Source: Bdellovibrionota bacterium (lineage in GTDB: Bacteria > Bdellovibrionota_C > UBA2361 > JAAYZI01). Taken from it: a stretch of DNA of 64,000 bases. Below, piece after piece: positions 1 through 64,000 of the stretch (its first letter is position 1; the number at the start of each line of letters is the position of its first letter). The notes under the pieces are model-generated. The model did not search any database, was not told where the DNA came from, and was given only the letters and a program-made list of their open reading frames with translations. Location of the stretch: contig JBMNIF010000002.1 in assembly GCA_050950765.1 (NCBI GenBank), positions 1,152,001-1,216,000 on the forward strand, read 5' to 3'. The position numbers and the translations under genes are program-made.

Positions 1-580
1 GGATTATCTAAGTGATTATAATAGAGAAACCCTTTCTGAATTGTGTAAAGAGTTTGGACCTCGTTTAATACTTCTTTTTAGAAGACAGAGATTGGAGCCG
101 ATCTTAATGCCGCTTGAAGAACGGTTAGAGGTGATGAAGATAGCGGCGGCGGCGGGAGCTTTTGTAGATTTAGATATTAGAGTGCAGGCAGGGGAGCTCG
201 ATACTTTGCAGGATATGACAACGAAGTTAAATGTTATCTTGTCATATCACAATTATAATGAAACTCCGAACGATGAATTTCTGCAATTGATTTTGCAAAA
301 GATGAGGAGCTATGCACCGACGATCTATAAGTTTTCATGTTACTGTTTAAATCGTGGGGATGCGTTACGCCTCCTTAAGTTGCAACGAGAGTTAGATATC
401 GGCGGTTATCACAGTATTGTATTTGGAATGGGACCGAAAGGTTTAGTTACGAGAGTGTTTGCTCCGTTGTGGGGTGCTGAAATGGTTTTTGCTCCTCTGA
501 CTTGCGGGAAAGCTAGTGCAGAAGGGCAGTTGACTAAAGGAGATCTTGAAACAGTTTTCGGTATTATCTGTAATTATTAA
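1..580 (+). CDS. aroD: Type I 3-dehydroquinate dehydratase (5'-truncated by window edge)
   Basis: Frame is open from position 2 (DYL...). Motifs ILSYHNYNETP, MGPKGLVTRV and SAEGQ match type I DHQase; adjacent to aroC. Confidence 0.85.
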   Translation, partial: DYLSDYNRETLSELCKEFGPRLILLFRRQRLEPILMPLEERLEVMKIAAAAGAFVDLDIRVQAGELDTLQDMTTKLNVILSYHNYNETPNDEFLQLILQKMRSYAPTIYKFSCYCLNRGDALRLLKLQRELDIGGYHSIVFGMGPKGLVTRVFAPLWGAEMVFAPLTCGKASAEGQLTKGDLETVFGIICNY

Positions 581-634
581 GGTAGTAGAATTTTTAAAAA
601 AGCGGAACGTTTAGTTCCCTTGAGGGCAAAAAAT

Positions 635-1714
635 ATGGCTGGGAATTCGTTCGGAAAATTGTTTAGTGTAACAACTTGTGGTGAATCGCACGGTAGTGTT
701 GTGGCAGCGATCGTGGATGGTTGTCCTGCTGGATTATCGTTAGTTGAGAGTGATATTCAGCAGGAGTTAGACAGAAGAAAACCAGCTCAAAGTCACTTAA
801 CAACTACCAGAGCTGAACAAGATCAGGTGCAGATCTTATCAGGTGTTTTTGAAGATAGGACTTTGGGAACGCCGATCTTACTCGTTGTTAAAAACGGAGA
901 TGCTCGTTCGGAGGACTACCACGCATTAAAGGATCTTTTTAGAGCTTCTCATGCTGATTTTACCTATGAGAAAAAATACGGAGTTAGAGATTGGAGGGGC
1001 GGCGGTAGGGCTTCTGCCAGAGAGACGGTAGCGCGTGTGGCAGCGGGAGCTATCGCTAAGAAGATCTTATTTGAAGATTTAAATAAGATAGAGATCGTAG
1101 CTTTTGTTGAGAGTGTTAAAGATATTGCAGGGCAGATAGATCGTGAAAGTGTAACTCGTGAGGCGGTAGAAGGTAATATAATGCGGTGTCCTGATGGTGC
1201 AGCAGCATCTCGGATGATCCGTTTGGTGGAAGAGGTGCGTGCGGAAGGAAATTCTGTCGGTGGTGTTATCGGGTGTGTTATTAGAAATGTCCCTGCGGGG
1301 TTGGGGGAGCCCGTCTTTGATAAGTTGCAGGCTGATCTCGCTAAAGCGATGTTGAGTATTAACGCCGCTAAAGGGTTTGAGATAGGGGCAGGTTTTGAAG
1401 GAACGAAGTTTTTTGGTAGTGAGCAGAACGATCAATTTTTTGTGAGAGATGATGGTTCTGTTGCTACACATAGTAATAATTCGGGGGGTGTGCAAGGTGG
1501 AATTTCAAATGGGATGCCGATAGTATTTAGGGTGGCTTTTAAGCCTGTTCCGACTATTGCAAAGCCGCAAAAAACTTTAAATCGGCACTTAGAGGAGGTT
1601 GTCGTTGAGCCTTCAGGACGGCATGATCCGTGCGTTTTGCCACGTGCTGTTCCTGTTGTTGAGGCGATGGCTGCATTAGTTGTTGTAGATCACCTTTTAC
1701 GTAATAAGCGCTAG
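635..1714 (+). CDS. aroC: Chorismate synthase
   Basis: MAGNSFGKLFSVTTCGESHG, GGGRASARET, NNSGGVQGGISNG and GRHDPCV signatures. ATG at 635 preferred over TTG at 620. Confidence 0.97.
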   Translation: MAGNSFGKLFSVTTCGESHGSVVAAIVDGCPAGLSLVESDIQQELDRRKPAQSHLTTTRAEQDQVQILSGVFEDRTLGTPILLVVKNGDARSEDYHALKDLFRASHADFTYEKKYGVRDWRGGGRASARETVARVAAGAIAKKILFEDLNKIEIVAFVESVKDIAGQIDRESVTREAVEGNIMRCPDGAAASRMIRLVEEVRAEGNSVGGVIGCVIRNVPAGLGEPVFDKLQADLAKAMLSINAAKGFEIGAGFEGTKFFGSEQNDQFFVRDDGSVATHSNNSGGVQGGISNGMPIVFRVAFKPVPTIAKPQKTLNRHLEEVVVEPSGRHDPCVLPRAVPVVEAMAALVVVDHLLRNKR

Positions 1715-1738
1715 TTTTTTTTTGCAGTATCAGATCTA

Positions 1739-2767
1739 ATGAGAAACCTTGAGGAGAAGATAGTAAAAGGTGTGTTGTGTCAGGAGGCTTTTAAGCAGTT
1801 TCAGCAAGGTGATATCGCTAAGAAATATTTAGAAAAGCCTGCCACGCTTATCAAGCAACTTTCGGAAGGGTATGTGCATAATAAGAGAGATCTCATCTTG
1901 AAAAATATGTCAGATCCTGAGATGAGCAGTGCGTATGCCTTATATTATCTACCGATAAATTTTTTTAAGATCAGATCAATTTTGGCTGAGATCGATCTGC
2001 CGAAACGTTCAGAGTTGCGGGTGCTTGATTATGGCGCTGGACCAGGCACAGCTACTTTGGCGTTGTTAGGATCTCACGATAATCTTAAGGCAACACTTTT
2101 TGATAAATCTGAGCAGATGTTGAGTGTTGCCAAAAAACTTTTAAATAAAGAGCGGTTGGCGCTGGAGTATGCGACCTCTCTTAGTGGTGTTATTGCTAAG
2201 AGGTATGATGTAGTTGTGCTTTCAAATGCGTTGAATGAATTTTCAGTGGATGAAGAGGAGGCGTTTTTAAATAGGATCGATAACCTTTTAGATCAGAATG
2301 GGGTTTTGATCATCTTAGAGACTGCTTTAAAAAGTGCTGCTAGAAACTTGCAATTTTTTAGGGCTAAGGTTTTGGAGCGTTACGGGTATAATATTCTTTT
2401 TCCGTGTACGCACTGTAATGAGTGTAAGATGCTTTTAGAAGTTGATAATTGGTGTCACGGTGTTTTGGAAGGGCTTGATTCACAACTTGTTAGGCAGATA
2501 GATCAGATTACGGGCTATAATAAGCACAGGATTAAATATGCAGCGTTAGTTTTTCAAAAAGGGGAGGTGCTGCAAAAGGTCAATCACTTTAGGGTTGTTG
2601 ATGTGCCGCTAAAAGATAAGAAGGGGATCTCTTTAAAGTTGTGTGGTGTTGATACCTTCGGTTTTAAACAATTTGGTAAGCACGACACTGCAGCAGATGG
2701 CGCTAAGATAAAGAAAGTAAAATTGTTTGATAAGATAGAACTCCTGCCATCTAATAATGTTAGCTAA
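1739..2767 (+). CDS. SAM-dependent methyltransferase, Rsm22-like
   Basis: AYALYYLP, VLDYGAGPGTA (SAM motif I) and PCTHxxxC...WCH Cys/His cluster typical of the Rsm22 family. Confidence 0.75.
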   Translation: MRNLEEKIVKGVLCQEAFKQFQQGDIAKKYLEKPATLIKQLSEGYVHNKRDLILKNMSDPEMSSAYALYYLPINFFKIRSILAEIDLPKRSELRVLDYGAGPGTATLALLGSHDNLKATLFDKSEQMLSVAKKLLNKERLALEYATSLSGVIAKRYDVVVLSNALNEFSVDEEEAFLNRIDNLLDQNGVLIILETALKSAARNLQFFRAKVLERYGYNILFPCTHCNECKMLLEVDNWCHGVLEGLDSQLVRQIDQITGYNKHRIKYAALVFQKGEVLQKVNHFRVVDVPLKDKKGISLKLCGVDTFGFKQFGKHDTAADGAKIKKVKLFDKIELLPSNNVS

Positions 2768-2779
2768 ACGGGGTGATAC

Positions 2780-3045
2780 TTGCAAAACGAATCGGTTAGG
2801 TTTGAACGGAGGTCAAAAATTTGGTGCCACCCTTTAAAAATTTGGTGCCACCCTTTAGGGCTGCTAATAATATCAAGATGTTAGTAGAAGTTTAGAATTC
2901 GGCAGTTTTGGTGCCACCCTTCAATTTTGGTAGATTTTGCAGTTTTGTCTGGTTTTGTCACTGGTGCCACCCACCAGCGGCATCTCCTTGGGTGGTCTTT
3001 AAATAATTATTATAAAAAACAAAAATTTGGTGCCACCCTTCAGGG
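2780..3045 (+). repeat. REP-like mosaic array (5 cores TGGTGCCACCC)
   Basis: Cores near 2822, 2843, 2909, 2962 and 3029; spacers recur in other arrays. Confidence 0.9.
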
Positions 3046-3284
3046 AGGATTTTTAAGCTCTTGCTAACATATTGTTATTATTAGTTATTATACTTTGGCA
3101 GGTTTTTCGCCGTGAAATATAAACCTTTGTTTTAAAATGTACGAATATACTCCTTGCTGATCGAGATGGGGGGGGAGTGTAAGCGGTTTGTCAGTGCGCT
3201 TATATAATAAGGTGACTCCGAGAGTGTAGTTCAAGGTGGTGGGTGGCAAGAATGTTAATAGGGTGTGGCAAAGATTTTCCATCG

Positions 3285-3991
3285 ATGGACGCCGAAGAAC
3301 GTCAGCTGTGCCAAATTTTTGTGATTGAGCCTGACTCTCTTATGCGAGAAGAGATGGGTAGGTGTTTAAGGGAGCTGGGTTTTTCAAAGTTAAGCGATGT
3401 AGCGACCCATGCAGAGGGCATTGAAAAAGTTGTGCATGACAATTATACCATGTGATCTTTGATTCTTTGCCGACGGAGATGCCTATTCTTGAGTTTATGC
3501 AGCAACTAATCTCTATCAATTCGAAATGCGTTCTTCTTCCGACCGCTTCAGAACTTAATTTAGATAAGATCTCAGATCTGTTAATGCAGGGCGCACACGG
3601 TTATCTTGAAAAACCGTTTGTTTTAGATGCTGTTGATGAGAGTATCGTTAGCGCTACAAAGGGTAAGCCGATTATTGATATAATACTTGGTGCGCAGGAT
3701 AGAAATAAAGCCTTAGTAGATATTTTGCTTCAGCTATTGGATATAACGTCTATTATTATTCGTCAGTCAAAAACATTTAGTAGCGCTCAAAGAGAGTTAC
3801 CATTTGCATTAAACGCTTTTAGACGCTCATCCACTGTGGCAAGGATGTTTTGTATCGGCGGTGAAGAGTGTTTGCTTGAAACAATTCAAGACCTCTCTAT
3901 CGCGCGTAGCGAAACAGCGGCAAGTCAGATCGGACGACTACGCAAACTTTTAAAAGATAAGCGTGAAGCAGCAGCACCTACTGCTAATTGA
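3285..3991 (+). pseudogene. Response-regulator receiver protein split by a 1-bp frameshift at ~3450 (or a sequencing error)
   Basis: ORF1 has IFVIEPD...GIEKV; ORF2 continues VIFDSLP...GAHGYLEKPF. Adding one C to 'tatacca tgtg' gives the contiguous NYTHVIFD. Confidence 0.7.
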
Positions 3992-4230
3992 GACCTTCCT
4001 GATCTTGAAACAGGAAAGGTGTGAAGATTAGGTGTGAAGATAATCTTAGTATGCCACTAATGGAGGAAACTAATAAGCTGTTAAATAATAAGGTCGGAAG
4101 TGATCAATTCTTCCCGTTCTATCCTGATTACTGATTAAAAAAGAGGTAGCCTTATTAAGACAGTAAAAAATTTTGTAGATACACCCCCTCTCAAAAAATT
4201 TAATATCAGAAAATTAGAGGATACTTTTAT

Positions 4231-5073
4231 TTATTGATCAAAGTTCTCTTTTGTATAAATTACACTTAAGACACACAAGATAAACGGCACGATCCAGATA
4301 GTTGGTATACAAATGGTAGCCCAGAAATAGGTTATTTGTACTATTTCTAAAGTTGATCCTGAAGATGGCATAAAGTAGGAGGGCATTATTAAGAGAAGAG
4401 AAGCTAAAAGCCCTAATAAAATTGCCGTTACTATTAAGGTAATATAACTTAGGGCATGTTTTAAAATTACTTTAAGGCAGATTAAGCTTCTGTTTACTAT
4501 ATTTTTAAAGTCTTTGATGTCATTCATGAAGATATTGATGAATGTGTACACTATGATAATTCCCAAAAGACACACAATCGACACTAGGACGAAAGCTTTG
4601 ACTGAAGAAAGTGAGTAGGGAATTGATTTATATATTAGTAGGTAATATGGGATGCACACCACGAAAAACATCGGAGAATGGGTGATATATTTTTCAAGCT
4701 CTTCAAAAAAATCATCATAGTTTGTCGTACCTTTCTTTATGACTTCAATATTTTTAATTAAGATAAAAGCTAAGGTTAGTGCGGCAAAAATTGGAAGTAA
4801 GATAAAATATATAGAATAGAATGTCATAAATAGTTTATTCTCTTCAACGTCTGTTTTTAAAAGAGAATTAAGAGCATCAACTGTTAAAAAGGCTGCTATG
4901 GTTAAGACTAGGTATACCGTTATCCCTATAAAACAGATCCTCCAGATGCCGAGTTTGACACCTTTGGTTTGGGTTACTTTCCAAGCTTCAGACAAGACAT
5001 CTCTTACACGCCAACCTTCGTTACTGTTGGTTTCAACAGGAAGTTCTTGATTGTTTTGATCTGGCATTGACAT
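4231..5073 (-). CDS. Hypothetical multi-pass membrane protein
   Basis: 280-aa ORF with about 6 hydrophobic segments; very AT-rich. Confidence 0.7.
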   Translation of the reverse strand: MSMPDQNNQELPVETNSNEGWRVRDVLSEAWKVTQTKGVKLGIWRICFIGITVYLVLTIAAFLTVDALNSLLKTDVEENKLFMTFYSIYFILLPIFAALTLAFILIKNIEVIKKGTTNYDDFFEELEKYITHSPMFFVVCIPYYLLIYKSIPYSLSSVKAFVLVSIVCLLGIIIVYTFINIFMNDIKDFKNIVNRSLICLKVILKHALSYITLIVTAILLGLLASLLLIMPSYFMPSSGSTLEIVQITYFWATICIPTIWIVPFILCVLSVIYTKENFDQ

Positions 5074-5458
5074 AATTACTATCTTTAATTTTAAGTTTTT
5101 ATACCCTCAGTATATCGATATAAGGTCTTATATGGAGATAATAATCTAAGCGATTATGAAAAAGGCTGAAAGTAGTTGTTTTTTGATTAAAAGCGGAGAT
5201 ATTACTGTGCAAAAGATCTTTTCAATTATCTGATTTTACCCATAGAGGTTCGTTCGGAAAAAAATGAGAATGCTACAAAAATTATTATTAAAAAATAGGG
5301 TATATTTAAAATGAGCGTAAATTTAAGCTTGCAAAAAGATAGATTCTCTAAGAAGAAGGAGATTGATAAAGATAAGCTTAATAATAAAAGTAAAAAGGAG
5401 AAGATAAGAGCTTTAGATAAGTAGTATTTACTAACCTCAATTCCATTCGGTGTTTTTT

Positions 5459-5498
5459 AAAAAATATGAGCCTTAAAGTTTTCACCTCAAGGCTCATA
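5459..5498 (-). terminator. Probable intrinsic terminator of cassette 1
   Basis: Minus strand reads TATGAGCCTTGAGG-TGAAAA-CTTTAAGGCTCATA followed by a T run. Confidence 0.65.
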
Positions 5499-5588
5499 AC
5501 GTTCTAGAAGGGCGACGCGCAACACCTACCATAGTTGTCGGAGATCTTGCCGTCGCTTGTTTCCTTCTATTAGCCGCGTGCGTAGATA

Positions 5589-5927
5589 CTAAGCCTGTTC
5601 CGCTGATCCTACGGAGGCGTGGAAAAGACCTTTGTATAAACTACGCTTACTCAAATGCTGGACCACTTTGTTCGCAAACGACAACAGCAAAGGATAATCT
5701 GCGTTTGGCACCATAAATACTATGGTGTCGTATCCCTTCATGGTGTCATGCCCTTCCTCCCAGAATGTAGTCTGGTACGACGGATTCGTTTTTCTCCAAC
5801 AGACATCGATAGCGATTTTTAAGAGAAACAATTTGAAACGAGATTCATCACTAGGGCACACGAATGCGATAGGTTGGCAAGAATTATCCCCGTTATATGC
5901 GAGGGGATCTTCTTTTGCTTGGCACAC
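5589..5927 (-). CDS. Hypothetical protein (cassette 1, 112 aa)
   Basis: GTG at 5927 is preceded by an AAGGAG SD. The longer ORF call (6041) starts inside the conserved hairpin. Confidence 0.55.
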   Translation of the reverse strand: MCQAKEDPLAYNGDNSCQPIAFVCPSDESRFKLFLLKIAIDVCWRKTNPSYQTTFWEEGHDTMKGYDTIVFMVPNADYPLLLSFANKVVQHLSKRSLYKGLFHASVGSAEQA

Positions 5928-5964
5928 TTTATTCTCCTTTAGTGCGGGTGATTGACTCATTCTG

Positions 5965-6180
5965 GATATCGAACATTCGAATATCACCCGATGAGTCGTC
6001 TCTATCAAGTTGTGAAAAAGAACTAAACAGAAACGACTCATCGGAGAAGGAGTCCCTTTTGGAAAAAAAGGAGGATGCCGAGAAAAGCCCTACCACTTTT
6101 AAACGTCAAATGGATATACTAAAAAAATCCTTTATAAAAACCGATCTTCTACCCATTACCAAGCTCTTATCTTATAAGAT
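5965..6180 (-). promoter_or_regulatory. Conserved structured 5' leader, copy 1 (also at 7029-7240 and 8307-8510)
   Basis: ~24-bp hairpin CCGATGAGTCGT...ACGACTCATCGG whose G-U pairs fit the minus strand; anti-SD-like TCCTCCTT/CTCCTTCT tracts; GATATC-armed palindrome. Confidence 0.6.
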
Positions 6181-6581
6181 GCGATTTTATACGAGACTTT
6201 ATTTTTAGGCAAAAAAATAGTGAAGATCCGATCTTATAATTTAAAAAGCTTAAAATTTAAGGTCTTATATTTAAAACGAGCGTAAATTTAAGCTTGCAAA
6301 AAGATAGATTCTCTAAGAAGAAGTTCTAAGATAAAGAAAGCCCAAGCTTAATAATAAAAGTAAAAAGGAGAAGATAAGAGCAACGAATGGACACTAAAGA
6401 ACCGAAGCGAAAAACCTCTGTATAGCATCCATCCGTTGTTCTTAAGCATAAGGTCTAAAGTGCTCCCTTGAAAATTTCAAAGGGCTTCAGGGCTTACAAC
6501 GTTCTAGGAACGACGTGCGACGGTACCGAGAAGGCGTAGCAGGTCATGCCAACACTTAGCGGTTAGTAATTGCCGTTGTCT

Positions 6582-6989
6582 TCAGGTATTTGGTTCTTGA
6601 TACCAATCGTCTTCAAATATTGGTTCCGGATTGTAATGCCACTTAAACGTGAGATAGGAGGTAATAACTTCTAAAGAGGTCACTATCTTTTCCACAACCG
6701 AAGTGAATTTTTCGAGGAACTCTTCTTCAGTTGTGGCACCAAGATCGTAGACAGTTACCGTGATCACTATAAGGTCATTTCTCCTTGAGGGGTCGCTATT
6801 TATCGAGTGGTGACATTCCATTTTGAAAGTTTCCGAAAAGCCCGACGAAGAATATTCCCCCCAGTAATCGCAGATAGAATTTTTGAGTTGATCCATTCTG
6901 GATTCCCATTCGAGATTAGTTTCGTCGGGTGATCCGCGATTAATTTCGAGGTTGGCTTGGTATTTCAAGCCTCCAAGGCTTTCCTCCAT
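6582..6989 (-). CDS. Hypothetical acidic protein (cassette 2, 135 aa)
   Basis: ATG at 6989 (MEESLGG) with an AGGAG SD 9 nt upstream. Confidence 0.65.
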   Translation of the reverse strand: MEESLGGLKYQANLEINRGSPDETNLEWESRMDQLKNSICDYWGEYSSSGFSETFKMECHHSINSDPSRRNDLIVITVTVYDLGATTEEEFLEKFTSVVEKIVTSLEVITSYLTFKWHYNPEPIFEDDWYQEPNT

Positions 6990-7622
6990 GACGGTTTCTC
7001 CTATAATGAAAAAGTTAAACTCATTCTGGATATCGAACGTTCGAATATCACCCGATGAGTCGTCTCTATCAAGTTGAAAAAGAACTAAACAGAAACGACT
7101 CATCGGAGAAGGAGTCCCTTTTGGAAAAAAAGGAGGATGCCGAGAAAAGCCCTATCGTTTTTAAACGTCAAATGGATACACTAAAAAAAATCCTTTGTAA
7201 AAACCGATCTTCTACCCATTACCAAGCTCTTATCTTATGGTACGTGAGTCTATACGAGACTTTATTTTTGAGGCAACACGTTTAGGCAAAAAAATAGTGA
7301 AGATCCGATCTTAATAATTTAAAAAGCTTAAAATTTAGGGTCTTATATTTAAAACGAGCGTAAATTTAAGCTTGCAAAAAGATAGATTCTCTAAGAATTA
7401 GGAGATTGATAAAGATAAGCTTAATAATAAAAGTAAAAAGGAGAAGATAAGAGCAACGAATGGACACTAAAGAACCGAAGCGAAAAACCTCTGTATAGCA
7501 TCCATCCGTTGTTCTTAAGCATAAGCCCTAAAGTGCCCCTTGAAAATTTCAAGGGCTTCAGGGCTTACAACGTTCTAGGAACAACGTGCAACGTTGCCGA
7601 GAAGGCGTAGCAGCACGCTAGC

Positions 7623-8240
7623 TTATGCACAGTCTTCGTCTTCTGGAGCGGGAATATCGTAAGAAGATCCTTGAATCCCTACGCCCGTACCGTCATCAAA
7701 CGATATTGTTAAGGAGCCACCGCCGAGCTGTTTGGCGAGAGATTCCCCAAGGAAGTCGAGTTCTTCTAGGGATATGCCGTAACCTTTTGGGAGACGGAAT
7801 TCAACCGTTACATAGCGATAGTTTTCATCTGCGTAGACTTCAACGACAACCTGTTCGCACTTTGAGAATTTTTCGCTCAGTTCTCCTCCCACAAGGAAGG
7901 CGAGCTCTTCCGACGTTTTCTCATTGACGGAGGGACAATCTCTTAAGGTAATACAGTATTGATTGTACCCCACTCCCATTATGCAAAGATCGCGCGATTG
8001 CTTTGGAAACGAGTCCCCTTTAGAAGAGAAGAATTTCTTCTTGTCGGTGTAAATTCTTACCTCAATCTTGAGAGGGAAAGTTTCTCCGTTTACGTTAATC
8101 TCGAAAAGGAAATCGAAAACGGAAACTGTGGATTCGATAAGGTTCCCGCACCTATCAGGTTCACGTTCAATAACGGTCCTTTCCTTCCATCCTTTCAACG
8201 AGATTTGCTGATAGCAGCGTTTATCCAATTTATCAGGCAT
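7623..8240 (-). CDS. Hypothetical acidic protein (cassette 3, 205 aa)
   Basis: Long ORF with an AAGGAGG SD upstream of the ATG. Confidence 0.7.
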   Translation of the reverse strand: MPDKLDKRCYQQISLKGWKERTVIEREPDRCGNLIESTVSVFDFLFEINVNGETFPLKIEVRIYTDKKKFFSSKGDSFPKQSRDLCIMGVGYNQYCITLRDCPSVNEKTSEELAFLVGGELSEKFSKCEQVVVEVYADENYRYVTVEFRLPKGYGISLEELDFLGESLAKQLGGGSLTISFDDGTGVGIQGSSYDIPAPEDEDCA

Positions 8241-8946
8241 TATAGTTATAGCCTCCTTGTATCACAGTTGTGAACACCGACTCGCTTTCGGATACGTAAT
8301 GATTAAGATATCACGTGATATCACCCTCCGATGAGTCGTCTCTATCAAGTTGTGAAAAAGAACTAAACAGAAACGACTCATCGGAGAAGGAGTCCCTTTT
8401 GGAAAAAAAGGAGGACGAGCCCTATCGCTTTTAAACGTCAAATGGATACACTAAAAAAAATCCTTTATAAAAACCGATCTTCTACCCATTACCAAGCTCT
8501 TATCTTATAACTTATAAGTTTACACGATGGTTTATTTCTAAGCAAAAAAATCCACTCTTTTGACGTCTTTAAAAGCAAAAAATAATTAAAACCTTAGATA
8601 CTTTAGGACGGTAAGATGGTCATGAATAAACGTTTAAAATCACACCGTTGAAGAAGATAAGTTTATCACTTATTAAGGTAAGATGCCGATATAACAAGAG
8701 TTTGAGTGTAGATCTACGATATTCTTCCCCTCTGTTAAGGTATCTTAGCAAGAAGGTGCGGCGACGGCGTGGTCGTCTACGGAGAGAAGGAAAGATGAAA
8801 GTTCTTTTATTAGTAGTTTTATTGGGAGTGCAGTGCGATACGAAGGGATGCGCTTAATTTATCACTTACCACCACATTTTTTATAAAATACCCTTATTAT
8901 TTAATGTAGTAGGATCTTTCTTAGCAGGATTTTTTACCTCCTTTAG

Positions 8947-9045
8947 CACCTCTTCGATCTGGAAGGTGCAAAGTATGCAGTATTTACACTGATGGGAGCA
9001 GCCACGACCTTTAACACCTCTTCGATCTGGAAGGTGTAAAGTATC
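8947..9045. repeat. Two direct copies of a ~29-bp hairpin-forming sequence CACCTCTTCGATCTGGAAGGTGYAAAGTAT
   Basis: Copies at ~8947 and ~9015. Confidence 0.75.
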
Positions 9046-9254
9046 TAATGGATACAGAGTATATGAAATTATGCGCTACCGTTTTGTTGCAAAATATAAG
9101 TGGCATCGGTGCTCCTCTCTGCGGGATAAGTTGTGCACCCTTTCTGTTAAGGTGATCTACAATACAGATAAGATATCATCCTTTTAGTAGAAAACTTGAT
9201 TTTTTAGTAAAAAAACGTACCCTGATTTTATTCTTAGAAACGGTAAGGAGGGGT

Positions 9255-10403
9255 GTGGATAAAGGGAATAATACTGCTCTGCAAAGTGGACAAAAGATAA
9301 TAGGGGGAGAAGATGACGCTTTTCTATCAGAGCAGATTATTACATACATCGGAAATAAGCGGGCGTTACTCGTCTTTATCGGAGAAGCGCTTGACGTTGT
9401 AAGGAAAGAGTTAAAAAAAGAGAAGATAGATCTCGTTGATGCTTTTTCCGGTTCGGGAGTGGTCTCAAGGTATTTTAAACAGTTTAGTGCAAACTTATTC
9501 AGTAACGATTTAGAAGCTTACTGTCAGACGATAAACCGCTGCTACTTAACAAATAAAGAAGATCTGGATTTCGAAGCTTTACATGCTCATTACGATGCGA
9601 TTACTGATAAACTTGAAAGACTGCCTCTAAAAAAAGGCTTTATTTCAGAGTTGTATGCACCGCAAAATGATGCGGCTATCAAAGAAAATGAGAGAGTTTT
9701 CTTTACCTGTCGTAATGCAAACTATATCGACACCTGTCGACAATATCTGGAAGATGTGCCGCAGCCGTATAAGGGTTTACTCCTTGCGCCTTTACTGTAT
9801 GAGGCATCTGTTCATAACAATACCTCTGGAGTTTTTAAAGGATTTTATAAAAACTCAAAAACGGGGATCGGTCAGTACGGAGGGAATGCACAAAACGCTT
9901 TAAGTAGAATAAAAAAAGAGATTAAGTTACCGCTACCGATCTTCAGTAACTTTAATTGTGCAGTGCATATACTTAAGGAAGATGCTGCCAAGCTTCCGCA
10001 TATTTTGCCCGCAACAGACCTCGTATATCTAGATCCGCCGTATAATCAACACCCTTACGGCTCAAACTATTTTATGCTTAATCTGATTAATTCTTATCAG
10101 AGACCGAAAAATATCAGTCGAGTTTCAGGCATTCCAAAAAAATGGAATAGATCAAGATATAATAAAAAAGCGGAATCCGCAGAAGCCTTAGCAACACTTT
10201 GTAACGAATTAAAAACAAAATATCTTCTGATATCATTTAATTCAGAAGGGTTTGTTAGCCTTGATGAGATGAAAAAAATCCTCAAAAAACAGGGCAAAGT
10301 AACTATCTTAGAAACTAAATACAACACCTTTAGAGGTTCTAGAAATCTTAGAGGGCGTAACCCGTATGTTAAAGAATATCTGTATCTCGTGAAAAAATAT
10401 TGA
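9255..10403 (+). CDS. N6-adenine DNA methyltransferase (D12 class), no adjacent endonuclease
   Basis: ITYIGNKR, DAFSGSGVVS (motif I), YLDPPYNQHPY (motif IV) and ISFNSEG. Confidence 0.88.
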   Translation: MDKGNNTALQSGQKIIGGEDDAFLSEQIITYIGNKRALLVFIGEALDVVRKELKKEKIDLVDAFSGSGVVSRYFKQFSANLFSNDLEAYCQTINRCYLTNKEDLDFEALHAHYDAITDKLERLPLKKGFISELYAPQNDAAIKENERVFFTCRNANYIDTCRQYLEDVPQPYKGLLLAPLLYEASVHNNTSGVFKGFYKNSKTGIGQYGGNAQNALSRIKKEIKLPLPIFSNFNCAVHILKEDAAKLPHILPATDLVYLDPPYNQHPYGSNYFMLNLINSYQRPKNISRVSGIPKKWNRSRYNKKAESAEALATLCNELKTKYLLISFNSEGFVSLDEMKKILKKQGKVTILETKYNTFRGSRNLRGRNPYVKEYLYLVKKY

Positions 10404-10494
10404 GGTTGCTACCTTCCTAGCTTTCTAGCCGAGACTCTTTTTAAAAAGTAAGCGATTAGCCTTCCATCTTTTTGACGTGCTTATAGTTTCAAAA

Positions 10495-10635
10495 TTCCTA
10501 GCTTAGGTGAGGGTGAGGTTTCTATTTAGGGAGGGACAAGGTTTCTAGCTTAGGTGAGGATAAAGTTTCTACTTAGGGGAGGATAAAGTTTCTAAGTTAG
10601 GTGAGGGAGGGTAAAACTTTTAGTTGAGGGGTGGG
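10495..10635. repeat. Degenerate ~25-bp tandem repeat (TTTCTAGCTTAGGTGAGG-like)
   Basis: About 5-6 imperfect copies. Confidence 0.65.
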
Positions 10636-10744
10636 ACACCAATTCCACTTAGAAAGCTTCCTTTAGAAGCTCTTATAAAAAGGAAAGGTACAAAAGGAGT
10701 TAAAAAAGTTTTAGCTGCTTTAGAAAAGAGTTAGAGAGGGGAGG

Positions 10745-12313
10745 TTAATTGCTGCGCAGATAAACCGATACCGTTGTGCCCTCCTCTTCTTTACTCTCAA
10801 TAGTGATCCCACCTTTTAAGTTTTGAACGATGGCAAAAACAGAAGATAGCCCAAGCCCTTCGCCGTTTAAGCCGAGTCCAGATCTCTTGTCTAAGTTCTT
10901 AGTCGTAAAGAAAGGAGCAAAACAGTGCGCTTTCTTTTCGGAGGAGATGCCGACACCTGTGTCTCTGATTTTAAGTAGCGCATACCTTCCAGCAGGAAGA
11001 TCTTCAACCTGAAGGTCAGTAAGGGTAATCTCATCAGTAATAACGGTGATATTACCGTGAGAAGTTGCTTCTTCCGCATTTTTTAATAGTGCACTAATGA
11101 TAGAAACAAGCTCTTCATGCGAAGCGATGACGGGCGGTGGTGCACCGAAAGAGATAATCAACTTCGGTGCTGCTGAAGGTGGTGTAATTAAATTTTGTTG
11201 ATTTTGCACGGCTGCTAATAAAGCAGTGTTTAGGTCAGCTGTTATAACGTTTGAGGTCTCCGCTTGATACATCTTTGAAAGTTGTTTTGCAATGCGCGCA
11301 CCGTTCTTAATACTTTCCTGAATAGCTTGTGCTGCTTCTCGTACTAACGTAGCGTTGTCAGAAGCCGCTTCAATAACGGCAGCTTGCCCTAGCACCGCTT
11401 GCAAGCTGTTGTTAATGTTGTGAGAAACTCCCGCTGCTAGTAGACGAATCTCATTAAGGCGTTGCAGATTTTGTAGCCGCTTTTCAACTTCTATGGCTTT
11501 GCTGATATCGAAAACGGTAACAATAACGGTAGCACCTATTGAGGCGGTGTCACGTAGTGCAGAGATCGTGACTAAGTAATTACTTTCATCTATAACGACT
11601 CTAGTTTGCGAGGTTTCAACTTCGTTGCTTAAAACTCGGTTTATTGCGGTTGAAAAGTGATCTTTTTGCACCTTGTCATTAAAACACTCCAGAAAGGAGT
11701 GCCCGACCTGAAAAAGAACACGCTTAAAATCAGGGTCGCCAAAATTAAAATCACTTAACGCCTCAGGTATTGCAAGGGTTTTGATAATAGCGGAGGCATC
11801 CAGCATAACAACTTCTAACGGAAGGGCAGTAAGGATCTTTTGGGTGGCACGTCTCTCTACTTCAATACTACTCTCTGCCAGAACGGCGGGTGGAGTAGGA
11901 TAGACCTTCTTTGGAGGTGCTTTTTCTAACTCCGAAATATCTAAGATAAACCCCTCTAAGAGATCTTCATCAGAGGAGAATCCAGCACGACAATATAGGA
12001 GGTGTGTTTTGTGATCTTGTGGTGAAATCCAGCGGTAAGAAGTTGTGTAGGGGGTGTGGTGCGCGATAGCGCCGTTAAAACTTCCTAAGACACGCATTAA
12101 ATCTTGATGATGGACATGACGGAAAAGAATATTACCGCCCGTCATGATATCGGCATCAGTTACACCTAAAACTCTCTCGGCGTTATCACTCCACGAGATA
12201 ACGCGTTGACTCTCTAAGGAATAAGAGAACAAAAAAAGGTGCGTTGTGTTGATTAACAGCCTTGCTAAAGGCGTATGTACTGCATTTTGGTTCGTCATAA
12301 CCGAACAATCCAT
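10745..12313 (-). CDS. PAS-domain sensor histidine kinase
   Basis: N-terminal PAS-like region (SWSDNAERVLG, HVHHQD); H-box SHNINNSL; N-box LKNAEEA; G1 DTGVGI; F-box PFFTTK; G2 GLGLS. Confidence 0.9.
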   Translation of the reverse strand: MDCSVMTNQNAVHTPLARLLINTTHLFLFSYSLESQRVISWSDNAERVLGVTDADIMTGGNILFRHVHHQDLMRVLGSFNGAIAHHTPYTTSYRWISPQDHKTHLLYCRAGFSSDEDLLEGFILDISELEKAPPKKVYPTPPAVLAESSIEVERRATQKILTALPLEVVMLDASAIIKTLAIPEALSDFNFGDPDFKRVLFQVGHSFLECFNDKVQKDHFSTAINRVLSNEVETSQTRVVIDESNYLVTISALRDTASIGATVIVTVFDISKAIEVEKRLQNLQRLNEIRLLAAGVSHNINNSLQAVLGQAAVIEAASDNATLVREAAQAIQESIKNGARIAKQLSKMYQAETSNVITADLNTALLAAVQNQQNLITPPSAAPKLIISFGAPPPVIASHEELVSIISALLKNAEEATSHGNITVITDEITLTDLQVEDLPAGRYALLKIRDTGVGISSEKKAHCFAPFFTTKNLDKRSGLGLNGEGLGLSSVFAIVQNLKGGITIESKEEEGTTVSVYLRSN

Positions 12314-12654
12314 AACTAAACATCAGATTATGGCTAAAACTTTCAAAAACAAAAAGTAAAATTTTTATCAGTGTAATTCAAGTAAAAGATCGGAAATTAA
12401 AACTTTCAAGGTACGAGTAAAAAAACTTTTATCACCGTAATTTAAACATAAAGATCGAAAATTAAAATTTTTGAAAGAAGGGTAAGAAATTTTTATGGGT
12501 GCAACTTAAGTGAGAAAGTGGAGGGTTAAAGGTTAGAAAAAATAAAAAACCTAATTCTGGAACAGTGTTAGTATATAAAACCGTTTCAAAATAATAGATA
12601 TTTATGCTAAGAATACAAAGTTGCGCTATCCGCTTGGCTCTCTCCACACTTTTT

Positions 12655-12905
12655 ACCTCTCCAAGGTAGAAAAGCGAGGGTGGCTTTTAGCTTCTTTGAC
12701 CTCACCAAGGTAAGAAAACAAGGGTGGCTTTTAGCTTCTTTGTCCTCACCAAGGTAAGAAAACAAGGGTGGCTTTTAGCTTCTTTGTCCTCACCAAGGTA
12801 GGAAAGCGAGGGTAATTTTATGCTCCCTTTTACCTCACCAAGGTAAGAAAACAAGGGTGGCTTTTAGCTTCTTTGTCCTCATCAAGGTGAAAAAACAGGG
12901 GTGAC
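12655..12905. repeat. 44-bp tandem repeat, ~5.7 copies
   Basis: Unit WCCTCACCAAGGTAAGAAAACAAGGGTGGCTTTTAGCTTCTTTG; starts at 12655, 12699, 12743 and onward. Confidence 0.92.
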
Positions 12906-13015
12906 GCTTAAAGAAGCTTAGTCATTTTTCCTTTAGCGAGATGGTGTTTTTTTTTGAATGGTTCATGATTTTTAAGAAGATAGAGGTATAAAAACGAGGT
13001 GAAATAACTTGCGTT

Positions 13016-14116
13016 ATGAAGATAGGAATTCTCGGAACAAGAGGGGTGCCAGCACGCTACGGAGGGTTTGAAACTTTCGCTGAGGAGCTGGGAAAACGAC
13101 TGGTAAAACGGGGACACGAGGTTACCGTTTATTGCAGACGACGTTTTAATGAAAAAGATCAGAAAGGGGATGAATACAAAGGTATAAAAAGGGTGGTCTT
13201 ACCTGCGCCGCATCATAAATATCTAGAAACCCCTGTGCATACCCTCTTTAGTTTTATCCATCTCTTTAAAAATCGAGTTGATGTGGTGTTGCTCTGTAAC
13301 GCTGCTAATAGCCCTATGGCGTGGCTGGGACGTTTGGCGGGAATACCGTTAGTGATAAACGTTGACGGTATCGAACGACGCCGCAAGAAGTGGAACGCTT
13401 TGGGGAGACTTTGGTACAGATTGGGAGAGTTCTGCTCCGTGCTGTTTGCGAATCGAATAGTGTCAGATGCTGATGTTATCGCAGAGTATTATCAGGAGAG
13501 GTATAAAGCTGACTCAACGATCATCCGCTACGGTGCGGAAGATGTCTCTGAGTGTAATGAACAGGTGCTTAGTTTATATAAACTAACTCCGCAAAAGTAC
13601 CTGCTTTATGTTTCAAGGCTCGAACCTGAAAATAATGCCTTAGGGGTGATTCAAGCGTATCAGATGATAGATAGTGATATGCCACTGGTAGTGGTTGGGG
13701 ATGCTCCGTATGCTACTGACTATATTAATAGTTTGAGAGAGATAGCTGGACCAAACGTGATCTTTATGGGCTACCGTTTCGGCGATGATTATAAAGCATT
13801 AGGGAAGAATTGTTACGCTTATATTCAAGCTACTGAGGTTGGGGGGACTCACCCCGCTCTGGTTGAAGCTATGGCGCGGGGAAACTGTATCGTTGCTAAT
13901 GATGTACCTGAACATCGAGAGGTGCTGCTAGATACTGGAGTCTTATACCGCTTTAATGATTTTAAAGATTTAGCTGAAAAACTTGAAATGTTATTAAAAA
14001 ATCCTGAAATCGTTAAAAACTTCAAATCGTTAGCAAGTAAGAGAGCACAGCAGGTCTTCAGCTGGGATACCATTACGGATCAATATGAAGAGCTCTTTAA
14101 AGAAGTGGTCAGATAA
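13016..14116 (+). CDS. Glycosyltransferase family 4 (DUF1972/WchF-like)
   Basis: MKIGILGTRGVPARYGGFETFAE, RLEPENN and EVGGTHPALVEAM. Confidence 0.9.
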   Translation: MKIGILGTRGVPARYGGFETFAEELGKRLVKRGHEVTVYCRRRFNEKDQKGDEYKGIKRVVLPAPHHKYLETPVHTLFSFIHLFKNRVDVVLLCNAANSPMAWLGRLAGIPLVINVDGIERRRKKWNALGRLWYRLGEFCSVLFANRIVSDADVIAEYYQERYKADSTIIRYGAEDVSECNEQVLSLYKLTPQKYLLYVSRLEPENNALGVIQAYQMIDSDMPLVVVGDAPYATDYINSLREIAGPNVIFMGYRFGDDYKALGKNCYAYIQATEVGGTHPALVEAMARGNCIVANDVPEHREVLLDTGVLYRFNDFKDLAEKLEMLLKNPEIVKNFKSLASKRAQQVFSWDTITDQYEELFKEVVR

Positions 14117-14393
14117 CTACCTGAAAAATAACTACTTTTTGTTGTGCGGGAGGGGCTGTTTTTTTGGGGAGCGCTTAAGTTAGCATAAAAATCAGATTGT
14201 GCTAAACTACGATTCTTTGAACGGAGAATTAAGTTACGGCTTGATAGTTATTTTTTACCGGTTAGCGTTTAATCTTTTCCGTTGTGTTGAGCAACTTTTA
14301 ACGATTTTTCGGTTAATCTTTTCCGTTCCGTTGAACAACTTTTAACGGTGTTTAAAAACGCAAACCTTATAACTTTCGAAGGGTAAAGATATT

Positions 14394-15392
14394 ATGGATT
14401 CTATTTCCGGCGTGTCAGTAGTGGTTCCGCTCTACAATGAAGAAGACAATGTCGTCATTGTATATGAGGAGCTTTCAAGCGTTATGAAAAGCATGCAGTG
14501 TCGTTATGAGTTAATCTTTGTTGACGACGGTTCAAGTGATCAAACCTTACCAAATTTAATTAAAGCAGCTGCCGGAGATCCCTTTTTGCGGATTATAGAG
14601 TTTCGTAGAAATTTCGGACAGACCGCTGCTATGGCAGCAGGTTTAGAGCATTCCCGTTATAATGTCGTGGTGACGATGGATGGTGATCTGCAAAATGATC
14701 CACATGAGATCCCACGCATGGTTTCTAAACTTAATGAAGGTTACGATCTGGTGGCTGGTTGGCGTAAGGACAGAAAAGATGCCTTTATCAATCGCAGATT
14801 GCCGAGCATGATCGCTAACTGGACTATCTCTAAATCTACGGGGGTTAAATTACATGATTACGGTTGTTCCCTCAAAGTTATGACGGGAGAGCTGGCGCGC
14901 GGATTAAGATTGTACGGAGAGATGCACCGCTTTATTCCAGCATTGGCTAATCAGATCGGCGCTAAAATAGTGGAGATGCCCGTTAATCATCGACCTAGAA
15001 TTCACGGTAAAACAAAGTACGGCATCTCGAGAACGATTAGAGTGATCCTTGATCTGATTACAGTTAAATTTTTACTCGGATACGCCAAACGTCCGATCCA
15101 CCTTTTTGGTTCCGTAGGTTTCTTAAGCGCTGGCTTGGGAGGCTTGCTCTTGGTGTATATGATGTTTCAGAAATTTTTTCTCCATGTTCCGATGGGGAAT
15201 CGTCCGTTATTGATGCTGGCTGTGATGATGGTTATCGTCGGAATGCAGTTTATCGTATTCGGATTGTTAGCGGAGGTTCTTGCTAGAACGTATTATGAGT
15301 CTCAAAACAAGCGCACTTATGTTGTAAGACGTTATATTGAAAATAAACACGACGAAGAAGAACGTTTAAAGGCTGTTGGGGGTGATAATTAA
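14394..15392 (+). CDS. Glycosyltransferase family 2 (polyprenol-phosphate glycosyltransferase, ArnC/GtrB-like)
   Basis: VVVPLYNEE, VDDGSSD, RNFGQTAA and MDGDLQNDP; two C-terminal TM helices. Confidence 0.9.
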   Translation: MDSISGVSVVVPLYNEEDNVVIVYEELSSVMKSMQCRYELIFVDDGSSDQTLPNLIKAAAGDPFLRIIEFRRNFGQTAAMAAGLEHSRYNVVVTMDGDLQNDPHEIPRMVSKLNEGYDLVAGWRKDRKDAFINRRLPSMIANWTISKSTGVKLHDYGCSLKVMTGELARGLRLYGEMHRFIPALANQIGAKIVEMPVNHRPRIHGKTKYGISRTIRVILDLITVKFLLGYAKRPIHLFGSVGFLSAGLGGLLLVYMMFQKFFLHVPMGNRPLLMLAVMMVIVGMQFIVFGLLAEVLARTYYESQNKRTYVVRRYIENKHDEEERLKAVGGDN

Positions 15393-15394
15393 TC

Positions 15395-16624
15395 GTGGGA
15401 AAGTGTAACGCCGCACAAATTTCAGACGGTGAAGTTGCGCCTACTTGTGTTGTGAAAAAAAAGCAGCGGGTGCTACTGGATGCAAGAAAGATCTGGGATG
15501 GTGGAATCGGTGTTTATACACAAAATTTAATAACGGGGCTCTCTGAAGTAGCAGAGATTGAGTTGTCAATTCTGGTGCCGTCAAAGATCTGTAATAGCGC
15601 AGAATTCGCTACTTATCCGTGGTTGGATAGGGTGAAGGTTGTAGTAGAAGATGCTAAGCCGTATTCTTTGGAGGAGATGTTTAAACTTGGAAAACGGATT
15701 ACTTCCGATAAGTATGATCTCTATCACTCTCCACACTACACATTGCCGTTGGGGATAAAGATTCCGACAGTAGTGACTATTCATGATCTGATCCATATTA
15801 AGCATCCAGAGAAGGTTTATTATCCGTTTATCGCTACTCCACTAATCGTTTCAGCCTTAAAGCGATCTTCACGCGTTTTGACTGTAAGTCAATCGACCTT
15901 AAACGACCTTAAACGGCTCTGCCCCCTTCCAAGTGTTACGAGAAAATTACGTCTTGCTCCAAATGCGATAAATCCTGCTTTCTTAGCAGAGTGTAAAAAT
16001 CCTAATGAATATCTCGGGAATAAGTTTAAATTGACCTCACCGTATTTTCTCTCCGTCTTTTCAACGTTAAAGCCACATAAAGGGATTAACGATCTTTTGC
16101 AAGCTTTCTTAGCATTAAAAAAACGCTCTAATGCTATTGGAGGTGCTTACGCTAAGGCTTGCAATGATTTTAAGTTGGTTTTAGTCGGGCAGGGCATGGA
16201 ATCTTTGCCAAGTATGGACACGCTGCTTGAACAGGTTGGAGGTGCTAAAGATGTTTTTGTTTTAGGTGCTGTCAGTACTGAAGACCTCTTAAATTTATAT
16301 TCTGGTGCTACCGCATTGGTTGTGCCGTCATTGGCGGAGGGGTTCGGACTGCCTGTGATCGAAGCGCAAGCACAAGGAACTCCCGTTATCTCAAGACCGA
16401 TTCCATCAGTGCTGGAGCTACTGTCGAAACATGATATCGCTTGTGCTGATTTTTCAAAAGACGCTCTGGAAGCAGGGCTGACTACTTTTATTGAGCGGTA
16501 TGCCTGCGGTGAGTATGTGGATCCGCTTTTTGATGTTGCGGATAAGATGAAGCGCTTTAATATTGCTGAGATAGCTAAAACTATCTCATTCGTATATGAA
16601 GAAGCTGTACTTCAAAAACGTTAA
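15395..16624 (+). CDS. Glycosyltransferase family 4
   Basis: GGIGVY, VTIHDL and PSLAEGFGLPVIEAQAQGTPV. Confidence 0.88.
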   Translation: MGKCNAAQISDGEVAPTCVVKKKQRVLLDARKIWDGGIGVYTQNLITGLSEVAEIELSILVPSKICNSAEFATYPWLDRVKVVVEDAKPYSLEEMFKLGKRITSDKYDLYHSPHYTLPLGIKIPTVVTIHDLIHIKHPEKVYYPFIATPLIVSALKRSSRVLTVSQSTLNDLKRLCPLPSVTRKLRLAPNAINPAFLAECKNPNEYLGNKFKLTSPYFLSVFSTLKPHKGINDLLQAFLALKKRSNAIGGAYAKACNDFKLVLVGQGMESLPSMDTLLEQVGGAKDVFVLGAVSTEDLLNLYSGATALVVPSLAEGFGLPVIEAQAQGTPVISRPIPSVLELLSKHDIACADFSKDALEAGLTTFIERYACGEYVDPLFDVADKMKRFNIAEIAKTISFVYEEAVLQKR

Positions 16625-16698
16625 AAGTTACTATTTTCGGTTGTAGCGCTTTTTTAATAATTAACAGCCGTTTTTTACGGTTTTTTCTTGTTGATCAG

Positions 16699-17844
16699 AT
16701 GAAAGTTGCGTTAGTTCACGATTGGATTACGGGGATGCGGGGCGGAGAAAAGTGTTTGCAAGATTTCTTGACACTCTATCCGGATGCTGATGTCTACACC
16801 CTTTTACATAAAAGAGGGGTAACAACACCGCAAATCGATGCGCGAGTTGTGCAAACTTCAATTTTGCAAAATATTCCTAGCGCTGAAAGGTATTATAAAG
16901 CGCTTTTGCCGTTTTATCCTATGGCTGCAAAGAGCCTTAAGATTAAGGGTTACGATCTGGTGGTGTCGTTAAGTCATGCTGCGGCTAAAAATATCTCCCT
17001 CGAAGATAATGCCTTTCATATCTCATACTGTTTCACTCCGATGCGCTATATCTGGGATCAGGCACCGCAATATTTTGGGCGATCACTCCCTTTGGCTTGG
17101 CCATTGATAAAGGGGCTACGCGCTTGGGATGTTGAGGGTAGTAAAAGAGTCACTGCTTTTGTTGGGATTAGTAGCTTTGTGGCAGCTAGAATTCGTTGCT
17201 TTTACGGACGGAAAAGTGATGTGATCTATCCTGCTGTCGATACAGCATGGATAAAACCTGCGAAAAAAGGCACGCAAGGAGATTTCTTCTTATATGCTGG
17301 TGCAACGGTTCCGTATAAAAGGGTTGATTTAGTTATCGAAGCGTGTAATCGCTTGCAGTTGCCACTCTACATTGCAGCAGAAGAAAGCGCTGCTTTAAAA
17401 AAAATAGCAGGCTCTACCGTGAAGTTTGTCGGAAAACCTAGCAATGCGGAGTTGGCAGAGCTTTATCGGAGTTGTCGTGCACTGATTTTTCCAGGTAAAG
17501 AGGATTTCGGAATGGTGCCCGTAGAGTGCTTAAGCGCAGGTCGTCCTGTTATCGGACTTGGTAGTGGTGGTTTAAAAGAAACTATAAACGGGATAAAACA
17601 TTGGGAATGCAGTGGCATAAAGAGCGAAGAGGTTGCACAAAAGCACTTTAGCGGAGTATTTATTCAAGATCGTTATAAGAAAGAAGAAGAGATGTTGCAG
17701 GCGGTTATTGCTGCCGTCGCTTTTTTTAGAGACCATGAAGAAGCTTTTGACGTTGAAGATTGTGTGAAGCAGGCAAGGTGTTTTGCACCACAACGCTTTT
17801 TTTCATCATGGCAGGCTCTTCTGCAAAGGTGTAAATTGGGCTAA
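16699..17844 (+). CDS. Glycosyltransferase family 4
   Basis: MKVALVHDWITGMRGGEK, YCFTPMRYIWD and EDFGMVPVE. Confidence 0.9.
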   Translation: MKVALVHDWITGMRGGEKCLQDFLTLYPDADVYTLLHKRGVTTPQIDARVVQTSILQNIPSAERYYKALLPFYPMAAKSLKIKGYDLVVSLSHAAAKNISLEDNAFHISYCFTPMRYIWDQAPQYFGRSLPLAWPLIKGLRAWDVEGSKRVTAFVGISSFVAARIRCFYGRKSDVIYPAVDTAWIKPAKKGTQGDFFLYAGATVPYKRVDLVIEACNRLQLPLYIAAEESAALKKIAGSTVKFVGKPSNAELAELYRSCRALIFPGKEDFGMVPVECLSAGRPVIGLGSGGLKETINGIKHWECSGIKSEEVAQKHFSGVFIQDRYKKEEEMLQAVIAAVAFFRDHEEAFDVEDCVKQARCFAPQRFFSSWQALLQRCKLG

Positions 17845-17886
17845 ACTTTTTAATCTGCTTGTTCTGTTTTGACTGCCGGAGATTAA

Positions 17887-19290
17887 ATGTTAAAGAAAAA
17901 GAGACAGCTATTTGAACTCCTTTTTATGGTGTCAGATCTTTTTGTGGTCTCTATCGCTTGGCTGGTAGCGTACTGGTTGCGATTCTTTGTTGACATCATC
18001 CCTGTGGAAAAAGGGGTGCCCGATGTGCAGCATTATTTAAATATGATTCTGTTCATCTGGCTTATCTGGGCTTTCGTCTTTAAGCGGATGGGGCTGTATA
18101 AGGCGATGCGTGGTGTCAGACGAATGCGAGAGATCTGGCTCCTCATCAATGCTAACGCCTTAGGTGTTTTATTACTGATCGCTGTAACGTACCTCTTTAG
18201 AGAAAAAAACGTACCGTTTTCACGTTTAGTATTCGTGTATTTTGTTATAACGGCAACGATCTTCACGATAGCGGAAAGGGTCATCTTGCGCTCTGTTTTA
18301 CGTGAAATTAGGCGACGTGGTTATAATCTTCGTTATATGTTGTTAGTGGGAGCAGGTCAGGTGGCAGGTGATATCGCTTCTCGTATTCGGCTAAATAGCG
18401 ACTTAGGGATACAGTTGATAGGGTGTTTATCAAAGTCAGGAACTGAAGAGAAGGGACCGCGCGGGCTGCCCATCATAGGAAGTTATCGAGATTTAGAACA
18501 GATTATGTTGAAGATGGATGTTGATCAGGTGGTTGTAGCGTTGCCACTTGAAGATAATATTTATCTTTCTGATATCATGGATACAACAAGACAATTTTTG
18601 GCGGATGTAAAGATTGTACCGGATCTTTATAAATTTGTTAGTTTGGGTGGTTCAATTGAAGAGTTTGAGGGATTGCCGATTATTAGTGTGCAAGAATCAC
18701 CGTTAGAAGGTTTCAATCTCCGCTTGAAACGTGCTTTTGATGTTGTGGTTGCGTCAGTGGCAACGATCGTTTTAGCTATCCCGATGTTGTTGATAGCGCT
18801 TCTGGTTAAGATTTCATCAAAGGGCCCCGTTTTGTATAAGCAGGAGCGGGTTAGTTATGATGGTACGCCTTTTAAAATTTATAAGTTCAGAACGATGCAT
18901 CTTGATGCTGAAAGTGAGGGACCAGGTTGGACAACAAAAAATGATGACCGCGTCACGTTTATCGGTAAAATATTACGCTCTACCAGTTTGGATGAGTTGC
19001 CGCAATTATTTAATGTCTTAAAAGGGGATATGTCGTTGGTAGGCCCCCGTCCAGAACGCCCCATTTTTATTAAAGAGTTCAGAGAAAAGATACCACGTTA
19101 TTATTTACGGCATAAGGTGCCAGCGGGGATGACCGGTTGGGCACAGGTTAATGGTTGGCGTGGGGATACTTCTATTGATAAACGCATTGAGTTTGATCTT
19201 TATTATGTTGAAAACTGGACATTATGGCTGGACTTAAAGATACTTATCCTGACACTCTTTAGAGGTTTTAAGAATAGTAACGCTTATTGA
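17887..19290 (+). CDS. wcaJ: Undecaprenyl-phosphate glucose phosphotransferase
   Basis: Four N-terminal TMs; KRAFD, KFRTM, SLDELPQLFNVLKGDMSLVGPRPER and GMTGWAQVNG. Confidence 0.9.
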   Translation: MLKKKRQLFELLFMVSDLFVVSIAWLVAYWLRFFVDIIPVEKGVPDVQHYLNMILFIWLIWAFVFKRMGLYKAMRGVRRMREIWLLINANALGVLLLIAVTYLFREKNVPFSRLVFVYFVITATIFTIAERVILRSVLREIRRRGYNLRYMLLVGAGQVAGDIASRIRLNSDLGIQLIGCLSKSGTEEKGPRGLPIIGSYRDLEQIMLKMDVDQVVVALPLEDNIYLSDIMDTTRQFLADVKIVPDLYKFVSLGGSIEEFEGLPIISVQESPLEGFNLRLKRAFDVVVASVATIVLAIPMLLIALLVKISSKGPVLYKQERVSYDGTPFKIYKFRTMHLDAESEGPGWTTKNDDRVTFIGKILRSTSLDELPQLFNVLKGDMSLVGPRPERPIFIKEFREKIPRYYLRHKVPAGMTGWAQVNGWRGDTSIDKRIEFDLYYVENWTLWLDLKILILTLFRGFKNSNAY

Positions 19291-19308
19291 TGTGGAGATT
19301 GTTTTATT

Positions 19309-20631
19309 ATGGAAGTTGCGATTATTGGTAGCGGTTATGTTGGGCTTGTAGCAGGGGCTTGCTTTGCAGATGCTGGTAATGACGTTATCTGTGTAGATAT
19401 TGATGAGAAAAAGATTGAAAAGCTAAAAAAAGGCGAATCGCCGATCTACGAACCAGGTTTGGAAGATTTTTTACGTCGGAATATCAAGGAAAAAAGGCTA
19501 TCCTTTACCACTTCAATTAAAGATGGTGTTGAGCGTTCTAAGGTGATCTTTATCGCAGTTGGTACGCCACAAGATGAAGATGGTTCGGCTGATCTGACGC
19601 ACGTTTTAGATGTTGCTACTGAGATCGGTCGTTATATTAACGGTTATAAAGTTGTTGTTGATAAGTCGACGGTTCCTGTGGGTACTGCTAAAGCAGTAAA
19701 GGCGAAGATCGCAGAGATGACAGATCATGAATTTGATGTGGTGAGTAATCCCGAGTTTCTGAAGGAGGGAGCTGCGCTGGATGACTTTTTAAAGCCGGAT
19801 CGAGTTGTGATCGGGGTCTCAAGTGAAAAAGCTGAAAAGATTATGCGTGAATTGTATGCGCCGTTTGTTCGCACAAATAATCCGATCTTAGTGATGGATG
19901 TGCCCTCTGCAGAGATGACGAAGTATACTGCCAATGCCATGTTAGCTACACGCATCTCGTTTATGAATGAGATCTCCAATCTCTGTGAAAAAGTTGGGGC
20001 TAACGTTGATTCTGTCAGAGTTGGTATCGGGACTGATTCTAGAATTGGGATGAGCTTTCTCTTTCCAGGAATCGGATATGGTGGGTCTTGTTTTCCGAAA
20101 GATGTGCAAGCTTTGATTAAAACAGCAAAAGATCACGCTTGTGATCTTAGGATCGCACGAGCTGTTGAGGAAACAAATGCAACGCAAAAACGGTTAATAG
20201 TTGATAAAATTGTTAAACATTACGGGAGTGAAAATTTAAGTGGTAAGAAGTTTGCAGTTTGGGGGCTTGCTTTTAAACCGAGGACTGATGATGTCAGAGA
20301 GGCTCCAGCTTTGACGGTTTGCAGACTTTTAATCGGATTAGGAGCACATCTATCAGTTTTTGATCCAGAAGCGATGCAAACATTTCGCACCCGTTTCGGT
20401 GACCATGAGATGCTGACTTATGCTGAAACTAATTACGATACTTTGAAAGATGCAGATGCGTTGATCATATGTACAGAGTGGAGTGCTTTTAGAGCACCCG
20501 CTTTTGATCGCATGAAAGCTTTAATGAAAGCGCCTTTAATCTTTGACGGACGTAATGTTTTTTCACTTGAGAGTATGCGAGGTCAAGGTTTTACATATTA
20601 TTCACTTGGGCGTGAAGTGATTAGAGCTTAA
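19309..20631 (+). CDS. ugd: UDP-glucose 6-dehydrogenase
   Basis: GSGYVGLV, IAVGTP, SNPEFLKEG, GYGGSCFPKD and GLAFKPRTDD. Confidence 0.96.
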   Translation: MEVAIIGSGYVGLVAGACFADAGNDVICVDIDEKKIEKLKKGESPIYEPGLEDFLRRNIKEKRLSFTTSIKDGVERSKVIFIAVGTPQDEDGSADLTHVLDVATEIGRYINGYKVVVDKSTVPVGTAKAVKAKIAEMTDHEFDVVSNPEFLKEGAALDDFLKPDRVVIGVSSEKAEKIMRELYAPFVRTNNPILVMDVPSAEMTKYTANAMLATRISFMNEISNLCEKVGANVDSVRVGIGTDSRIGMSFLFPGIGYGGSCFPKDVQALIKTAKDHACDLRIARAVEETNATQKRLIVDKIVKHYGSENLSGKKFAVWGLAFKPRTDDVREAPALTVCRLLIGLGAHLSVFDPEAMQTFRTRFGDHEMLTYAETNYDTLKDADALIICTEWSAFRAPAFDRMKALMKAPLIFDGRNVFSLESMRGQGFTYYSLGREVIRA

Positions 20632-21770
20632 TGCAGAAGTTTAGTGTGAGTTTAGTGTGTAACTAAAAGATTGTAAGAAGAAAGATTGTGGGGTTTGATT
20701 TTTTAGGTAGGGGTTTCGGAGAGTGTAAGATATTTCGGTGATGTTGACTTATGCTGAAACTAACTATGATACTTTGAAAGATGCAGATGTCTTATATGTG
20801 CAGTGATGTGTGCGGATATGTACAGAGTGGAGTGCTTTTAGAGAGTTTACCTTTGATGACATGAAACCTTTAATGAAAGCGCCTTTAATCTTCAATGGAC
20901 GGAGTGTTTTTTACTTGAGAGTAGGCGTGAGGTAGGGTTTTACATATTATTCACTTGGGCGTGAAGTGATTAGAGCTTAATGCGGAAGTTTAGTGTGAGT
21001 TTAGTGTGTAACTAAAAGATTGTAAGAAGAAAGATTGTGGAGTTTGATTTTTTAGGTAGGGGAGTTCGGAGAGTGTAAGATCTTTCGATGATGTTGACTT
21101 ATGCTGAAACTAACTACGATACTTTGAAAGATGCAGATGTATTATATGTGCAGTGCAGTGATGTGTGCGGATATGTACAGAGTGGAGTGCTTTTAGAGAG
21201 TTTACCTTTGATGGCATGAAACCTTTAATGAAAACGCCTTTAATCTTCAATGAACGGAGTGTTTTTTACTTGAGAGTAGGCGTGAGGTAGGGTTTTACAT
21301 ATTATTCACTTGGGCGTGAAGTGATTAGAGCTTAATGCGGAAGTTTAGTGTGAGTTTAGTGTGTAACTAAAAGATTGTAAGAAGAAAGATTGTGGAGTTT
21401 GATTTTTTAGGTAGGGGAGTTCGGAGAGTGTAAGATCTTTCGATGATGTTGACTTATGCTGAAACTAACTACGATACTTTGAAAGATGCAGATGTATTAT
21501 ATGTGCAGTGCAGTGATGTGTGCGGATATGTACAGAGTGGAGTGCTTTTAGAGAGTTTACCTTTGATGGCATGAAACCTTTAATGAAAACGCCTTTAATC
21601 TTCAATGAACGGAGTGTTTTTTACTTGAGAGTAGGCGTGAGGTAGGGTTTTACATATTATTCACTTGGGCGTGAAGTGATTAGAGCTTAATGCGGAAGTT
21701 TAGTGTGAGTTTAGTGTGTAACTAAAAGATTGTAAGAAGAAAGATTGTGGGGTTTGATTTTTTAGGTAGG
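20409..21770 (+). repeat. Tandem amplification of the ugd 3' end plus downstream spacer (original + 3 degenerate copies, period ~349-355 bp)
   Basis: Copies at 20712-21060, 21061-21415 and 21416-21770; each ends in TTTTTTAGGTAGG. Confidence 0.95.
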
Positions 21771-21781
21771 TAATAACAAAA

Positions 21782-23100
<1,319 letters not shown>

Positions 23101-23879
23101 ATATCAGATCTTCAGAGACTCAGGAGTTATTGCAGAGCTTGGAGCCGGAGGTAGTGATTCATGCGGCGGCGCAGATCTCTGTTACGCGTAGTATGCGTGA
23201 ACCTGTTTTTGATATCAGTGTTAATCTATGTGGATTGTTGAATATCCTTTCAGCTTTTGCAGGGGGGGCGCTACCATTTTTTACCTTTATCTCAACAGGT
23301 GGTGCTATCTACGGAGAGCAGCAAGTGTTTCCGGCAACGGAGTCGCATCCGAACTTGCCGACCAGTGTTTATGGACTTTCAAAGAGGTCTTCTGAGATGT
23401 ATCTGGATCTGTGGGCACGGCAATTTGGGTTAAAGTATGGTGTTTTAAGGTTGTCGAATGTGTATGGGCCACGTCAAGATCCGCATGGTGAAGCTGGGGT
23501 GGTGGCGATCTTTTCGCAGCTGCTCCTTGAGGGGAAGTCCGTAACGATCTTTGGTAGTGGTGAGCAGACTAGGGATTTTGTCTATGTTAAGGATGTAGCT
23601 AGGGCGGTGCGGGAAGTTTCTATGCGTAGGCAAACAGGGACGTATAATATAGGTACCGCTATTGAGACGAGTATAAACGATCTACTTAAAGAGTTCTGTT
23701 CTATTATGCAGTGTGATTTTAATCCGCATTATGTTCCGGCTAGAACGGGTGAACAACTTAGAAGTGTAATAGATCCGAGTTTGGCAAAAAAAACCTTCGG
23801 TTGGGTGCCGGAAAAAACTTTGCGTGATGGACTTGTTGAGACTCTCGAATGGTTTAAGGACGAGAATTAGTTTTTTTCA

Positions 23880-24830
23880 GATTTAAGCTGGACGGCAGGC
23901 TTTGTCACTGGTGGTCGGTTTTGGTGCCACCCTTTAGTTTTGGTAGATTTGGCATTTTTAGCTGGTTTGTCACTGGTGCCACCCTTCAGTTTGGGCAGAT
24001 CTGGCAGATTTGGCTGGGCTTGGCTTTGGTGCCACCCTTCATCAGTGGGTCATTTGGGCAGTTGTCACTGGTGCCACCCTTCAGGATCGCTACTTTGGGT
24101 TGAGATCTGGCTGTCGGCATTTGGTGCCACCCTTCAATTTTGGTGGTTGGTCGGCTTTGGCTGGTCGGATTTGGTGGTCGGATCTGGTGCCACCCTTTAG
24201 GATCGCTGCTTTGGGTTGAGATCTGGCTGTCGGCATTTGGTGCCACCCTCCAATTTTGGTGGTTGGTCGGCTTTGGCTGGTCGGATTTGGTGGTCGGATC
24301 TGGTGCCACCCTTTAGGATCGCTGCTTTGGGTTGAGATCTGGCTGTCGGCATTTGGTGCCACCCTCCAGTTTGGGGCTAGATCTGGCGGCAGGCTTTGGT
24401 GCCACCCTTCATCAGTGGGTCATTTGGGCAGTTGTCACTGGCTGGCTAGATCTGGTGCCACCCTTCAGGATCGCTGCTTTGGGTTGAGATCTGGCTGTCG
24501 GCATTTGGTGCCACCCTTCAATTTTGGTGGTTGGTCGGCTTTGGCTGGTCGGATTTGGTGGTCGGATCTGGTGCCACCCTCCAGTTTGGGCGAATTTGGC
24601 AGCTTTTGGACGGCAGGCTTTGGTGCCACCCTTTAGCTTTACTCTAAGTAAGGCTTCCTGATATGGTCATGAGCAGGTGTCATCCATTAGCGCCGAGTGC
24701 TTTGCAATCAAGGTGTTTTAACTTTAAATTAGTAATAATTAAATAATATTAAGGTACTAACAAAAGCTTAAAATTTAGTTAAAAGTGGGTGTCCTAAAGA
24801 GAAGAAAGTATCTACACTCGAAAGTCAGGA
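23880..24830 (+). repeat. REP-like mosaic array (~14 cores, internal 116-bp periodicity)
   Basis: All TGGTGCCACCC cores share one orientation; higher-order unit at 24069/24185/24301; terminal AT-rich module with GGGTGTCCTA. Confidence 0.93.
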
Positions 24831-24962
24831 GAAATAGTTTTTTTTGTTAAGTGAATGTGTTCTTCAAAAGAGCTGTTCGGCGAGATGGTGCTAAAAATCT
24901 GGAAGGTGAGTCTTTTTATGATTTTAAGGTGTTTTATGATTTTAAAGGTGGCAGTTTAAGTT

Positions 24963-26762
24963 GTGACAACAGATTTAATAAGAAATTTCAGTATTATCGC
25001 ACATATTGATCATGGAAAATCTACTTTAGCCGATCGTATCCTTGAGTTTACAGGTGCTTTGCAAAAACGGGAGATGCAGGTGCAATTTTTGGATCGCTTA
25101 GATTTGGAAAGAGAGCGAGGTATTACGATTAAAGCCCAAACCGTACGTTTAGAATATAAGGCAAAGGATGGAAAAACATATCAATTAAATCTGATCGATA
25201 CTCCAGGACATGTTGATTTTCATTATGAAGTTTCAAGGAGTTTAGCTGCTTGTGAAGGAGCGCTACTCGTGGTTGATGCTGCACAAGGGGTAGAGGCGCA
25301 GACTTTAGCAAATGTATATGTTGCCCTTGAAAATGATCTAGAAATTGTACCTGTCTTAAATAAAGTGGATCTGCCCAGTGCTAATGTTGACGGGGTAAAA
25401 GAAGAGATTGAAAGTATTATCGGGCTTGACGCAGAGCAAGCGTTAATGGTTAGTGCCAAAACGGGGATTGGTATATCGGAGTTGTTAGAGGCGATAGTGC
25501 AGAGGATTCCACCTCCAACGCGTGGTGATTCTGAAGCGCCGTTACGTGCATTAGTGTATGACTCGTGGTTTGATTCATATCTGGGTGTTGTTGTACAGGT
25601 TAGAATCATTGATGGGGTTCTAAAGAAAGGACAAAAAATTCGCTTTATGAGCTCAGGTGTTGATTATGAAGTTTATAAAGTCGGAGTTTATAATCCTCAT
25701 CCACGAGATCTTGATCTTTTGGAAAGGGGAGAAGTCGGATATTTTGCTGCCTCAATTAAACGTTTAAGAGATGTTAAGATCGGAGATACTATTACCAATT
25801 CTGCCGATCCTGCTACGGAACCTCTGGCAGGTTTTAAAGAGATAAAACCGGCGGTTTTCGGTGGAATGTTTCCGACCGATTCCGATGATTATGAAAATCT
25901 ACGTATTGCGCTTGATAAATTGGCTTTAAACGATTCTTCTTTTTCATATGAACCTGAAAGCTCAGTTGCTCTCGGATTCGGTTTCAGGTGCGGTTTTTTA
26001 GGGCTTTTGCACATGGAGGTCGTGCAAGAGAGGTTGGAACGTGAATTTGAACTGGATCTTATCACGACAGCGCCATCAGTTTGCTATAAAGCTGTCTTAG
26101 CAAGTGGTGCGGAAGTCTTTGTTGATAATCCGAGCAAGATGCCGGAAGGGGTGGCTTGGATTGAAGAGCCTTTTGTCTCTGTTACGATTCACGCTCCGCG
26201 AGAATATGTCGGTAATATTTTAAAGTTGTGTGAGGATAAGCGGGGGATGCAAACTTCACTTGCCTTTCACGGAATGAATCGGGCGGTGATAAATTATGAG
26301 ATGCCGTTAAGTGAGATTCTTCTAGATTTTCATGATAAGTTAAAGAGTAGGACTAGAGGGTATGCTTCTTTCGACTATGAGCAGATCGGATATAGGAGGT
26401 CGGATCTGGTTAAGCTTGATATTAAACTTAATGGAGAAGCTGTTGATGCTTTAAGTATTATAGTGCATAAAGACCAAGCTTATTATAAAGGGCGCGATCT
26501 TACGGTTAAACTAAAGGAATTGATTGATCGGCAGATGTTTGAAGTTGCGATTCAAGCGACTATTGGGAATAAGGTAATTGCAAGAACTACTGTCAAAGCT
26601 CTCAGAAAAAATGTGACAGCTAAGTGCTATGGTGGTGATATTTCACGTAAGAGGAAACTCCTTGAAAAACAGAAGCAAGGTAAGAAGCGGATGAAGCAAG
26701 TTGGAAGCGTAGAAATTTCGCAAGAAGCGTTTTTAGCTGTTTTGAAGTTAGATGAAAATTAA
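24963..26762 (+). CDS. lepA: Elongation factor 4 (LepA)
   Basis: [33 protein letters not shown] and [18 protein letters not shown]. Confidence 0.98.
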
Positions 26763-27425
26763 GTTGGTGCCACCCATTAGTTGGATGAGATTTGTCGATT
26801 TTAGCTGCTTTGTGGTTGGTGCCACCCACCAGTCACCCTTTAGGATTGCTGCTTTGGGTTGAGATCTGGCTGTCGGCATTTGGTGCCACCCTTCAATTTT
26901 GGTAGATTTTGCAGTTTTGTCTGGCTTTGTCATTGGTGCCACCCTTTAGGGACAGCAGGACGGGCTGATACTGAAAAGCGGGGTCGGCTAGATCTTGAGG
27001 GGGGTTAAGAAACTGGTGCCACCCTTTAGGATTGCTGCTTTGGGTTGAGATCTGGCTGTCGGCACGGCATTTGGTGCCACCCACCAGTAAAACGGGATCT
27101 GGCAGGGCGAATTTGGTGCCACCCTTCAGGAGCTAGATCTCAACGGGGGTTAAAAAACTGGGTGTCCTAATTGGCAGCGGTGGCTTTTGGATCTGGTGCC
27201 ACCCTTTAGGGACAATTGGACGGGCTGATACTGCAGAACGGATTGGCTAGGTCTATACGGGGGTTAAAAAACTGGTGCCACCCTTCTTTGTTGAGTGTTT
27301 TGTAATTAAGATATTTGAACTTTAAAATATAATAAATTTAATAATATCAAGATACTGGCGTGATACTTTAAATTTAGTTAAAAGTGAGTGTTCTAAAAAG
27401 AAGAAAATAACTACACTTAGAAGTT
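26763..27425 (+). repeat. REP-like mosaic array (~9 cores)
   Basis: The first core lies ~3 nt after the lepA stop; modules are shared with the 2.8, 24 and 32 kb arrays. Confidence 0.92.
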
Positions 27426-27426
27426 A

Positions 27427-27465
27427 GAAGCTTTTCTGGCTGCTTTGAAATTGGATGAAAATTAA
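27427..27465 (+). repeat. Diverged duplicate of the last 13 codons of lepA (att-like direct repeat)
   Basis: Encodes EAFLAALKLDEN* versus lep[13 protein letters not shown] (26724-26762); 33/39 nt identical. Confidence 0.85.
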
Positions 27466-27615
27466 AAAGAAAATTAAATATTAAGATTAAATATATAGTA
27501 AGGTGATAACGCCTGCTTTGCAGCTGTTAGGGATCATTGATTTGCTATCGCTTAAGAGGTGTTATAGGTTGAGTGAGTTTGTGTTTTGTCTGCTAAAAAG
27601 GGAGGCGTTTAATTT

Positions 27616-28911
27616 ATGATTCCTCGTTATTCAAGTCCTGATATGGACGCTATTTGGAGTGATGAAAATAAGTTTAAGATCTGGCTTGAAGTTGAAACTT
27701 TAGCCTTGGAGCAGATGGTGGAAGAGGGGAAAGCGCCTAAAGAAGCCATTTTAGCGGTTAAGGAAAAAGCTGCTTACGATCCGCAACATATTGCTGAGAT
27801 TGAAGATGAAGTTAAGCACGATGTGATCGCTTTTTTAACAAATGTTGCTGAGCATGTTGGTCCGTATTCTCGTTATCTGCACCGTGGTATGACCTCTAGC
27901 GATCTGCTTGATACCTCTTTTGCTGTGCAGCTCTGTGCAGCTTCTGATCTTTTGCAACGGAGAATTACACACCTTTTAGAGGTCTTGGAAGAAAAAGCAC
28001 AAACGTATCGTCACACCCCCTGTATCGGACGTAGTCACGGCATTCATGCCGAACCTACATCGTTTGGATTAAAAATTATCGGCTGGTATGCTGAAATGAA
28101 ACGGCATCAACGGAGGTTGCAGCAGGCGCGAGAGGAGATTGCAGTTGGTAAAATAGCGGGTGCCGTTGGGACCTATGCTTCTATAACTCCCACTGTTGAA
28201 GCACACGTTATGAAGGCGTTAGGGCTTAAACCGGAAACGGTTGCTACTCAGATTGTACAACGTGACAGGCATGCTGTTTTCTTTTCAACGTTAGCGCAGA
28301 TCGCTACTTCAATAGAGAAGTTTTCTGTCGAGATTCGCCATTTGCAACGTTCGGAAGTGCGTGAAGCTGAAGAATTCTTCTCTAAAAAACAGAAAGGCTC
28401 TTCTGCTATGCCGCATAAACGCAACCCGATCTTGAGTGAAAACCTCTCTGGTTTAGCTAGGTTAGTGCGTGGTTATGCCTTGCCTGCCTTCGAAAATGTT
28501 GCGCTTTGGCATGAACGAGATATTAGTCACAGCTCTGTCGAGCGTGTAATTGCGCCTGATGCTACGGTTGTTCTTGATTTTATGTTGCAACGTTTTACAA
28601 AACTTGTGCAAGGCTTAGTGGTGTATCCAGATCGAATGCTTGAAAATTTAAAATCGAGTAATGGTGTGATCTTTTCAGGGGTTTTATTACTGGATTTAAC
28701 GGATAGGGGAATGTTGAGAGAAGATGCTTACCGTCTGGTACAGAAACACGCTTTAGCAGCATGGGAGGGGGGAGCAGATCTTTGCTCCCGTGTTTTACAA
28801 GATAAAGAGATTACAAGTTTAGTTTCTGAAGAGGATATAAAGGCGATTTTTAGTTTAGATCGTTACTTGGAGCATGTTGATTATATTTTTGAGAGAGCGC
28901 TGGCTTCATAG
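27616..28911 (+). CDS. purB: Adenylosuccinate lyase
   Basis: MIPRYS, KHDVIAF, GRSHGIHAEP and GSSAMPHKRNP. Confidence 0.97.
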   Translation: MIPRYSSPDMDAIWSDENKFKIWLEVETLALEQMVEEGKAPKEAILAVKEKAAYDPQHIAEIEDEVKHDVIAFLTNVAEHVGPYSRYLHRGMTSSDLLDTSFAVQLCAASDLLQRRITHLLEVLEEKAQTYRHTPCIGRSHGIHAEPTSFGLKIIGWYAEMKRHQRRLQQAREEIAVGKIAGAVGTYASITPTVEAHVMKALGLKPETVATQIVQRDRHAVFFSTLAQIATSIEKFSVEIRHLQRSEVREAEEFFSKKQKGSSAMPHKRNPILSENLSGLARLVRGYALPAFENVALWHERDISHSSVERVIAPDATVVLDFMLQRFTKLVQGLVVYPDRMLENLKSSNGVIFSGVLLLDLTDRGMLREDAYRLVQKHALAAWEGGADLCSRVLQDKEITSLVSEEDIKAIFSLDRYLEHVDYIFERALAS

Positions 28912-28974
28912 CTTTTTATGCTCTTAAAAATAAAGACATTTTAAGTTTATAATTCATAAAGCGAGAATAATATA

Positions 28975-29913
28975 ATGACAGAAAAAAAAGTTCTTGGACT
29001 CTTTCCAGGGCAGGGGTCTCAACAAGTTGGTATGGGAAAGGATTTTGTTGAAGCGTTGCCGTTAGCAAAAGATCTTTTTGATGTTGCGGATAAGGCACTT
29101 GGATTCTCTTTGTCAGAGATCTGCTTTGATGGTCCCATTGAAAAGCTTACGGCTACGCAGTTTGTGCAACCTGCTATCTTAACAGTTAGTACTATCTGTT
29201 ATAGAGCTTTTTTGGGTGCGCACCCAGATCTGCAAGTTGTTGCTGCGGCGGGTCATAGTTTAGGAGAGTATTCGGCATTGGTGGCGGCTGAAGCGTTGAC
29301 ATTTGAAGAGGCGGTGCAACTGGTGCATAAACGCGGCAGGTATATGCAGGAAGCGGTGGCGGTCGGAGAGGGGAAAATGGTTGCAGTTCTTGGAAAAGAA
29401 TTGGCAGAGATTGATGATGCTTTAGCGAAAGTTACTGTTGGAAGTTGTGTTCAGATCGCTAATATTAATGCACCAGGGCAAGTTGTGGTATCAGGGGTAC
29501 AAGATGCCGTTAATGAGTTTTTGGAGATCTTAGGAGCTGCTAAAACAGTAGTATTGGCAGTCAGCGCGCCGTTTCATTGTGATTTGATGGAACCTGCTGC
29601 GCAGGAATTGGCAAAAGACCTTGATAAGACGACTATTTCTAAAGCAAAGTTTCCTATCTATTGCAATGTAACTGGTAAGGCAGTTTCCCAGCCTGAAGAG
29701 ATAAGGGAAGCTTTGAAGAAGCAGGTTTGTGGTAGTGTGCGTTGGGTAGAGTGCATGGAAAATGCTTTAAGCGACGTTGCGCCGCAAGAAGCTATTGAGT
29801 TTGGCGCAGGAAGTGTGCTTTGCAATCTTTTAAAAAGGATCAACAAAGAAGTTCCGCGGTATAATGTTGGAAGTTTTGATGCATTGGTGCCACCCACTAC
29901 TTTAGAAGCTTAG
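28975..29913 (+). CDS. fabD: Malonyl-CoA:ACP transacylase
   Basis: FPGQGSQ, GHSLGEYSAL and VSAPFHC. Confidence 0.96.
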   Translation: MTEKKVLGLFPGQGSQQVGMGKDFVEALPLAKDLFDVADKALGFSLSEICFDGPIEKLTATQFVQPAILTVSTICYRAFLGAHPDLQVVAAAGHSLGEYSALVAAEALTFEEAVQLVHKRGRYMQEAVAVGEGKMVAVLGKELAEIDDALAKVTVGSCVQIANINAPGQVVVSGVQDAVNEFLEILGAAKTVVLAVSAPFHCDLMEPAAQELAKDLDKTTISKAKFPIYCNVTGKAVSQPEEIREALKKQVCGSVRWVECMENALSDVAPQEAIEFGAGSVLCNLLKRINKEVPRYNVGSFDALVPPTTLEA

Positions 29914-30087
29914 AATTGAAGGTGATTAAAGCTGGTAAAACTGGTGCCACCCACTAGTGAAGCTTGGTGCTGGACTGGCAAACTGGTGCCACCCTTCAGC
30001 TTTGCTGGCTTTGACGGCTCAGGGGATGAATTTGGTGCCACCCATTAATATTAACCTGCTTTACAAGTAGGACATCCAAACTTTAAA

Positions 30088-31664
30088 CCCTAACTCTTCA
30101 TATTTCAGGAATATATTTCAATAAAAAATTAAATATCCTTTAAAAAAGGTATTGTGCTTTAAAAATATTGGTGTATTATATATTACGTATTGCGTAATAC
30201 GTTAGGAGATATATATCATGACATATCCAGATTGGGTTTTGAAAGAAAAAAAGAAAGGCACTGAGGTAGTTCACAGGAACGGCAAATATTATTTGTATAA
30301 AATAAGTTCTGTGTGGAATAAGGAAAAGGGACGTGCTCAGAAGGTTACCTTAGAATACCTTGGCAGGATAACTGAAGATAAGGGTCTTATTCCCCCTAAA
30401 CGTAGGGGTTCTTACAAAGATGGAGAAGTTTCTGCAAAGGAGTATGGAGCTAGCAAAACACTTTGTGAGTTAGGAAAAGACATATTAAATCGCTTAGAAG
30501 ATAGGTTTCCGAATGATTATCAAAAGATTTTTTCTATTGCTGCTTTAAGAGTAATTGAGCGTTGTCCGTTTAAGGGGATTGATTTTTTGTATGAGAAATC
30601 TTTTTTATCTGAACGCTTCGGAAAGCTTGCTCTATCTTCCTCTAGCATATCAAGGTTTTTAAGGGAGCTAGGTAGCCAGAGACCAAAGTTAGTTGGTTTT
30701 ATGAAAGAGTATGTTTGCGATGTTGATTATCTTTTTTTTGATTTAACAAATATAATAAGTAAATCGGAAAATGTTGAAATAAATAGAGTTGGCTATAACA
30801 GTCATCATGATTTTGATCCTCAAATTGGCTTAATGTATGCTTTTTCAGCGGATGACAGTTCTCCCACTTATTACAGAGTTATTCCTGGAAATATAAGAGA
30901 TGTGAGGGCATTTAAGGGGAGTATAGAAGAGGCTGGTATAAAGGATGCTGTAATAGTTGCAGATAAAGGGTTTGGCTCACAAGAGAATTTTAAGTTATTA
31001 AAAGAAGCTAATTTAAAATATATTGTTCCATTAAGGCGCAATAATTCAAACATAAACAGAGAGATTTTAAGATGTGGAGACAAGTCTAAGTTTGAAAATT
31101 TTTTCTTTCATAATGCTCGTCCTATATGGCCTTACTCATATAAAATAAACGAAGATCGTCTTATTGTTTGTCTTGATGAATCGCTTAAGGCTAGAGAAGA
31201 GACTGATTATCTGCGTAGAGTTCAAGAAAATATAGAAGGCTACACAAAAGAAGGTTTTATCGATAAACAATACCAATTCGGAACGATTACTTTTCAAACG
31301 AACCTCGATTTGCCATGCGACAAGGTATTTTGTTTATATAAGGCAAGAAATGAAATAGAGATGACATTCGATTTTTTAAAAAACCTATTAGAGCAAGATC
31401 GTGTATACTTGCAAGATAAATATGCGATTGAAGCTTGGGCGTTCATAAACCATATTTCACTTATGCTTGTTTATTTGATATATCATAAACTTAAAGAAAG
31501 TGAACTTATTTCTAAATATTCCATTCAAGAATTTATTACACATCTTAAATATATAAGTTATTTAAAAATCGGAGACTCGTGGGTAGTAAGTGAGATTTCA
31601 GGTAAAACACAAAAAATTTTAGAAAAATTAAAAATTCATATTACGCAAACGTGAAGAGTTAGGG
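30088..31664 (+). mobile_element. IS1634-family insertion sequence, copy 1 (1577 bp)
   Basis: 13-bp TIR CCCTAACTCTTCA/TGAAGAGTTAGGG; 6-bp TSD TTTAAA (30082-30087 and 31665-31670). Confidence 0.88.
30218..31654 (+). CDS. DDE transposase (IS1634-like)
   Basis: FDLT, GYNSHHDFDPQ, PGNIRDV, VADKGF and YKARNEIEMTF motifs. Confidence 0.88.
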   Translation: MTYPDWVLKEKKKGTEVVHRNGKYYLYKISSVWNKEKGRAQKVTLEYLGRITEDKGLIPPKRRGSYKDGEVSAKEYGASKTLCELGKDILNRLEDRFPNDYQKIFSIAALRVIERCPFKGIDFLYEKSFLSERFGKLALSSSSISRFLRELGSQRPKLVGFMKEYVCDVDYLFFDLTNIISKSENVEINRVGYNSHHDFDPQIGLMYAFSADDSSPTYYRVIPGNIRDVRAFKGSIEEAGIKDAVIVADKGFGSQENFKLLKEANLKYIVPLRRNNSNINREILRCGDKSKFENFFFHNARPIWPYSYKINEDRLIVCLDESLKAREETDYLRRVQENIEGYTKEGFIDKQYQFGTITFQTNLDLPCDKVFCLYKARNEIEMTFDFLKNLLEQDRVYLQDKYAIEAWAFINHISLMLVYLIYHKLKESELISKYSIQEFITHLKYISYLKIGDSWVVSEISGKTQKILEKLKIHITQT

Positions 31665-32202
31665 TTTAAAATTGCAACAGTTAATAATATCAAGATATTA
31701 GTAGAAGCTTACAATTTAGCGAATTTGGTGCCACCCACTAGTGGAGCTTGGTGCTGGACTGGCAAACTGGTGCCACCCATTAATATTAGGCTGCTTTACA
31801 AGTAGGACATCCGAACTTTGAAATTGCAACAGTTAATAATATCAAGACATTAGCAGAAGCTTACAATTTAGCGAATTTGGTGCCACCCATTAGTTGGATG
31901 ACGGGGACGGGCTGCAACTGCAGAACGGATTGGCTAGGTCTGTATGGGGGTTAAAAAACTGGTGCCTCCCTTCAGCTTTGCTGGCTTTGACGGCTCAGGG
32001 GATGAATTTGGTGCCACCCTTCAGTTTGGGCACTGGTGCCACCCATTAGTTGGATGACGGGGACGGGCTGCAACTGCAGAACAGATTGGCTAGGTCTGTA
32101 TGGGGGTTAAAAAACTGCTGCCACCCTTTAGGATTGCTGCTTTGGGTTGAGATCTGGCTGTCGGCACGGCATCTGGTGCCTCCCTTCAGAGTTGGATCTT
32201 TA

Positions 32203-33297
32203 TCAGATAAGGCTTGGTGCTGGAAAAAGCAGTCCAGTTTCCTCCGGTAGATCGCACATTAGGTTCATATTTTGAAGAGCCTGCCCTGCCATACCTTTAA
32301 CTAGGTTATCCAGAGCAGTCATAATAACAGCGCGCCTGCCGCGTGACGTAACAGAGATATCACAAAAATTACTCGTTACAACATCTTCAAGTCTGGGTGG
32401 AGTAGGGCGCAGTCTGACAAAACGCGCATTTTTATAAAACTCTTGATAGAGAGCGTATAGTTTTTCTTGTTGCACATCTGTTGCAAACTCTAAATGAGCT
32501 GTCGTGTAGATACCTCTTGCGACAGGAAGGAGATGCGGAACGAAACTGCACGGCAAGTCTTGCCCTATAAACTGTTGAATTTCAGGTTCATGTCTGTGTT
32601 GTAGAGCTTTATAAGCCGTCATATTACCGTGCATTTCTGGATGATGCGTCGTTGAGGTCAAGGAGCGTCCTGCGCCAGAAGTTCCGGATTTTGAATCAAA
32701 AAATACAGAAGCGGATTTTTTACCGATTAATGGTGCTACTGCCAAGATACAGGAGGTGGCATAACATCCAGGATTTGCAATTAAACGACTTTTAGAGATC
32801 TCTTTTCGCCCTGTTGTTTGGGAAAGGGGTGATAATTCTGGAAGTCCGTAACAGAACTGATCTCGAATCTCATTACACGCTGGTGACTCGGGATAGTAAA
32901 TAGCATGGTCATGTAGGTTTTTTAATCTGAAGTCTCCTGAAAGGTCTATAATGCGTAAAGAATCTGAAGAGTTTGTTTCTAAAAGGGCAGAGATAGTTTT
33001 TGCACTAACTCCGTGCGGTAATGCAGAGAAAATAACTTTCTGATTGTAAGGCGAAAGGTTTTTGAAATTGATTTTTTCTTCACAGGTTAGGTCATAAAAA
33101 CCAAGCAGTTGTGGATGGAGATCTGATATGGGGCGACCAATATGGGAACGTGAAACCACAGAAACCACCTTTGCTTGCGGATGAGTTGCCAGTAATCTTA
33201 AAAGTTCACCTGCACCGTACCCGCTCCCACCTATTATGCCGATTCCGATCTTTTTATCCATGTGCGGTATCTTATGTAATCGTGCATTATTTTGCAA
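32203..33297 (-). CDS. argC: N-acetyl-gamma-glutamyl-phosphate reductase (true start may be MDKK at 33261)
   Basis: GGSGYGAGEL, ALPHG, IDLSGDFRL, IANPGCY, HRHEPEI and DNLVKGMAGQALQNMN. Confidence 0.96.
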   Translation of the reverse strand: MQNNARLHKIPHMDKKIGIGIIGGSGYGAGELLRLLATHPQAKVVSVVSRSHIGRPISDLHPQLLGFYDLTCEEKINFKNLSPYNQKVIFSALPHGVSAKTISALLETNSSDSLRIIDLSGDFRLKNLHDHAIYYPESPACNEIRDQFCYGLPELSPLSQTTGRKEISKSRLIANPGCYATSCILAVAPLIGKKSASVFFDSKSGTSGAGRSLTSTTHHPEMHGNMTAYKALQHRHEPEIQQFIGQDLPCSFVPHLLPVARGIYTTAHLEFATDVQQEKLYALYQEFYKNARFVRLRPTPPRLEDVVTSNFCDISVTSRGRRAVIMTALDNLVKGMAGQALQNMNLMCDLPEETGLLFPAPSLI

Positions 33298-33350
33298 TTT
33301 ATCACTTTCGTGCTAGATATTGGCGGTTCGTTGCAATAGAAAAAAATCTT

Positions 33351-34283
33351 ATGAAAGTAAAAGGTGCTTATATAAAACTTATTTTAACTGCTGTTTTTGT
33401 AGGCATATTATGCTGCGTCGTTGATAAAGATAAATTCGTTGCTGCCCTAAAAGCCGTTCCGCTTTCTTTAATTCTTATAGCTGCTGCCGGTTATGCTGTG
33501 ACACAAGCTATTAGCGCTACTAAGTGGTGGGTACTTGTAAGAAGTGCAGGCATTGAAGTTTCATTAGGATACGTTATTCAGATCTTTTTTATAGGGATGT
33601 TCGTAAACGTTGTGGGTGTCGGAACCGTCGGTGGTGATATTGTTCGTGCCTTGATGCTTGATAAAAAAGATAAGAATAAAGGTGCAAGTTTAGCTACTGT
33701 TGTTGCAGATAGAGCTATTGGATTGAGTGTGCTTGCTTCAATCGGACTTATTGCAGGATCAATTTTTGGCTCTTTAACAGAGGAGCCGAAACTTGCAGTT
33801 CTTGCTCTCCTTGTGATTATAGCAGTCATTTTAGGCTTTTACTATGTAACAGAGATCTTGGGATATGCTGCAAAGAAGCTTCCCCGTTTTGCAAGGTATT
33901 TTAATCAAATAGCTACTGCCTTTCCGCGTGATAAAAAAATTTTTGCTAAAGTTGTTCTTCTTGCTATTGTCTTTCATTTAAGTCAGATCTCTCTTGTGGC
34001 GTACATCATTAAAGGCTTGGGTGCTGAAGTGCCTATTTCATATATCTTATTTGCTGTGCCGTTTATTAATCTTGTCACAACTCTTCCTATTAGTTGGATG
34101 GGGTTGGGATTACGTGAAGGAGCATATGCTTTTTTCTTTGCACCTAAATACTTTGAAAGCAGTGAGCAGGCGTTACTGGTAGGCTCAATCTGGTTTGTTG
34201 CGATGGTTATCGCAGGCGGAGTAGGGGGCATATTTTCTTTCCTCAAAAAGAAAGATCTGCTGCCATCCTTCAATGACGATTGA
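33351..34283 (+). CDS. Lysylphosphatidylglycerol synthase TM-domain / flippase-like membrane protein
   Basis: GTVGGDIVR, VVADRAIGL and LPISWMGLGLREGAY. ATG at 33351 avoids overlap with argC. Confidence 0.8.
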   Translation: MKVKGAYIKLILTAVFVGILCCVVDKDKFVAALKAVPLSLILIAAAGYAVTQAISATKWWVLVRSAGIEVSLGYVIQIFFIGMFVNVVGVGTVGGDIVRALMLDKKDKNKGASLATVVADRAIGLSVLASIGLIAGSIFGSLTEEPKLAVLALLVIIAVILGFYYVTEILGYAAKKLPRFARYFNQIATAFPRDKKIFAKVVLLAIVFHLSQISLVAYIIKGLGAEVPISYILFAVPFINLVTTLPISWMGLGLREGAYAFFFAPKYFESSEQALLVGSIWFVAMVIAGGVGGIFSFLKKKDLLPSFNDD

Positions 34284-34284
34284 A

Positions 34285-34480
34285 AAAACTAGTGCCACCC
34301 TTCAGGGACAACTGAACGGGCTGGGACTGCAAAACGGATCAGCTAGGTCTTCACGGGGGTAAAAACTGGTGCCACCCTTCTTTTTGCCCTTAAATCAGCA
34401 ATTATTGCAGGCTTGTCACTGGTGCCACCCTTCTTTTCTTTTTCTAGCGCCATCCTCACACTAAAGGGTGGCACCAATCC
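34285..34480. repeat. REP-like cluster upstream of RAYT, ending in an inverted pair
   Basis: Cores at ~34290 (variant), 34367 and 34420; inverted GGGTGGCACCA at ~34466 gives a 13-bp stem. Confidence 0.88.
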
Positions 34481-34625
34481 CAATCTCCAAACTTTTTTCA
34501 TTTTTACCCACAATAAAATCCCAACTCTAGCGACAATTAAGCGTTAGAATTTGGCAATCCTGCCAAACTAACCGGCAATTCTGCCAATTTATTGATTATT
34601 TTTATTTTTCATCTGGAGTTGTCTT

Positions 34626-35594
34626 ATGAGAAATCGTCGAGATAGGAGAAATCCTAATAAAATGGTGGTACATGTCACCAATAGAACATTATCTGGCTTG
34701 CCATTTCTAGCACGCCTTTTTATGAAATGGATCCTGTTAGGGATTATGGCACGTTGCCAAGAGCACCATCGTGTTAGAATTGCTCATTTTAATTGGATGA
34801 GTAACCACTTTCACATGATATTAGTTGGTGAAGGGAAACACATCTCTTCATTTATGGGAGAGATGGAAAGTGCAGTTGCACGCGCTATTAAGAAACTAAC
34901 GCCGCAATATAGGAGAAACGTTTGGGATGGACGTTTTAAGGAGCAACGTTTGTTAACTCATAATGATGTTATCGATAAGATAGTCTATATTTATATAAAT
35001 CCTGTAAAAGCAGGCCTTGTTGCACATGCTGATGATTGGGAAGGGTGTAGTAGTTTTAGAATGTATAAATCAGGCTCTTTAACAGTGCAGGGTAAGTATA
35101 CCTCTTCTACTAATTTACGTAAGTTACCGCAGAGACTTCATAAAATAAGCGATGCTATTTTATTAAAAATGCTTAATATGTTTCCGCACACTTGTCATGA
35201 GCTTAAGATTACCCCTGATGCTTGGAAGAATTGTTTTGAAGAATCAAAAAACCTTACGTCTGAAGAGATCTTTAAAACAATAATGACAGAGATTTCAAAA
35301 AGGGAAGAAGAGATTGCACTTGAAAGGAAGGGGCATTTTATGGGGATGCGTAAAGTGCAGCAGCAATCGATAAATATTGCGTATGTACCTAAGAAGAAGA
35401 CGCGTACGCCGTATTTAATTTGTTGGATTAAGGAGTTACGGATAAAGGCGATAGCAGAATATAAGGCTTTTTGTGAAGAGTGTAGAAAGGCTTGGAAGAA
35501 GTGGAAGCAAGGTGATATTTCAGCTAAGTTTGTTTATGGGGCATTTCGTCCGAGTATGCCTATTGTAGGTAGGCTTTGCGGGGTGGCGACCTGA
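34626..35594 (+). CDS. REP-associated tyrosine transposase (RAYT/TnpA-REP, Y1 HUH superfamily)
   Basis: HVTNRT, WMSNHFHMIL (HUH), VWDGRF, YIYINPVKAGLV (catalytic Tyr region) and DDWEGCSS; flanked by repeat cores on both sides. Confidence 0.9.
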   Translation: MRNRRDRRNPNKMVVHVTNRTLSGLPFLARLFMKWILLGIMARCQEHHRVRIAHFNWMSNHFHMILVGEGKHISSFMGEMESAVARAIKKLTPQYRRNVWDGRFKEQRLLTHNDVIDKIVYIYINPVKAGLVAHADDWEGCSSFRMYKSGSLTVQGKYTSSTNLRKLPQRLHKISDAILLKMLNMFPHTCHELKITPDAWKNCFEESKNLTSEEIFKTIMTEISKREEEIALERKGHFMGMRKVQQQSINIAYVPKKKTRTPYLICWIKELRIKAIAEYKAFCEECRKAWKKWKQGDISAKFVYGAFRPSMPIVGRLCGVAT

Positions 35595-35804
35595 AAAAAG
35601 TAATGTAAAAAAGCTGCTTTTTTGACCCGTTAATAATATGAAATCTAAATTTCAACAGGGAAGATCTATCTAAAATCTGGAAATAGTCAATTAATTGTAA
35701 ATTGTAGTATCAAATTTAAGGAAATTTAAGGTGAGTTAAGCTTGCTGGCAGCAGCATAAGGAGAAAAAAGGCTGTCAGAAGAGCAAAAACAGCAACGCAG
35801 GTCG

Positions 35805-36385
35805 TACTGGTGGGTGGCACCAGGGATAAGGGCTTGGGGCTGGTGGGTGGCACTAGGGCGACCAAGTATTTTTATTGTGTTATTGTTTTTTTAGTGATGT
35901 TATAACGAAAACGGCTGCGTTGTTTTGCGTTAGCAGCGTGATCCTTGTTTGAATAAATTTTGTGAGTTCGGTTATGAGAAAGATCTTAGTTATTTTTATT
36001 TTAATGACCTCTTTATGCGCTTGTTCTGGAGTTGCGCACCTTTCAACTCCGGCAGCGCCCCAAGGTAGACCTGTTCTATCATGTCAGGCTTCTACAAGCG
36101 CTTTTATGTTGTTTAATTTTGCACCTATAGCATATAACGATATGTTGGAACGCGCTTTTAACGAATGCGCTGGAAGTATTGGAGCTTCAGCCTTAACGAA
36201 TATCAGTGTGCGTGAAAAATGGTATTGGACCCCCGTCGGCAACGGCTTTATCACAACAGTTACAGCACAAGGGGTTAGATAATTTTAGCTATGCTTTGGA
36301 TTTGGTGCCACCCTCTGTTGGATTTTTATTGAGTCAGAAGTTATTAAAGGGTGGCACCAGTGATACTGGTGGGTGGCATCAAGAC
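35805..36385. repeat. REP-like cores downstream of RAYT (35812, 35844; inverted pair 36303/36348; variant 36371)
   Basis: Read directly from the sequence. Confidence 0.85.
35974..36282 (+). CDS. Small lipoprotein
   Basis: Signal peptide with lipobox-like LCAC; 102 aa. Confidence 0.65.
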   Translation: MRKILVIFILMTSLCACSGVAHLSTPAAPQGRPVLSCQASTSAFMLFNFAPIAYNDMLERAFNECAGSIGASALTNISVREKWYWTPVGNGFITTVTAQGVR

Positions 36386-36401
36386 ACCCACCTAAAATTT
36401 G

Positions 36402-38078
36402 TTAGCTGTATAAATACTTGTAGTATTCATCAACCATACGTTTAGCAGAGAACTGCTCTTGCGAAGTCTCAATGCTGGATTTCATCATCTTGATCCATTT
36501 TTTTCTATTTTCATAGTATGTTGGAATTACTTCATCCATTAAGACTTTGTACATACCGCTAGAATCAACTTTATCAGCATCTGGACCCTCATAACGATTC
36601 CCGAACTCCCAACCGTTTTTACCTTCCTTAAAGCCTTCATCCCACCAACCATCAAGCACACTGCAATTCAAGACACCGTTCATCGCAGCCTTCATGCCTG
36701 AAGTGCCGCTTGCTTCACGCGGTCGAACTGGATTGTTTAACCAAACATCACACCCTCTGGTTAATAATGCACCTATGCGCATGTCGTAGTTAGGAAGAAA
36801 AACAACACTGTTCGGACATTTTTTTGAGATCTGTAAAATCTCTTCAATCATCCGTCTGCCATCTAAATCACGTGGATGCGTCTTCCCCGCAAAAACGATA
36901 GCCAACTTTTTACCTTTCAGAAGAGGTTGAATAACTTTTTCAGATTTAAAAATTAAGGTATGACGCTTATATCCAGTTACCCTTCTTGCAAAGCCGAGTA
37001 GAAGCACATCCTCATCAAGCGTTTGACCCGTGGTTGCTTTTATTTCATCTAAAAGCTCACGTTTCGCAGCTTGATGCACTTCCCACAAATCAGCTTTGCC
37101 AGACATTGCACGACAGATATCCTTTGATTGCCACGTAGCATTATGCACACCATTGGTAATAGCCAAGATCTCTGCACCATCTGTAACCCATGACCACATT
37201 TTTCTGGCTGTTTTCCCGTGCAACTGCGCAACTGCACTTGCTTTCCTAGAAATTCTCAATCCAGCAGCAGCCATATTAAACGGATCTCCTCCTAAGCGTA
37301 ACATTTGGTCGTATGTCAGACCGTTATAAGCTCCCATGTATTGCAACAATTCGTGTTTGTGTTGCTCATTTCCGGCCGGTACGGGTGTATGCGTAGTGAA
37401 GATAACCTCCTGCTTCGTATTTGCTAATGCATTATCAAAACTTTGTCCTGCACAATCCATTTTTTCACGGATAAGTTCGATACCTGCAAATAACGGATGG
37501 CAATCATTGAAATGATAAAGGTCTACTTTAATCCCTAAAGCACGCAAGGCTCGCACGCCCCCGATACCCAAGATAATTTCTTGAGCGATACGATCTTCAT
37601 CATTGCCGCCGTAAAGATTTGTTGTCACAAAGCGATCCGGATTTTCAGGAAGATCTGCATCTAGGAGATATAGCGGTACATTACCGAAACAGTCACACTT
37701 CCATACTTTACAAGCAACTTGTTCTCCTCTAATCCTGACACGAATAATTACGCCGGTATCTTCCAAAAAGTCATACTCATTTCTGGAATAACACTCCACT
37801 AATTTCCCATCTTCAGTGAAGGCTTGTCTGGCATAGCCGTGTTTCCAAAGAATACCCAACGCGACCATAGGACGTTTAGAATCACGTGCTGCTTTAATAA
37901 TATCCCCAGCCAAGATCCCCAAGCCACCGCTATAGATCTGAAATCTGTAATCTAAACCATACTCCATACAAAAATAAGCCACACTTGGATCCTTGCAAGT
38001 TTTTTTTGAAGTTTTACAGGTAGCTACATTTTTTGCAGACTCTTTAAGTGATGAGCTTTTTGCTGATATTTTTTTCAT
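36402..38078 (-). CDS. glgP: Alpha-glucan (glycogen) phosphorylase, short form
   Basis: YFCMEYGL, YSGGLGILAGD, FTTHTPVPAG, FARRVTGYKR and EASGTSGMKAAMNG. Confidence 0.95.
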   Translation of the reverse strand: MKKISAKSSSLKESAKNVATCKTSKKTCKDPSVAYFCMEYGLDYRFQIYSGGLGILAGDIIKAARDSKRPMVALGILWKHGYARQAFTEDGKLVECYSRNEYDFLEDTGVIIRVRIRGEQVACKVWKCDCFGNVPLYLLDADLPENPDRFVTTNLYGGNDEDRIAQEIILGIGGVRALRALGIKVDLYHFNDCHPLFAGIELIREKMDCAGQSFDNALANTKQEVIFTTHTPVPAGNEQHKHELLQYMGAYNGLTYDQMLRLGGDPFNMAAAGLRISRKASAVAQLHGKTARKMWSWVTDGAEILAITNGVHNATWQSKDICRAMSGKADLWEVHQAAKRELLDEIKATTGQTLDEDVLLLGFARRVTGYKRHTLIFKSEKVIQPLLKGKKLAIVFAGKTHPRDLDGRRMIEEILQISKKCPNSVVFLPNYDMRIGALLTRGCDVWLNNPVRPREASGTSGMKAAMNGVLNCSVLDGWWDEGFKEGKNGWEFGNRYEGPDADKVDSSGMYKVLMDEVIPTYYENRKKWIKMMKSSIETSQEQFSAKRMVDEYYKYLYS

Positions 38079-38255
38079 CCAAATTCCTTAAAAATAATAG
38101 TTAAAACATTACTGCGGAACATCCTTTTATAATATAAGATCCTATTAGAAAATGGATAAAAAGCAAAGAGGGATTGAGGTATAAGATAAAAAACGATTAA
38201 ATCATTAAAAATCGTTTTGTTTTCTGAGAAAATTATAAAAAAGGATTGTTAATTA

Positions 38256-39050
38256 GTGGCGAATTTTAACAATTTATCAAAAATACCGGTTGTCGCAGAA
38301 TCTGAAAATTATGCCAAAGATGCTAAAAAATTTGCTAATGAAACAGGGATGCCGTATTCCGAGACATCAATAACAGATGAATGGTGCTATTTTTCCTTTG
38401 GAGACGCCCTTTCTCTAAAAGTACGAGAAGAAAATAACAAAAGAGATACTACATTTAAGATCGATTTTTGTGATGGAGAGTTGCGTCATCGCAATATATA
38501 TGGTGCCAACCGTTCCTCTCTTTTAGCCAAAGCTATCGGCGCTCGTAGTCGAGAGCATGCGCCTTATGTTCTTGATGCTACTGCTGGATTAGGGAGAGAT
38601 GCTTTTATCTTAGCTGGACTCGGCTGCCGCGTTCTTATGTTAGAGCGTTCCCCTGTTATTGGAGTTCTACTGGAAGATGCTTTAAGGCGGGGGATGCTCG
38701 ACGCTGACGCCCAAGAAGCCGTTTCAAAGATGTCATTAATAAAGGACGATGCTGAAGAATATCTGAAAAAATTAGCAGACACATCTATGGCAGCTCTTCC
38801 GGATGTTCTGTATTTAGACCCGATGTTCCCACACCAAAAGCGTTCTGCTTTAGTAAAAAAAGAGATGCGTATTTGCCGTGATATAGTAGGGGGTGACCCC
38901 GATGCTGACAAGTTATTGGTTGCTGGATTAAAAACTAAGATAAAACGTATTGTTGTAAAAAGGATGCGTACGGCTCCATTTCTTGCTGGTTTAAAACCTA
39001 ATCAACAGTTAATGGGTAAAACCAACCGTTTCGATCTTTATTTAAAATAA
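38256..39050 (+). CDS. rsmJ: 16S rRNA m2G1516 methyltransferase
   Basis: VLDATAGLGRDAFILA, YLDPMFPH, ALVKKEM, RIVVKR and GKTNRFDLY. Confidence 0.9.
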   Translation: MANFNNLSKIPVVAESENYAKDAKKFANETGMPYSETSITDEWCYFSFGDALSLKVREENNKRDTTFKIDFCDGELRHRNIYGANRSSLLAKAIGARSREHAPYVLDATAGLGRDAFILAGLGCRVLMLERSPVIGVLLEDALRRGMLDADAQEAVSKMSLIKDDAEEYLKKLADTSMAALPDVLYLDPMFPHQKRSALVKKEMRICRDIVGGDPDADKLLVAGLKTKIKRIVVKRMRTAPFLAGLKPNQQLMGKTNRFDLYLK

Positions 39051-39059
39051 TTACGGTGT

Positions 39060-40158
39060 AGAGGGTGGCACCAGTACGCTAGCAGCCAGTGACAGTCGAA
39101 TGGGCTGAAACTACAGAGCAAGTCAGCTAGATCTGGACGGAGGTCAAAAATTAAATTTGGTGCCATCCATTAGTTGTTGGGAGTTGATGGGAAGTCAACA
39201 GACGAGGAAAGAAGGGTGGCACCAGTGAGCAGAATCTTAAAATTGCAATAATTTAATAACATCAAAGTGTTAACTAGAATTTAAAATTTAGCTAAGAGAG
39301 AGAGTCCTTTTTATATTAATGGGTGGCACCAGTACGCCACGCCTTCAAGGACGGCAGAGTGGGCTGAAACTGTAGAGCGAGTCAGCTAGATCTGGACGGG
39401 GGGTTAAAAATTTGGTGCCACCCAACAGGGACGGCAGAATGGGCTGAAACTACAGAGCAAGTCAGCTAGATCTGGACGGAGGTTAAAAATTTGGTGCCAC
39501 CCTTCAAGGACGGCATGCCCAGCACAGCACCCCGCTAGTCAGCATAACATCTAAAAAAGAAGGGTGGCACCAGTGAGCAGCCAGTGAGCAGACAACCTTA
39601 AAATCACAATAATTTAATAACATCAAAGTGTTAACTAAAATTTAAAATTTAGCTAAGAGAGAGTGTCCTTTTTATATTAATGGGTGGCACCAGTACGCCA
39701 CGCCTTCAAGGACGGCAGAGCGGGCTGAATGTAGAGCGCCAATCAGTTGATGGGAAGTCAACAGACGAGGAAAGAAGGGTGGCACCAGTACGGACGGCAC
39801 AAAAATTTGGTGCCACCCACCAAGGACGGCAGAGTGGGCTGAAACTAAAAACCGAATCGGTTAGATCTGGACGGAGGTCAAAAATTTGGTGCCACCCTTC
39901 AAGGACGGCATACCCAGCACAGCATCCCGCTAGTTAGCATAACATCTAAAAAAGAAGGGTGGCACCAGTGAGCATGCAATCTTAAAATCACAATAATTTA
40001 ATAACATCAAAGTGTTAACTAAAATTTAAAATTTAGCTAAGAGAGAGTGTCCTTCACCAGTACGCCAACCACAGACGAGGAAAAGAAGGGTGGCACCAGT
40101 ACGCCAGCTAGCTCCCCGCCCTTCAACATAACGTCTAAAAAAGAAGGGTGGCACCAAG
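39060..40158. repeat. REP-like mosaic array with mixed orientation and inverted doublets (~14 cores)
   Basis: Lies between convergent rsmJ and cstA; doublets at ~39492/39562 and ~39887/39957. Confidence 0.9.
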
Positions 40159-40159
40159 T

Positions 40160-41884
40160 TTACGCTCTACTTTTTAAATCTCTGATAATACGTTTTACGC
40201 CGAGCACTATTAAGAAACAGACTAATGCCAGTAGGGTTGCGCCGATAATAGCGAGATATCTTTTATCTGCCACCTGCCAGCTACTAACGATTATGTGTGA
40301 TAACGCCCAGATCGAGGTTGCAAACATAAAGATAGCTGGCAACGCCATAAAAACAGTTTTTCTCCGTGTGCGAAAAAGCCAGAGCGTTACAACCATTAAC
40401 GTTATTCCGGCTAAAAGTTGATTTACCGAGCCAAAAACAGACCAAAGTGATGAAATAGTGTTGCCGGACATTAACACCATCGCCAAAGCGGCTACTGCGA
40501 AAGTAGCTATCCAACGGTTTGCAAAGAAATCACGCGTACTATTAAGGAGTTTTGCTATCGGCTTAGAGGCGGAAGGCACCGCAGTTAAAGCACGATCAGA
40601 CGGTAGTAAAATCTCTTGCCAGATAAAGCGTGCTAAACGCATGGTGGTGTCAAGTGTTGTCAATATAAAAGCAGAGATGGAGAGTTCTATAAAAATTGAA
40701 GCGGAGCTTTTCGAAATGCCAAACCTCGCAATAAGATTAGCTATGCCATCAGCAAACATCTTTTGTGGTTGAAAGTTGGAGGATATGTATTGCGCGTGAA
40801 ACTCTGCATGCGAAAGATATCCGACACTAATGACTGCTAAGATTGCCAAAATACCTTCTACGTACATAGCACCCATCGCAACAGGACGAATATGCTTTTC
40901 ATTATCAACTTGCTTTGAGCTGGTGCCTGATGCAACCAACGCATGAAAACCGGAACACGCTCCACAAGCTACCGTGACAAACAAGAGCGGAATAAAATCA
41001 GGGAAGATACGAAGCTTATCAGTTATGCCGTAAGCTTCTTGTGGGTTAATAAAAAACGGTAGCGATATCGTCGGCTGTCCGATAACTATCCCTATAACTG
41101 CAGCCGCTATCATCACTAGTAGTATATATGAATTTAAATAGTCACGAGGTTGTAGCAAAAACCAAACAGGTAGGATTGAAGCTACAATAGCGTAGCAAAG
41201 TAATCCGATACGCCAAAAGTTTTCAGCACATTCTGCAGAGTCGCAAAACATCTCATAATTCATGGGGAATTGTTCGCCAATCCAGATGCAGGCAAAAAGT
41301 AATGGCACAAAAATAAAGGTGGCTTGCAGTAACGAAAGGATTCGTGCTCTAGTTAAAAGAGCAAATAGCGGAGCCATTAAGATAAATAAGATAGAGGAAG
41401 TCGCCACAGCAGGTGTCTGCACAAAAGACTTCGCCACTAAGACTGTAAAAACAGCAACAACGACAATTAATGTCCCTAAGCAAAACAGTAAAAAAAGTTG
41501 TCTTCCAAGATAGCCGAGCTCTTTCTCGATAATGTATGCAATTGAACGCCCTTCATTTCTGACTGAAAGAAACATAGCAGAAAAATCGTGAACGGTACCG
41601 ATAAAGATACACCCCAGTAAAACCCACAGCACTGCACCGCCCCAACCAAATTCACAAACAATAATTGGTCCGATGATCGGTCCAGCACCCGCGATAGATG
41701 CGAAATGGTGCCCAAACAATATGTACGGAGAGGTTGGGACATAATCGATATCATCTCGCTTGGTGTGTGACGGGCACGGAATTGAGGGGTCGACTCCGAA
41801 CTGCTTAGAAATTAAACGCCCGTAAAAATGATAGGCAAGATAAAATGCGCAAGAAACGATAAGTAATAAATGTAATCCGTTCAT
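40160..41884 (-). CDS. cstA: Carbon starvation protein A family transporter
   Basis: LFGHHFASIAGAGPIIGP, LLQPRDYLN, VACGACSGFH and LTTLDT. Confidence 0.93.
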   Translation of the reverse strand: MNGLHLLLIVSCAFYLAYHFYGRLISKQFGVDPSIPCPSHTKRDDIDYVPTSPYILFGHHFASIAGAGPIIGPIIVCEFGWGGAVLWVLLGCIFIGTVHDFSAMFLSVRNEGRSIAYIIEKELGYLGRQLFLLFCLGTLIVVVAVFTVLVAKSFVQTPAVATSSILFILMAPLFALLTRARILSLLQATFIFVPLLFACIWIGEQFPMNYEMFCDSAECAENFWRIGLLCYAIVASILPVWFLLQPRDYLNSYILLVMIAAAVIGIVIGQPTISLPFFINPQEAYGITDKLRIFPDFIPLLFVTVACGACSGFHALVASGTSSKQVDNEKHIRPVAMGAMYVEGILAILAVISVGYLSHAEFHAQYISSNFQPQKMFADGIANLIARFGISKSSASIFIELSISAFILTTLDTTMRLARFIWQEILLPSDRALTAVPSASKPIAKLLNSTRDFFANRWIATFAVAALAMVLMSGNTISSLWSVFGSVNQLLAGITLMVVTLWLFRTRRKTVFMALPAIFMFATSIWALSHIIVSSWQVADKRYLAIIGATLLALVCFLIVLGVKRIIRDLKSRA

Positions 41885-42059
41885 GGTTGTGCAATACTAC
41901 TTTTAATGGAAATTTAAAAGATCGAAAAACGGATTAAAGCAGATAATCAAAGAGAAAAAGGACGTTTGATATTACGTTGTTTTTTGAGGTTGAAGTGGTT
42001 TTATCCATTTTCGCAGATTTTAGTATGGTTGTATAATGGTATAGAAAGCGGAGCGTCCT

Positions 42060-43772
42060 ATGTCTTCAAATAAAACATTTTTTGCTTCAAATGATACCCC
42101 TCTAAATAACTCTTTTGAGTCTGAAGGCATTAAGGACGCTTTAATTTTTGAGGATGCAAAACGCACAATCCCGATAGGCGTTGAATTATTGGAAGAAAGC
42201 CTTAATAGGGTTCCTGTTGAATTAAAAGATGGCGTCCTTGAATTAGTGGCTTTGCGTTTATACGTCCCCCCTCAGAAAGAGGCTTCACTCAAGAGTTGGA
42301 TTGCAGAGTTTGAAGAGAGACACTCTATAAAACTCGTCATCCAGAGGCATCCGAGTTATAAAGGTATTCAAAATTTATTCAATGATTATTTGCAAGGGCA
42401 GACTATTTTAACAGCTGCACATATTCCCACTCTGGAAACAATAGTAAATAAATTTTTTGGCACCCCCCCTGTAGTTAATGATCTTGAAGAAAAAATGAAG
42501 TTAATTCAAAACTTGCCGGATTTAACGAACTTGCCTCTGATCGCTATTGATGCTGCCTCTACAAAAGATCCGGAAGATGCTTTCTGCGTGGAAGAGTTAA
42601 GCCCCGATCTCTACCGTTTAACGGTTGCTATCTCTGACATTAGTTGGATGATTAACCCGCGTGGAGCACAACTGGATTTTGCAATAAATCTTGGTGCTAC
42701 CATTTATACAAAAAGGCGCAATATCTCAACGCTGGGGGTGCTGGCGACAGAAAGGCGTACGCATTTTTCTTTAGAAAATAAAAGTCCGGCTTGGGTTTTG
42801 CAATTTGAGATCTCTACAAATGGGAAGGTAAAAGTTCTTACCAGCCCTTTTTTAGCAGATGTTTTAGTTCATAGAACACTTACTCCTGATGAGATCATAA
42901 CTTCAGCGGGAACGGATCAAAGCTTGCAGAGCTTAATGAAAGTGGCGCTTCTCCTAAAGCTGCATAGATTAGGGAGGAAGGTTAACGATACCCACTTACA
43001 AAACATACAGGTTAACCCAGGGTTGGTCGTTTCAGAGATAATGATCAAAACAAAAGAATCTTTTGCAGCTTTTCTTGACAAGTATAAATCAAAAAAGGCG
43101 ATATTTAAGGTTCAGCAGAACCTTTCGCTCAATAAAATTCGAGAATTGGTGCGGACTTTAAGAAAGATGGGGATCTTTGTGAGAGCTGATAACTTTCGTA
43201 ATCCGATCCTCCTAACTGATCTCCTTTCTGAACTGCAAGAGATGAGCTTTGATGCCAGAATTAAAACAGGACAGGATACAGGCGGCACTGATCGTGTCAT
43301 GAGAGATATCTTAGATGTGCTTTTAAAACGAGCCCATTATGATTCTCATAATAGGGGGCATAAAAGCTTAAGTGTTCCCTCCTATTGCGATATTAAAGGT
43401 AGACTTGCTGCCGGTATTATTAATCAGATTCAAGCGCGTAACATTCTAACTGGTAGTGCTGCTACTTACAGTAACATAGAGATACGTAAAATGGTTAATA
43501 AGTTAAATAGGCAGATGAAAAACTACGGAATTAAAGTTTATACTTTAAGTTTCCTTGAGATGTTAAAATCAAAATTAGCCACCGTTGGAGATACTTTTCA
43601 AGGCGAAGTAGTAAAAACTACCGGCACTACAACTTTTATAGATGTTGCAGGTTTTAAAAGATGGGGCGTTGTGCACCTTCCGCAAAAAAGAGAGCAGGGG
43701 ACAGTTCTGGAGTTTAAATTAAAGGGATATTCCTTACAGGCACAACGATTTCTGTTTGAAGTTAATCCTTGA
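42060..43772 (+). CDS. Divergent RNB-domain (RNase II/R-like) protein with probable C-terminal S1 domain
   Basis: IAIDAASTKDPEDA, LTVAISDIS, LVVSEIMI and GHKSL; C-terminal VGDTFQGEVV. Confidence 0.72.
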   Translation: MSSNKTFFASNDTPLNNSFESEGIKDALIFEDAKRTIPIGVELLEESLNRVPVELKDGVLELVALRLYVPPQKEASLKSWIAEFEERHSIKLVIQRHPSYKGIQNLFNDYLQGQTILTAAHIPTLETIVNKFFGTPPVVNDLEEKMKLIQNLPDLTNLPLIAIDAASTKDPEDAFCVEELSPDLYRLTVAISDISWMINPRGAQLDFAINLGATIYTKRRNISTLGVLATERRTHFSLENKSPAWVLQFEISTNGKVKVLTSPFLADVLVHRTLTPDEIITSAGTDQSLQSLMKVALLLKLHRLGRKVNDTHLQNIQVNPGLVVSEIMIKTKESFAAFLDKYKSKKAIFKVQQNLSLNKIRELVRTLRKMGIFVRADNFRNPILLTDLLSELQEMSFDARIKTGQDTGGTDRVMRDILDVLLKRAHYDSHNRGHKSLSVPSYCDIKGRLAAGIINQIQARNILTGSAATYSNIEIRKMVNKLNRQMKNYGIKVYTLSFLEMLKSKLATVGDTFQGEVVKTTGTTTFIDVAGFKRWGVVHLPQKREQGTVLEFKLKGYSLQAQRFLFEVNP

Positions 43773-44391
43773 AAAAACAACCCCCCCCCCTTTAAACAAA
43801 AAGTGTAAATTCGGTGTACATTTTTAAAAACTTTCAAGATAGGGCGTAAGCGATCAAAACGCTCCACGTCCTTGACAGGTTTATGCTTTAATGTGTCCGT
43901 GTCGGAGGAGGATTTTTTATAAGGCCTTGAGAGTCTCTGCCCACATACACTTCAGGTGCGCAGATAGTTTGGTGCTATGAGGTGGAAAAATTTAAAAAAC
44001 GTCACGTCACTCGACTGCCTCTTGCTAGGTCAATATAATTTTTGTTTGAGGTGTGCTAACCCCACTGTGGTGTCAGATTAGGCGATACTTTTTAAGATAA
44101 AGATCTTTCTTAAAAAAATCAGGATACTCTTTTAACGTCATAAAATTACTACTGTATTGTTGTTTTTTATTATAAAACAGAGATTGAATTTCTTAATTTG
44201 TGAAAGCAAAAACTTCACCCTTCTTACGCAGAGAAAGGGTAATAAAAATTCCTTATTCGTTGTGTTTTTAAATGTTCACGCTTTGTTAAATATTCGTATT
44301 GCCTCAAAAATAGATGACAAAGCAATCTGTTGCGAAGATACCTTTTATTTTGCTAAATTGAAGCGAAAATTGTTAATTAAAATGAGTTAAA

Positions 44392-45480
44392 ATGATAGCG
44401 ATATTTGTTGCTGCTCTTGTTATTTCTATTGGTACTTCGTTTGTTTGTTCTCTAATGGAGGCAGCTTACTACGCCGTCTCCATATCTTATGTAAGGAGTT
44501 TGGCTGAAAAAGGAAGTGGAGTCGGTAAGCTTTTACTAAAGTTTAAGGAAGGTATTGGAGAGCCGATCTCTGCCATATTAATTCTTAATACTGTTGCTCA
44601 CACTGCTGGTGCCTCTGTCGCCGGTTGGGCTGCAGCAGATCTGTTCGGACCTAATGCATTGCTACCTTTTTCTATAATTTATACTTTGGCAGTTTTGTAT
44701 CTTAGTGAGATCTTGCCAAAGTTGATAGGGGTCATGCATGCTAAGGTGGTAGTAAGGATTTTTGCATATCCACTCAATTTTTTAATTAAGATTCTCTATC
44801 CGTTAATCTGGATTTCAAATTTAATGGCACAAAAAATTCCATCAGGGAAAGGTGGAGAGATCTCAACAGAGGAAGTTCTTTCGATGGCAGAGTTGGGAGA
44901 GGAAGAGGGAGCGTTAGATAGTTTGGAAAGCTCTGTTATTGAAAATATTATCGGGTTAGACCAGATTTTGGTTGGTGCTGTGATGACTCCTCGTGTTGTA
45001 GTGATGAGGTTTAATGAAGCTTTAACGCTTGAACAGATAAAACCAGAGATGGACAACCTCTCTTATTCTAGGGTGCCGCTATATTCAGAAGAAGATCCCG
45101 ATGAGTTGACCTCCTATGTTACGCAACGAGATATCTTTAGAGAATTAGTGCATGGGCATAATCAAAAAACTTTAAAGGAGATCTCTCGACCTTTGAAAAC
45201 GGTACCAGAATTGATGCGTTGTGATAAATTACTCCTTGAAATGTTTGCTGAGAAGGAGCACCTCTATTCTGTTGTTGATGAGCACGGTGGATTAGCTGGT
45301 ATCATCACGTTGGAAGATATTATAGAAGAGATTATCGGGCATGAGATCGTTGATGAATATGATGCTGTTAGTAACATGCGAGCTCTTGCTAGGTTGTTGC
45401 GTTTTAAAAAATGGCGTAACAGTAAGGCTAATGCTGCTAAGCGACAATCGAAACTAAAAGATACAAAAGAAAAGCTCTAG
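44392..45480 (+). CDS. CNNM/CBS-domain (hemolysin/CorC family) membrane protein
   Basis: SFVCSLMEAA, ILILNTVAHTAG, SEILPK, VMTPR and VVDEHGGLAGIITLEDIIEEIIG. Confidence 0.92.
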   Translation: MIAIFVAALVISIGTSFVCSLMEAAYYAVSISYVRSLAEKGSGVGKLLLKFKEGIGEPISAILILNTVAHTAGASVAGWAAADLFGPNALLPFSIIYTLAVLYLSEILPKLIGVMHAKVVVRIFAYPLNFLIKILYPLIWISNLMAQKIPSGKGGEISTEEVLSMAELGEEEGALDSLESSVIENIIGLDQILVGAVMTPRVVVMRFNEALTLEQIKPEMDNLSYSRVPLYSEEDPDELTSYVTQRDIFRELVHGHNQKTLKEISRPLKTVPELMRCDKLLLEMFAEKEHLYSVVDEHGGLAGIITLEDIIEEIIGHEIVDEYDAVSNMRALARLLRFKKWRNSKANAAKRQSKLKDTKEKL

Positions 45481-46229
45481 CGATAAGATAAGAAGTTTTT
45501 GATGTTTTCTTTTATGCTGGCTGCCAAAGTTTCTTTGTCTTCGTTTCTTACTTCCGCAATCTTATTAAAAATGTAAGTAACACCGGCAGATTTATGAAAA
45601 TCTGTTATGTTGGAAGCGTCTGTTTCAATAAGAATTCTATCACTTGGAATCTCTTTTATAACGGTTAAGAACCTTTCTTCTGATAGTAAATTATAAGCAA
45701 ATGAAAAGTATGCTCCATAATTAAGTAGCTTTGAAAGAACTTGCGCCGACCCTGAAAAGGCGTGAAACATCAGAGACTGCGGAACTTTCGTGCTTGAAAA
45801 AATATTCAACAACAGGTTCCAACTTTTGACTATATGAATTGATGTGGGGAGTGACATTTCTACTGCTATGGCGAGTTGCCTTCGGAAAACATCCTCTTGT
45901 ATTAAGATGCTATCAGGTATTGATAGCATCTTTCTTGAACGATCTAGTCCGATCTCTCCTATCCCAAAAGGATACTTTATTAAAAGATTGCGCAGTTCAT
46001 CTTCCCAATCTAGCGAAGCTGAGTGTGCATACCAAGGATGTAAACCAAAAAAAGGAATTACATCACGATGGCGTGCGGCGATCTCTGCAACGTTCTGCCA
46101 ATCAGATTGCTTTGTACCATTACAGATAAAACGAGTTATGTTGTTACGACGAGCTTCTTCTAAAAAGAGATCTTGCTCTGTAATGGTGCCGAAACTTTGT
46201 AAGTGTAGGTGCGAATCGCTAAAGAACAT
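45477..46229 (-). CDS. tatD: TatD-family hydrolase
   Basis: DSHLH, GLHPW, IGEIGLD, HAFSGS and ILIETD. Confidence 0.9.
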   Translation of the reverse strand: MFFSDSHLHLQSFGTITEQDLFLEEARRNNITRFICNGTKQSDWQNVAEIAARHRDVIPFFGLHPWYAHSASLDWEDELRNLLIKYPFGIGEIGLDRSRKMLSIPDSILIQEDVFRRQLAIAVEMSLPTSIHIVKSWNLLLNIFSSTKVPQSLMFHAFSGSAQVLSKLLNYGAYFSFAYNLLSEERFLTVIKEIPSDRILIETDASNITDFHKSAGVTYIFNKIAEVRNEDKETLAASIKENIKNFLSYR

Positions 46230-46258
46230 AAGTGGAACATGGATTAGAAAAAAATGCT

Positions 46259-47191
46259 TTAATAGTTTGTAATTAAAACCTCCGTAATTTTGCCGCGCCC
46301 CGATCCTTTAGAGTTAATAACACGAGCTGCTTTAACTTTATAAATATTGAAGCCTTTATATAGTTCCATAATTAACGGTGCTGCCGAATTGGATAGCATC
46401 CATTTTACGCCGCGCTTATCAAGTTCTACGCAAACATCTCTTAGTCTTAACTGCTCGTCTTGTCCGAAGCCGTTGGGATTGTAAGTTGTAAAGTTTGAAG
46501 TTGCACTAAGTGGGGCGTACGGTGGATCGAAATAAACAAAGTCTCCCTTTTCTGCTTTTTTTAAAACAGACTCAAAGGAGGCGACTTTTAGGTGTGTATC
46601 CTTGAGAGCTATGCTACAAGCTTGTAAATTATCTTCATCAAGCCACTTGGGATTTTTGTATCGTCCAAACGGAACGTTAAATTGCCCTAAAGAATTAACG
46701 CGATACAAGCCGTTGTAACAGTTCTTGTTGAGGTAAATCAGACGGCTTGCTTTTGAAACAGAATGCCAACGATTATAACTCGGACGACGATCGGCGTTAC
46801 GGATTTCATAATAATATTCTTCACCACCTTTATGCTTTTTTAAGGCTTGGCATAACTTCTTACAATTATCACGAACTGCTGTGTATGCGTTAATTAATTC
46901 TCCGTTTATATCAGAAAGATAGGCATTCTTCGGTTGAAGCTCAAAGAAAAGAGCGCCTCCCCCGACAAACGGTTCAAAATAACGATTAAAATTACTCGGT
47001 GCGAGACCCTTTAAGATTTTTAAGAGTTGTTTTTTTCCGCCAGCCCACTTGATAAAAGGACGTGGTGATGGCTGCGGTTCTGGAATTGAAGAGAGCGGCA
47101 GTTGTATTAATTTAGGAGTCTTAGGACGTTTTTTTAAACGTTCGCTAGACTTCGTGCGTGATTTGGCGTTAGTTTCTGAGCTTGATGCCAT
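46259..47191 (-). CDS. dam: DNA adenine methylase (Dam/DpnM-like)
   Basis: PFIKWAGGKKQL, YFEPFVGGGA, YLNKNCYNGLYRVN..G.FNVPFG and FVYFDPPY. Confidence 0.9.
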   Translation of the reverse strand: MASSSETNAKSRTKSSERLKKRPKTPKLIQLPLSSIPEPQPSPRPFIKWAGGKKQLLKILKGLAPSNFNRYFEPFVGGGALFFELQPKNAYLSDINGELINAYTAVRDNCKKLCQALKKHKGGEEYYYEIRNADRRPSYNRWHSVSKASRLIYLNKNCYNGLYRVNSLGQFNVPFGRYKNPKWLDEDNLQACSIALKDTHLKVASFESVLKKAEKGDFVYFDPPYAPLSATSNFTTYNPNGFGQDEQLRLRDVCVELDKRGVKWMLSNSAAPLIMELYKGFNIYKVKAARVINSKGSGRGKITEVLITNY

Positions 47192-47329
47192 AAGTTCTAG
47201 TTCTTTTGTTTACTTTAAAGAGTTTAAAGTAAGCTAGCACAAAAGTGACCATGCTTAAAATACTAAAATATATCTATCTGAAAAGATTGTGTAAAATTAT
47301 CTGGTTTAGTTAAATTTTTATCTTTTGCT

Positions 47330-48790
47330 AACCTCTTGATATTACTAGCGTCTCTGTTGGATGGCACCAAATTCCCAACCACCAGATCTAAGCCCGTTCA
47401 GTTGTTCTTGGTGGGTGGCACCAAATTCATCCAGTCGCTTAAGCCATCAAAGCGGCAAAAAAGAAGGGTGGCACCAGTTTTTTAACCCCCGTCGAGCGGC
47501 TAAACTGAAGGGTGGCACCAAGATCGCCAAACCTAAACTTCTGCTAATGTCTTGATATCACTAGCGTCCCTGTTGGGTGGTACCAAATTTTTAACCTCCG
47601 TAGAAATCTAGCTGACTCGTTCTGCAGTTGCAGCCCGTCCTGCTGCTCTGTTGGGTGGCACCAAAACTGCCAAACTTAAACTTCTGCTAATGTCTTGATA
47701 TCATTAGCGTCCCTAGTGGGTGGCACCAGATTTTTAACCCAGCCTTTCAATTAGGACACCCACTTTTTACCCCCGTCTAGGTCTAGCTACTTCGTTTTTT
47801 AGTATCAGCCCGCTTAATCGTCCCTAAAAGGTGGGGGAGCTTCTGAAGGGTGGCACCAAAAGCCAAGCCAGCCAAATCTGCCAGATCCCGTCCTTACTGA
47901 AGGGTGGCACCAAATTCCCAACCACCAGATCTAAGCCCGTTCAGTTGTTCTTGGTGGGTGGCACCAAATTCATCCAGTCGCTTAAGCCATCAAAGCGGCA
48001 AAAAAGAAGGGTGGCACCAGTTTTTTAACTCTGCAGTTACAGCCCGTCCTGCTGTCCCTAGTGGGTGGCACCAGAATCGCCAAACCTAAACTTCTGCTAA
48101 TGTCTTGATATCACTAGCGTCCCTGTTGGGTGGCACCAAATTTTTAACCCAGCCTTCCAATTAGGACACCCACTTTTACCTGAAGGGTGGCACCAAATTT
48201 TTGATCTCCGTCCAGATCTAGCCGATTTGATTTGCAGTTGCAGCCCGTCCTGCTGTCTCTGTTGGATGGCACCAAATTCCCAACCACCAGATCTAAGCCC
48301 GTTCAGTTGTTCTTGGTGGGTGGCACCAAATTCATCCAGTCGCTTAAGCCATCAAAGCGGCAAAAAAGAAGGGTGGCACCAGTTTTTTAACTCTGCAGTT
48401 ACAGCCCGTCCTGCTGTCCCTAGTGGGTGGCACCAGAATCGCCAAACCTAAACTTCTGCTAATGTCTTGATATCACTAGCGTCCCTGTTGGGTGGCACCA
48501 AATTTTTAACCCAGCCTTCCAATTAGGACACCCACTTTTAGCTGAAGGGTGGCACCAAATTTATCCAGTCGCTTAAGCTGTCAAAGCGGCAAAAAAGAAG
48601 GGTGGCACCAGTTTTTTAACCCCCGTCCAGATCTAGCCGATTCGATTTGCAGTTGCAGCCCGTCCTGCTGTCCCTGTTGGGTGGCACCAAATTTTTGACC
48701 CCCATCGAGCCGATCCCGCTCTGCAGTTGTACCCGTTCTACTCTCCCTTGAAGGGTGTTCAGTTGTCCCTAGTGGGTGACTCCAGTAACA
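47330..48790 (-). repeat. Largest REP-like mosaic array (>20 cores, read GGGTGGCACCA on +; ~360-bp higher-order repeat)
   Basis: Repeated modules, e.g. CATCCAGTCGCTTAAGCCATCAAAGCGGC, CTTCTGCTAATGTCTTGATATC and AATTAGGACACCC. Confidence 0.95.
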
Positions 48791-48793
48791 CCT

Positions 48794-49312
48794 TTATTTT
48801 AAGGGATCATCTGTACTTTTATTTTTTCTTCTAAAATATTCAATTGTAGTAGTTGTTAAAGTGATTATATCCATTACAAACATCGGATACGCTTTAATGT
48901 GAAAATTAAAGATGATCCATTGCGCGTATACAGATATGAAGGTCAGCCTCATATGTTGAGCAGATTTTGATAGCGATGCTAAAATAATAAACGATACCGT
49001 AGCGGTTATTGGGAGAATCCCAAACCAAGAATTCTTGTTAAAGCAGATTCCTAAACAGATTATTCCGATACAAATAAGGGAGATATTATATTTATTCAAC
49101 TTCCCCTTTAAGTCTAAAATATTTCTTATCATAAGTATGAGAATAGAAGTGAAAGCTGAATATCCACCTAACATAAGGAATGAAAGCGCATAGAAGATGT
49201 TGCCGATCAACAGAACGGCTACCATGTTCTTTTTATTCTTGCCGAATATTGAAACTAGGGTAAAAAATACACCAATAAACGATAAAATTTGACCTAAAAT
49301 AAAATCATCCAT
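48794..49312 (-). CDS. YgjV-family inner membrane protein
   Basis: 172-aa hydrophobic ORF with GQILSFIG and LLIGNIFYALSFLMLGGYSA...RN pattern. Confidence 0.7.
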   Translation of the reverse strand: MDDFILGQILSFIGVFFTLVSIFGKNKKNMVAVLLIGNIFYALSFLMLGGYSAFTSILILMIRNILDLKGKLNKYNISLICIGIICLGICFNKNSWFGILPITATVSFIILASLSKSAQHMRLTFISVYAQWIIFNFHIKAYPMFVMDIITLTTTTIEYFRRKNKSTDDPLK

Positions 49313-49735
49313 AATTTTAACAACTCTTGTAATAAACGATACACCCTTAGCGCAGGTCACACACACCTATATTTACATCCTTCCTTGTATTCAAATTTTA
49401 AAAATATTGGAAGAGAACGGTTCCAGCACGGTTTTGATCGCATTGCAGAGATGGGGCTAAAAAAATGCAACGAGGAATGTAAAAGTTATTACTCTGTGCC
49501 TGTTAATTTTAAAGCAGATATTCCTCCTTTTAATAATAAACAAGCTATGTTAACTTTTCCGCACCCCTCTAAAATATAAGAGACTCGGTGTCTAAAGAAA
49601 ATCTTTGACAGTTCTTTTCTTTTTTATGTTTTTGTTGTCGGGGTATCTATCTATTGTTTTGCATCGGATCTTTCCTTACCGAGCAGCTTTGATAGGAAGG
49701 TGTGGAGGCAAATAGAACGGTATAAAGGAGCAATA

Positions 49736-51190
49736 ATGGCTGACGGTGAGATCCGAAATTTTCTCGAGATTAGTTATGATAAGCTGGAAGAATTAAACCT
49801 CGAGGCGAAACAAAAAGTTGCGGCACGTGTTTGTGATGATGATTTGCGGGAGCATTACGTAAAATATCTTACCGATGAAAGGAGGATCAAAGCTTTAACA
49901 GTCTGCTTTAGCGACTTAGAGGGCCGCTTCCATATGTTGGATTATGACAAGAAGTACTTACTTAGGTCGTGTGATAATTTAACCTTTGATGGCTCGTCGA
50001 TACACGGTTTTTCGCAGGTACGTGAATCAGATCTGCGCTTGGCGATAGATTGGGGTAGCTTCCGGTGGTTGCCCTCAGATATTTTTGGACCTGGAAAAGT
50101 TTTAGTGTTCGGTTTGATTCTCGATCAAGAAGGGAGAAGTTATAGCGCCGATATGCGTGGCAGATTAAAACACCTCTGTGACGATCTCTATAAAGAAAAA
50201 CGTCTGCTGGCAAATGTCTCTGTCGAGTGTGAAGGTTTCCTTTTTGAGGGGATTAATGCGGAGCAACATTTTAGCCCGAGTTATAGTAATGGACACGGTT
50301 TTAAATTAGTTTCGAGCGGAGGATATTTTCATTCCTTACCGAAAGATCCTTTAAAATTGTTTATTGATGCTTTAGCAGAGGCACAACGTGCGTTAGGGTT
50401 TGAAAATGAAAAAGATCACCCTGAAGTTGCTCCGTCTCAATTCGAGTTGAATTACCGCTACTGCGATGCTTTGCAAGCTGCCGATCAAATTCAATTATAC
50501 AAATTAACAGCGCGTCAAGTTGCGGATAGTATGGGTATGACAGCTTGCTTTCTTCCTAAGCCGATAGCTGGAATAAATGGAAGTGGTATGCATTGCAATT
50601 TTTCATTTGCACGCGATGGGGAAAATCTGTTTTATGATAAAGATGGAGAAGGGAACCTTTCTCCTATGGCGTGGGATATTGTGGCTAGGCTTTTAAATAA
50701 TGCAAAAGATCTCTGCCTCATATTTAATTCAAGCGTTAATGCTTATCGGCGTTTAGATTCTGCTTATGAAGCCCCGAACAAAATAACAGTTTCTACTACT
50801 GACAGGACTTCAATGGTGCGGATTCCACTTGGTAATGCACAAACCTCCCGTTTAGAGGTGCGAAGTGTGGCTCCTGATGCTAATCCGTATCTGACGATGT
50901 TAGCTTTAATTAAGACATCTTTTGAAGGTCCACTTAAAAATGTTGGGGATCTGGAAGAGTTCAAGCGTAATGAGCAGATCCTTCCAAGTAATATCTATGA
51001 TGCGATTGATGCCTTTGGCAGTAGTGATTTTATCACAGCTATGCTGGGAGAAGAGTGCCAAGCAAAGTATTTGGAGCGAAAGGTTTTAGTGGCTACTAGA
51101 TCTCCGAGAGAGCTGGGGAACTGGGTTAAACGTAGTGAAATTTTATTTCATCATGAGGTAACGGATCAACATATTTGGAATGAGTTCTAA
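49736..51190 (+). CDS. glnA: Glutamine synthetase family protein
   Basis: FDGSSI, ECEGFLF, HPEVAPSQFE, PKPIAGINGSGMH, NAYRRL..AYEAP and RLEVRS; AAGGAG SD before ATG 49736. Confidence 0.9.
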   Translation: MADGEIRNFLEISYDKLEELNLEAKQKVAARVCDDDLREHYVKYLTDERRIKALTVCFSDLEGRFHMLDYDKKYLLRSCDNLTFDGSSIHGFSQVRESDLRLAIDWGSFRWLPSDIFGPGKVLVFGLILDQEGRSYSADMRGRLKHLCDDLYKEKRLLANVSVECEGFLFEGINAEQHFSPSYSNGHGFKLVSSGGYFHSLPKDPLKLFIDALAEAQRALGFENEKDHPEVAPSQFELNYRYCDALQAADQIQLYKLTARQVADSMGMTACFLPKPIAGINGSGMHCNFSFARDGENLFYDKDGEGNLSPMAWDIVARLLNNAKDLCLIFNSSVNAYRRLDSAYEAPNKITVSTTDRTSMVRIPLGNAQTSRLEVRSVAPDANPYLTMLALIKTSFEGPLKNVGDLEEFKRNEQILPSNIYDAIDAFGSSDFITAMLGEECQAKYLERKVLVATRSPRELGNWVKRSEILFHHEVTDQHIWNEF

Positions 51191-51283
51191 AGCTCCTCTC
51201 ATCCTCTAAACGTTTTAAACATTAAGAAGTGGGGGAGATATACCCCCTTTCCCTGTTCTTCTTTATATTTTATCTTCTCTTGC

Positions 51284-52576
51284 ATGATAAAAGACAAGAG
51301 AGGACTATCAACTATCGCTTTGCATGCTGGAGAAAATCGTCGTTCTGATACAAACGCTGCTGCTGTACCGATCTATCAAACGTCATCATTTATTTTTGAC
51401 AGTACGCAATGTGCAGCAGATCTTTTTGCCTATAAAAAATCAGGCAACATCTATTCACGTCTTTCCAATCCGACTAACGATGTTCTTGAGAAAAGGATTG
51501 CAGCTTTTGAAGGCGGCTCCGCAGCTGTCTCTACAGCTTCCGGAATGGCCGCTATCTCAAATGCACTTTTGACAATAACAACTTCAGGAGATGAGATCGT
51601 TTCAACAGATAATCTATACGGTGGGTCGTATTCCCTCTTAAATCACACCTTCCGTGATTTCGGAAGAACTGTTCGCTTTGCACCTTCTACGGATCTCAAT
51701 GCTTTAAAGAGTTTAATTACAGAGAAAACAAAAGCGATCTACACCGAAACGATCGGTAATCCGAAGGTTGATGTGGCAGACTTTGAAAAGTTAGCTGAGA
51801 TCGCTCATCAAGTAGGTATCCCGCTAGTCGTTGATAATACGGTCGGAGTAGGGTTGGTGCGACCATTCGATTTCGGAGCTGATATTATTGTTATCTCCGC
51901 CACAAAATATATCGGTGGACACGGCACATCTTTGGGTGGCTTAATAGTTGATTCTGGAAAATTTAATTGGAATAACGGAAAATTCCCAACCATCACTGCA
52001 CCAGATCCAGCAAATCACGGTTTAGTCTTTTGGGATGCCTTTAATGATGTTCCTGAGGTGGGAAATATGGCTTTCGCTGCAAAGGTGCGTGGGGTGCTTT
52101 TACGAGATCTCGGCGCAGCCTTAAGCCCGTTCAATGCCTTTCAGATCTTGCAAGGGTTTGAAACTTTACCCCTTAGACAGAAGCGTCATTCTGAAAACGC
52201 TTTGGCGGTAGCCGAACATTTAGAGGCACATCCGAAGGTAGCGTGGGTAACGTATCCAGGGCTTCCTTCCAGTCCTTACCATGCGGTTGCTTCAAAATAT
52301 TTAAAGAACGGATATGGCGGGCTGCTCGGTTTCGGGATTAAGGGCGGACGTGAAGCGGGGGTGCGCTTTATCGATTCCGTAAAACTCCTTTTACACTTAG
52401 CAAATATCGGGGATGCTAAATCTTTGGTTATTCATCCTGCTTCAACAACACATCAGCAGCTAAGTCAGGCTGAGCAACTCGCTACGGGAGTTACTGAAGA
52501 TTATATCAGACTTTCTGTCGGTTTAGAGGATGTCTCAGATATCATCGCTGATATAGATCAAGCATTAGAATTTTAA
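51284..52576 (+). CDS. metY: O-acetylhomoserine aminocarboxypropyltransferase
   Basis: PIYQTSSF, YSRLSNPT, SATKYIGGHGT and HLANIGDAKSLVIHPASTTHQQL. Confidence 0.93.
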   Translation: MIKDKRGLSTIALHAGENRRSDTNAAAVPIYQTSSFIFDSTQCAADLFAYKKSGNIYSRLSNPTNDVLEKRIAAFEGGSAAVSTASGMAAISNALLTITTSGDEIVSTDNLYGGSYSLLNHTFRDFGRTVRFAPSTDLNALKSLITEKTKAIYTETIGNPKVDVADFEKLAEIAHQVGIPLVVDNTVGVGLVRPFDFGADIIVISATKYIGGHGTSLGGLIVDSGKFNWNNGKFPTITAPDPANHGLVFWDAFNDVPEVGNMAFAAKVRGVLLRDLGAALSPFNAFQILQGFETLPLRQKRHSENALAVAEHLEAHPKVAWVTYPGLPSSPYHAVASKYLKNGYGGLLGFGIKGGREAGVRFIDSVKLLLHLANIGDAKSLVIHPASTTHQQLSQAEQLATGVTEDYIRLSVGLEDVSDIIADIDQALEF

Positions 52577-53651
52577 CCCCCGTAGAAAACCTAGCCGATC
52601 CCGCTCTGCAAGTTGCAGCCTGTTCGTGCTTTTAATTAGGACACCCACTTTTTACCCCCGTGAAGATCTGGCTGATTTATTCTGTAGTTTCAGCCCATCC
52701 AACCGCCCCTGAAGGGTGGCACCAAATTTTTGACCTCTGCAAGTCGCAGCCCGTTTAGTTGTTCTTGGTGGGTGACTAGCGTCACTGAAGCTAGCGTCAC
52801 TGAAGGGTGGCACCAAAACTGCCGAATTCTAATTTTTGCTAACATCTTGATATTACTAGTGTCCCTGAAGGGTGGCACCAGCATCTAGCCGTCCAAGCCA
52901 ATTAGGACACCCGCTTTTACTGGTGGGTGGCACCAAATTTTCAACCTCCGTCAAGATCTAGCTGATCCCGCTCTGCAGTTGTACCCGTCCTGCTGTCCCT
53001 GAAGGGTGGCACCAGATTTTTAACCTCCGTACAGACCTAGCCGATCCCGCTCTGCAGTTGTACCCGTCCTGCTGTAACTGAAGGGTGGCATCAAAACTGC
53101 CGAATTCTAAGTTTTGCTAATATCTTGATATTACTAGATGTTGTAATTTTAGATTTTGGATGTCCTATTTGCAAAACGTCTGCAGCACTGGTGGGTGGCA
53201 CCAAATTCATCCAGTCGCTTAAGTTGTCAAAGCGGCAAAGCGGTAAAAGAGAAGGGTGGCACCAGATTTTTAACCTCCGTACAGACCTAGCCGATCCCGC
53301 TCTGCCGTAGAAAACCTAGCCGATCCCGTCTTGCAGTTACAACCCGTTCGGTCGTCCCTGAAGGGTGGCACCAGCATCTAGCCGTCCAAGCCAATTAGGA
53401 CACCCACTTTTACTGTTGGGTGGCACCAAATTTTTAACCTCCGTCCAGATCTAGCCGATTCGATTTGCAGTTGCAGCCCGTTCAGTTGTTCTTGGTGGGT
53501 GGCACCAAATTCATCCAGTCGCTTAAGTTGTCAAAGCGGTAAAAAAGAAGGGTGGCACCAAATTTTAACCTTCGTAGAAACCTAACCGATTCGGTTTTGC
53601 AGTTGCACCCGTTCAATCGCCCTGAAGGGTGGCAGCAAAATCGCCAAACCT
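52575..53651 (-). repeat. REP-like mosaic array (~14 cores, GGGTGGCACCA on +)
   Basis: Lies between convergent genes and uses the same module library. Confidence 0.93.
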
Positions 53652-54350
53652 CTAAAGGTGTTTAAAATACAGGTAGAGCGTCAATATAAGATCAAAGGTG
53701 TTTGAGAAAAGCATTTTGAAGCCTGCTAAACCTTGAGATACCCAAGCAGCAATCAACGTTAGTATCGTAAGGTTCATACTAATAATAAAAGCAAGAGCAA
53801 CTTTAAAACCTCCGCGTATATAGGTTAAATCCGTTTGATGTGGGGAGATATCGCGCATATTCATAAGAAGATCAGCGCCAACGCCGATCCCTATTAGAGG
53901 GATAGTCAGCTCTGGGATTGAAAAATATATCGGAACAGCCAAAAAGGCAGCGAAGATAGTCATCAAAGGGAACCAATATGGAGCAAGCGCAATCATGGCG
54001 TTATATTTTGCAGAATCCTTAGTATAAGAATAGGTATAGTGCCCTGTCTTTTCTTTTACACACAGCTCTTTAAATTTATTACCAGCGAAAGCTGCCAATA
54101 GATAGTGCTTTAACTCGTGACACGCTACGGAAAAATGCTTAACGATAAAAACTTCAGCTATTAAAAGCCCTATTACTACACCGATAATAAATTGTAGCCA
54201 ATTTGATGGGGAGTTTTCGTCAAAAAGGCTCGGCAACGAGATTAAATTAAAGAGAGAGATAAAAATTAAACAGATCAGTGTAATAAAAAATGCAATGCCG
54301 CCTGATTTTTTCGGTTTTATCTCCTCCTTTTCTTTCTTAAAGCCAAACAT
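53652..54350 (-). CDS. Membrane metallopeptidase, M50-like
   Basis: HELKH (HExxH) next to TM segments; IALAPY; QTD. Confidence 0.7.
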   Translation of the reverse strand: MFGFKKEKEEIKPKKSGGIAFFITLICLIFISLFNLISLPSLFDENSPSNWLQFIIGVVIGLLIAEVFIVKHFSVACHELKHYLLAAFAGNKFKELCVKEKTGHYTYSYTKDSAKYNAMIALAPYWFPLMTIFAAFLAVPIYFSIPELTIPLIGIGVGADLLMNMRDISPHQTDLTYIRGGFKVALAFIISMNLTILTLIAAWVSQGLAGFKMLFSNTFDLILTLYLYFKHL

Positions 54351-54550
54351 CGAATTTATTTATACCCCAACGCTAAGCAACCCAAGTACACTTTTTCCTT
54401 CCATCATATCAAAGAAAACCTGTCCACCAGATGAAATATGATCGAATCTGTGATCAAGCTCCATCGAACGGGATATCTTCTTCGGTTGCCACACCATCAA
54501 CTGCCGTTAACCAACTGTCGTCAAGGTGTGTACTGCTTCCATTACTTAAA

Positions 54551-56127
54551 CCCTAACTCTTCATATTTCAGGAATATATTTCAATAAAAAATTAAATATC
54601 CTTTAAAAAAGGTATTGTGCTTTAAAAATATTGGTGTATTATATATTACGTATTGCGTAATACGTTAGGAGATATATATCATGACATATCCAGATTGGGT
54701 TTTGAAAGAAAAAAAGAAAGGCACTGAGGTAGTTCACAGGAACGGCAAATATTATTTGTATAAAATAAGTTCTGTGTGGAATAAGGAAAAGGGACGTGCT
54801 CAGAAGGTTACCTTAGAATACCTTGGCAGGATAACTGAAGATAAGGGTCTTATTCCCCCTAAACGTAGGGGTTCTTACAAAGATGGAGAAGTTTCTGCAA
54901 AGGAGTATGGAGCTAGCAAAACACTTTGTGAGTTAGGAAAAGACATATTAAATCGCTTAGAAGATAGGTTTCCGAATGATTATCAAAAGATTTTTTCTAT
55001 TGCTGCTTTAAGAGTAATTGAGCGTTGTCCGTTTAAGGGGATTGATTTTTTGTATGAGAAATCTTTTTTATCTGAACGCTTCGGAAAGCTTGCTCTATCT
55101 TCCTCTAGCATATCAAGGTTTTTAAGGGAGCTAGGTAGCCAGAGACCAAAGTTAGTTGGTTTTATGAAAGAGTATGTTTGCGATGTTGATTATCTTTTTT
55201 TTGATTTAACAAATATAATAAGTAAATCGGAAAATGTTGAAATAAATAGAGTTGGCTATAACAGTCATCATGATTTTGATCCTCAAATTGGCTTAATGTA
55301 TGCTTTTTCAGCGGATGACAGTTCTCCCACTTATTACAGAGTTATTCCTGGAAATATAAGAGATGTGAGGGCATTTAAGGGGAGTATAGAAGAGGCTGGT
55401 ATAAAGGATGCTGTAATAGTTGCAGATAAAGGGTTTGGCTCACAAGAGAATTTTAAGTTATTAAAAGAAGCTAATTTAAAATATATTGTTCCATTAAGGC
55501 GCAATAATTCAAACATAAACAGAGAGATTTTAAGATGTGGAGACAAGTCTAAGTTTGAAAATTTTTTCTTTCATAATGCTCGTCCTATATGGCCTTACTC
55601 ATATAAAATAAACGAAGATCGTCTTATTGTTTGTCTTGATGAATCGCTTAAGGCTAGAGAAGAGGCTGATTATCTGCGTAGAGTTCAAGAGAATATAGAA
55701 GGCTACACAAAAGAAGGTTTTATCGATAAACAATACCAATTCGGAACGATTACTTTTCAAACAAATCTCGATTTACCATGCGACAAGGTATTTTGTTTAT
55801 ATAAGGCAAGAAATGAAATAGAGATGACATTCGATTTTTTAAAAAACCTATTAGAGCAAGATCGTGTATACTTGCAAGATAAATATGCGATTGAAGCTTG
55901 GGCGTTCATAAACCATATTTCACTTATGCTTGTTTATTTGATATATCATAAACTTAAAGAAAGTGAACTTATTTCTAAATATTCCATTCAAGAATTTATT
56001 ACACATCTTAAATATATAAGTTATTTAAAAATCGGAGACTCGTGGGTAGTAAGTGAGATTTCAGGTAAAACACAAAAAATTTTAGAAAAATTAAAAATTC
56101 ATATTACGCAAACGTGAAGAGTTAGGG
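54551..56127 (+). mobile_element. IS1634-family insertion sequence, copy 2 (1577 bp)
   Basis: Same 13-bp TIRs; TSD CTTAAA (54545-54550 and 56128-56133). The empty site ATTACTTAAATTAAGG is visible in sister repeats. Confidence 0.9.
54681..56117 (+). CDS. DDE transposase (IS1634-like)
   Basis: Identical to the 30218-31654 protein except one T/A substitution (EETD vs EEAD). Confidence 0.88.
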   Translation: MTYPDWVLKEKKKGTEVVHRNGKYYLYKISSVWNKEKGRAQKVTLEYLGRITEDKGLIPPKRRGSYKDGEVSAKEYGASKTLCELGKDILNRLEDRFPNDYQKIFSIAALRVIERCPFKGIDFLYEKSFLSERFGKLALSSSSISRFLRELGSQRPKLVGFMKEYVCDVDYLFFDLTNIISKSENVEINRVGYNSHHDFDPQIGLMYAFSADDSSPTYYRVIPGNIRDVRAFKGSIEEAGIKDAVIVADKGFGSQENFKLLKEANLKYIVPLRRNNSNINREILRCGDKSKFENFFFHNARPIWPYSYKINEDRLIVCLDESLKAREEADYLRRVQENIEGYTKEGFIDKQYQFGTITFQTNLDLPCDKVFCLYKARNEIEMTFDFLKNLLEQDRVYLQDKYAIEAWAFINHISLMLVYLIYHKLKESELISKYSIQEFITHLKYISYLKIGDSWVVSEISGKTQKILEKLKIHITQT

Positions 56128-56666
56128 CTTAAATTAAGGTTCGTTGTGTTACAACCATCGTTGCGCCGCAAACATCGAATTTATTTATACCCCAACGCTA
56201 AGCAATCCAAGTACACTTTTCCCCTCCATCATATCAAGGGAAACCTATCCACCAGATGAAATATGATCGAATCTGTGATCAAGCTCCATCGAACGGGATA
56301 TCTTTTTCGGTTGCCACACCATCAACTGCCGTTAACCAACTACTGTCAAGCTATGCGCGCTGCTTCCATTACTTAAATTAAGGTTCGTTGTGTTGCAACC
56401 ATCGTTGCGCCGCAAACATCGAATTTATTTATACCCCAACGCTAAGCAACCCAAGTACACTTTTTCCTTCCATCATATCAAAGAAAACCTGTCCACCAGA
56501 TGAAATATGATCGAATCTGTGATCAAGCTCCATCGAACGGGATATCTTCTTCGGTTGCCACACCATCAACTGCCGTTAACCAACTGTCGTCAAGGTGTGT
56601 ACTGCTTCCATTACTTAAATTAAGGTTCGTTGTGTTGCAACCATCGTTGCGCCGCAAACATCGAAT

Positions 56667-57824
56667 TTATTTATACCCCAACGCTACTAATCCAGGGACA
56701 CTTTTCCCTTCCATCATATCAAGGAAAACCTGCCCACCAGATGAAATATGATCAAATCTGTGATCAAACTCCATCGAACGGATAGCTTCTTCAGTTGCCA
56801 CACCACCAGCTACCGTCAAGCCGTGCGCTGCCCCTAGTGATTGAATAAGGTTCGTTGTGCCGTGGGTGTAGTCTTCATTTTCAATAGTACCCATCGGACC
56901 GTTCCAAAGGATCGTTTCAGCATTTACGATCGCTTCTTCAAAAAGGATACTTGTAGCAGGCCCGATATCTAAGACCGTAGAATCCGCTGGAACCTCTTGC
57001 GCTGTAACACATCTAGCTATGCCGCGCGATTTGATAGAATCACCGATCCGAAAATCGACAGGGAAGTAAACTTTACTATCACGTCTTGCCAAAGTTCCGA
57101 TAAAACCCAAGATCTTCGGGAAAAGGTCTCTTTCAATTAGAGAACGTCCCATCTGTGCGCCTTGCGCAGCAAGAAAGGTATTTGCTAGAGCACCACCGAC
57201 TAGAAGCTTATCTGCTTTTTGCGCCATATTATGTAAGATCTCTATACGTGGAGCAGCTCTAGAGCCTCCAATTATTACGCAAAACGGACGCTTCGGATTG
57301 ACAATTGATCTGTCATAATACTCAAGCTCGTTCTTTAACAATAAACCGGCAACAGGGGTTTTGTTGATGGCAAAGACAGTAGTGGTTGACGCCGAAGGTT
57401 TAATTGCATCAGCAAAGGTATCGGAAACGTAGATATCACCGAGTTGAAGCAACTCTTTGGCGAATGACGGATCGCAAGCAGCATCTTCAGAGTTAAGCGC
57501 TAAGTTCTCACACAATAGCACCTCGCCCATTTCAAGGTGCGCACTTTCTTGTTTGGCTTTAGCAAGTGAATCGGCGAATTTTATCTTTAACTCAAAGCGA
57601 GCGCTTAATTTATCAACGATGTTTTTTATAGATTTTTGAGAGGAGTTCGATGTCAACAAAATAATTGCAGCTTGATGCTCCTTTAAGTACTGCAAGCTAG
57701 GCGCAATTCGGCGATACAATCCTATAAGATTTAAAACTTCACCGTTTTCATTTAATGGTAATTCTGCATCAAAGCGTAGGACGACTTTTTTACCCGTTAC
57801 ATCAATCTCATCGAGAAATTTCAT
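56667..57824 (-). CDS. Phosphoglycerate kinase-like protein with degenerate catalytic motifs
   Basis: PGK-collinear: GKKVVLRFD, LCENL, PKRPF..IIGG, GGALANTFLAAQG, LDIGP, ILWNGPMG and HISSGG. Confidence 0.85.
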   Translation of the reverse strand: MKFLDEIDVTGKKVVLRFDAELPLNENGEVLNLIGLYRRIAPSLQYLKEHQAAIILLTSNSSQKSIKNIVDKLSARFELKIKFADSLAKAKQESAHLEMGEVLLCENLALNSEDAACDPSFAKELLQLGDIYVSDTFADAIKPSASTTTVFAINKTPVAGLLLKNELEYYDRSIVNPKRPFCVIIGGSRAAPRIEILHNMAQKADKLLVGGALANTFLAAQGAQMGRSLIERDLFPKILGFIGTLARRDSKVYFPVDFRIGDSIKSRGIARCVTAQEVPADSTVLDIGPATSILFEEAIVNAETILWNGPMGTIENEDYTHGTTNLIQSLGAAHGLTVAGGVATEEAIRSMEFDHRFDHISSGGQVFLDMMEGKSVPGLVALGYK

Positions 57825-58031
57825 ATCTTACAAACCCTCTTATTACCCCGTGCGACGATACTAAGCTTTAATGTTTTTTGCAAAGTACAAAAAGAGCGGC
57901 GTCCTTAGGAAGAAAATTTTTTAACAAAGTAAAAAATTGTGACAGTTGCTCATTTTTTATTTTCGTTTTACCGTCCTAGTTTGGAAATTATCACAACGCT
58001 TAATTTGTAATTTTATCAATTTTGAGGAATC

Positions 58032-58319
58032 GTGAAAAACATTTTATTGGTGGTCATAATATTTTTGTTTGCAGGGTGTGCGGCGCAAAACGTAGAGATA
58101 TCTTCATTTAATAATTACAATGATTATCCTCGTTATAAACAGAGCCAACACTTCTTCTTCTTTGGAGTTGGGCAATACTCTTCAGTTAATGCCCTTCAGA
58201 TCTGTGGAGGTCGTAGCGTTTCTATGGTGAGGACTGAATATGAACCGACAGATCTCCTTTTTGCCATCTTGACGGCTGGAATTTATACCCCAAGGACAGT
58301 AAGTATATATTGCAAATAA
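58032..58319 (+). CDS. Bor/Iss-family lipoprotein
   Basis: Lipobox FAGC; HFFFFGVGQ, ICGG and LTAGIYTPRTVSIYC match the lambda Bor pattern. Confidence 0.85.
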   Translation: MKNILLVVIIFLFAGCAAQNVEISSFNNYNDYPRYKQSQHFFFFGVGQYSSVNALQICGGRSVSMVRTEYEPTDLLFAILTAGIYTPRTVSIYCK

Positions 58320-58509
58320 GTGCAGACAATTTTATAACTTCGTTTATTTGTTGCTAATTTTTGCAATTACTGTTTGCGATAAAAACGTGCAGATCTATAT
58401 TCTGCCCCTGTGATGGTACGTTGGACATTTAGTTGTTCTGTTTATAAAAACAGTGTGTTAAATGTCGGGGATTGTTATTGTTGAAGGACTTTTGTAAGTA
58501 TAAACAGTT

Positions 58510-59367
58510 ATGAGTTGGTTTCTAAGAGAAAAAGCACCTAAACCTTTAGTGGAGTCAAGTGATAAGCTGGTGATTCCTGATGATATTTGGACTAAATGCC
58601 CTGAGTGTGAAGCTGTATTATACACAAAGGAGCTGAAGCGCGCCTACGGCGTTTGTCAAAAATGCGGCTATCACTTTCGCTTAAAAGCACGTGAACGTAT
58701 CCCTCTTTTAGTTGATAGACACTCTTTCGAAGAGATTGATGCTACTTTAAGTGGTGTCGATGTCCTTAATTTCCGAGATACAAAAAGATATAAGGAACGT
58801 CTTAGGAAAGCCGAAAAAACTACGGGAAGCATGGAAGCAGTTATCTGCGGACGTGCCAAAATTAAAGAGATCCCTGTGATGTTGGGAGTTTTCGAATTCG
58901 GTTTTATCGGTGGCAGCATGGGCTCTGTCGTCGGAGAAAAATTAACACGCTTGATTGAAAGAGGTATAGCGGAAGATCGTGCGGTGATAATCGTCTCCGC
59001 TTCCGGTGGTGCCAGAATGCAGGAAGGGATGTATTCTTTAATGCAGATGGCGAAAGTTAGCGCTGCATTAGCCAGATTAGCTCGAAACCGTATTCCGTAT
59101 ATCTCTGTACTAACGCACCCAACTACGGGGGGTGTGGCTGCTTCTTTTGGAACATTGGGAGATGTTATTATTGCGGAGCCGAAAGCTGTCATAGGTTTTG
59201 CTGGCGCTCGTGTAATTGAACGAACCATCAAACAAAAGTTACCTGAGGGATTTCAACGTTCTGAATTTCTGTTAGAGCATGGGTTTTTGGATAGGATCGT
59301 GCAACGTGCTGATATGCGGGATGAGATAGGGTTGATACTTGAAAACTTTGGACGAACGGTGTGTTAA
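58510..59367 (+). CDS. accD: Acetyl-CoA carboxylase carboxyltransferase beta subunit
   Basis: WTKCPEC...VCQKCGYH zinc finger, GGSMGSVVGEK, SGGARMQEG and PTTGGVAAS. Confidence 0.97.
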   Translation: MSWFLREKAPKPLVESSDKLVIPDDIWTKCPECEAVLYTKELKRAYGVCQKCGYHFRLKARERIPLLVDRHSFEEIDATLSGVDVLNFRDTKRYKERLRKAEKTTGSMEAVICGRAKIKEIPVMLGVFEFGFIGGSMGSVVGEKLTRLIERGIAEDRAVIIVSASGGARMQEGMYSLMQMAKVSAALARLARNRIPYISVLTHPTTGGVAASFGTLGDVIIAEPKAVIGFAGARVIERTIKQKLPEGFQRSEFLLEHGFLDRIVQRADMRDEIGLILENFGRTVC

Positions 59368-61871
59368 ACGTGATCAAACTACGCAATTATCATAACTTGT
59401 TTTTAATCATATTTAAAAATGTCATACCGCTTTTGTTATGTATGATCCTCTCAGCACATTTTATGGAGGCAGTGGCGCAAACTGAAAAGGTAGAGCTGTT
59501 CTCTGATGATTTAAAGGAAGTCCAAGAAGGGAAAAAAAAGAGGCTAGCTGAGATCTTAAAAACAAGCGCCCCCACTGATAATAATTTAAAGTTTGATGCG
59601 CCCAACCTTGAATACGACAAAGAAACTCAAAAGATAAAAGGTGATGGTGGTGTCGTTATCTCCTATCAAGGTTTTACCGTTCAAGCAGATGAGGGATCGG
59701 TAGAGACTGAAACGAAAAATGCCGAATTAAAAGGCAATGTATTCATGGCGTGGCCGGATGGCGATATCGGGTGTGATTCTGCCAATCTAAATTTAGAGTC
59801 AGAGACAGGTGTTTTTTACAACAGTAATGCTATCTGGGAAGACGGACAATATAAGATAGCGGCGGAGAAAATTAACAAAGTTTCCGAGTTTGATTATCGT
59901 TTTGACAACTCTTCTCTTACAACGTGCCACTGTGCTGACAACTCTTGCCCGTGGAGTATTAAAAGCAATCGACTTGATGCTAGACAGGAAGGTTATGGTG
60001 TGGCACGTGGTACTTGGTTCGAGATGTACGGAGTGCCGGTCTTTTATATGCCGTACATGATTTTTCCAGTAAAGGCAGAAAGACAGAGTGGATTACTTGC
60101 GCCACGTTATGGTTACAGTAGTGAAGACGGCGTTTCATATTGGCAGCCGATCTTTGCCGTAATTGATGATCAGACAGATCTTTTACTGGAACCTTTTATT
60201 GAAGCAAAAACAAGACGCGGCACAGGAGTTGAGTTTAGAAAAGTCTTTTCGCAACGTAGCAATCTGACGACAAAGTTTTTATATTCTGACGAATCTCCAC
60301 GTGACGGAGATCTAAGAGGCGTGATTACTGATGGAATGTATGATCCCACTTTTGATGAGGATCGTTACGGTGTTTATGTAAATCAATCTTGGAGGTCTGA
60401 GCAGGATGCTGAAGTTCCTCTTAGTTTAGTCACAGACGTTCATTACGTCAGTGATGATCTTTTTTTAAGAGAGATGGATGATTCCGTCTTCGGTCTTTAC
60501 AATCAAAGATACGCCACATCGACCATGCTTGGTACGGCTTCCTTTGGTGATTATCTAACGACCTCTATCGGCGGAGAGTATAATCAGGCGCTGTTTTACG
60601 ATAATGATGATTTAATCTTTCAACGCTTGCCGGAGGTCACGTTATCTACTAAACGTAATTTCAGACCGTTCGGATATACCCCTTACGGTTTAAAGTTACA
60701 GACTGCTGCTGATTTTACCTACACGGAGTTTAGCCGTGATCTAGGCTATGACGGAAGTAGGTTTGATCTAAATCCAACCTTAAAAATGCCGTATCACTAT
60801 AAGAACTATCTGAATGGTGAGTTCGGAGTCGGATTGCACTACACGAGTTATCTGATGCGAGAAGATATGTTTCCAGATGATAGTGGTGTCGTGCTTGATG
60901 ATGGTGACCGTGCAGTGCCCAATTTTACCTACACCCTTTCAACCGGCATTGAACGGGTCTATGACGTTGATTCTGATAGCCCTTTGGCGTGGTTAACATC
61001 GCTTGGCTATACCAATCGAGATAGAAAATTACGTCGTGTTAAGCACGTTATTGAACCAGTTTTCGGCTACCAATATATTCCTGATGTTGAGCAAGATGAT
61101 CTACCCCTTTATGATTCATTAGATAGAATTCGACATAAAAGCTTATTTCTTTATGGTGTAAAAACCTCCTTAGTGGGGCGTTATTTGCCGGACAATGTTG
61201 CAGGTGAGGACGTTCCAGAGTTAACCCCCGAGATTGAAGATCTGCCAACCATAGATAGCGAAACGGCCTTTTCTGAATTGGATATGCCGCGGCAGTTCGA
61301 TAGAAGGACCTCACGCACGCGTGTGCGTCCAGGAGAGGTAAGAGAGGTGATGTCTTTTTTCATTAGACAAACGTATGATTATGTCAAGGAGTCTGATGAT
61401 GACGAAACGACGGAGCCTTTTTCTGATATCGGGATGACGTTCACCTTTGATCCGACACCGAGTATCGGCTTCTCTACAACGGGGAACTACGATTATGAGA
61501 GCTCTAATTTTTCCTCATGGGATTTTAGCACAAAGTTTTTTGACGATAGGAAAGATGCCATAAGACTTGGCTATACATACATAGATGAAGGCACAGAGGT
61601 GAGCCAACTTACAGCGGGGCTTGAAGTGACTTTAACGGATCTCTTTCGTGCGGGGTATTATACCCGTTTTGATGAGGAAGCTAGTGAGTTTTTAGAAAAT
61701 ATGGCGGCGATTCGCTATACCAATCCGTGCAATTGTTGGCATCTTGATCTCGGGTATAGAGACAGGTTGAATCCAGATAAAACGGAGATAATGTTGACCT
61801 TGACCTTTAGAGGGCTGGGAGAGATCGCTCAAAGGTTTGGTGTCGGTAGCGAAGGAACAGGGAGTTTTTAA
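59361..61871 (+). CDS. lptD: LPS-assembly protein LptD (start uncertain)
   Basis: TTCHC...PWSI, VPVFYMPY..FP...RQSGLLAP, QRLPE and HVIEP...Y.YIP; C-terminal CW. Confidence 0.85.
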   Translation: MLNVIKLRNYHNLFLIIFKNVIPLLLCMILSAHFMEAVAQTEKVELFSDDLKEVQEGKKKRLAEILKTSAPTDNNLKFDAPNLEYDKETQKIKGDGGVVISYQGFTVQADEGSVETETKNAELKGNVFMAWPDGDIGCDSANLNLESETGVFYNSNAIWEDGQYKIAAEKINKVSEFDYRFDNSSLTTCHCADNSCPWSIKSNRLDARQEGYGVARGTWFEMYGVPVFYMPYMIFPVKAERQSGLLAPRYGYSSEDGVSYWQPIFAVIDDQTDLLLEPFIEAKTRRGTGVEFRKVFSQRSNLTTKFLYSDESPRDGDLRGVITDGMYDPTFDEDRYGVYVNQSWRSEQDAEVPLSLVTDVHYVSDDLFLREMDDSVFGLYNQRYATSTMLGTASFGDYLTTSIGGEYNQALFYDNDDLIFQRLPEVTLSTKRNFRPFGYTPYGLKLQTAADFTYTEFSRDLGYDGSRFDLNPTLKMPYHYKNYLNGEFGVGLHYTSYLMREDMFPDDSGVVLDDGDRAVPNFTYTLSTGIERVYDVDSDSPLAWLTSLGYTNRDRKLRRVKHVIEPVFGYQYIPDVEQDDLPLYDSLDRIRHKSLFLYGVKTSLVGRYLPDNVAGEDVPELTPEIEDLPTIDSETAFSELDMPRQFDRRTSRTRVRPGEVREVMSFFIRQTYDYVKESDDDETTEPFSDIGMTFTFDPTPSIGFSTTGNYDYESSNFSSWDFSTKFFDDRKDAIRLGYTYIDEGTEVSQLTAGLEVTLTDLFRAGYYTRFDEEASEFLENMAAIRYTNPCNCWHLDLGYRDRLNPDKTEIMLTLTFRGLGEIAQRFGVGSEGTGSF

Positions 61872-61894
61872 GTATAAATTAGGGAGATTAAAAG

Positions 61895-62914
61895 ATGAAG
61901 GTATTAGTTACGGGCGGAGCTGGTTTTATCGGATCTAATTTAGTTCATTTTTTATTGGATGAACGTCCAGAATGGAAAGTTTATGCGTTAGATGCCTTAA
62001 CGTATGCTGGTAATCTTGAGAATCTTGAGAAGTGCCGTAGCAATTATAACTTCTCATTTAGGAAACTTGATATCACTAATGAAGAAGATGTTAATGAGTT
62101 TTTTGAAGAGAAAAAATTTGATCTTGTTTTTCATTTAGCAGCGGAGTCTCATGTAGATAGATCAAATTACAGTGCGTTGCCGTTTGTTAATACAAATGTT
62201 TTAGGAACGGTTAATCTTTTAAATGCTACTATCGCTAATAAAGTTTCCCGTTTTGTACATATATCAACTGATGAGGTTTACGGATCATTAGGACCGAGCG
62301 GATCTTTTTTTGAAACAACACCGATAAATCCGACAAATCCGTATGCTGCCAGTAAGGCAGGATCTGATCTGATGGTGCTATCTTATGTTAAGACGCATAA
62401 GCTTGATGCCGTGATCACCAGATGTACCAACAACTACGGTCCGTTCCAGTTTCCAGAAAAATTTATCCCGTTGTTTGTGACCAATGCTTTGGAAGATAAA
62501 AAATTACCCCTTTATGGTGATGGGATGAATGTTAGGAGTTGGATTCATGTGCTCGATCACTGCCGTGCTCTTTTATGCATTGCAGAGAAGGGTCGCGCTG
62601 GTGAGGTTTATAATGTTGGTGGTTTTAAAGATGGCGAGAAGCCTAATCGTGATGTTGCCATTAAGATTTTAGAGATCCTCTCCAAGCCAGAAAGTTTGTT
62701 GCATTTTGTGGCGGATAGACCAGCGCATGATAGACGTTATTCTGTTGATAGCACGAAGCTACGAACTGAATTGGGGTGGGAGCCGATCGTGCCTATGGAG
62801 CAGGGCTTGGTCGATACTGTGGAATGGTATGTGAATAACAAAGAGTGGTGGCAAAAGATAAAGAGTGGGGAGTATCTAGATTTCTACGATATGCATTACG
62901 GCAAAGAAGAATAG
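61895..62914 (+). CDS. rfbB: dTDP-glucose 4,6-dehydratase
   Basis: DALTYAGN, HLAAESHVDRS, HISTDEVYG, NNYGPFQFPEK and DRPAHDRRY. Confidence 0.96.
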   Translation: MKVLVTGGAGFIGSNLVHFLLDERPEWKVYALDALTYAGNLENLEKCRSNYNFSFRKLDITNEEDVNEFFEEKKFDLVFHLAAESHVDRSNYSALPFVNTNVLGTVNLLNATIANKVSRFVHISTDEVYGSLGPSGSFFETTPINPTNPYAASKAGSDLMVLSYVKTHKLDAVITRCTNNYGPFQFPEKFIPLFVTNALEDKKLPLYGDGMNVRSWIHVLDHCRALLCIAEKGRAGEVYNVGGFKDGEKPNRDVAIKILEILSKPESLLHFVADRPAHDRRYSVDSTKLRTELGWEPIVPMEQGLVDTVEWYVNNKEWWQKIKSGEYLDFYDMHYGKEE

Positions 62915-62973
62915 GGCAGGGCTAGAGGTAGCTTGAAGATTAGCGAGATAGTGTATTTAAAAGTGCAATTGGT

Positions 62974-63849
62974 GTGGAAAAAATGAAGACTTTAATTTTT
63001 GGTGGTAATGGTCAATTAGGAAAAGAATTAACAGCTCTTGCTGCCGTGCGTGGGATTACTGCTGTGGTAGCAGATCTGCCAGAGGTAAATATCTGTGAAC
63101 CTCTCTCTATTGAAAAAGCCGTAGCCGCCGCTGCTCCTGATGTTATTATCAATGCAGCAGCTTATACAGCGGTTGATAAAGCGGAATCTGAAAGAGATCT
63201 TGCTTATAAAGTTAATGCAGAGGGCGCTATTAATTTAGCTCTAGCTGCAAAAAAAGCGGGGTGTCGTTTTTTGCATGTATCGACAGATTATGTTTTCGGA
63301 GATGGTTTCGATAAACCTATAACAGAGGATGCTGCTACAAACCCACTTAATGTTTATGGTGCATCAAAACTGGAGGGGGAGCGTGGTATCTTAGCGGAGT
63401 ATGCGGAGGGCACTTTAATAGTCAGAACAGCTTCGCTGCACGGTCAATACGGTCATAACTTTGTGCATACCATGCTTAGGCTTTTTAAGGAACGTGAACA
63501 GGTTTCCGTAGTTACGGATCAGGTCATGTCTCCGACTTGGGCTGGCTGGTTAGCAAAAGCCCTTTTGGAATTAGCTCAACAAGATTGTCTTGGGGTTGTG
63601 CACGCTTCCTGCGGAGAAGCCGTGTCGTGGTTTGATTTCGCTCAGGCGATCTTAGAGTATTCTCAAGTTAAATCACCAAGCAAAGTTAAACTTCTTCCCA
63701 TTTTGGCGGCTGATTATCCCTCTGCGGCGAAGAGGGCTTCCTATTCGGTATTGGATGTAACAAAGTTGCGCGGCTTAACTTCTGATGATTTTGTAATCGG
63801 GTGGCGAGAAGGATTAAAATCACACTTAAAAAATTTAGGTGAATGTTAA
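62974..63849 (+). CDS. rfbD: dTDP-4-dehydrorhamnose reductase
   Basis: GGNGQLG, NAAAYTAVDKAE, STDYVF, YGASKLEGE and DQVMSPT. Confidence 0.95.
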   Translation: MEKMKTLIFGGNGQLGKELTALAAVRGITAVVADLPEVNICEPLSIEKAVAAAAPDVIINAAAYTAVDKAESERDLAYKVNAEGAINLALAAKKAGCRFLHVSTDYVFGDGFDKPITEDAATNPLNVYGASKLEGERGILAEYAEGTLIVRTASLHGQYGHNFVHTMLRLFKEREQVSVVTDQVMSPTWAGWLAKALLELAQQDCLGVVHASCGEAVSWFDFAQAILEYSQVKSPSKVKLLPILAADYPSAAKRASYSVLDVTKLRGLTSDDFVIGWREGLKSHLKNLGEC

Positions 63850-63893
63850 AGATTGCATCAAAGTATTTCGAAGGATCGAGTGCAAATTAAGTT

Positions 63894-64000
63894 ATGGAAC
63901 GTGAACTAGATGTTGTTATTATGGCTGGAGGTCAGAGCACCCGTTTTTGGCCCGTAGCCAGACGCGCTGCCCCGAAACATTTTCTAGCGATGGATGCAAA
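63894..64000 (+). CDS. manC: Mannose-1-phosphate guanylyltransferase, N-terminus (truncated by window edge)
   Basis: Manual translation: MERELDVVIMAGGQSTRFWPVARRAAPKHFL. Confidence 0.8.
   Translation, partial: MERELDVVIMAGGQSTRFWPVARRAAPKHFLAMDA

Follow-up and report, generated by a model that had tools for sequence, protein, structure and literature searches.

A putative TIRtron-like HUH/Y1 transposase in six copies and the combinatorial arrays of its 11-bp end motif in a Bdellovibrionota genome

Described systems and the present element

TIRtrons, in the available sections of their description (Di Nocera 2013, PMC3733652), consist of a Y1 transposase gene (TIRYT) lying within inverted repeats, and the repeats also occur in dimers or clusters. 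We tentatively equate TIRYTs with TnpA-Y1 subclass 2.1 (Quentin 2018, PMC6006769) and with RAYT group 1 (Bertels 2017, PMC5581495), which, according to excerpts of the last paper, duplicates at a higher rate than any other RAYT group (6.3%). Excerpts of this literature also give subclass 2.1/TIRYT proteins a C-terminal HTH (Bac_DnaA_C, HTH_23 or HTH_28) and subgroup 2.1.1 a different conserved tail. The TnpA-REP enzymes characterised so far act on single strands, which they cleave at dinucleotides outside rather than within the REP (PMC3333891, PMC8266576), and there is no evidence of tnpA-REP mobility according to PMC8266576. RAYT assays were found, in the accessible part of the literature, only for groups 2 and 3, and the spread of repeats in cells by RAYT-type enzymes is still an open question (PMC8266576, PMC3333891).

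The window analysed here is a stretch of 64,000 nucleotides from a Bdellovibrionota genome (G000), which holds a HUH/Y1 transposase gene and arrays of an 11-mer core, TGGTGCCACCC (Table 1). On the best reading of its sequence, the system would be a TIRtron-like HUH element, a variant within the RAYT/TIRYT systems. The first-pass annotation had proposed an undescribed system, which was overstated: RAYT-like genes that lie between TIRs and have clustered TIR repeats have been called TIRtrons since 2013 (PMC3733652). As in TIRtrons, a Y1 gene lies between inverted repeats that are not classical REPs, here in six copies, and the repeats form a genomic family in dimers or clusters. The protein shares NHFH, Y---NP and SS motifs with subclass 2.1; in a comparison of motifs only, against the accessible Table 1 of Quentin 2018, NH[YF]H and SS fit and W[EQ] does not (WD). 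In contrast to TIRtrons, the ends are 11–16 bp rather than long, with a shared inverted part of about 12 bp, and lack GGGGWSAS, which is also missing from some TIRtron TIRs in the sections available (PMC3733652). About 940 copies occur here, compared with "moderately abundant" families and an average of 12 copies for group-1 flanking 16-mers in excerpts of those reports, and the six near-identical gene copies are a further difference from TIRtrons and group 1. A fixed junction within the core and an 11-bp phasing were not described in the available parts of the TIRtron, subclass 2.1 and group 1 papers, and a literature search, mainly beyond subscription titles, returned no paper on the core motif, the transposase clade or phased arrays.

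Table 1. Arrays, transposase gene and cassette in the window
Feature	Position	Strand	Basis
Array, 5 cores	2822..3038	+	motif count
Array, 14 cores; sister motif at 24787	23922..24796	+	motif count
Array, 9 cores, beginning 3 bp past the lepA stop; sister motif at 27160	26765..27283	+	
Array, 4 cores; first core inside the last codons of an acyl-transferase ORF (ends 29913)	29885..30043	+	
Array, 5 cores; IS1634-family gene between the preceding array and this one	31726..32044	+	
Outward array modules left of the transposase cassette, varying among the six copies	34288..34418	+	
Cassette common to six copies: + core (34420), 35-bp spacer, − core (34466), gene, − core (35812)	34419..35823	.	
HUH/Y1 tyrosine transposase, 322 aa, long C-terminal tail	34626..35594	+	Pfam Y1_Tnp
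Inverted core pair (+/−), 46 bp apart, like the cassette left end	36303..36359	.	
Mixed-orientation array, 13 cores	39063..40156	.	
Array, 19 cores; sister motifs at 47752, 48162, 48524	47413..48689	−	
Array, 11 cores; sister motifs at 52637, 52903, 53396	52637..53560	−	

The transposase and its six-copy cassette

The transposase carries NHFH and YIYINP, the HUH motif and Y---NP signature of TnpA-Y1 class 2 (RAYT-like), and H61, H63, Y121, N125 and P126 are invariant in 38 homologues. It scored 67.4 bits with the NCBIfam RAYT equivalog NF047646, under the cut-off of 80. Its predicted structure (pLDDT 91.6) best matched E. coli TnpA-REP 4ER8 (Foldseek E 1.1e-6), with Z 13.4, rmsd 2.9 and 154 aligned residues, indicating the TnpA-REP fold, the same HUH fold as in the REPtron and REP-BIME/REPIN systems (TnpA-REP groups 2 and 3). 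The 55-aa insertion and YVDLNP of subclass 2.3 are absent. No HTH tail was detected: among 58 tails, no HTH family was found at E 0.1 and no Pfam family was common to more than three. The 170-aa tail of the protein itself gave no Pfam hit, and its model (pTM 0.42) had no fold match above Z 4.4; this missing match does not indicate a new fold.

Six near-identical copies of the gene are present in the genome (99–100% amino-acid and 98–100% DNA identity), with 18 variable sites and three amino-acid changes, all in one copy. All six share one core-bounded cassette at different loci, in which the outermost cores stand in inverted orientation and the inner pair flanks the gene as direct repeats; the left core pair can fold into a 13-bp stem. 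In each of the six copies the core itself serves as end motif of the transposase, as expected from the earlier association of the core with this gene. The right end of the element also occurs in truncated copies that differ in length. A static single-copy RAYT was rejected, the gene being a six-copy element; in contrast to canonical, single-copy and non-mobile RAYTs, this RAYT-like gene behaves as a mobile element. No empty cassette site was found among the 15 of 66 joints listed. The depth of collapsed contigs over the gene was 2.6–5 times that of the flanks, which is not a measure of copy number. Two RNA runs contained just 6% of the words.

With IS200/IS605 and IS91/ISCR/Helitron elements the system has in common HUH chemistry, a multi-copy gene, and a fixed end combined with a variable end. 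One-ended products of IS91 likewise have a fixed and a variable end. The element differs from IS200/IS605 in its Y---NP rather than Y---Q and in a score of 18 bits against a cut-off of 55 with the NCBIfam IS200 model, and from all of these groups in its inverted ends and in showing no leading/lagging bias. IS91 figures in PMC3333891 only as gene capture.

Core arrays and their modules

In the window, pattern counting gave 86 exact cores (44 on the + and 42 on the − strand) and 13 further copies with one mismatch, close to the 90–100 copies estimated by eye in the first-pass annotation. The genome-wide count it had called for yielded 943 exact copies, the top 11-mer of the whole genome, and because the reversed control pattern occurs 0 times, this number is far beyond chance. 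At a 300-bp gap, the window cores form 11 clusters, 10 of them with at least two cores (about nine arrays had been reported), and 60 of 75 within-cluster gaps measure 20–80 bp, the spacer range given before. The mostly head-to-tail order holds genome-wide for 804 of 827 adjacent pairs, with only 18/827 facing inward. Coding repeats were rejected, with periods that are multiples of 3 in just 174/741 cases. The arrays resemble REP-BIMEs and REPINs in their hundreds of intergenic copies and mosaic tandem organisation (PMC3333891, PMC8266576), in the capture of gene fragments, and in GT[AG]G on one strand; they differ in being head-to-tail rather than inverted doublets. No canonical-REP-type hairpin of 20–50 nt follows the core, GTGG is present on one strand, and few contexts fold. 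The repeat-spacer look recalls CRISPR arrays, but spacers here are reused mosaics of variable length, and the window has no Rfam match and no cas gene among the 43 ORFs scanned.

Few cores, 24 of 986, fall deep within called ORFs. Of 87 arrays that run in a single direction, 66 share the orientation of the gene upstream (p 1.4e-6) and 35 are located between convergent genes; replichore bias was absent (leading/lagging 38 vs 49, p 0.28). These positions, together with the 11-bp phasing described below, would suit a host protein that binds the core, the arrays being kept for a role in transcript ends or in shaping the nucleoid, selection accounting for their phasing and orientation, and the bound protein stalling the polymerase to leave a fixed junction. 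We consider this very unlikely, as no relative among 40 exceeds 37 exact cores, end motifs follow the transposase clade, and stall-and-slip needs microhomology, which is missing in 17/26 duplications.

A 36-nt module recurs at 24200, 24316, 24468, 26843, 27029 and 32131, and a 22-nt module at 2921 and 26893, all of them as previously listed. For a 12-nt module, direct copies were found (2867, 27341, 31684, 31836), whereas the inverted copies claimed earlier match only as a 10-mer (47334, 52845, 53123). Of the 804 spacers in the genome, 426 consist of a complete module that recurs in a further array and 106 are head-and-tail chimeras with an internal joint; 222 derive in part from the library and 50 are array-specific. 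A single module recurs in up to 42 arrays. Module boundaries therefore coincide with cores, as had been proposed, for the whole reused modules, but not for the internally joined spacers or the ragged array ends. At 3ʹ ends, 91/105 arrays are ragged and only 1/105 stops at TGG, so that simple circle integration at a host TGG fails for new sites and was rejected. At 5ʹ ends, T is kept before GG in 40/40 host-abutting cases, and because many of these ends carry short tail-like bases, target choice is indistinguishable from carry-over.

Flanks assort almost freely across the core. Over 888 contexts, per-position mutual information was 0–0.05 bits across the core, compared with up to 0.59 on one side, and class-level linkage was 0.69 across the core (shuffles 0.51, 0.59) and 1.71 within spacers (0.39, 0.56). 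The small residual linkage across the core was reached by 1 of 500 within-array shuffles.

Short-read assemblies collapse repeats and the read support here consists of short reads, which leaves a repeat assembly artefact to be weighed. It is extremely improbable, given that 706/804 spacers are distinct, that four sequencing runs from four studies contain the modules and the element, and that contigs of three runs (X1, X2, X14; X1 may be the source sample) extend from unique flanks to the element's terminal repeats. Two X1 contigs span 26895–27285 with zero differences.

Fixed junction, phasing and relatives

The genome carries a written fixed junction at TGG/TGCC (slash, junction). Among 26 short duplications beside or 5ʹ of the core, 20 end exactly at this base and four at TGGT, and 17 have no microhomology; among the 44 that end at most 45 bp from a core, 20 end at the exact base. 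One example is an 11-bp duplication in the mixed-orientation array, ending at TGG beside the core at 39562–39572. Library tails running into the core include three core bases 35 times and four bases once. A mirror class starting at TGCC comprises six cases, each a TGC variant whose tail is intact, and seven duplications on the opposite core side showed no fixed position. In the relatives G019 and G040, 7/8 duplications are in the same register. In relatives with other end motifs, 7/22, from four loci, fall exactly on the predicted bond, one being identical to a case already in the core-duplication set, and the rest spread from −11 to +12 around it. Genomic scars thus point to probable cleavage at the core, and since the junctions are asymmetric, the nick is most likely on the GGGTGGCA^CCA strand.

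The distances from core to core show phasing (R 0.39 over 288 families, against 0.11 in the jitter null, where 0/2000 reached it), with a best period of 11.1 bp (95% 11.0–11.25), and the in vivo DNA helical repeat is 10.95–11.6 (PMC1762422). Short arrays in the relatives G027 and G001 have periods mostly of 22–27 bp, without a clear 11-bp ladder.

We think it probable that an active TIRtron-type HUH/Y1 element, able to copy itself, has the 11-mer as its end motif and is nicked there at one fixed bond, and that the gene's enzyme itself builds the shuffled arrays. The enzyme would nick the core at the junction, its tyrosine holding the 5ʹ-CCA end, and the free 3ʹ-OH could serve host synthesis as a primer or attack a second end held by a tyrosine. 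Exchange between two cores would regenerate a core with new flanks and shuffle modules; joining of the held end to the nascent strand after about one helical turn would give short duplications; and joins at distal sites would give chimeric spacers, truncated element ends and ragged array ends. The encounter of two cores probably takes place on supercoiled duplex DNA, where spacing by whole turns would be favoured. Nicking, primer extension and re-joining correspond to the published model of BIME growth (PMC3333891). The cut-and-join at the core suggested in the first-pass annotation is partly supported, by the end motif, the collapse of linkage, the fixed junction and the related end motifs of related enzymes; spacers, however, are also joined internally.

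Alternatively, the transposase might have merely seeded the motif, with slippage and short-direct-repeat recombination growing and shuffling the arrays and no core cut. Slippage between 11–13-bp direct repeats would likewise unlink flanks at cores, some spacer junctions show overlaps, and the six gene copies have recombined (14/28 informative site pairs incompatible). However, this improbable course does not predict the single-base junction peak (20/44), the 17/26 without microhomology, the 35-to-1 drop between three and four core bases, or the recurrence of a single module in as many as 42 arrays.

The 106 chimeric spacers, ragged array ends and truncated right ends also fit an enzyme acting like E. 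coli TnpA-REP, for which distal cleavage on both sides of the REP was demonstrated (PMC3333891). It would bind the core as a mini-REP (GTGG foot, one strand), cut mainly at distal positions, and excise and re-insert core-containing single-strand circles, the TGG junction being one preferred site among many; C[CT]AC in both arms of 10/27 registered homologue ends, scored by eye, agrees with this. Such a reaction, partly compatible with nicking at one fixed bond, is unlikely on its own account: most cores lack the 20–50-nt hairpin (804/827 pairs are head-to-tail), free assortment is located at the core itself, and a purely single-strand reaction offers no reason for 11-bp phasing. REP-BIMEs have the junction at a distal CT, and the cuts of characterised TnpA-REP enzymes, which lie outside the REP, speak against a nick inside the core.

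Under the preferred reading of an element nicked within its own end motif, the genome allows the cut site to be predicted to the base, together with the strand and a spacing rule, and dozens of natural enzyme–end pairs are available; therefore the question of RAYT spread may be reduced to a simple oligo and plasmid assay. A HUH enzyme joining strands at an 11-bp site could serve as a DNA-joining tool. More tentatively, it is possible that these enzymes form a distinct, widespread self-mobile HUH family (Bdellovibrionota, with look-alikes in Myxococcota), defined by a one-bond nick of an 11–16-bp end on duplex supercoiled DNA, site-specific strand exchange, phased combinatorial arrays, and capture of foreign pieces including another transposase's repeats. 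If so, the family would represent a mobile stage, so far missing, that links insertion sequences with domesticated RAYTs.

At E up to 1e-30, 782 homologue clusters were found in Bdellovibrionota and as look-alikes in Myxococcota, and homologues across the order form a long-tailed clade. Short inverted ends occur at 30/63 homologue loci, the source genome's own included (controls: direct 8/63, cross-locus 12/300), and no inverted end above threshold at 33/63; the motifs are usually related, so that the proposed check of homologue flanks finds related end motifs beside related enzymes. G019 has 37 cores and no Y1 gene was found in its assembly (92% complete, with related cores at contig ends). 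Its non-coding units of about 70–170 bp between inverted copies of the same core resemble MITEs, from which the system differs in a cognate enzyme family that is HUH and not DDE and in the few inward-facing pairs of the source genome. For two degenerate end patterns, the highest counts were 137 (control 41) and 53 copies in the 40 relatives, whose mostly fragmented assemblies do not exclude expansions like that of the source genome. No plasmid relatives of the transposase were found by tblastn, and the one relative from a metagenome scan, at 42%, had hardly any flanking sequence.

The sister 10-mers (eight copies in the window) had been assigned to the same family as the core. They are instead the repeat of a second, single-copy, subclass-2.3-like transposase at G000:C1:418242, which carries a 55-aa insertion, YVDLNP, NHLH, WE and TS and groups with other long-core proteins; no break signature of the TGG type was seen at the sister motif. 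As the available part of Quentin 2018 (PMC6006769) reports no cognate repeat family for subclass 2.3, this second transposase gives a subclass-2.3-like enzyme such a family.

Core motif and its arrays

The array system of the source genome (G000) is real and is a variant of the known REP/BIME-TIRtron type. The core, TGGTGCCACCC, the end motif of the HUH/Y1 transposase in the window, occurred there in 86 exact copies (44 on the + strand and 42 on the - strand) grouped in 11 clusters, together with eight copies of the 10-mer of a second repeat, the sister motif. Across the five contigs (2.64 Mb) of G000, there were 943 copies of TGGTGCCACCC, compared to 0 of the reversed pattern. The 9-mer GGTGCCACC was found 986 times in 159 clusters, 105 of them multi-core, which occupy 2.4% of the genome, and by crude ORF calls just 24 of the 986 copies lay well inside ORFs. 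Genome-wide, 804 of 827 adjacent core pairs were oriented head-to-tail, and 706 of 804 spacers, that is, the DNA between adjacent cores, were distinct sequences. In 66 of 87 cases, arrays ran in the direction of the gene upstream of them, and no replichore bias of the arrays was found.

The example modules of the first-pass annotation were located where it had placed them; the inverted 12-nt module it described was present, but matched as a 10-mer only. The modules and the element were also present in four metagenome runs from four studies, one of which may be the source sample, and contigs from three of the four runs extended from unique flanks into the terminal repeats of the element at the window locus. 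The final codons of the acyl-transferase ORF listed below contain the first core of an array, so that its stop codon is supplied by array sequence.

Coordinates of genes, array features and side observations (C1–C3, contigs of G000)
Feature	Location	Remarks
Y1 transposase gene	window 34626-35594	322 aa; NHFH and YIYINP motifs
Second Y1 gene, single-copy (locus L185, 418028-419530)	G000:C1:418242-419291	~350 aa; flanked on both sides by GGGTGTCC/GGACACCC
Sister-only clusters near second Y1 gene	C1:412.9, 421.9, 422.8 kb	
Array at acyl-transferase ORF	window 29885-29913	first core inside final codons of the ORF
IS1634-family transposase gene	window 30218-31654	NCBIfam above cut-off; splits an array
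IS1634-family transposase gene	window 54681-56117	NCBIfam above cut-off
D12-class adenine methyltransferase genes, two	window 9255-10403; 46259-47191	
Five ORFs, 150-280 aa	window 3452-8240	no Pfam match
Truncated right-end duplicates of the cassette	G000:C2:8860-9320; C2:891450-891930	spacers between cores; one holds the last 78 codons of the Y1 gene
tRNA-like stretch (by eye)	G000:C2 near 893500-893750	between two cores upstream of one Y1 gene copy
Sister 8-mers	G000:C2:1243411; C3:4799	inside long coding-like repeats

Joints, breaks and spacing within the arrays

The core is mostly the joint between modules. The first-pass annotation had inferred that a RAYT cuts and joins at the core and thereby builds shuffled module arrays, and flanks were nearly unlinked across the core: for 888 distinct contexts, mutual information was 0-0.05 bits across it versus up to 0.59 on one side. 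At class level, counting head and tail classes of at least 8 members, mutual information across the core came to 0.69, where shuffling gave 0.51 and 0.59 and one within-array shuffle in 500 was as high; within spacers it was 1.71, compared to 0.39 and 0.56 after shuffling. Of 804 spacers, 426 were whole modules reused elsewhere, 222 were partly library and 50 were array-specific. However, 106 of the 804 were chimeras joined within the spacer, and array ends were ragged, with 91 of 105 3ʹ ends stopping mid-module and one stopping at TGG, so the claim stands only in part.

Of 26 short tandem duplications immediately 5ʹ of a core, 20 had TGG as their last bases and four had TGGT; 25 were 8-16 bp long, and 17 showed no microhomology. 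Among the 44 exact duplications whose end lay no more than 45 bp from a core, 20 stopped at the TGG-end base, and library tails that entered the core diverged after 2, 3, and 4 core bases 28, 35, and 1 times, respectively. The mirror class, in which foreign DNA is joined to TGCCACCC, comprised six cases, all of them TGG-to-TGC variants with an intact tail. At loci of the relatives G019 and G040, 7 of 8 duplications were in the same register as in G000. The signal was weaker in relatives with other end motifs, where 7 of 22 duplications, from four loci, fell exactly on the predicted bond, three of the seven being repeats of one unit and one being identical to a case already counted above.

HUH cleavage is described as producing a 5ʹ-phosphotyrosine and a free 3ʹ-OH (PMC8266576). 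Since HUH enzymes leave a 5ʹ-phosphotyrosine, one fixed end with arbitrary partners is best read as a tyrosine-held 5ʹ-CCA, which predicts a nick at GGGTGGCA^CCA; the tyrosine would hold this end after the nick, and the held end would join arbitrary partners. Such a nick would fit the nick-extend-rejoin model proposed for BIMEs in PMC3333891. The mechanistic footprint of the arrays is unusually precise and testable.

Core-to-core distances peaked near 21, 32-33, 42-44, 53-55, 65, 77-79, 88, 100, 110, 121, and 131 bp. When each spacer family contributed a single distance (18-140 bp; 288 of the 326 families), phasing at 11 bp gave R 0.39, compared to 0.11 for jittered data (0/2000), these families being not fully independent because of common ancestry. 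The best-fit period was 11.1 bp (bootstrap 11.0-11.25), and with one spacer per array R was 0.48. Core synapsis on supercoiled DNA is the preferred reading of the phasing, and the lac looping fits reported in PMC1762422 give an in vivo helical repeat of 10.95-11.6 bp; alternatively, the phasing might come from selection for curved DNA. No clear 11-bp phasing was seen in short arrays of the relatives G027 and G001.

The transposase, its relatives and known systems

The window Y1 protein stayed below the cut-offs of two NCBIfam models, with 67 bits for RAYT (cut-off 80) and 18 bits for IS200 (cut-off 55), and its predicted structure (pLDDT 91.6) best matched E. coli TnpA-REP. Family and fold searches with its 170-aa tail (tail model pTM 0.42) returned no match. 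Six copies of the gene, at different loci, share 99-100% amino-acid identity. Their 18 variable sites include three amino-acid changes, all confined to one copy, which is consistent with selection for a working enzyme, and 14 of 28 informative site pairs were four-gamete incompatible, which suggests conversion among the copies. All six lie in a core-bounded cassette with a + core ~200 bp upstream, an inner - core and a - core ~220 bp downstream, outside which the array modules differ from copy to copy. Truncated duplicates of the cassette right end (403, 238, and 141 bp) follow two copies, and a 69-bp piece of it lies behind a third.

A match at E up to 0.001 was present in 36 of 40 relatives of the same order, the best full-length ones at ~30% identity. 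Database matches of these proteins were mostly Bdellovibrionota records and Atlas look-alikes mostly Myxococcota, with 782 clusters scoring E up to 1e-30. The 109 input loci yielded 73 distinct full-length genes, 63 with both flanks. An inverted repeat scoring at least 11 was found at 30 of these 63 loci (one being that of G000), compared to 8 of the 63 for direct repeats and 12 of 300 cross-locus comparisons. Homologue ends usually start with YTGGTRC or CTGTAC, often reiterated outward. In a FastTree phylogeny of 79 core domains and 147 columns, in which long-tail loci from the database matches were included only if they had a registered end, the long-tailed proteins formed one clade (0.96) that contained neither the second transposase of G000 nor E. 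coli RayT. Ends in the query's subclade (0.996) were mostly TGGT[AG]C, three with the identical 11-mer. A gene fragment in G010 (50% identity) has TTGGAGCCACCC just upstream.

A comparable expansion was absent in the relatives searched, with maxima of 37 exact cores and of 53 and 137 matches for two degenerate patterns. G019 carries 37 cores and MITE-like units of ~70-170 bp between inverted cores (loci L042-L047 and L050), outside which short duplications with TGG as their last bases occur in runs. No Y1 gene was found in the G019 assembly, which counts against the link between motif and transposase; related cores sit at its contig ends, suggesting a Y1 copy left unassembled. In G027, a related element occurs twice on one 15-kb contig (C20; L192 and L193), with up to eight tandem end motifs upstream.

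In working mode, the system resembles REP/BIME, a repeat system driven by an HUH enzyme, and in element architecture the TIRtron as described in PMC3733652. In contrast, the core arrays differ from canonical REPs, and the window transposase differs from the canonical RAYT, a single-copy gene, and from IS200. For group-1 RAYTs, PMC5581495 gives duplication in 6.3% of cases and an average of 12 copies for flanking 16-mers, and PMC8266576 states that there is no evidence for tnpA-REP mobility. Our literature search returned no description of the core motif, the long-tailed clade, the cut position or the phasing.

Sister motif and second transposase

The second Y1 protein has NHLH, WE, YVDLNP, and TS motifs and a long insertion. 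Judged by the motifs tabulated in Quentin 2018 (PMC6006769, Table 1), it fits subclass 2.3, for which that paper found no flanking repeats. Of the 221 sister copies, 165 lay within 300 bp of a core. A search for a break signature at the sister motif found none, and thus the motif looks like captured cargo within core arrays. The sister 8-mers on C2 and C3 look like chance matches rather than array members.

Follow-up and report, generated by a model that had tools for sequence, protein, structure and literature searches.

The window, a stretch of 64,000 nucleotides from the 2.64-Mb genome of an uncultured Bdellovibrionota bacterium (G000), contains three tandem units (u1, u2, and u3) on the minus strand, which carry cargo ORFs of 112, 135, and 205 amino acids, respectively, in a common constant frame. 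This frame consists of a σ70-type promoter, a 5′UTR of 247–267 nt, a 3′ hairpin or terminator, and an AT-rich block, and measures ~600 nt per junction. The array is composed of the following features:

8517–8545, minus strand: u3 promoter (TTGCTT, 17 nt, TAAACT); the same hexamers align in all six long-form leaders; not flagged by a strict consensus scan.
8241–8507, minus strand: u3 5′UTR leader (alignment, covariation; covariance model, 224.7 bits) with the 5′ inverted repeat AAGATAAGAGC (8496–8506), the GGGTAGAAGAT/P1 region, P2 (8328–8384), the type-B P3 palindrome GATATCACGTGATATC (8307–8322), and the SD sequence AGGAG (8253–8257).
7623–8240, minus strand: u3 cargo, 205 amino acids, without known family, a distant relative of the cargo in genome G008 (ORF and sequence comparison); RNA contigs of run X15 over 7670–8217.
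7344–7622, minus strand: u3 tail with a GC-rich segment, CTAGAACGTT (7569–7578), nested hairpins, the 3′ inverted repeat GCTCTTATCTT (7444–7454) with a T-rich run, and the AT-rich block (7344–7443).
7247–7289, minus strand: u2 promoter, in which a 14-nt insertion has doubled TTGCCT; TATAGA/TAGACT lies 16–18 nt behind the second copy (leader alignment).
6990–7237, minus strand: u2 5′UTR leader (covariance model, 238.3 bits) with the 5′ inverted repeat (7226–7236), P2 (7052–7106), a type-A P3 (7029–7049), and the SD (6998–7002).
6582–6989, minus strand: u2 cargo, 135 amino acids, with a predicted generic ferredoxin-like β-α-β-β-α-β sandwich; RNA contigs over 6489–7037 (X13) and 6625–7043 (X15).
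6266–6581, minus strand: u2 tail with CTAGAACGTT (6498–6507), hairpins, the 3′ inverted repeat (6371–6381), and an AT-rich block.
6184–6212, minus strand: u1 promoter (TTGCCT, 17 nt, TAAAAT), reported by the consensus scan and the leader alignment.
5928–6174, minus strand: u1 5′UTR leader (covariance model, 237.3 bits) with the 5′ inverted repeat (6163–6173), P2 (5988–6044), a type-A P3 (5965–5985), and the SD (5934–5938).
5589–5927, minus strand: u1 cargo, 112 amino acids, GTG start, without known family; RNA contigs over 5451–5980 (X13) and 5580–5975 (X15).
5301–5588, minus strand: u1 tail with CTAGAACGTT (5498–5507), an intrinsic terminator (hairpin 5465–5498 plus T run, terminator scan), the 3′ inverted repeat (5401–5411), and the AT-rich block (5301–5400).

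Each unit has its own promoter of the form TTGCYT-N16-18-TAnAnT and a leader. Along the leader, a conserved 5′ segment is followed by two hairpins, P2 with 24 bp and the short P3, and then by the SD. In u1, u2, and u3, the 11-bp inverted repeat AAGATAAGAGC/GCTCTTATCTT brackets the transcribed part, and both internal junctions (u3/u2 and u2/u1) run from a terminator or hairpin through an AT block into the next promoter. The leaders of the three units are pairwise 88–92% identical and the tails 90–97%, and direct-repeat families D1–D9 and D12 recur at spacings of 1062–1078 and 1270–1278 nt. The G+C content is 0.41–0.51 across the cargo vs. 0.26–0.31 in the AT-rich blocks. AACGTTC is found at 5498, 6498, and 7569, and the 5′ palindromes carry AACATTC (5972), AACGTTC (7036), and CACGTG (8312). 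This anatomy is read directly from the DNA, and units, leaders, tails, ORFs, AACGTTC sites, and palindromes all lie where an earlier note on this locus had placed them.

A chance repeat does not account for the pattern: a covariance model of the leader detects exactly five full-length sense copies in G000 (151–238 bits), i.e., the array and two further units elsewhere in the genome, u4 and u5. The search for the leader in this genome and its relatives, which the earlier note had considered informative, also yielded one copy in G008 and a short form in G037 and G026; these three carriers belong to another family of the same order. The frame family is tiny, as the frame or its short form occurs in four of 124 genomes of the phylum, with eight instances in total, and exact 20-mer scans of large genome and metagenome collections returned no further copies. 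In the other family, the frames always enclose other cargo and occupy non-syntenic accessory sites, and in G045, a genome of the same genus as G008, the whole island is absent. The neighborhoods of the copies are chromosomal, including genes for chorismate synthase, glycosyltransferases, ribosomal protein L20, and SPFH proteins, and neither 50,697 phage records nor viral contigs gave a match.

The frame encloses seven different ORFs of 112–302 amino acids; the eighth instance, in G026, is an orthologue of the ORF in G037. Six of the seven are without match in Pfam, NCBIfam, and PADLOC, and PHROGs returned only weak matches for u2 and u5 (E 0.005–0.05). The seventh is a member of Nuc_deoxyri_tr2 (41.1 bits vs. 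a cut-off of 30; 139 homologues at E ≤ 0.001), a widespread enzyme family, and has no similarity to the other six. The previous claim of a conserved non-coding frame around non-conserved cargo is supported. The cargo is probably of an accessory or conflict type.

An explanation for this heterogeneity, also raised in the earlier note, would be a single ancestral cargo gene that diverged past recognition, e.g., in an arms race, while its flanks were kept by selection and homogenized by gene conversion. In Smith-Waterman comparisons, the u1, u2, and u3 proteins have no mutual similarity above shuffles (z −0.1 for u1–u2, −0.3 for u1–u3, and 2.35 for u2–u3, whose score is reached by 9 of 300 shuffles). 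Among 15 cargo pairs, 12 are at or below ~1.6 standard deviations above shuffles, and u3 and the G008 cargo (g8) alone exceed all 300 shuffles (~25% identity over 162 amino acids, z 6.6). These two agree in leader type (B) and in tail type, and their frames are 80–84% identical. A fast-evolving family holds for this pair only, and the slight excess of u2–u3 and u2–u4 (z 2.7, 9 of 300 shuffles) over their shuffles points in the same direction. Structure prediction assigns α/β sandwiches to both u2 and the C-terminal half of u3. However, this ferredoxin-like arrangement is too common to prove kinship, and the best structural neighbors reach a TM-score of ~0.5 and Z below 6. In the syntenic copies of G037 and G026, the cargo outpaces the neighboring gene in divergence, as would be expected for a fast-evolving family. 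The Nuc_deoxyri_tr2 cargo, the wide range of cargo lengths, the many pairs at the level of shuffles, and the abrupt edges of the ORFs, at which identity drops as a step and not as a gradient, argue against one family, and we regard this explanation as unlikely for the cargo as a whole. Specifically, u3 and g8 match at 29–38 of 40 positions in most windows of the frame, but at 0–24 of 40 within the ORF.

The conserved leader has the properties of a structured RNA. In an alignment with 43 pairs, 98.4% of 256 cells are paired, and six pairs have changed on both sides, compared to 1.9 in shuffles (1 of 500 reaches six) and 0–1 in slid controls. The 24-bp hairpin P2 contributes four compensatory pairs and persistent G·U pairs; 143 of its 144 cells pair, including many G·U, which would read as A·C on the opposite strand. 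Likewise, the sequence of the P3 palindrome is not the same in all units, with types A and B and a third form in u5, but its pairing is kept, with G·U on the sense strand. Compensatory changes and G·U pairs on the coding strand indicate that the leader acts as sense-strand RNA. Rfam 15 gave no match at the gathering score over the window; the sole match over 5100–9300 at E ≤ 1, to mir-308, is attributed to chance (20.5 bits vs. a gathering score of 60). An upstream CUCCUU is predicted to sequester the SD strongly in u2 and g8 only and weakly in u1, u3, and u5, and in u4 a local hairpin is predicted instead. The leader core of G037 and G026 is identical at 96 of 100 positions, compared to 37–45 of 50 per window in the upstream coding sequence and 28–41 of 50 in the cargo, which implies that the leader is under constraint.

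Strong conservation of an RNA structure that is more constrained than flanking coding sequences would also be expected if the frame were no more than a regulatory RNA common to a regulon, set before diverse genes by old duplications, with no cassette exchange. Consistent with this possibility, G037 and G026 have retained the same leader, cargo, and neighbor, so that this copy was inherited vertically. However, leader and tail types are differently combined in u1, u2, and u3: u2 joins a type-A leader to a tail identical to that of u3 (hairpin 2, 60 of 60 positions), and the AT block of u1 is nearest to that of u3 (68 of 73). In the strain of run X10, a u3-type patch lies in the u1 leader (6076–6120), which we read as a conversion patch. 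Moreover, the frames of u3 and G008 are 80–84% identical between families whose L20 proteins are only 56% identical, and they reside in non-syntenic accessory islands. A GNAT gene common to G000 and G008 is 90–95% identical at the DNA level despite this distance in L20, which means that the two lineages exchange DNA. A purely regulatory signal without exchange therefore seems quite improbable.

Two other modes of mobility were considered for the array. The inverted repeats AAGATAAGAGC … GCTCTTATCTT could be the ends of a non-autonomous transposable element with a passenger gene, which is mobilized in trans by a transposase from another locus. In addition to the 11-bp repeat of u1–u3, a version altered on both arms (C-G to T-A) is found in u4 and a 15-bp version in u5; copies lie at unrelated loci in G000 and other genomes, and DDE and Y1 transposase genes are present in the genome. 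However, homology extends beyond both repeats, ~60–70 nt upstream of the 5′ repeat (promoter) and ~100 nt past the 3′ repeat (AT block), also in the single copies u4 and g8, and no target-site duplication was seen beside the inverted repeats. The 10-mer AAGATAAGAG occurs at 18 sites, eight of them in cassettes, vs. ~9 expected, i.e., elsewhere at about the frequency of chance. Both mismatches in the u5 repeat are sense-strand G·U and fit RNA as well as DNA, and the u1 mRNA apparently ends before the u1 3′ repeat. We consider a transposable element very unlikely.

Integrons, which consist of the integrase IntI, an attI site, and promoterless cassettes ending in attC with a GTTRRRY core, are the textbook route by which bacteria collect and express unrelated small genes. 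The array resembles them in its tandem, same-strand order of short, mostly unknown ORFs with conserved structured repeats in between, and an integron-like platform could be imagined, in which a site-specific recombinase cuts AACGTT cores at both edges of the variable region and swaps ORFs as circles. Indeed, all cargo ORFs of the array and that of G008 have AACGTTC or CTAGAACGTT on their 3′ side and a related palindrome on their 5′ side, and the top structural neighbor of u3 is an integron cassette protein, although weakly (Z 5.8). However, no tyrosine recombinase (PF00589) is encoded within 60 kb of any copy in G000, which upholds the earlier observation that an integrase is lacking; the nearest of three PF00589 genes is located ~94 kb from the array and ~63 kb from u5. 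The 5′ palindrome varies (AACGTT, AACATT, CACGTG, and CTGAAGTTCAG in u5) while its pairing is kept, as in an RNA hairpin; AACGTTC/GTTCTAG does not fit the attC core, no Rfam family was matched, attC sites are much shorter than the repeats, and every unit has a promoter of its own. Conservation passes both AACGTT sites and ends ~10–40 nt from the ORFs, nearly at the start and stop codons, and the leader palindrome is the RNA hairpin P3. The proposal of AACGTT as a recombination core is accordingly not supported, and an integron-like platform is highly improbable. The broader idea of a cassette-exchange platform distinct from integrons is supported in part, by the heterogeneous cargo, the mosaic frames, and the strain differences.

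The closest counterpart of the array may be found in T4-type phages. Promoter-early stem-loops (PeSLs) are mobile regulatory cassettes of repeated non-coding DNA; in variable regions, they separate ORFans and combine a stem-loop terminator, an AT-rich stretch, a σ70 promoter, and an SD (Arbiol et al., 2010, PMC2839356; Comeau et al., 2014, PMC4122927). Recombination between PeSL copies is described to cause insertions, deletions, and replacements without a dedicated recombinase (Arbiol et al., 2010, PMC2839356; Comeau et al., 2014, PMC4122927). The array shares with PeSLs, as described there, a composite terminator or hairpin, AT-rich stretch, σ70 promoter, and SD between ORFs, and recombination among copies without a dedicated recombinase is proposed here as well. 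Mini-circles that arise by exchange between adjacent copies are a further PeSL trait. Unlike PeSLs as described, which lie in hyperplastic regions of T4-type phage genomes, the array resides in bacterial chromosomes, has a frame of ~600 nt per junction, and includes a structured 5′UTR of 247–267 nt with RNA covariation, an element absent from those descriptions. The array is best read as a set of regulatory expression cassettes that are shuffled by homologous recombination in a PeSL-like manner. Other known systems share single traits with it. Phage morons are promoter-ORF-terminator units added to prophages, and resemble the array as autonomous one-gene units with their own promoter and terminator and a cargo G+C content unlike that of the surrounding non-coding DNA; however, the array has no prophage context, and morons are not known to have one constant leader and tail in common. 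In Borrelia, the upstream-homology-box (erp/ospE-F) genes of cp32 prophages combine very similar upstream regulatory DNA with strongly diverged ORFs and recombination among copies. However, the Borrelia ORFs encode paralogous lipoproteins behind a conserved promoter and operator, whereas unrelated families are found among the cargo here, and conservation extends over a long structured RNA and a 3′ tail.

With moderate confidence, we thus favor self-contained one-gene expression cassettes, in which the accessory ORF can be exchanged while the frame around it stays constant and serves both RNA control and shuffling by homologous recombination. We infer the regulatory mechanism, the recombination pathway, and the role of the cargo as follows. 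As sense-strand RNA, the frame might impose one shared post-transcriptional control on unrelated genes: the long perfect P2 hairpin could be a target for a double-strand RNase (RNase III-type) or a dsRNA-binding protein, and the invariant 5′ segment a putative site at which a trans-acting factor docks on the frame. Its repetition in the DNA would provide homology arms, with which ordinary homologous recombination and gene conversion could copy, remove, patch, and exchange units in one genome or from one genome to another, with no need for a dedicated recombinase. In line with such events, 6260 is joined to 7339 and 7074 to 8353 in X7 DNA contigs, with one unit less in each case, although these joints cross exact repeats of ~59–63 nt and could therefore be assembly chimeras. 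Homologous recombination does not account for the first entry of a new ORF into the frame. A bolder version, which we put forward only tentatively, regards the frame as a portable RNA switch. The leader would then belong to a new structured class, whose 24-bp hairpin and invariant GGGUAGAAGAU segment are read by a dedicated factor, and would silence changing accessory or conflict genes until a common signal arrives, in recombinase-free cassettes that depend on ordinary homologous recombination.

The array would represent a chromosomal version of the promoter-terminator cassettes of T4-type phages in a phylum of predatory bacteria; its constant part, a long RNA leader with covariation and a tail, surpasses the neighboring protein genes in conservation. 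Should the leader prove to be a real control element, it would define a new RNA family governing orphan genes and offer a handle on the roles of these genes. If the frames drive cassette exchange, bacterial families in bioreactor communities could shuffle and share accessory genes with no need for a dedicated recombinase.

Strain and RNA runs were analyzed as assembled contigs, not raw reads. Metatranscriptome contigs from two studies cover the ORFs of u1, u2, and u3, but not 4900–5322 or 8284–9100. No transcript start was observed in the RNA contigs, which end within P3 (5975–5981 and 7037–7043) and never extend over P2 or the upstream leader; these ends may be a mere assembly break at repeats, because DNA contigs also break nearby, and leader and ORF are presumably co-transcribed. 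One RNA contig stops at 5451 against adapter letters, just past the u1 terminator, in agreement with an mRNA that appears to end before the u1 3′ inverted repeat. In another RNA contig, from X13, 389 other letters are found between the 3′ and 5′ flanks of u1, which are just 22 and 35 nt long; this insert may be a diverged u1 allele and not another gene.

Three consecutive minus-strand units (u1, u2 and u3) make up the array at window positions 5300..8550, as the earlier note had described; they are spaced 1062-1078 and 1270-1278 nt apart, and the motif positions given there are all correct. Its central observation also stands: the non-coding DNA is conserved (leaders are 88-92% and tails 90-97% identical), whereas the coding DNA is not, and the enclosed ORFs, or cargo, encode proteins that score against each other like shuffled sequences. 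According to BLASTN and R1, a covariance model of the leader, the genome under study (G000; 5 contigs, 2.64 Mb, 40% G+C; the window is C2:1152001-1216000) holds exactly five full-length leaders, i.e., those of the array and of two further units, u4 and u5. The cargo ORFs are:

window 5589-5927, minus strand: u1, 112 aa, GTG start
window 6582-6989, minus strand: u2, 135 aa
window 7623-8240, minus strand: u3, 205 aa
C2:1226813-1227721: u4, 302 aa
C3:375635-376024: u5, 129 aa

The frame around the cargo consists of a constant promoter, leader (5'UTR) and tail, and each unit reads, from 5' to 3':

Part 1: promoter, TTGCYT, 16/18 nt, then TAAAAT, TAAACT or TAGACT (that of u1 is also picked up by a consensus scan)
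Part 2: invariant AAGAUAAGAGC, ~10 nt downstream of the promoter
Part 3: leader, 247-267 nt, composed of the following
Leader, 5' part: highly conserved, holding GGGUAGAAGAU and an AAGGA loop (structure P1)
Leader, segment after P1: CUCCUU-rich
Leader, hairpin P2: 24 bp, upper stem and loop conserved
Leader, hairpin P3: short, palindromic
Part 4: linker, variable, 20-60 nt, then the SD (in the array, AGGAG)
Part 5: cargo ORF
Part 6: GC-rich stretch, terminating in CTAGAACGTT
Part 7: nested hairpin, which in u1 has a T run and is a true intrinsic terminator
Part 8: second hairpin
Part 9: GCUCUUAUCUU, repeating the 5' end in inverted orientation, and after it a T-rich run
Part 10: AT-rich block of 100 nt, adjoining the next promoter

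The leader behaves as a structured RNA. Across six leaders (the five of G000 and that of a related genome, G008), 98.4% of 256 cells are paired, and six pairs have changed on both sides, compared to 1.9 in shuffles (a count of six was reached by 1 of 500) and 0-1 with slid partners. Within P2, 143 of 144 cells are paired; four of its pairs are compensatory, and G.U pairs, which would be A.C on the opposite strand, are numerous. The leader thus behaves as sense-strand RNA. P3 occurs in different sequence types (A in u1, u2 and u4; B in u3 and G008; a separate one, containing G.U pairs, in u5), and the hairpin is kept throughout. In two further related genomes, the syntenic species pair G037 and G026, 96 of 100 leader core positions are identical, compared to 74-90% per window for the upstream acyl-ligase gene and 56-82% for the cargo gene, which implies that the leader is more constrained than the adjoining proteins. 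Other contents of the leader did not hold up. An upstream reading frame of 16 codons that begins in AAUGGGUAG was dropped because it is missing in u4 and u5, plus-strand ORFs of 76 and 103 aa within leaders do not stay in frame from unit to unit, and an internal promoter (TTGATA-17-GATATT) within P2/P3 is absent from type-B leaders and G008. Predicted sequestration of the SD by the upstream CUCCUU is inconsistent between units.

The earlier note had proposed a cassette-exchange platform, with AACGTT or a related core at the two edges of the variable region. The palindrome is, however, the RNA hairpin P3, and conservation extends beyond both "cores", so that the motif is not supported as a recombination core. 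That no integrase accompanies the array is borne out: G000 encodes three tyrosine recombinases, the nearest ~94 kb from the array and ~63 kb from u5. Inverted repeats of 11 bp were considered as element ends and rejected, as homology is not bounded by them; no target duplication was seen beside them. The neighbouring genes are housekeeping or cell-envelope genes and a D12 methyltransferase, with no phage or conjugation genes among them. Elsewhere in the window, two transposase-type ORFs are each separated from the cassettes by more than 20 kb: a DDE transposase of 478 aa (30218-31654) and an ORF of 322 aa (34626-35594) in which an IS200-like Y1 transposase domain scores weakly (29.8 bits).

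The frame is rare. Covariance models were searched against 124 genomes of the phylum, and larger collections were scanned by exact words. R1 matches G000, G008 and, weakly, G037 (91 genomes of the order, 124 of the phylum); G008, from a different family, has one full unit with a cargo of 188 aa (g8). With R2, which models only P2, G026 is found as well, bringing the total to 4 of 124 phylum genomes, and a strict loop pattern finds 7 sites in 3 of the 124, with none for the reversed-pattern control. An exact 20-mer of the leader occurs at five loci in genome_contigs and two in metagenome_contigs, and BLASTN similarity extends at one of these seven, the G008 record. Scanning 185,579 species genomes and the JGI metagenomes for exact words gave no further copy; a 603-nt junction had no BLASTN match in phage and plasmid collections, and the covariance model backed none of nine hairpin-loop pattern loci in viral_contigs (best E 0.29). 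Matches of 27 nt in the genome G019 and in G008:C17, and one of 45-49 nt in G008:C3 (together E 5e-4 to 7e-6), were taken as chance or low-complexity similarity. Rfam gave no match to the leader or array at the gathering score and one chance miRNA match at the E-value threshold. Our literature search found no earlier description of the frame, a statement that concerns the search and not non-existence.

The frame does not share the history of its cargo. When u3 is compared with the G008 unit, 29-38 of 40 positions are identical in most frame windows; some 30 nt ahead of the start codon, identity steps down to 0-24 of 40, and it is regained ~20 nt past the stop. The frames of the array are mosaic: u2 has the leader type of u1 and the tail of u3 (hairpin 2, 60/60), and the AT block of u1 is closest to that of u3 (68/73). 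The G008 unit lies within an island, bordered by SPFH genes on one side and by a gene for a large surface protein on the other, that is absent from the congener G045. Adjoining this cassette is a gene common to G008 and G000:

L018:6479-7312 (G008) and G000:C3:203110-205774: GNAT acetyltransferase gene

Its copies share 90-95% DNA identity, although the two genomes come from different families and their L20 proteins are only 56% identical, and DNA therefore passes between the two lineages. The G000 copy is interrupted by a 551-aa ORF resembling an adjacent ORF of 519 aa (IS-like), a pattern that points to a recent inter-family transfer followed by insertion. The loci are mutually non-syntenic, with the exception of G037 and G026. 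Apparent synteny of u4 with G037, both after an AMP-binding gene, was rejected: the orthologues of the G037 neighbour lie on C3 (57-63% identity), and the neighbour of u4 is 30% identical. In the sister genus (G001), the search for an empty site matched chorismate synthase alone (67%), which is too distant.

According to the earlier note, a fold or profile common to the three proteins would mark them as ordinary diverged paralogues, and no such similarity has appeared so far, with two of the three array proteins (u2 and u3) folded. None of the six ORFs (u1-u5 and g8) matches Pfam, NCBIfam or PADLOC, and PHROGs gave weak matches alone, to u2 and u5 (E 0.005-0.05). Only one of their 15 pairs, u3-g8, scores higher than every one of 300 shuffles (z 6.6; 25% identity across 162 aa). 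The seventh cargo, that of G037/G026, matches none of the other six and is a Nuc_deoxyri_tr2 protein (41.1 bits, cut-off 30) with 139 relatives at E<=0.001, including proteins named from Chloroflexi and Anaerolineae. For u3, a word-indexed search returned u3 itself alone, and phmmer against 1.84 billion representatives added a repeat protein of 2303 aa (E 1.3e-14), to which residues 97-186 align in seven stretches of ~30% identity sharing an LDFLGE-like motif. The strongest single stretch reaches 30% identity over 91 aa (35.8 bits); kinship was rejected, the score being judged a sum of individually weak stretches. One relative of u4, 54% identical, lies on a 1-kb contig. AlphaFold models are of middling confidence: u2 (pLDDT 65.8, pTM 0.52) forms a generic ferredoxin-like sandwich with generic ferredoxin-like matches alone, and u3 (pLDDT 61.9, pTM 0.67) combines a beta sheet with an alpha/beta domain. 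Foldseek returned nothing for u3 at E<=0.001, and its top VIA Z is 5.8. In the ESM Atlas, the best values for u4 and u1 (0.76 and 0.83) are under the useful range.

The 4.2-kb stretch is found in 20 listed public runs from 15 studies of bioreactor, digester and biogas metagenomes, six of them RNA runs; coverage and variants were read from contigs of four runs. RNA contigs of two studies cover u1 (5451-5980 and 5580-5975), u2 (6489-7037 and 6625-7043) and u3 (7670-8217). None falls in 4900-5322 or 8284-9100, which argues for transcription and against DNA carry-over. One RNA contig stops at 5451 against adapter letters, immediately past the u1 terminator. No RNA contig covers P1, P2 or the promoter-proximal leader; as DNA contigs break at nearby repeats, this gap is no evidence of processing.

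The runs also contain variants. In run X10, a DNA contig carries a u3-type patch in the u1 leader (6076-6120; three substitutions, 8 nt lost, one A gained), which we read as a gene-conversion tract. In contigs of run X7, position 6260 is joined to 7339, and 7074 to 8353, which in both cases leaves out exactly one unit; X7 also has contigs covering u2 and u3. The joints represent either genuine loss of a unit or chimeras that run through exact repeats of ~59-63 nt. A 446-nt RNA contig of run X13 matches 22 nt of the 3' flank and 35 nt of the 5' flank of u1, both short, and has 389 other letters where u1 has 373. RNA run X15 holds a second u3 allele with three changes in 29 nt (7700, 7705 and 7728): F181L, I179T and one synonymous.

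On balance, we lean slightly towards a family of autonomous expression cassettes, whose constant frame would serve as a common regulatory RNA and would also supply the homology by which units are shuffled without a recombinase. P2 might be a double-strand RNase or binding site, and the 5' leader segment a factor site. Homologous shuffling leaves the first entry of new ORFs into the frame unexplained. Among described systems, the PeSL cassette of T4-type phages comes closest (PMC2839356, PMC4122927); unlike PeSLs as described there, the present frame is chromosomal and far larger, and its leader RNA covaries.

Other repeats lie near the units. In the window, these and the adjacent genes are:

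8940-9044: a 37-nt repeat that forms a hairpin (CACCTCTTCGATCTGGAAGGTG core), present twice, 68 nt apart
9255-10403: D12-class N6-adenine DNA methyltransferase gene (PADLOC MTase_II, 400 bits); no restriction gene is obvious next to it
10490-10607: a 47-nt repeat in three tandem copies, between the methyltransferase and kinase genes
10745-12313: PAS histidine-kinase gene

Contigs of X7 and X10 depart from the window at 8977 and 9007, and a 26-kb X10 contig shares 8977-9007 alone, so this short piece is also present in other DNA; in G000, a 22-mer of the 8940-9044 repeat occurs in its two copies alone. Upstream of u4 (G000:C2:1228100-1228600; L005:1834-2334) lies an array of ~100-nt repeats with GGTGCCACCC hairpins, an 18-mer of which has 275 genome occurrences at <=2 mismatches.
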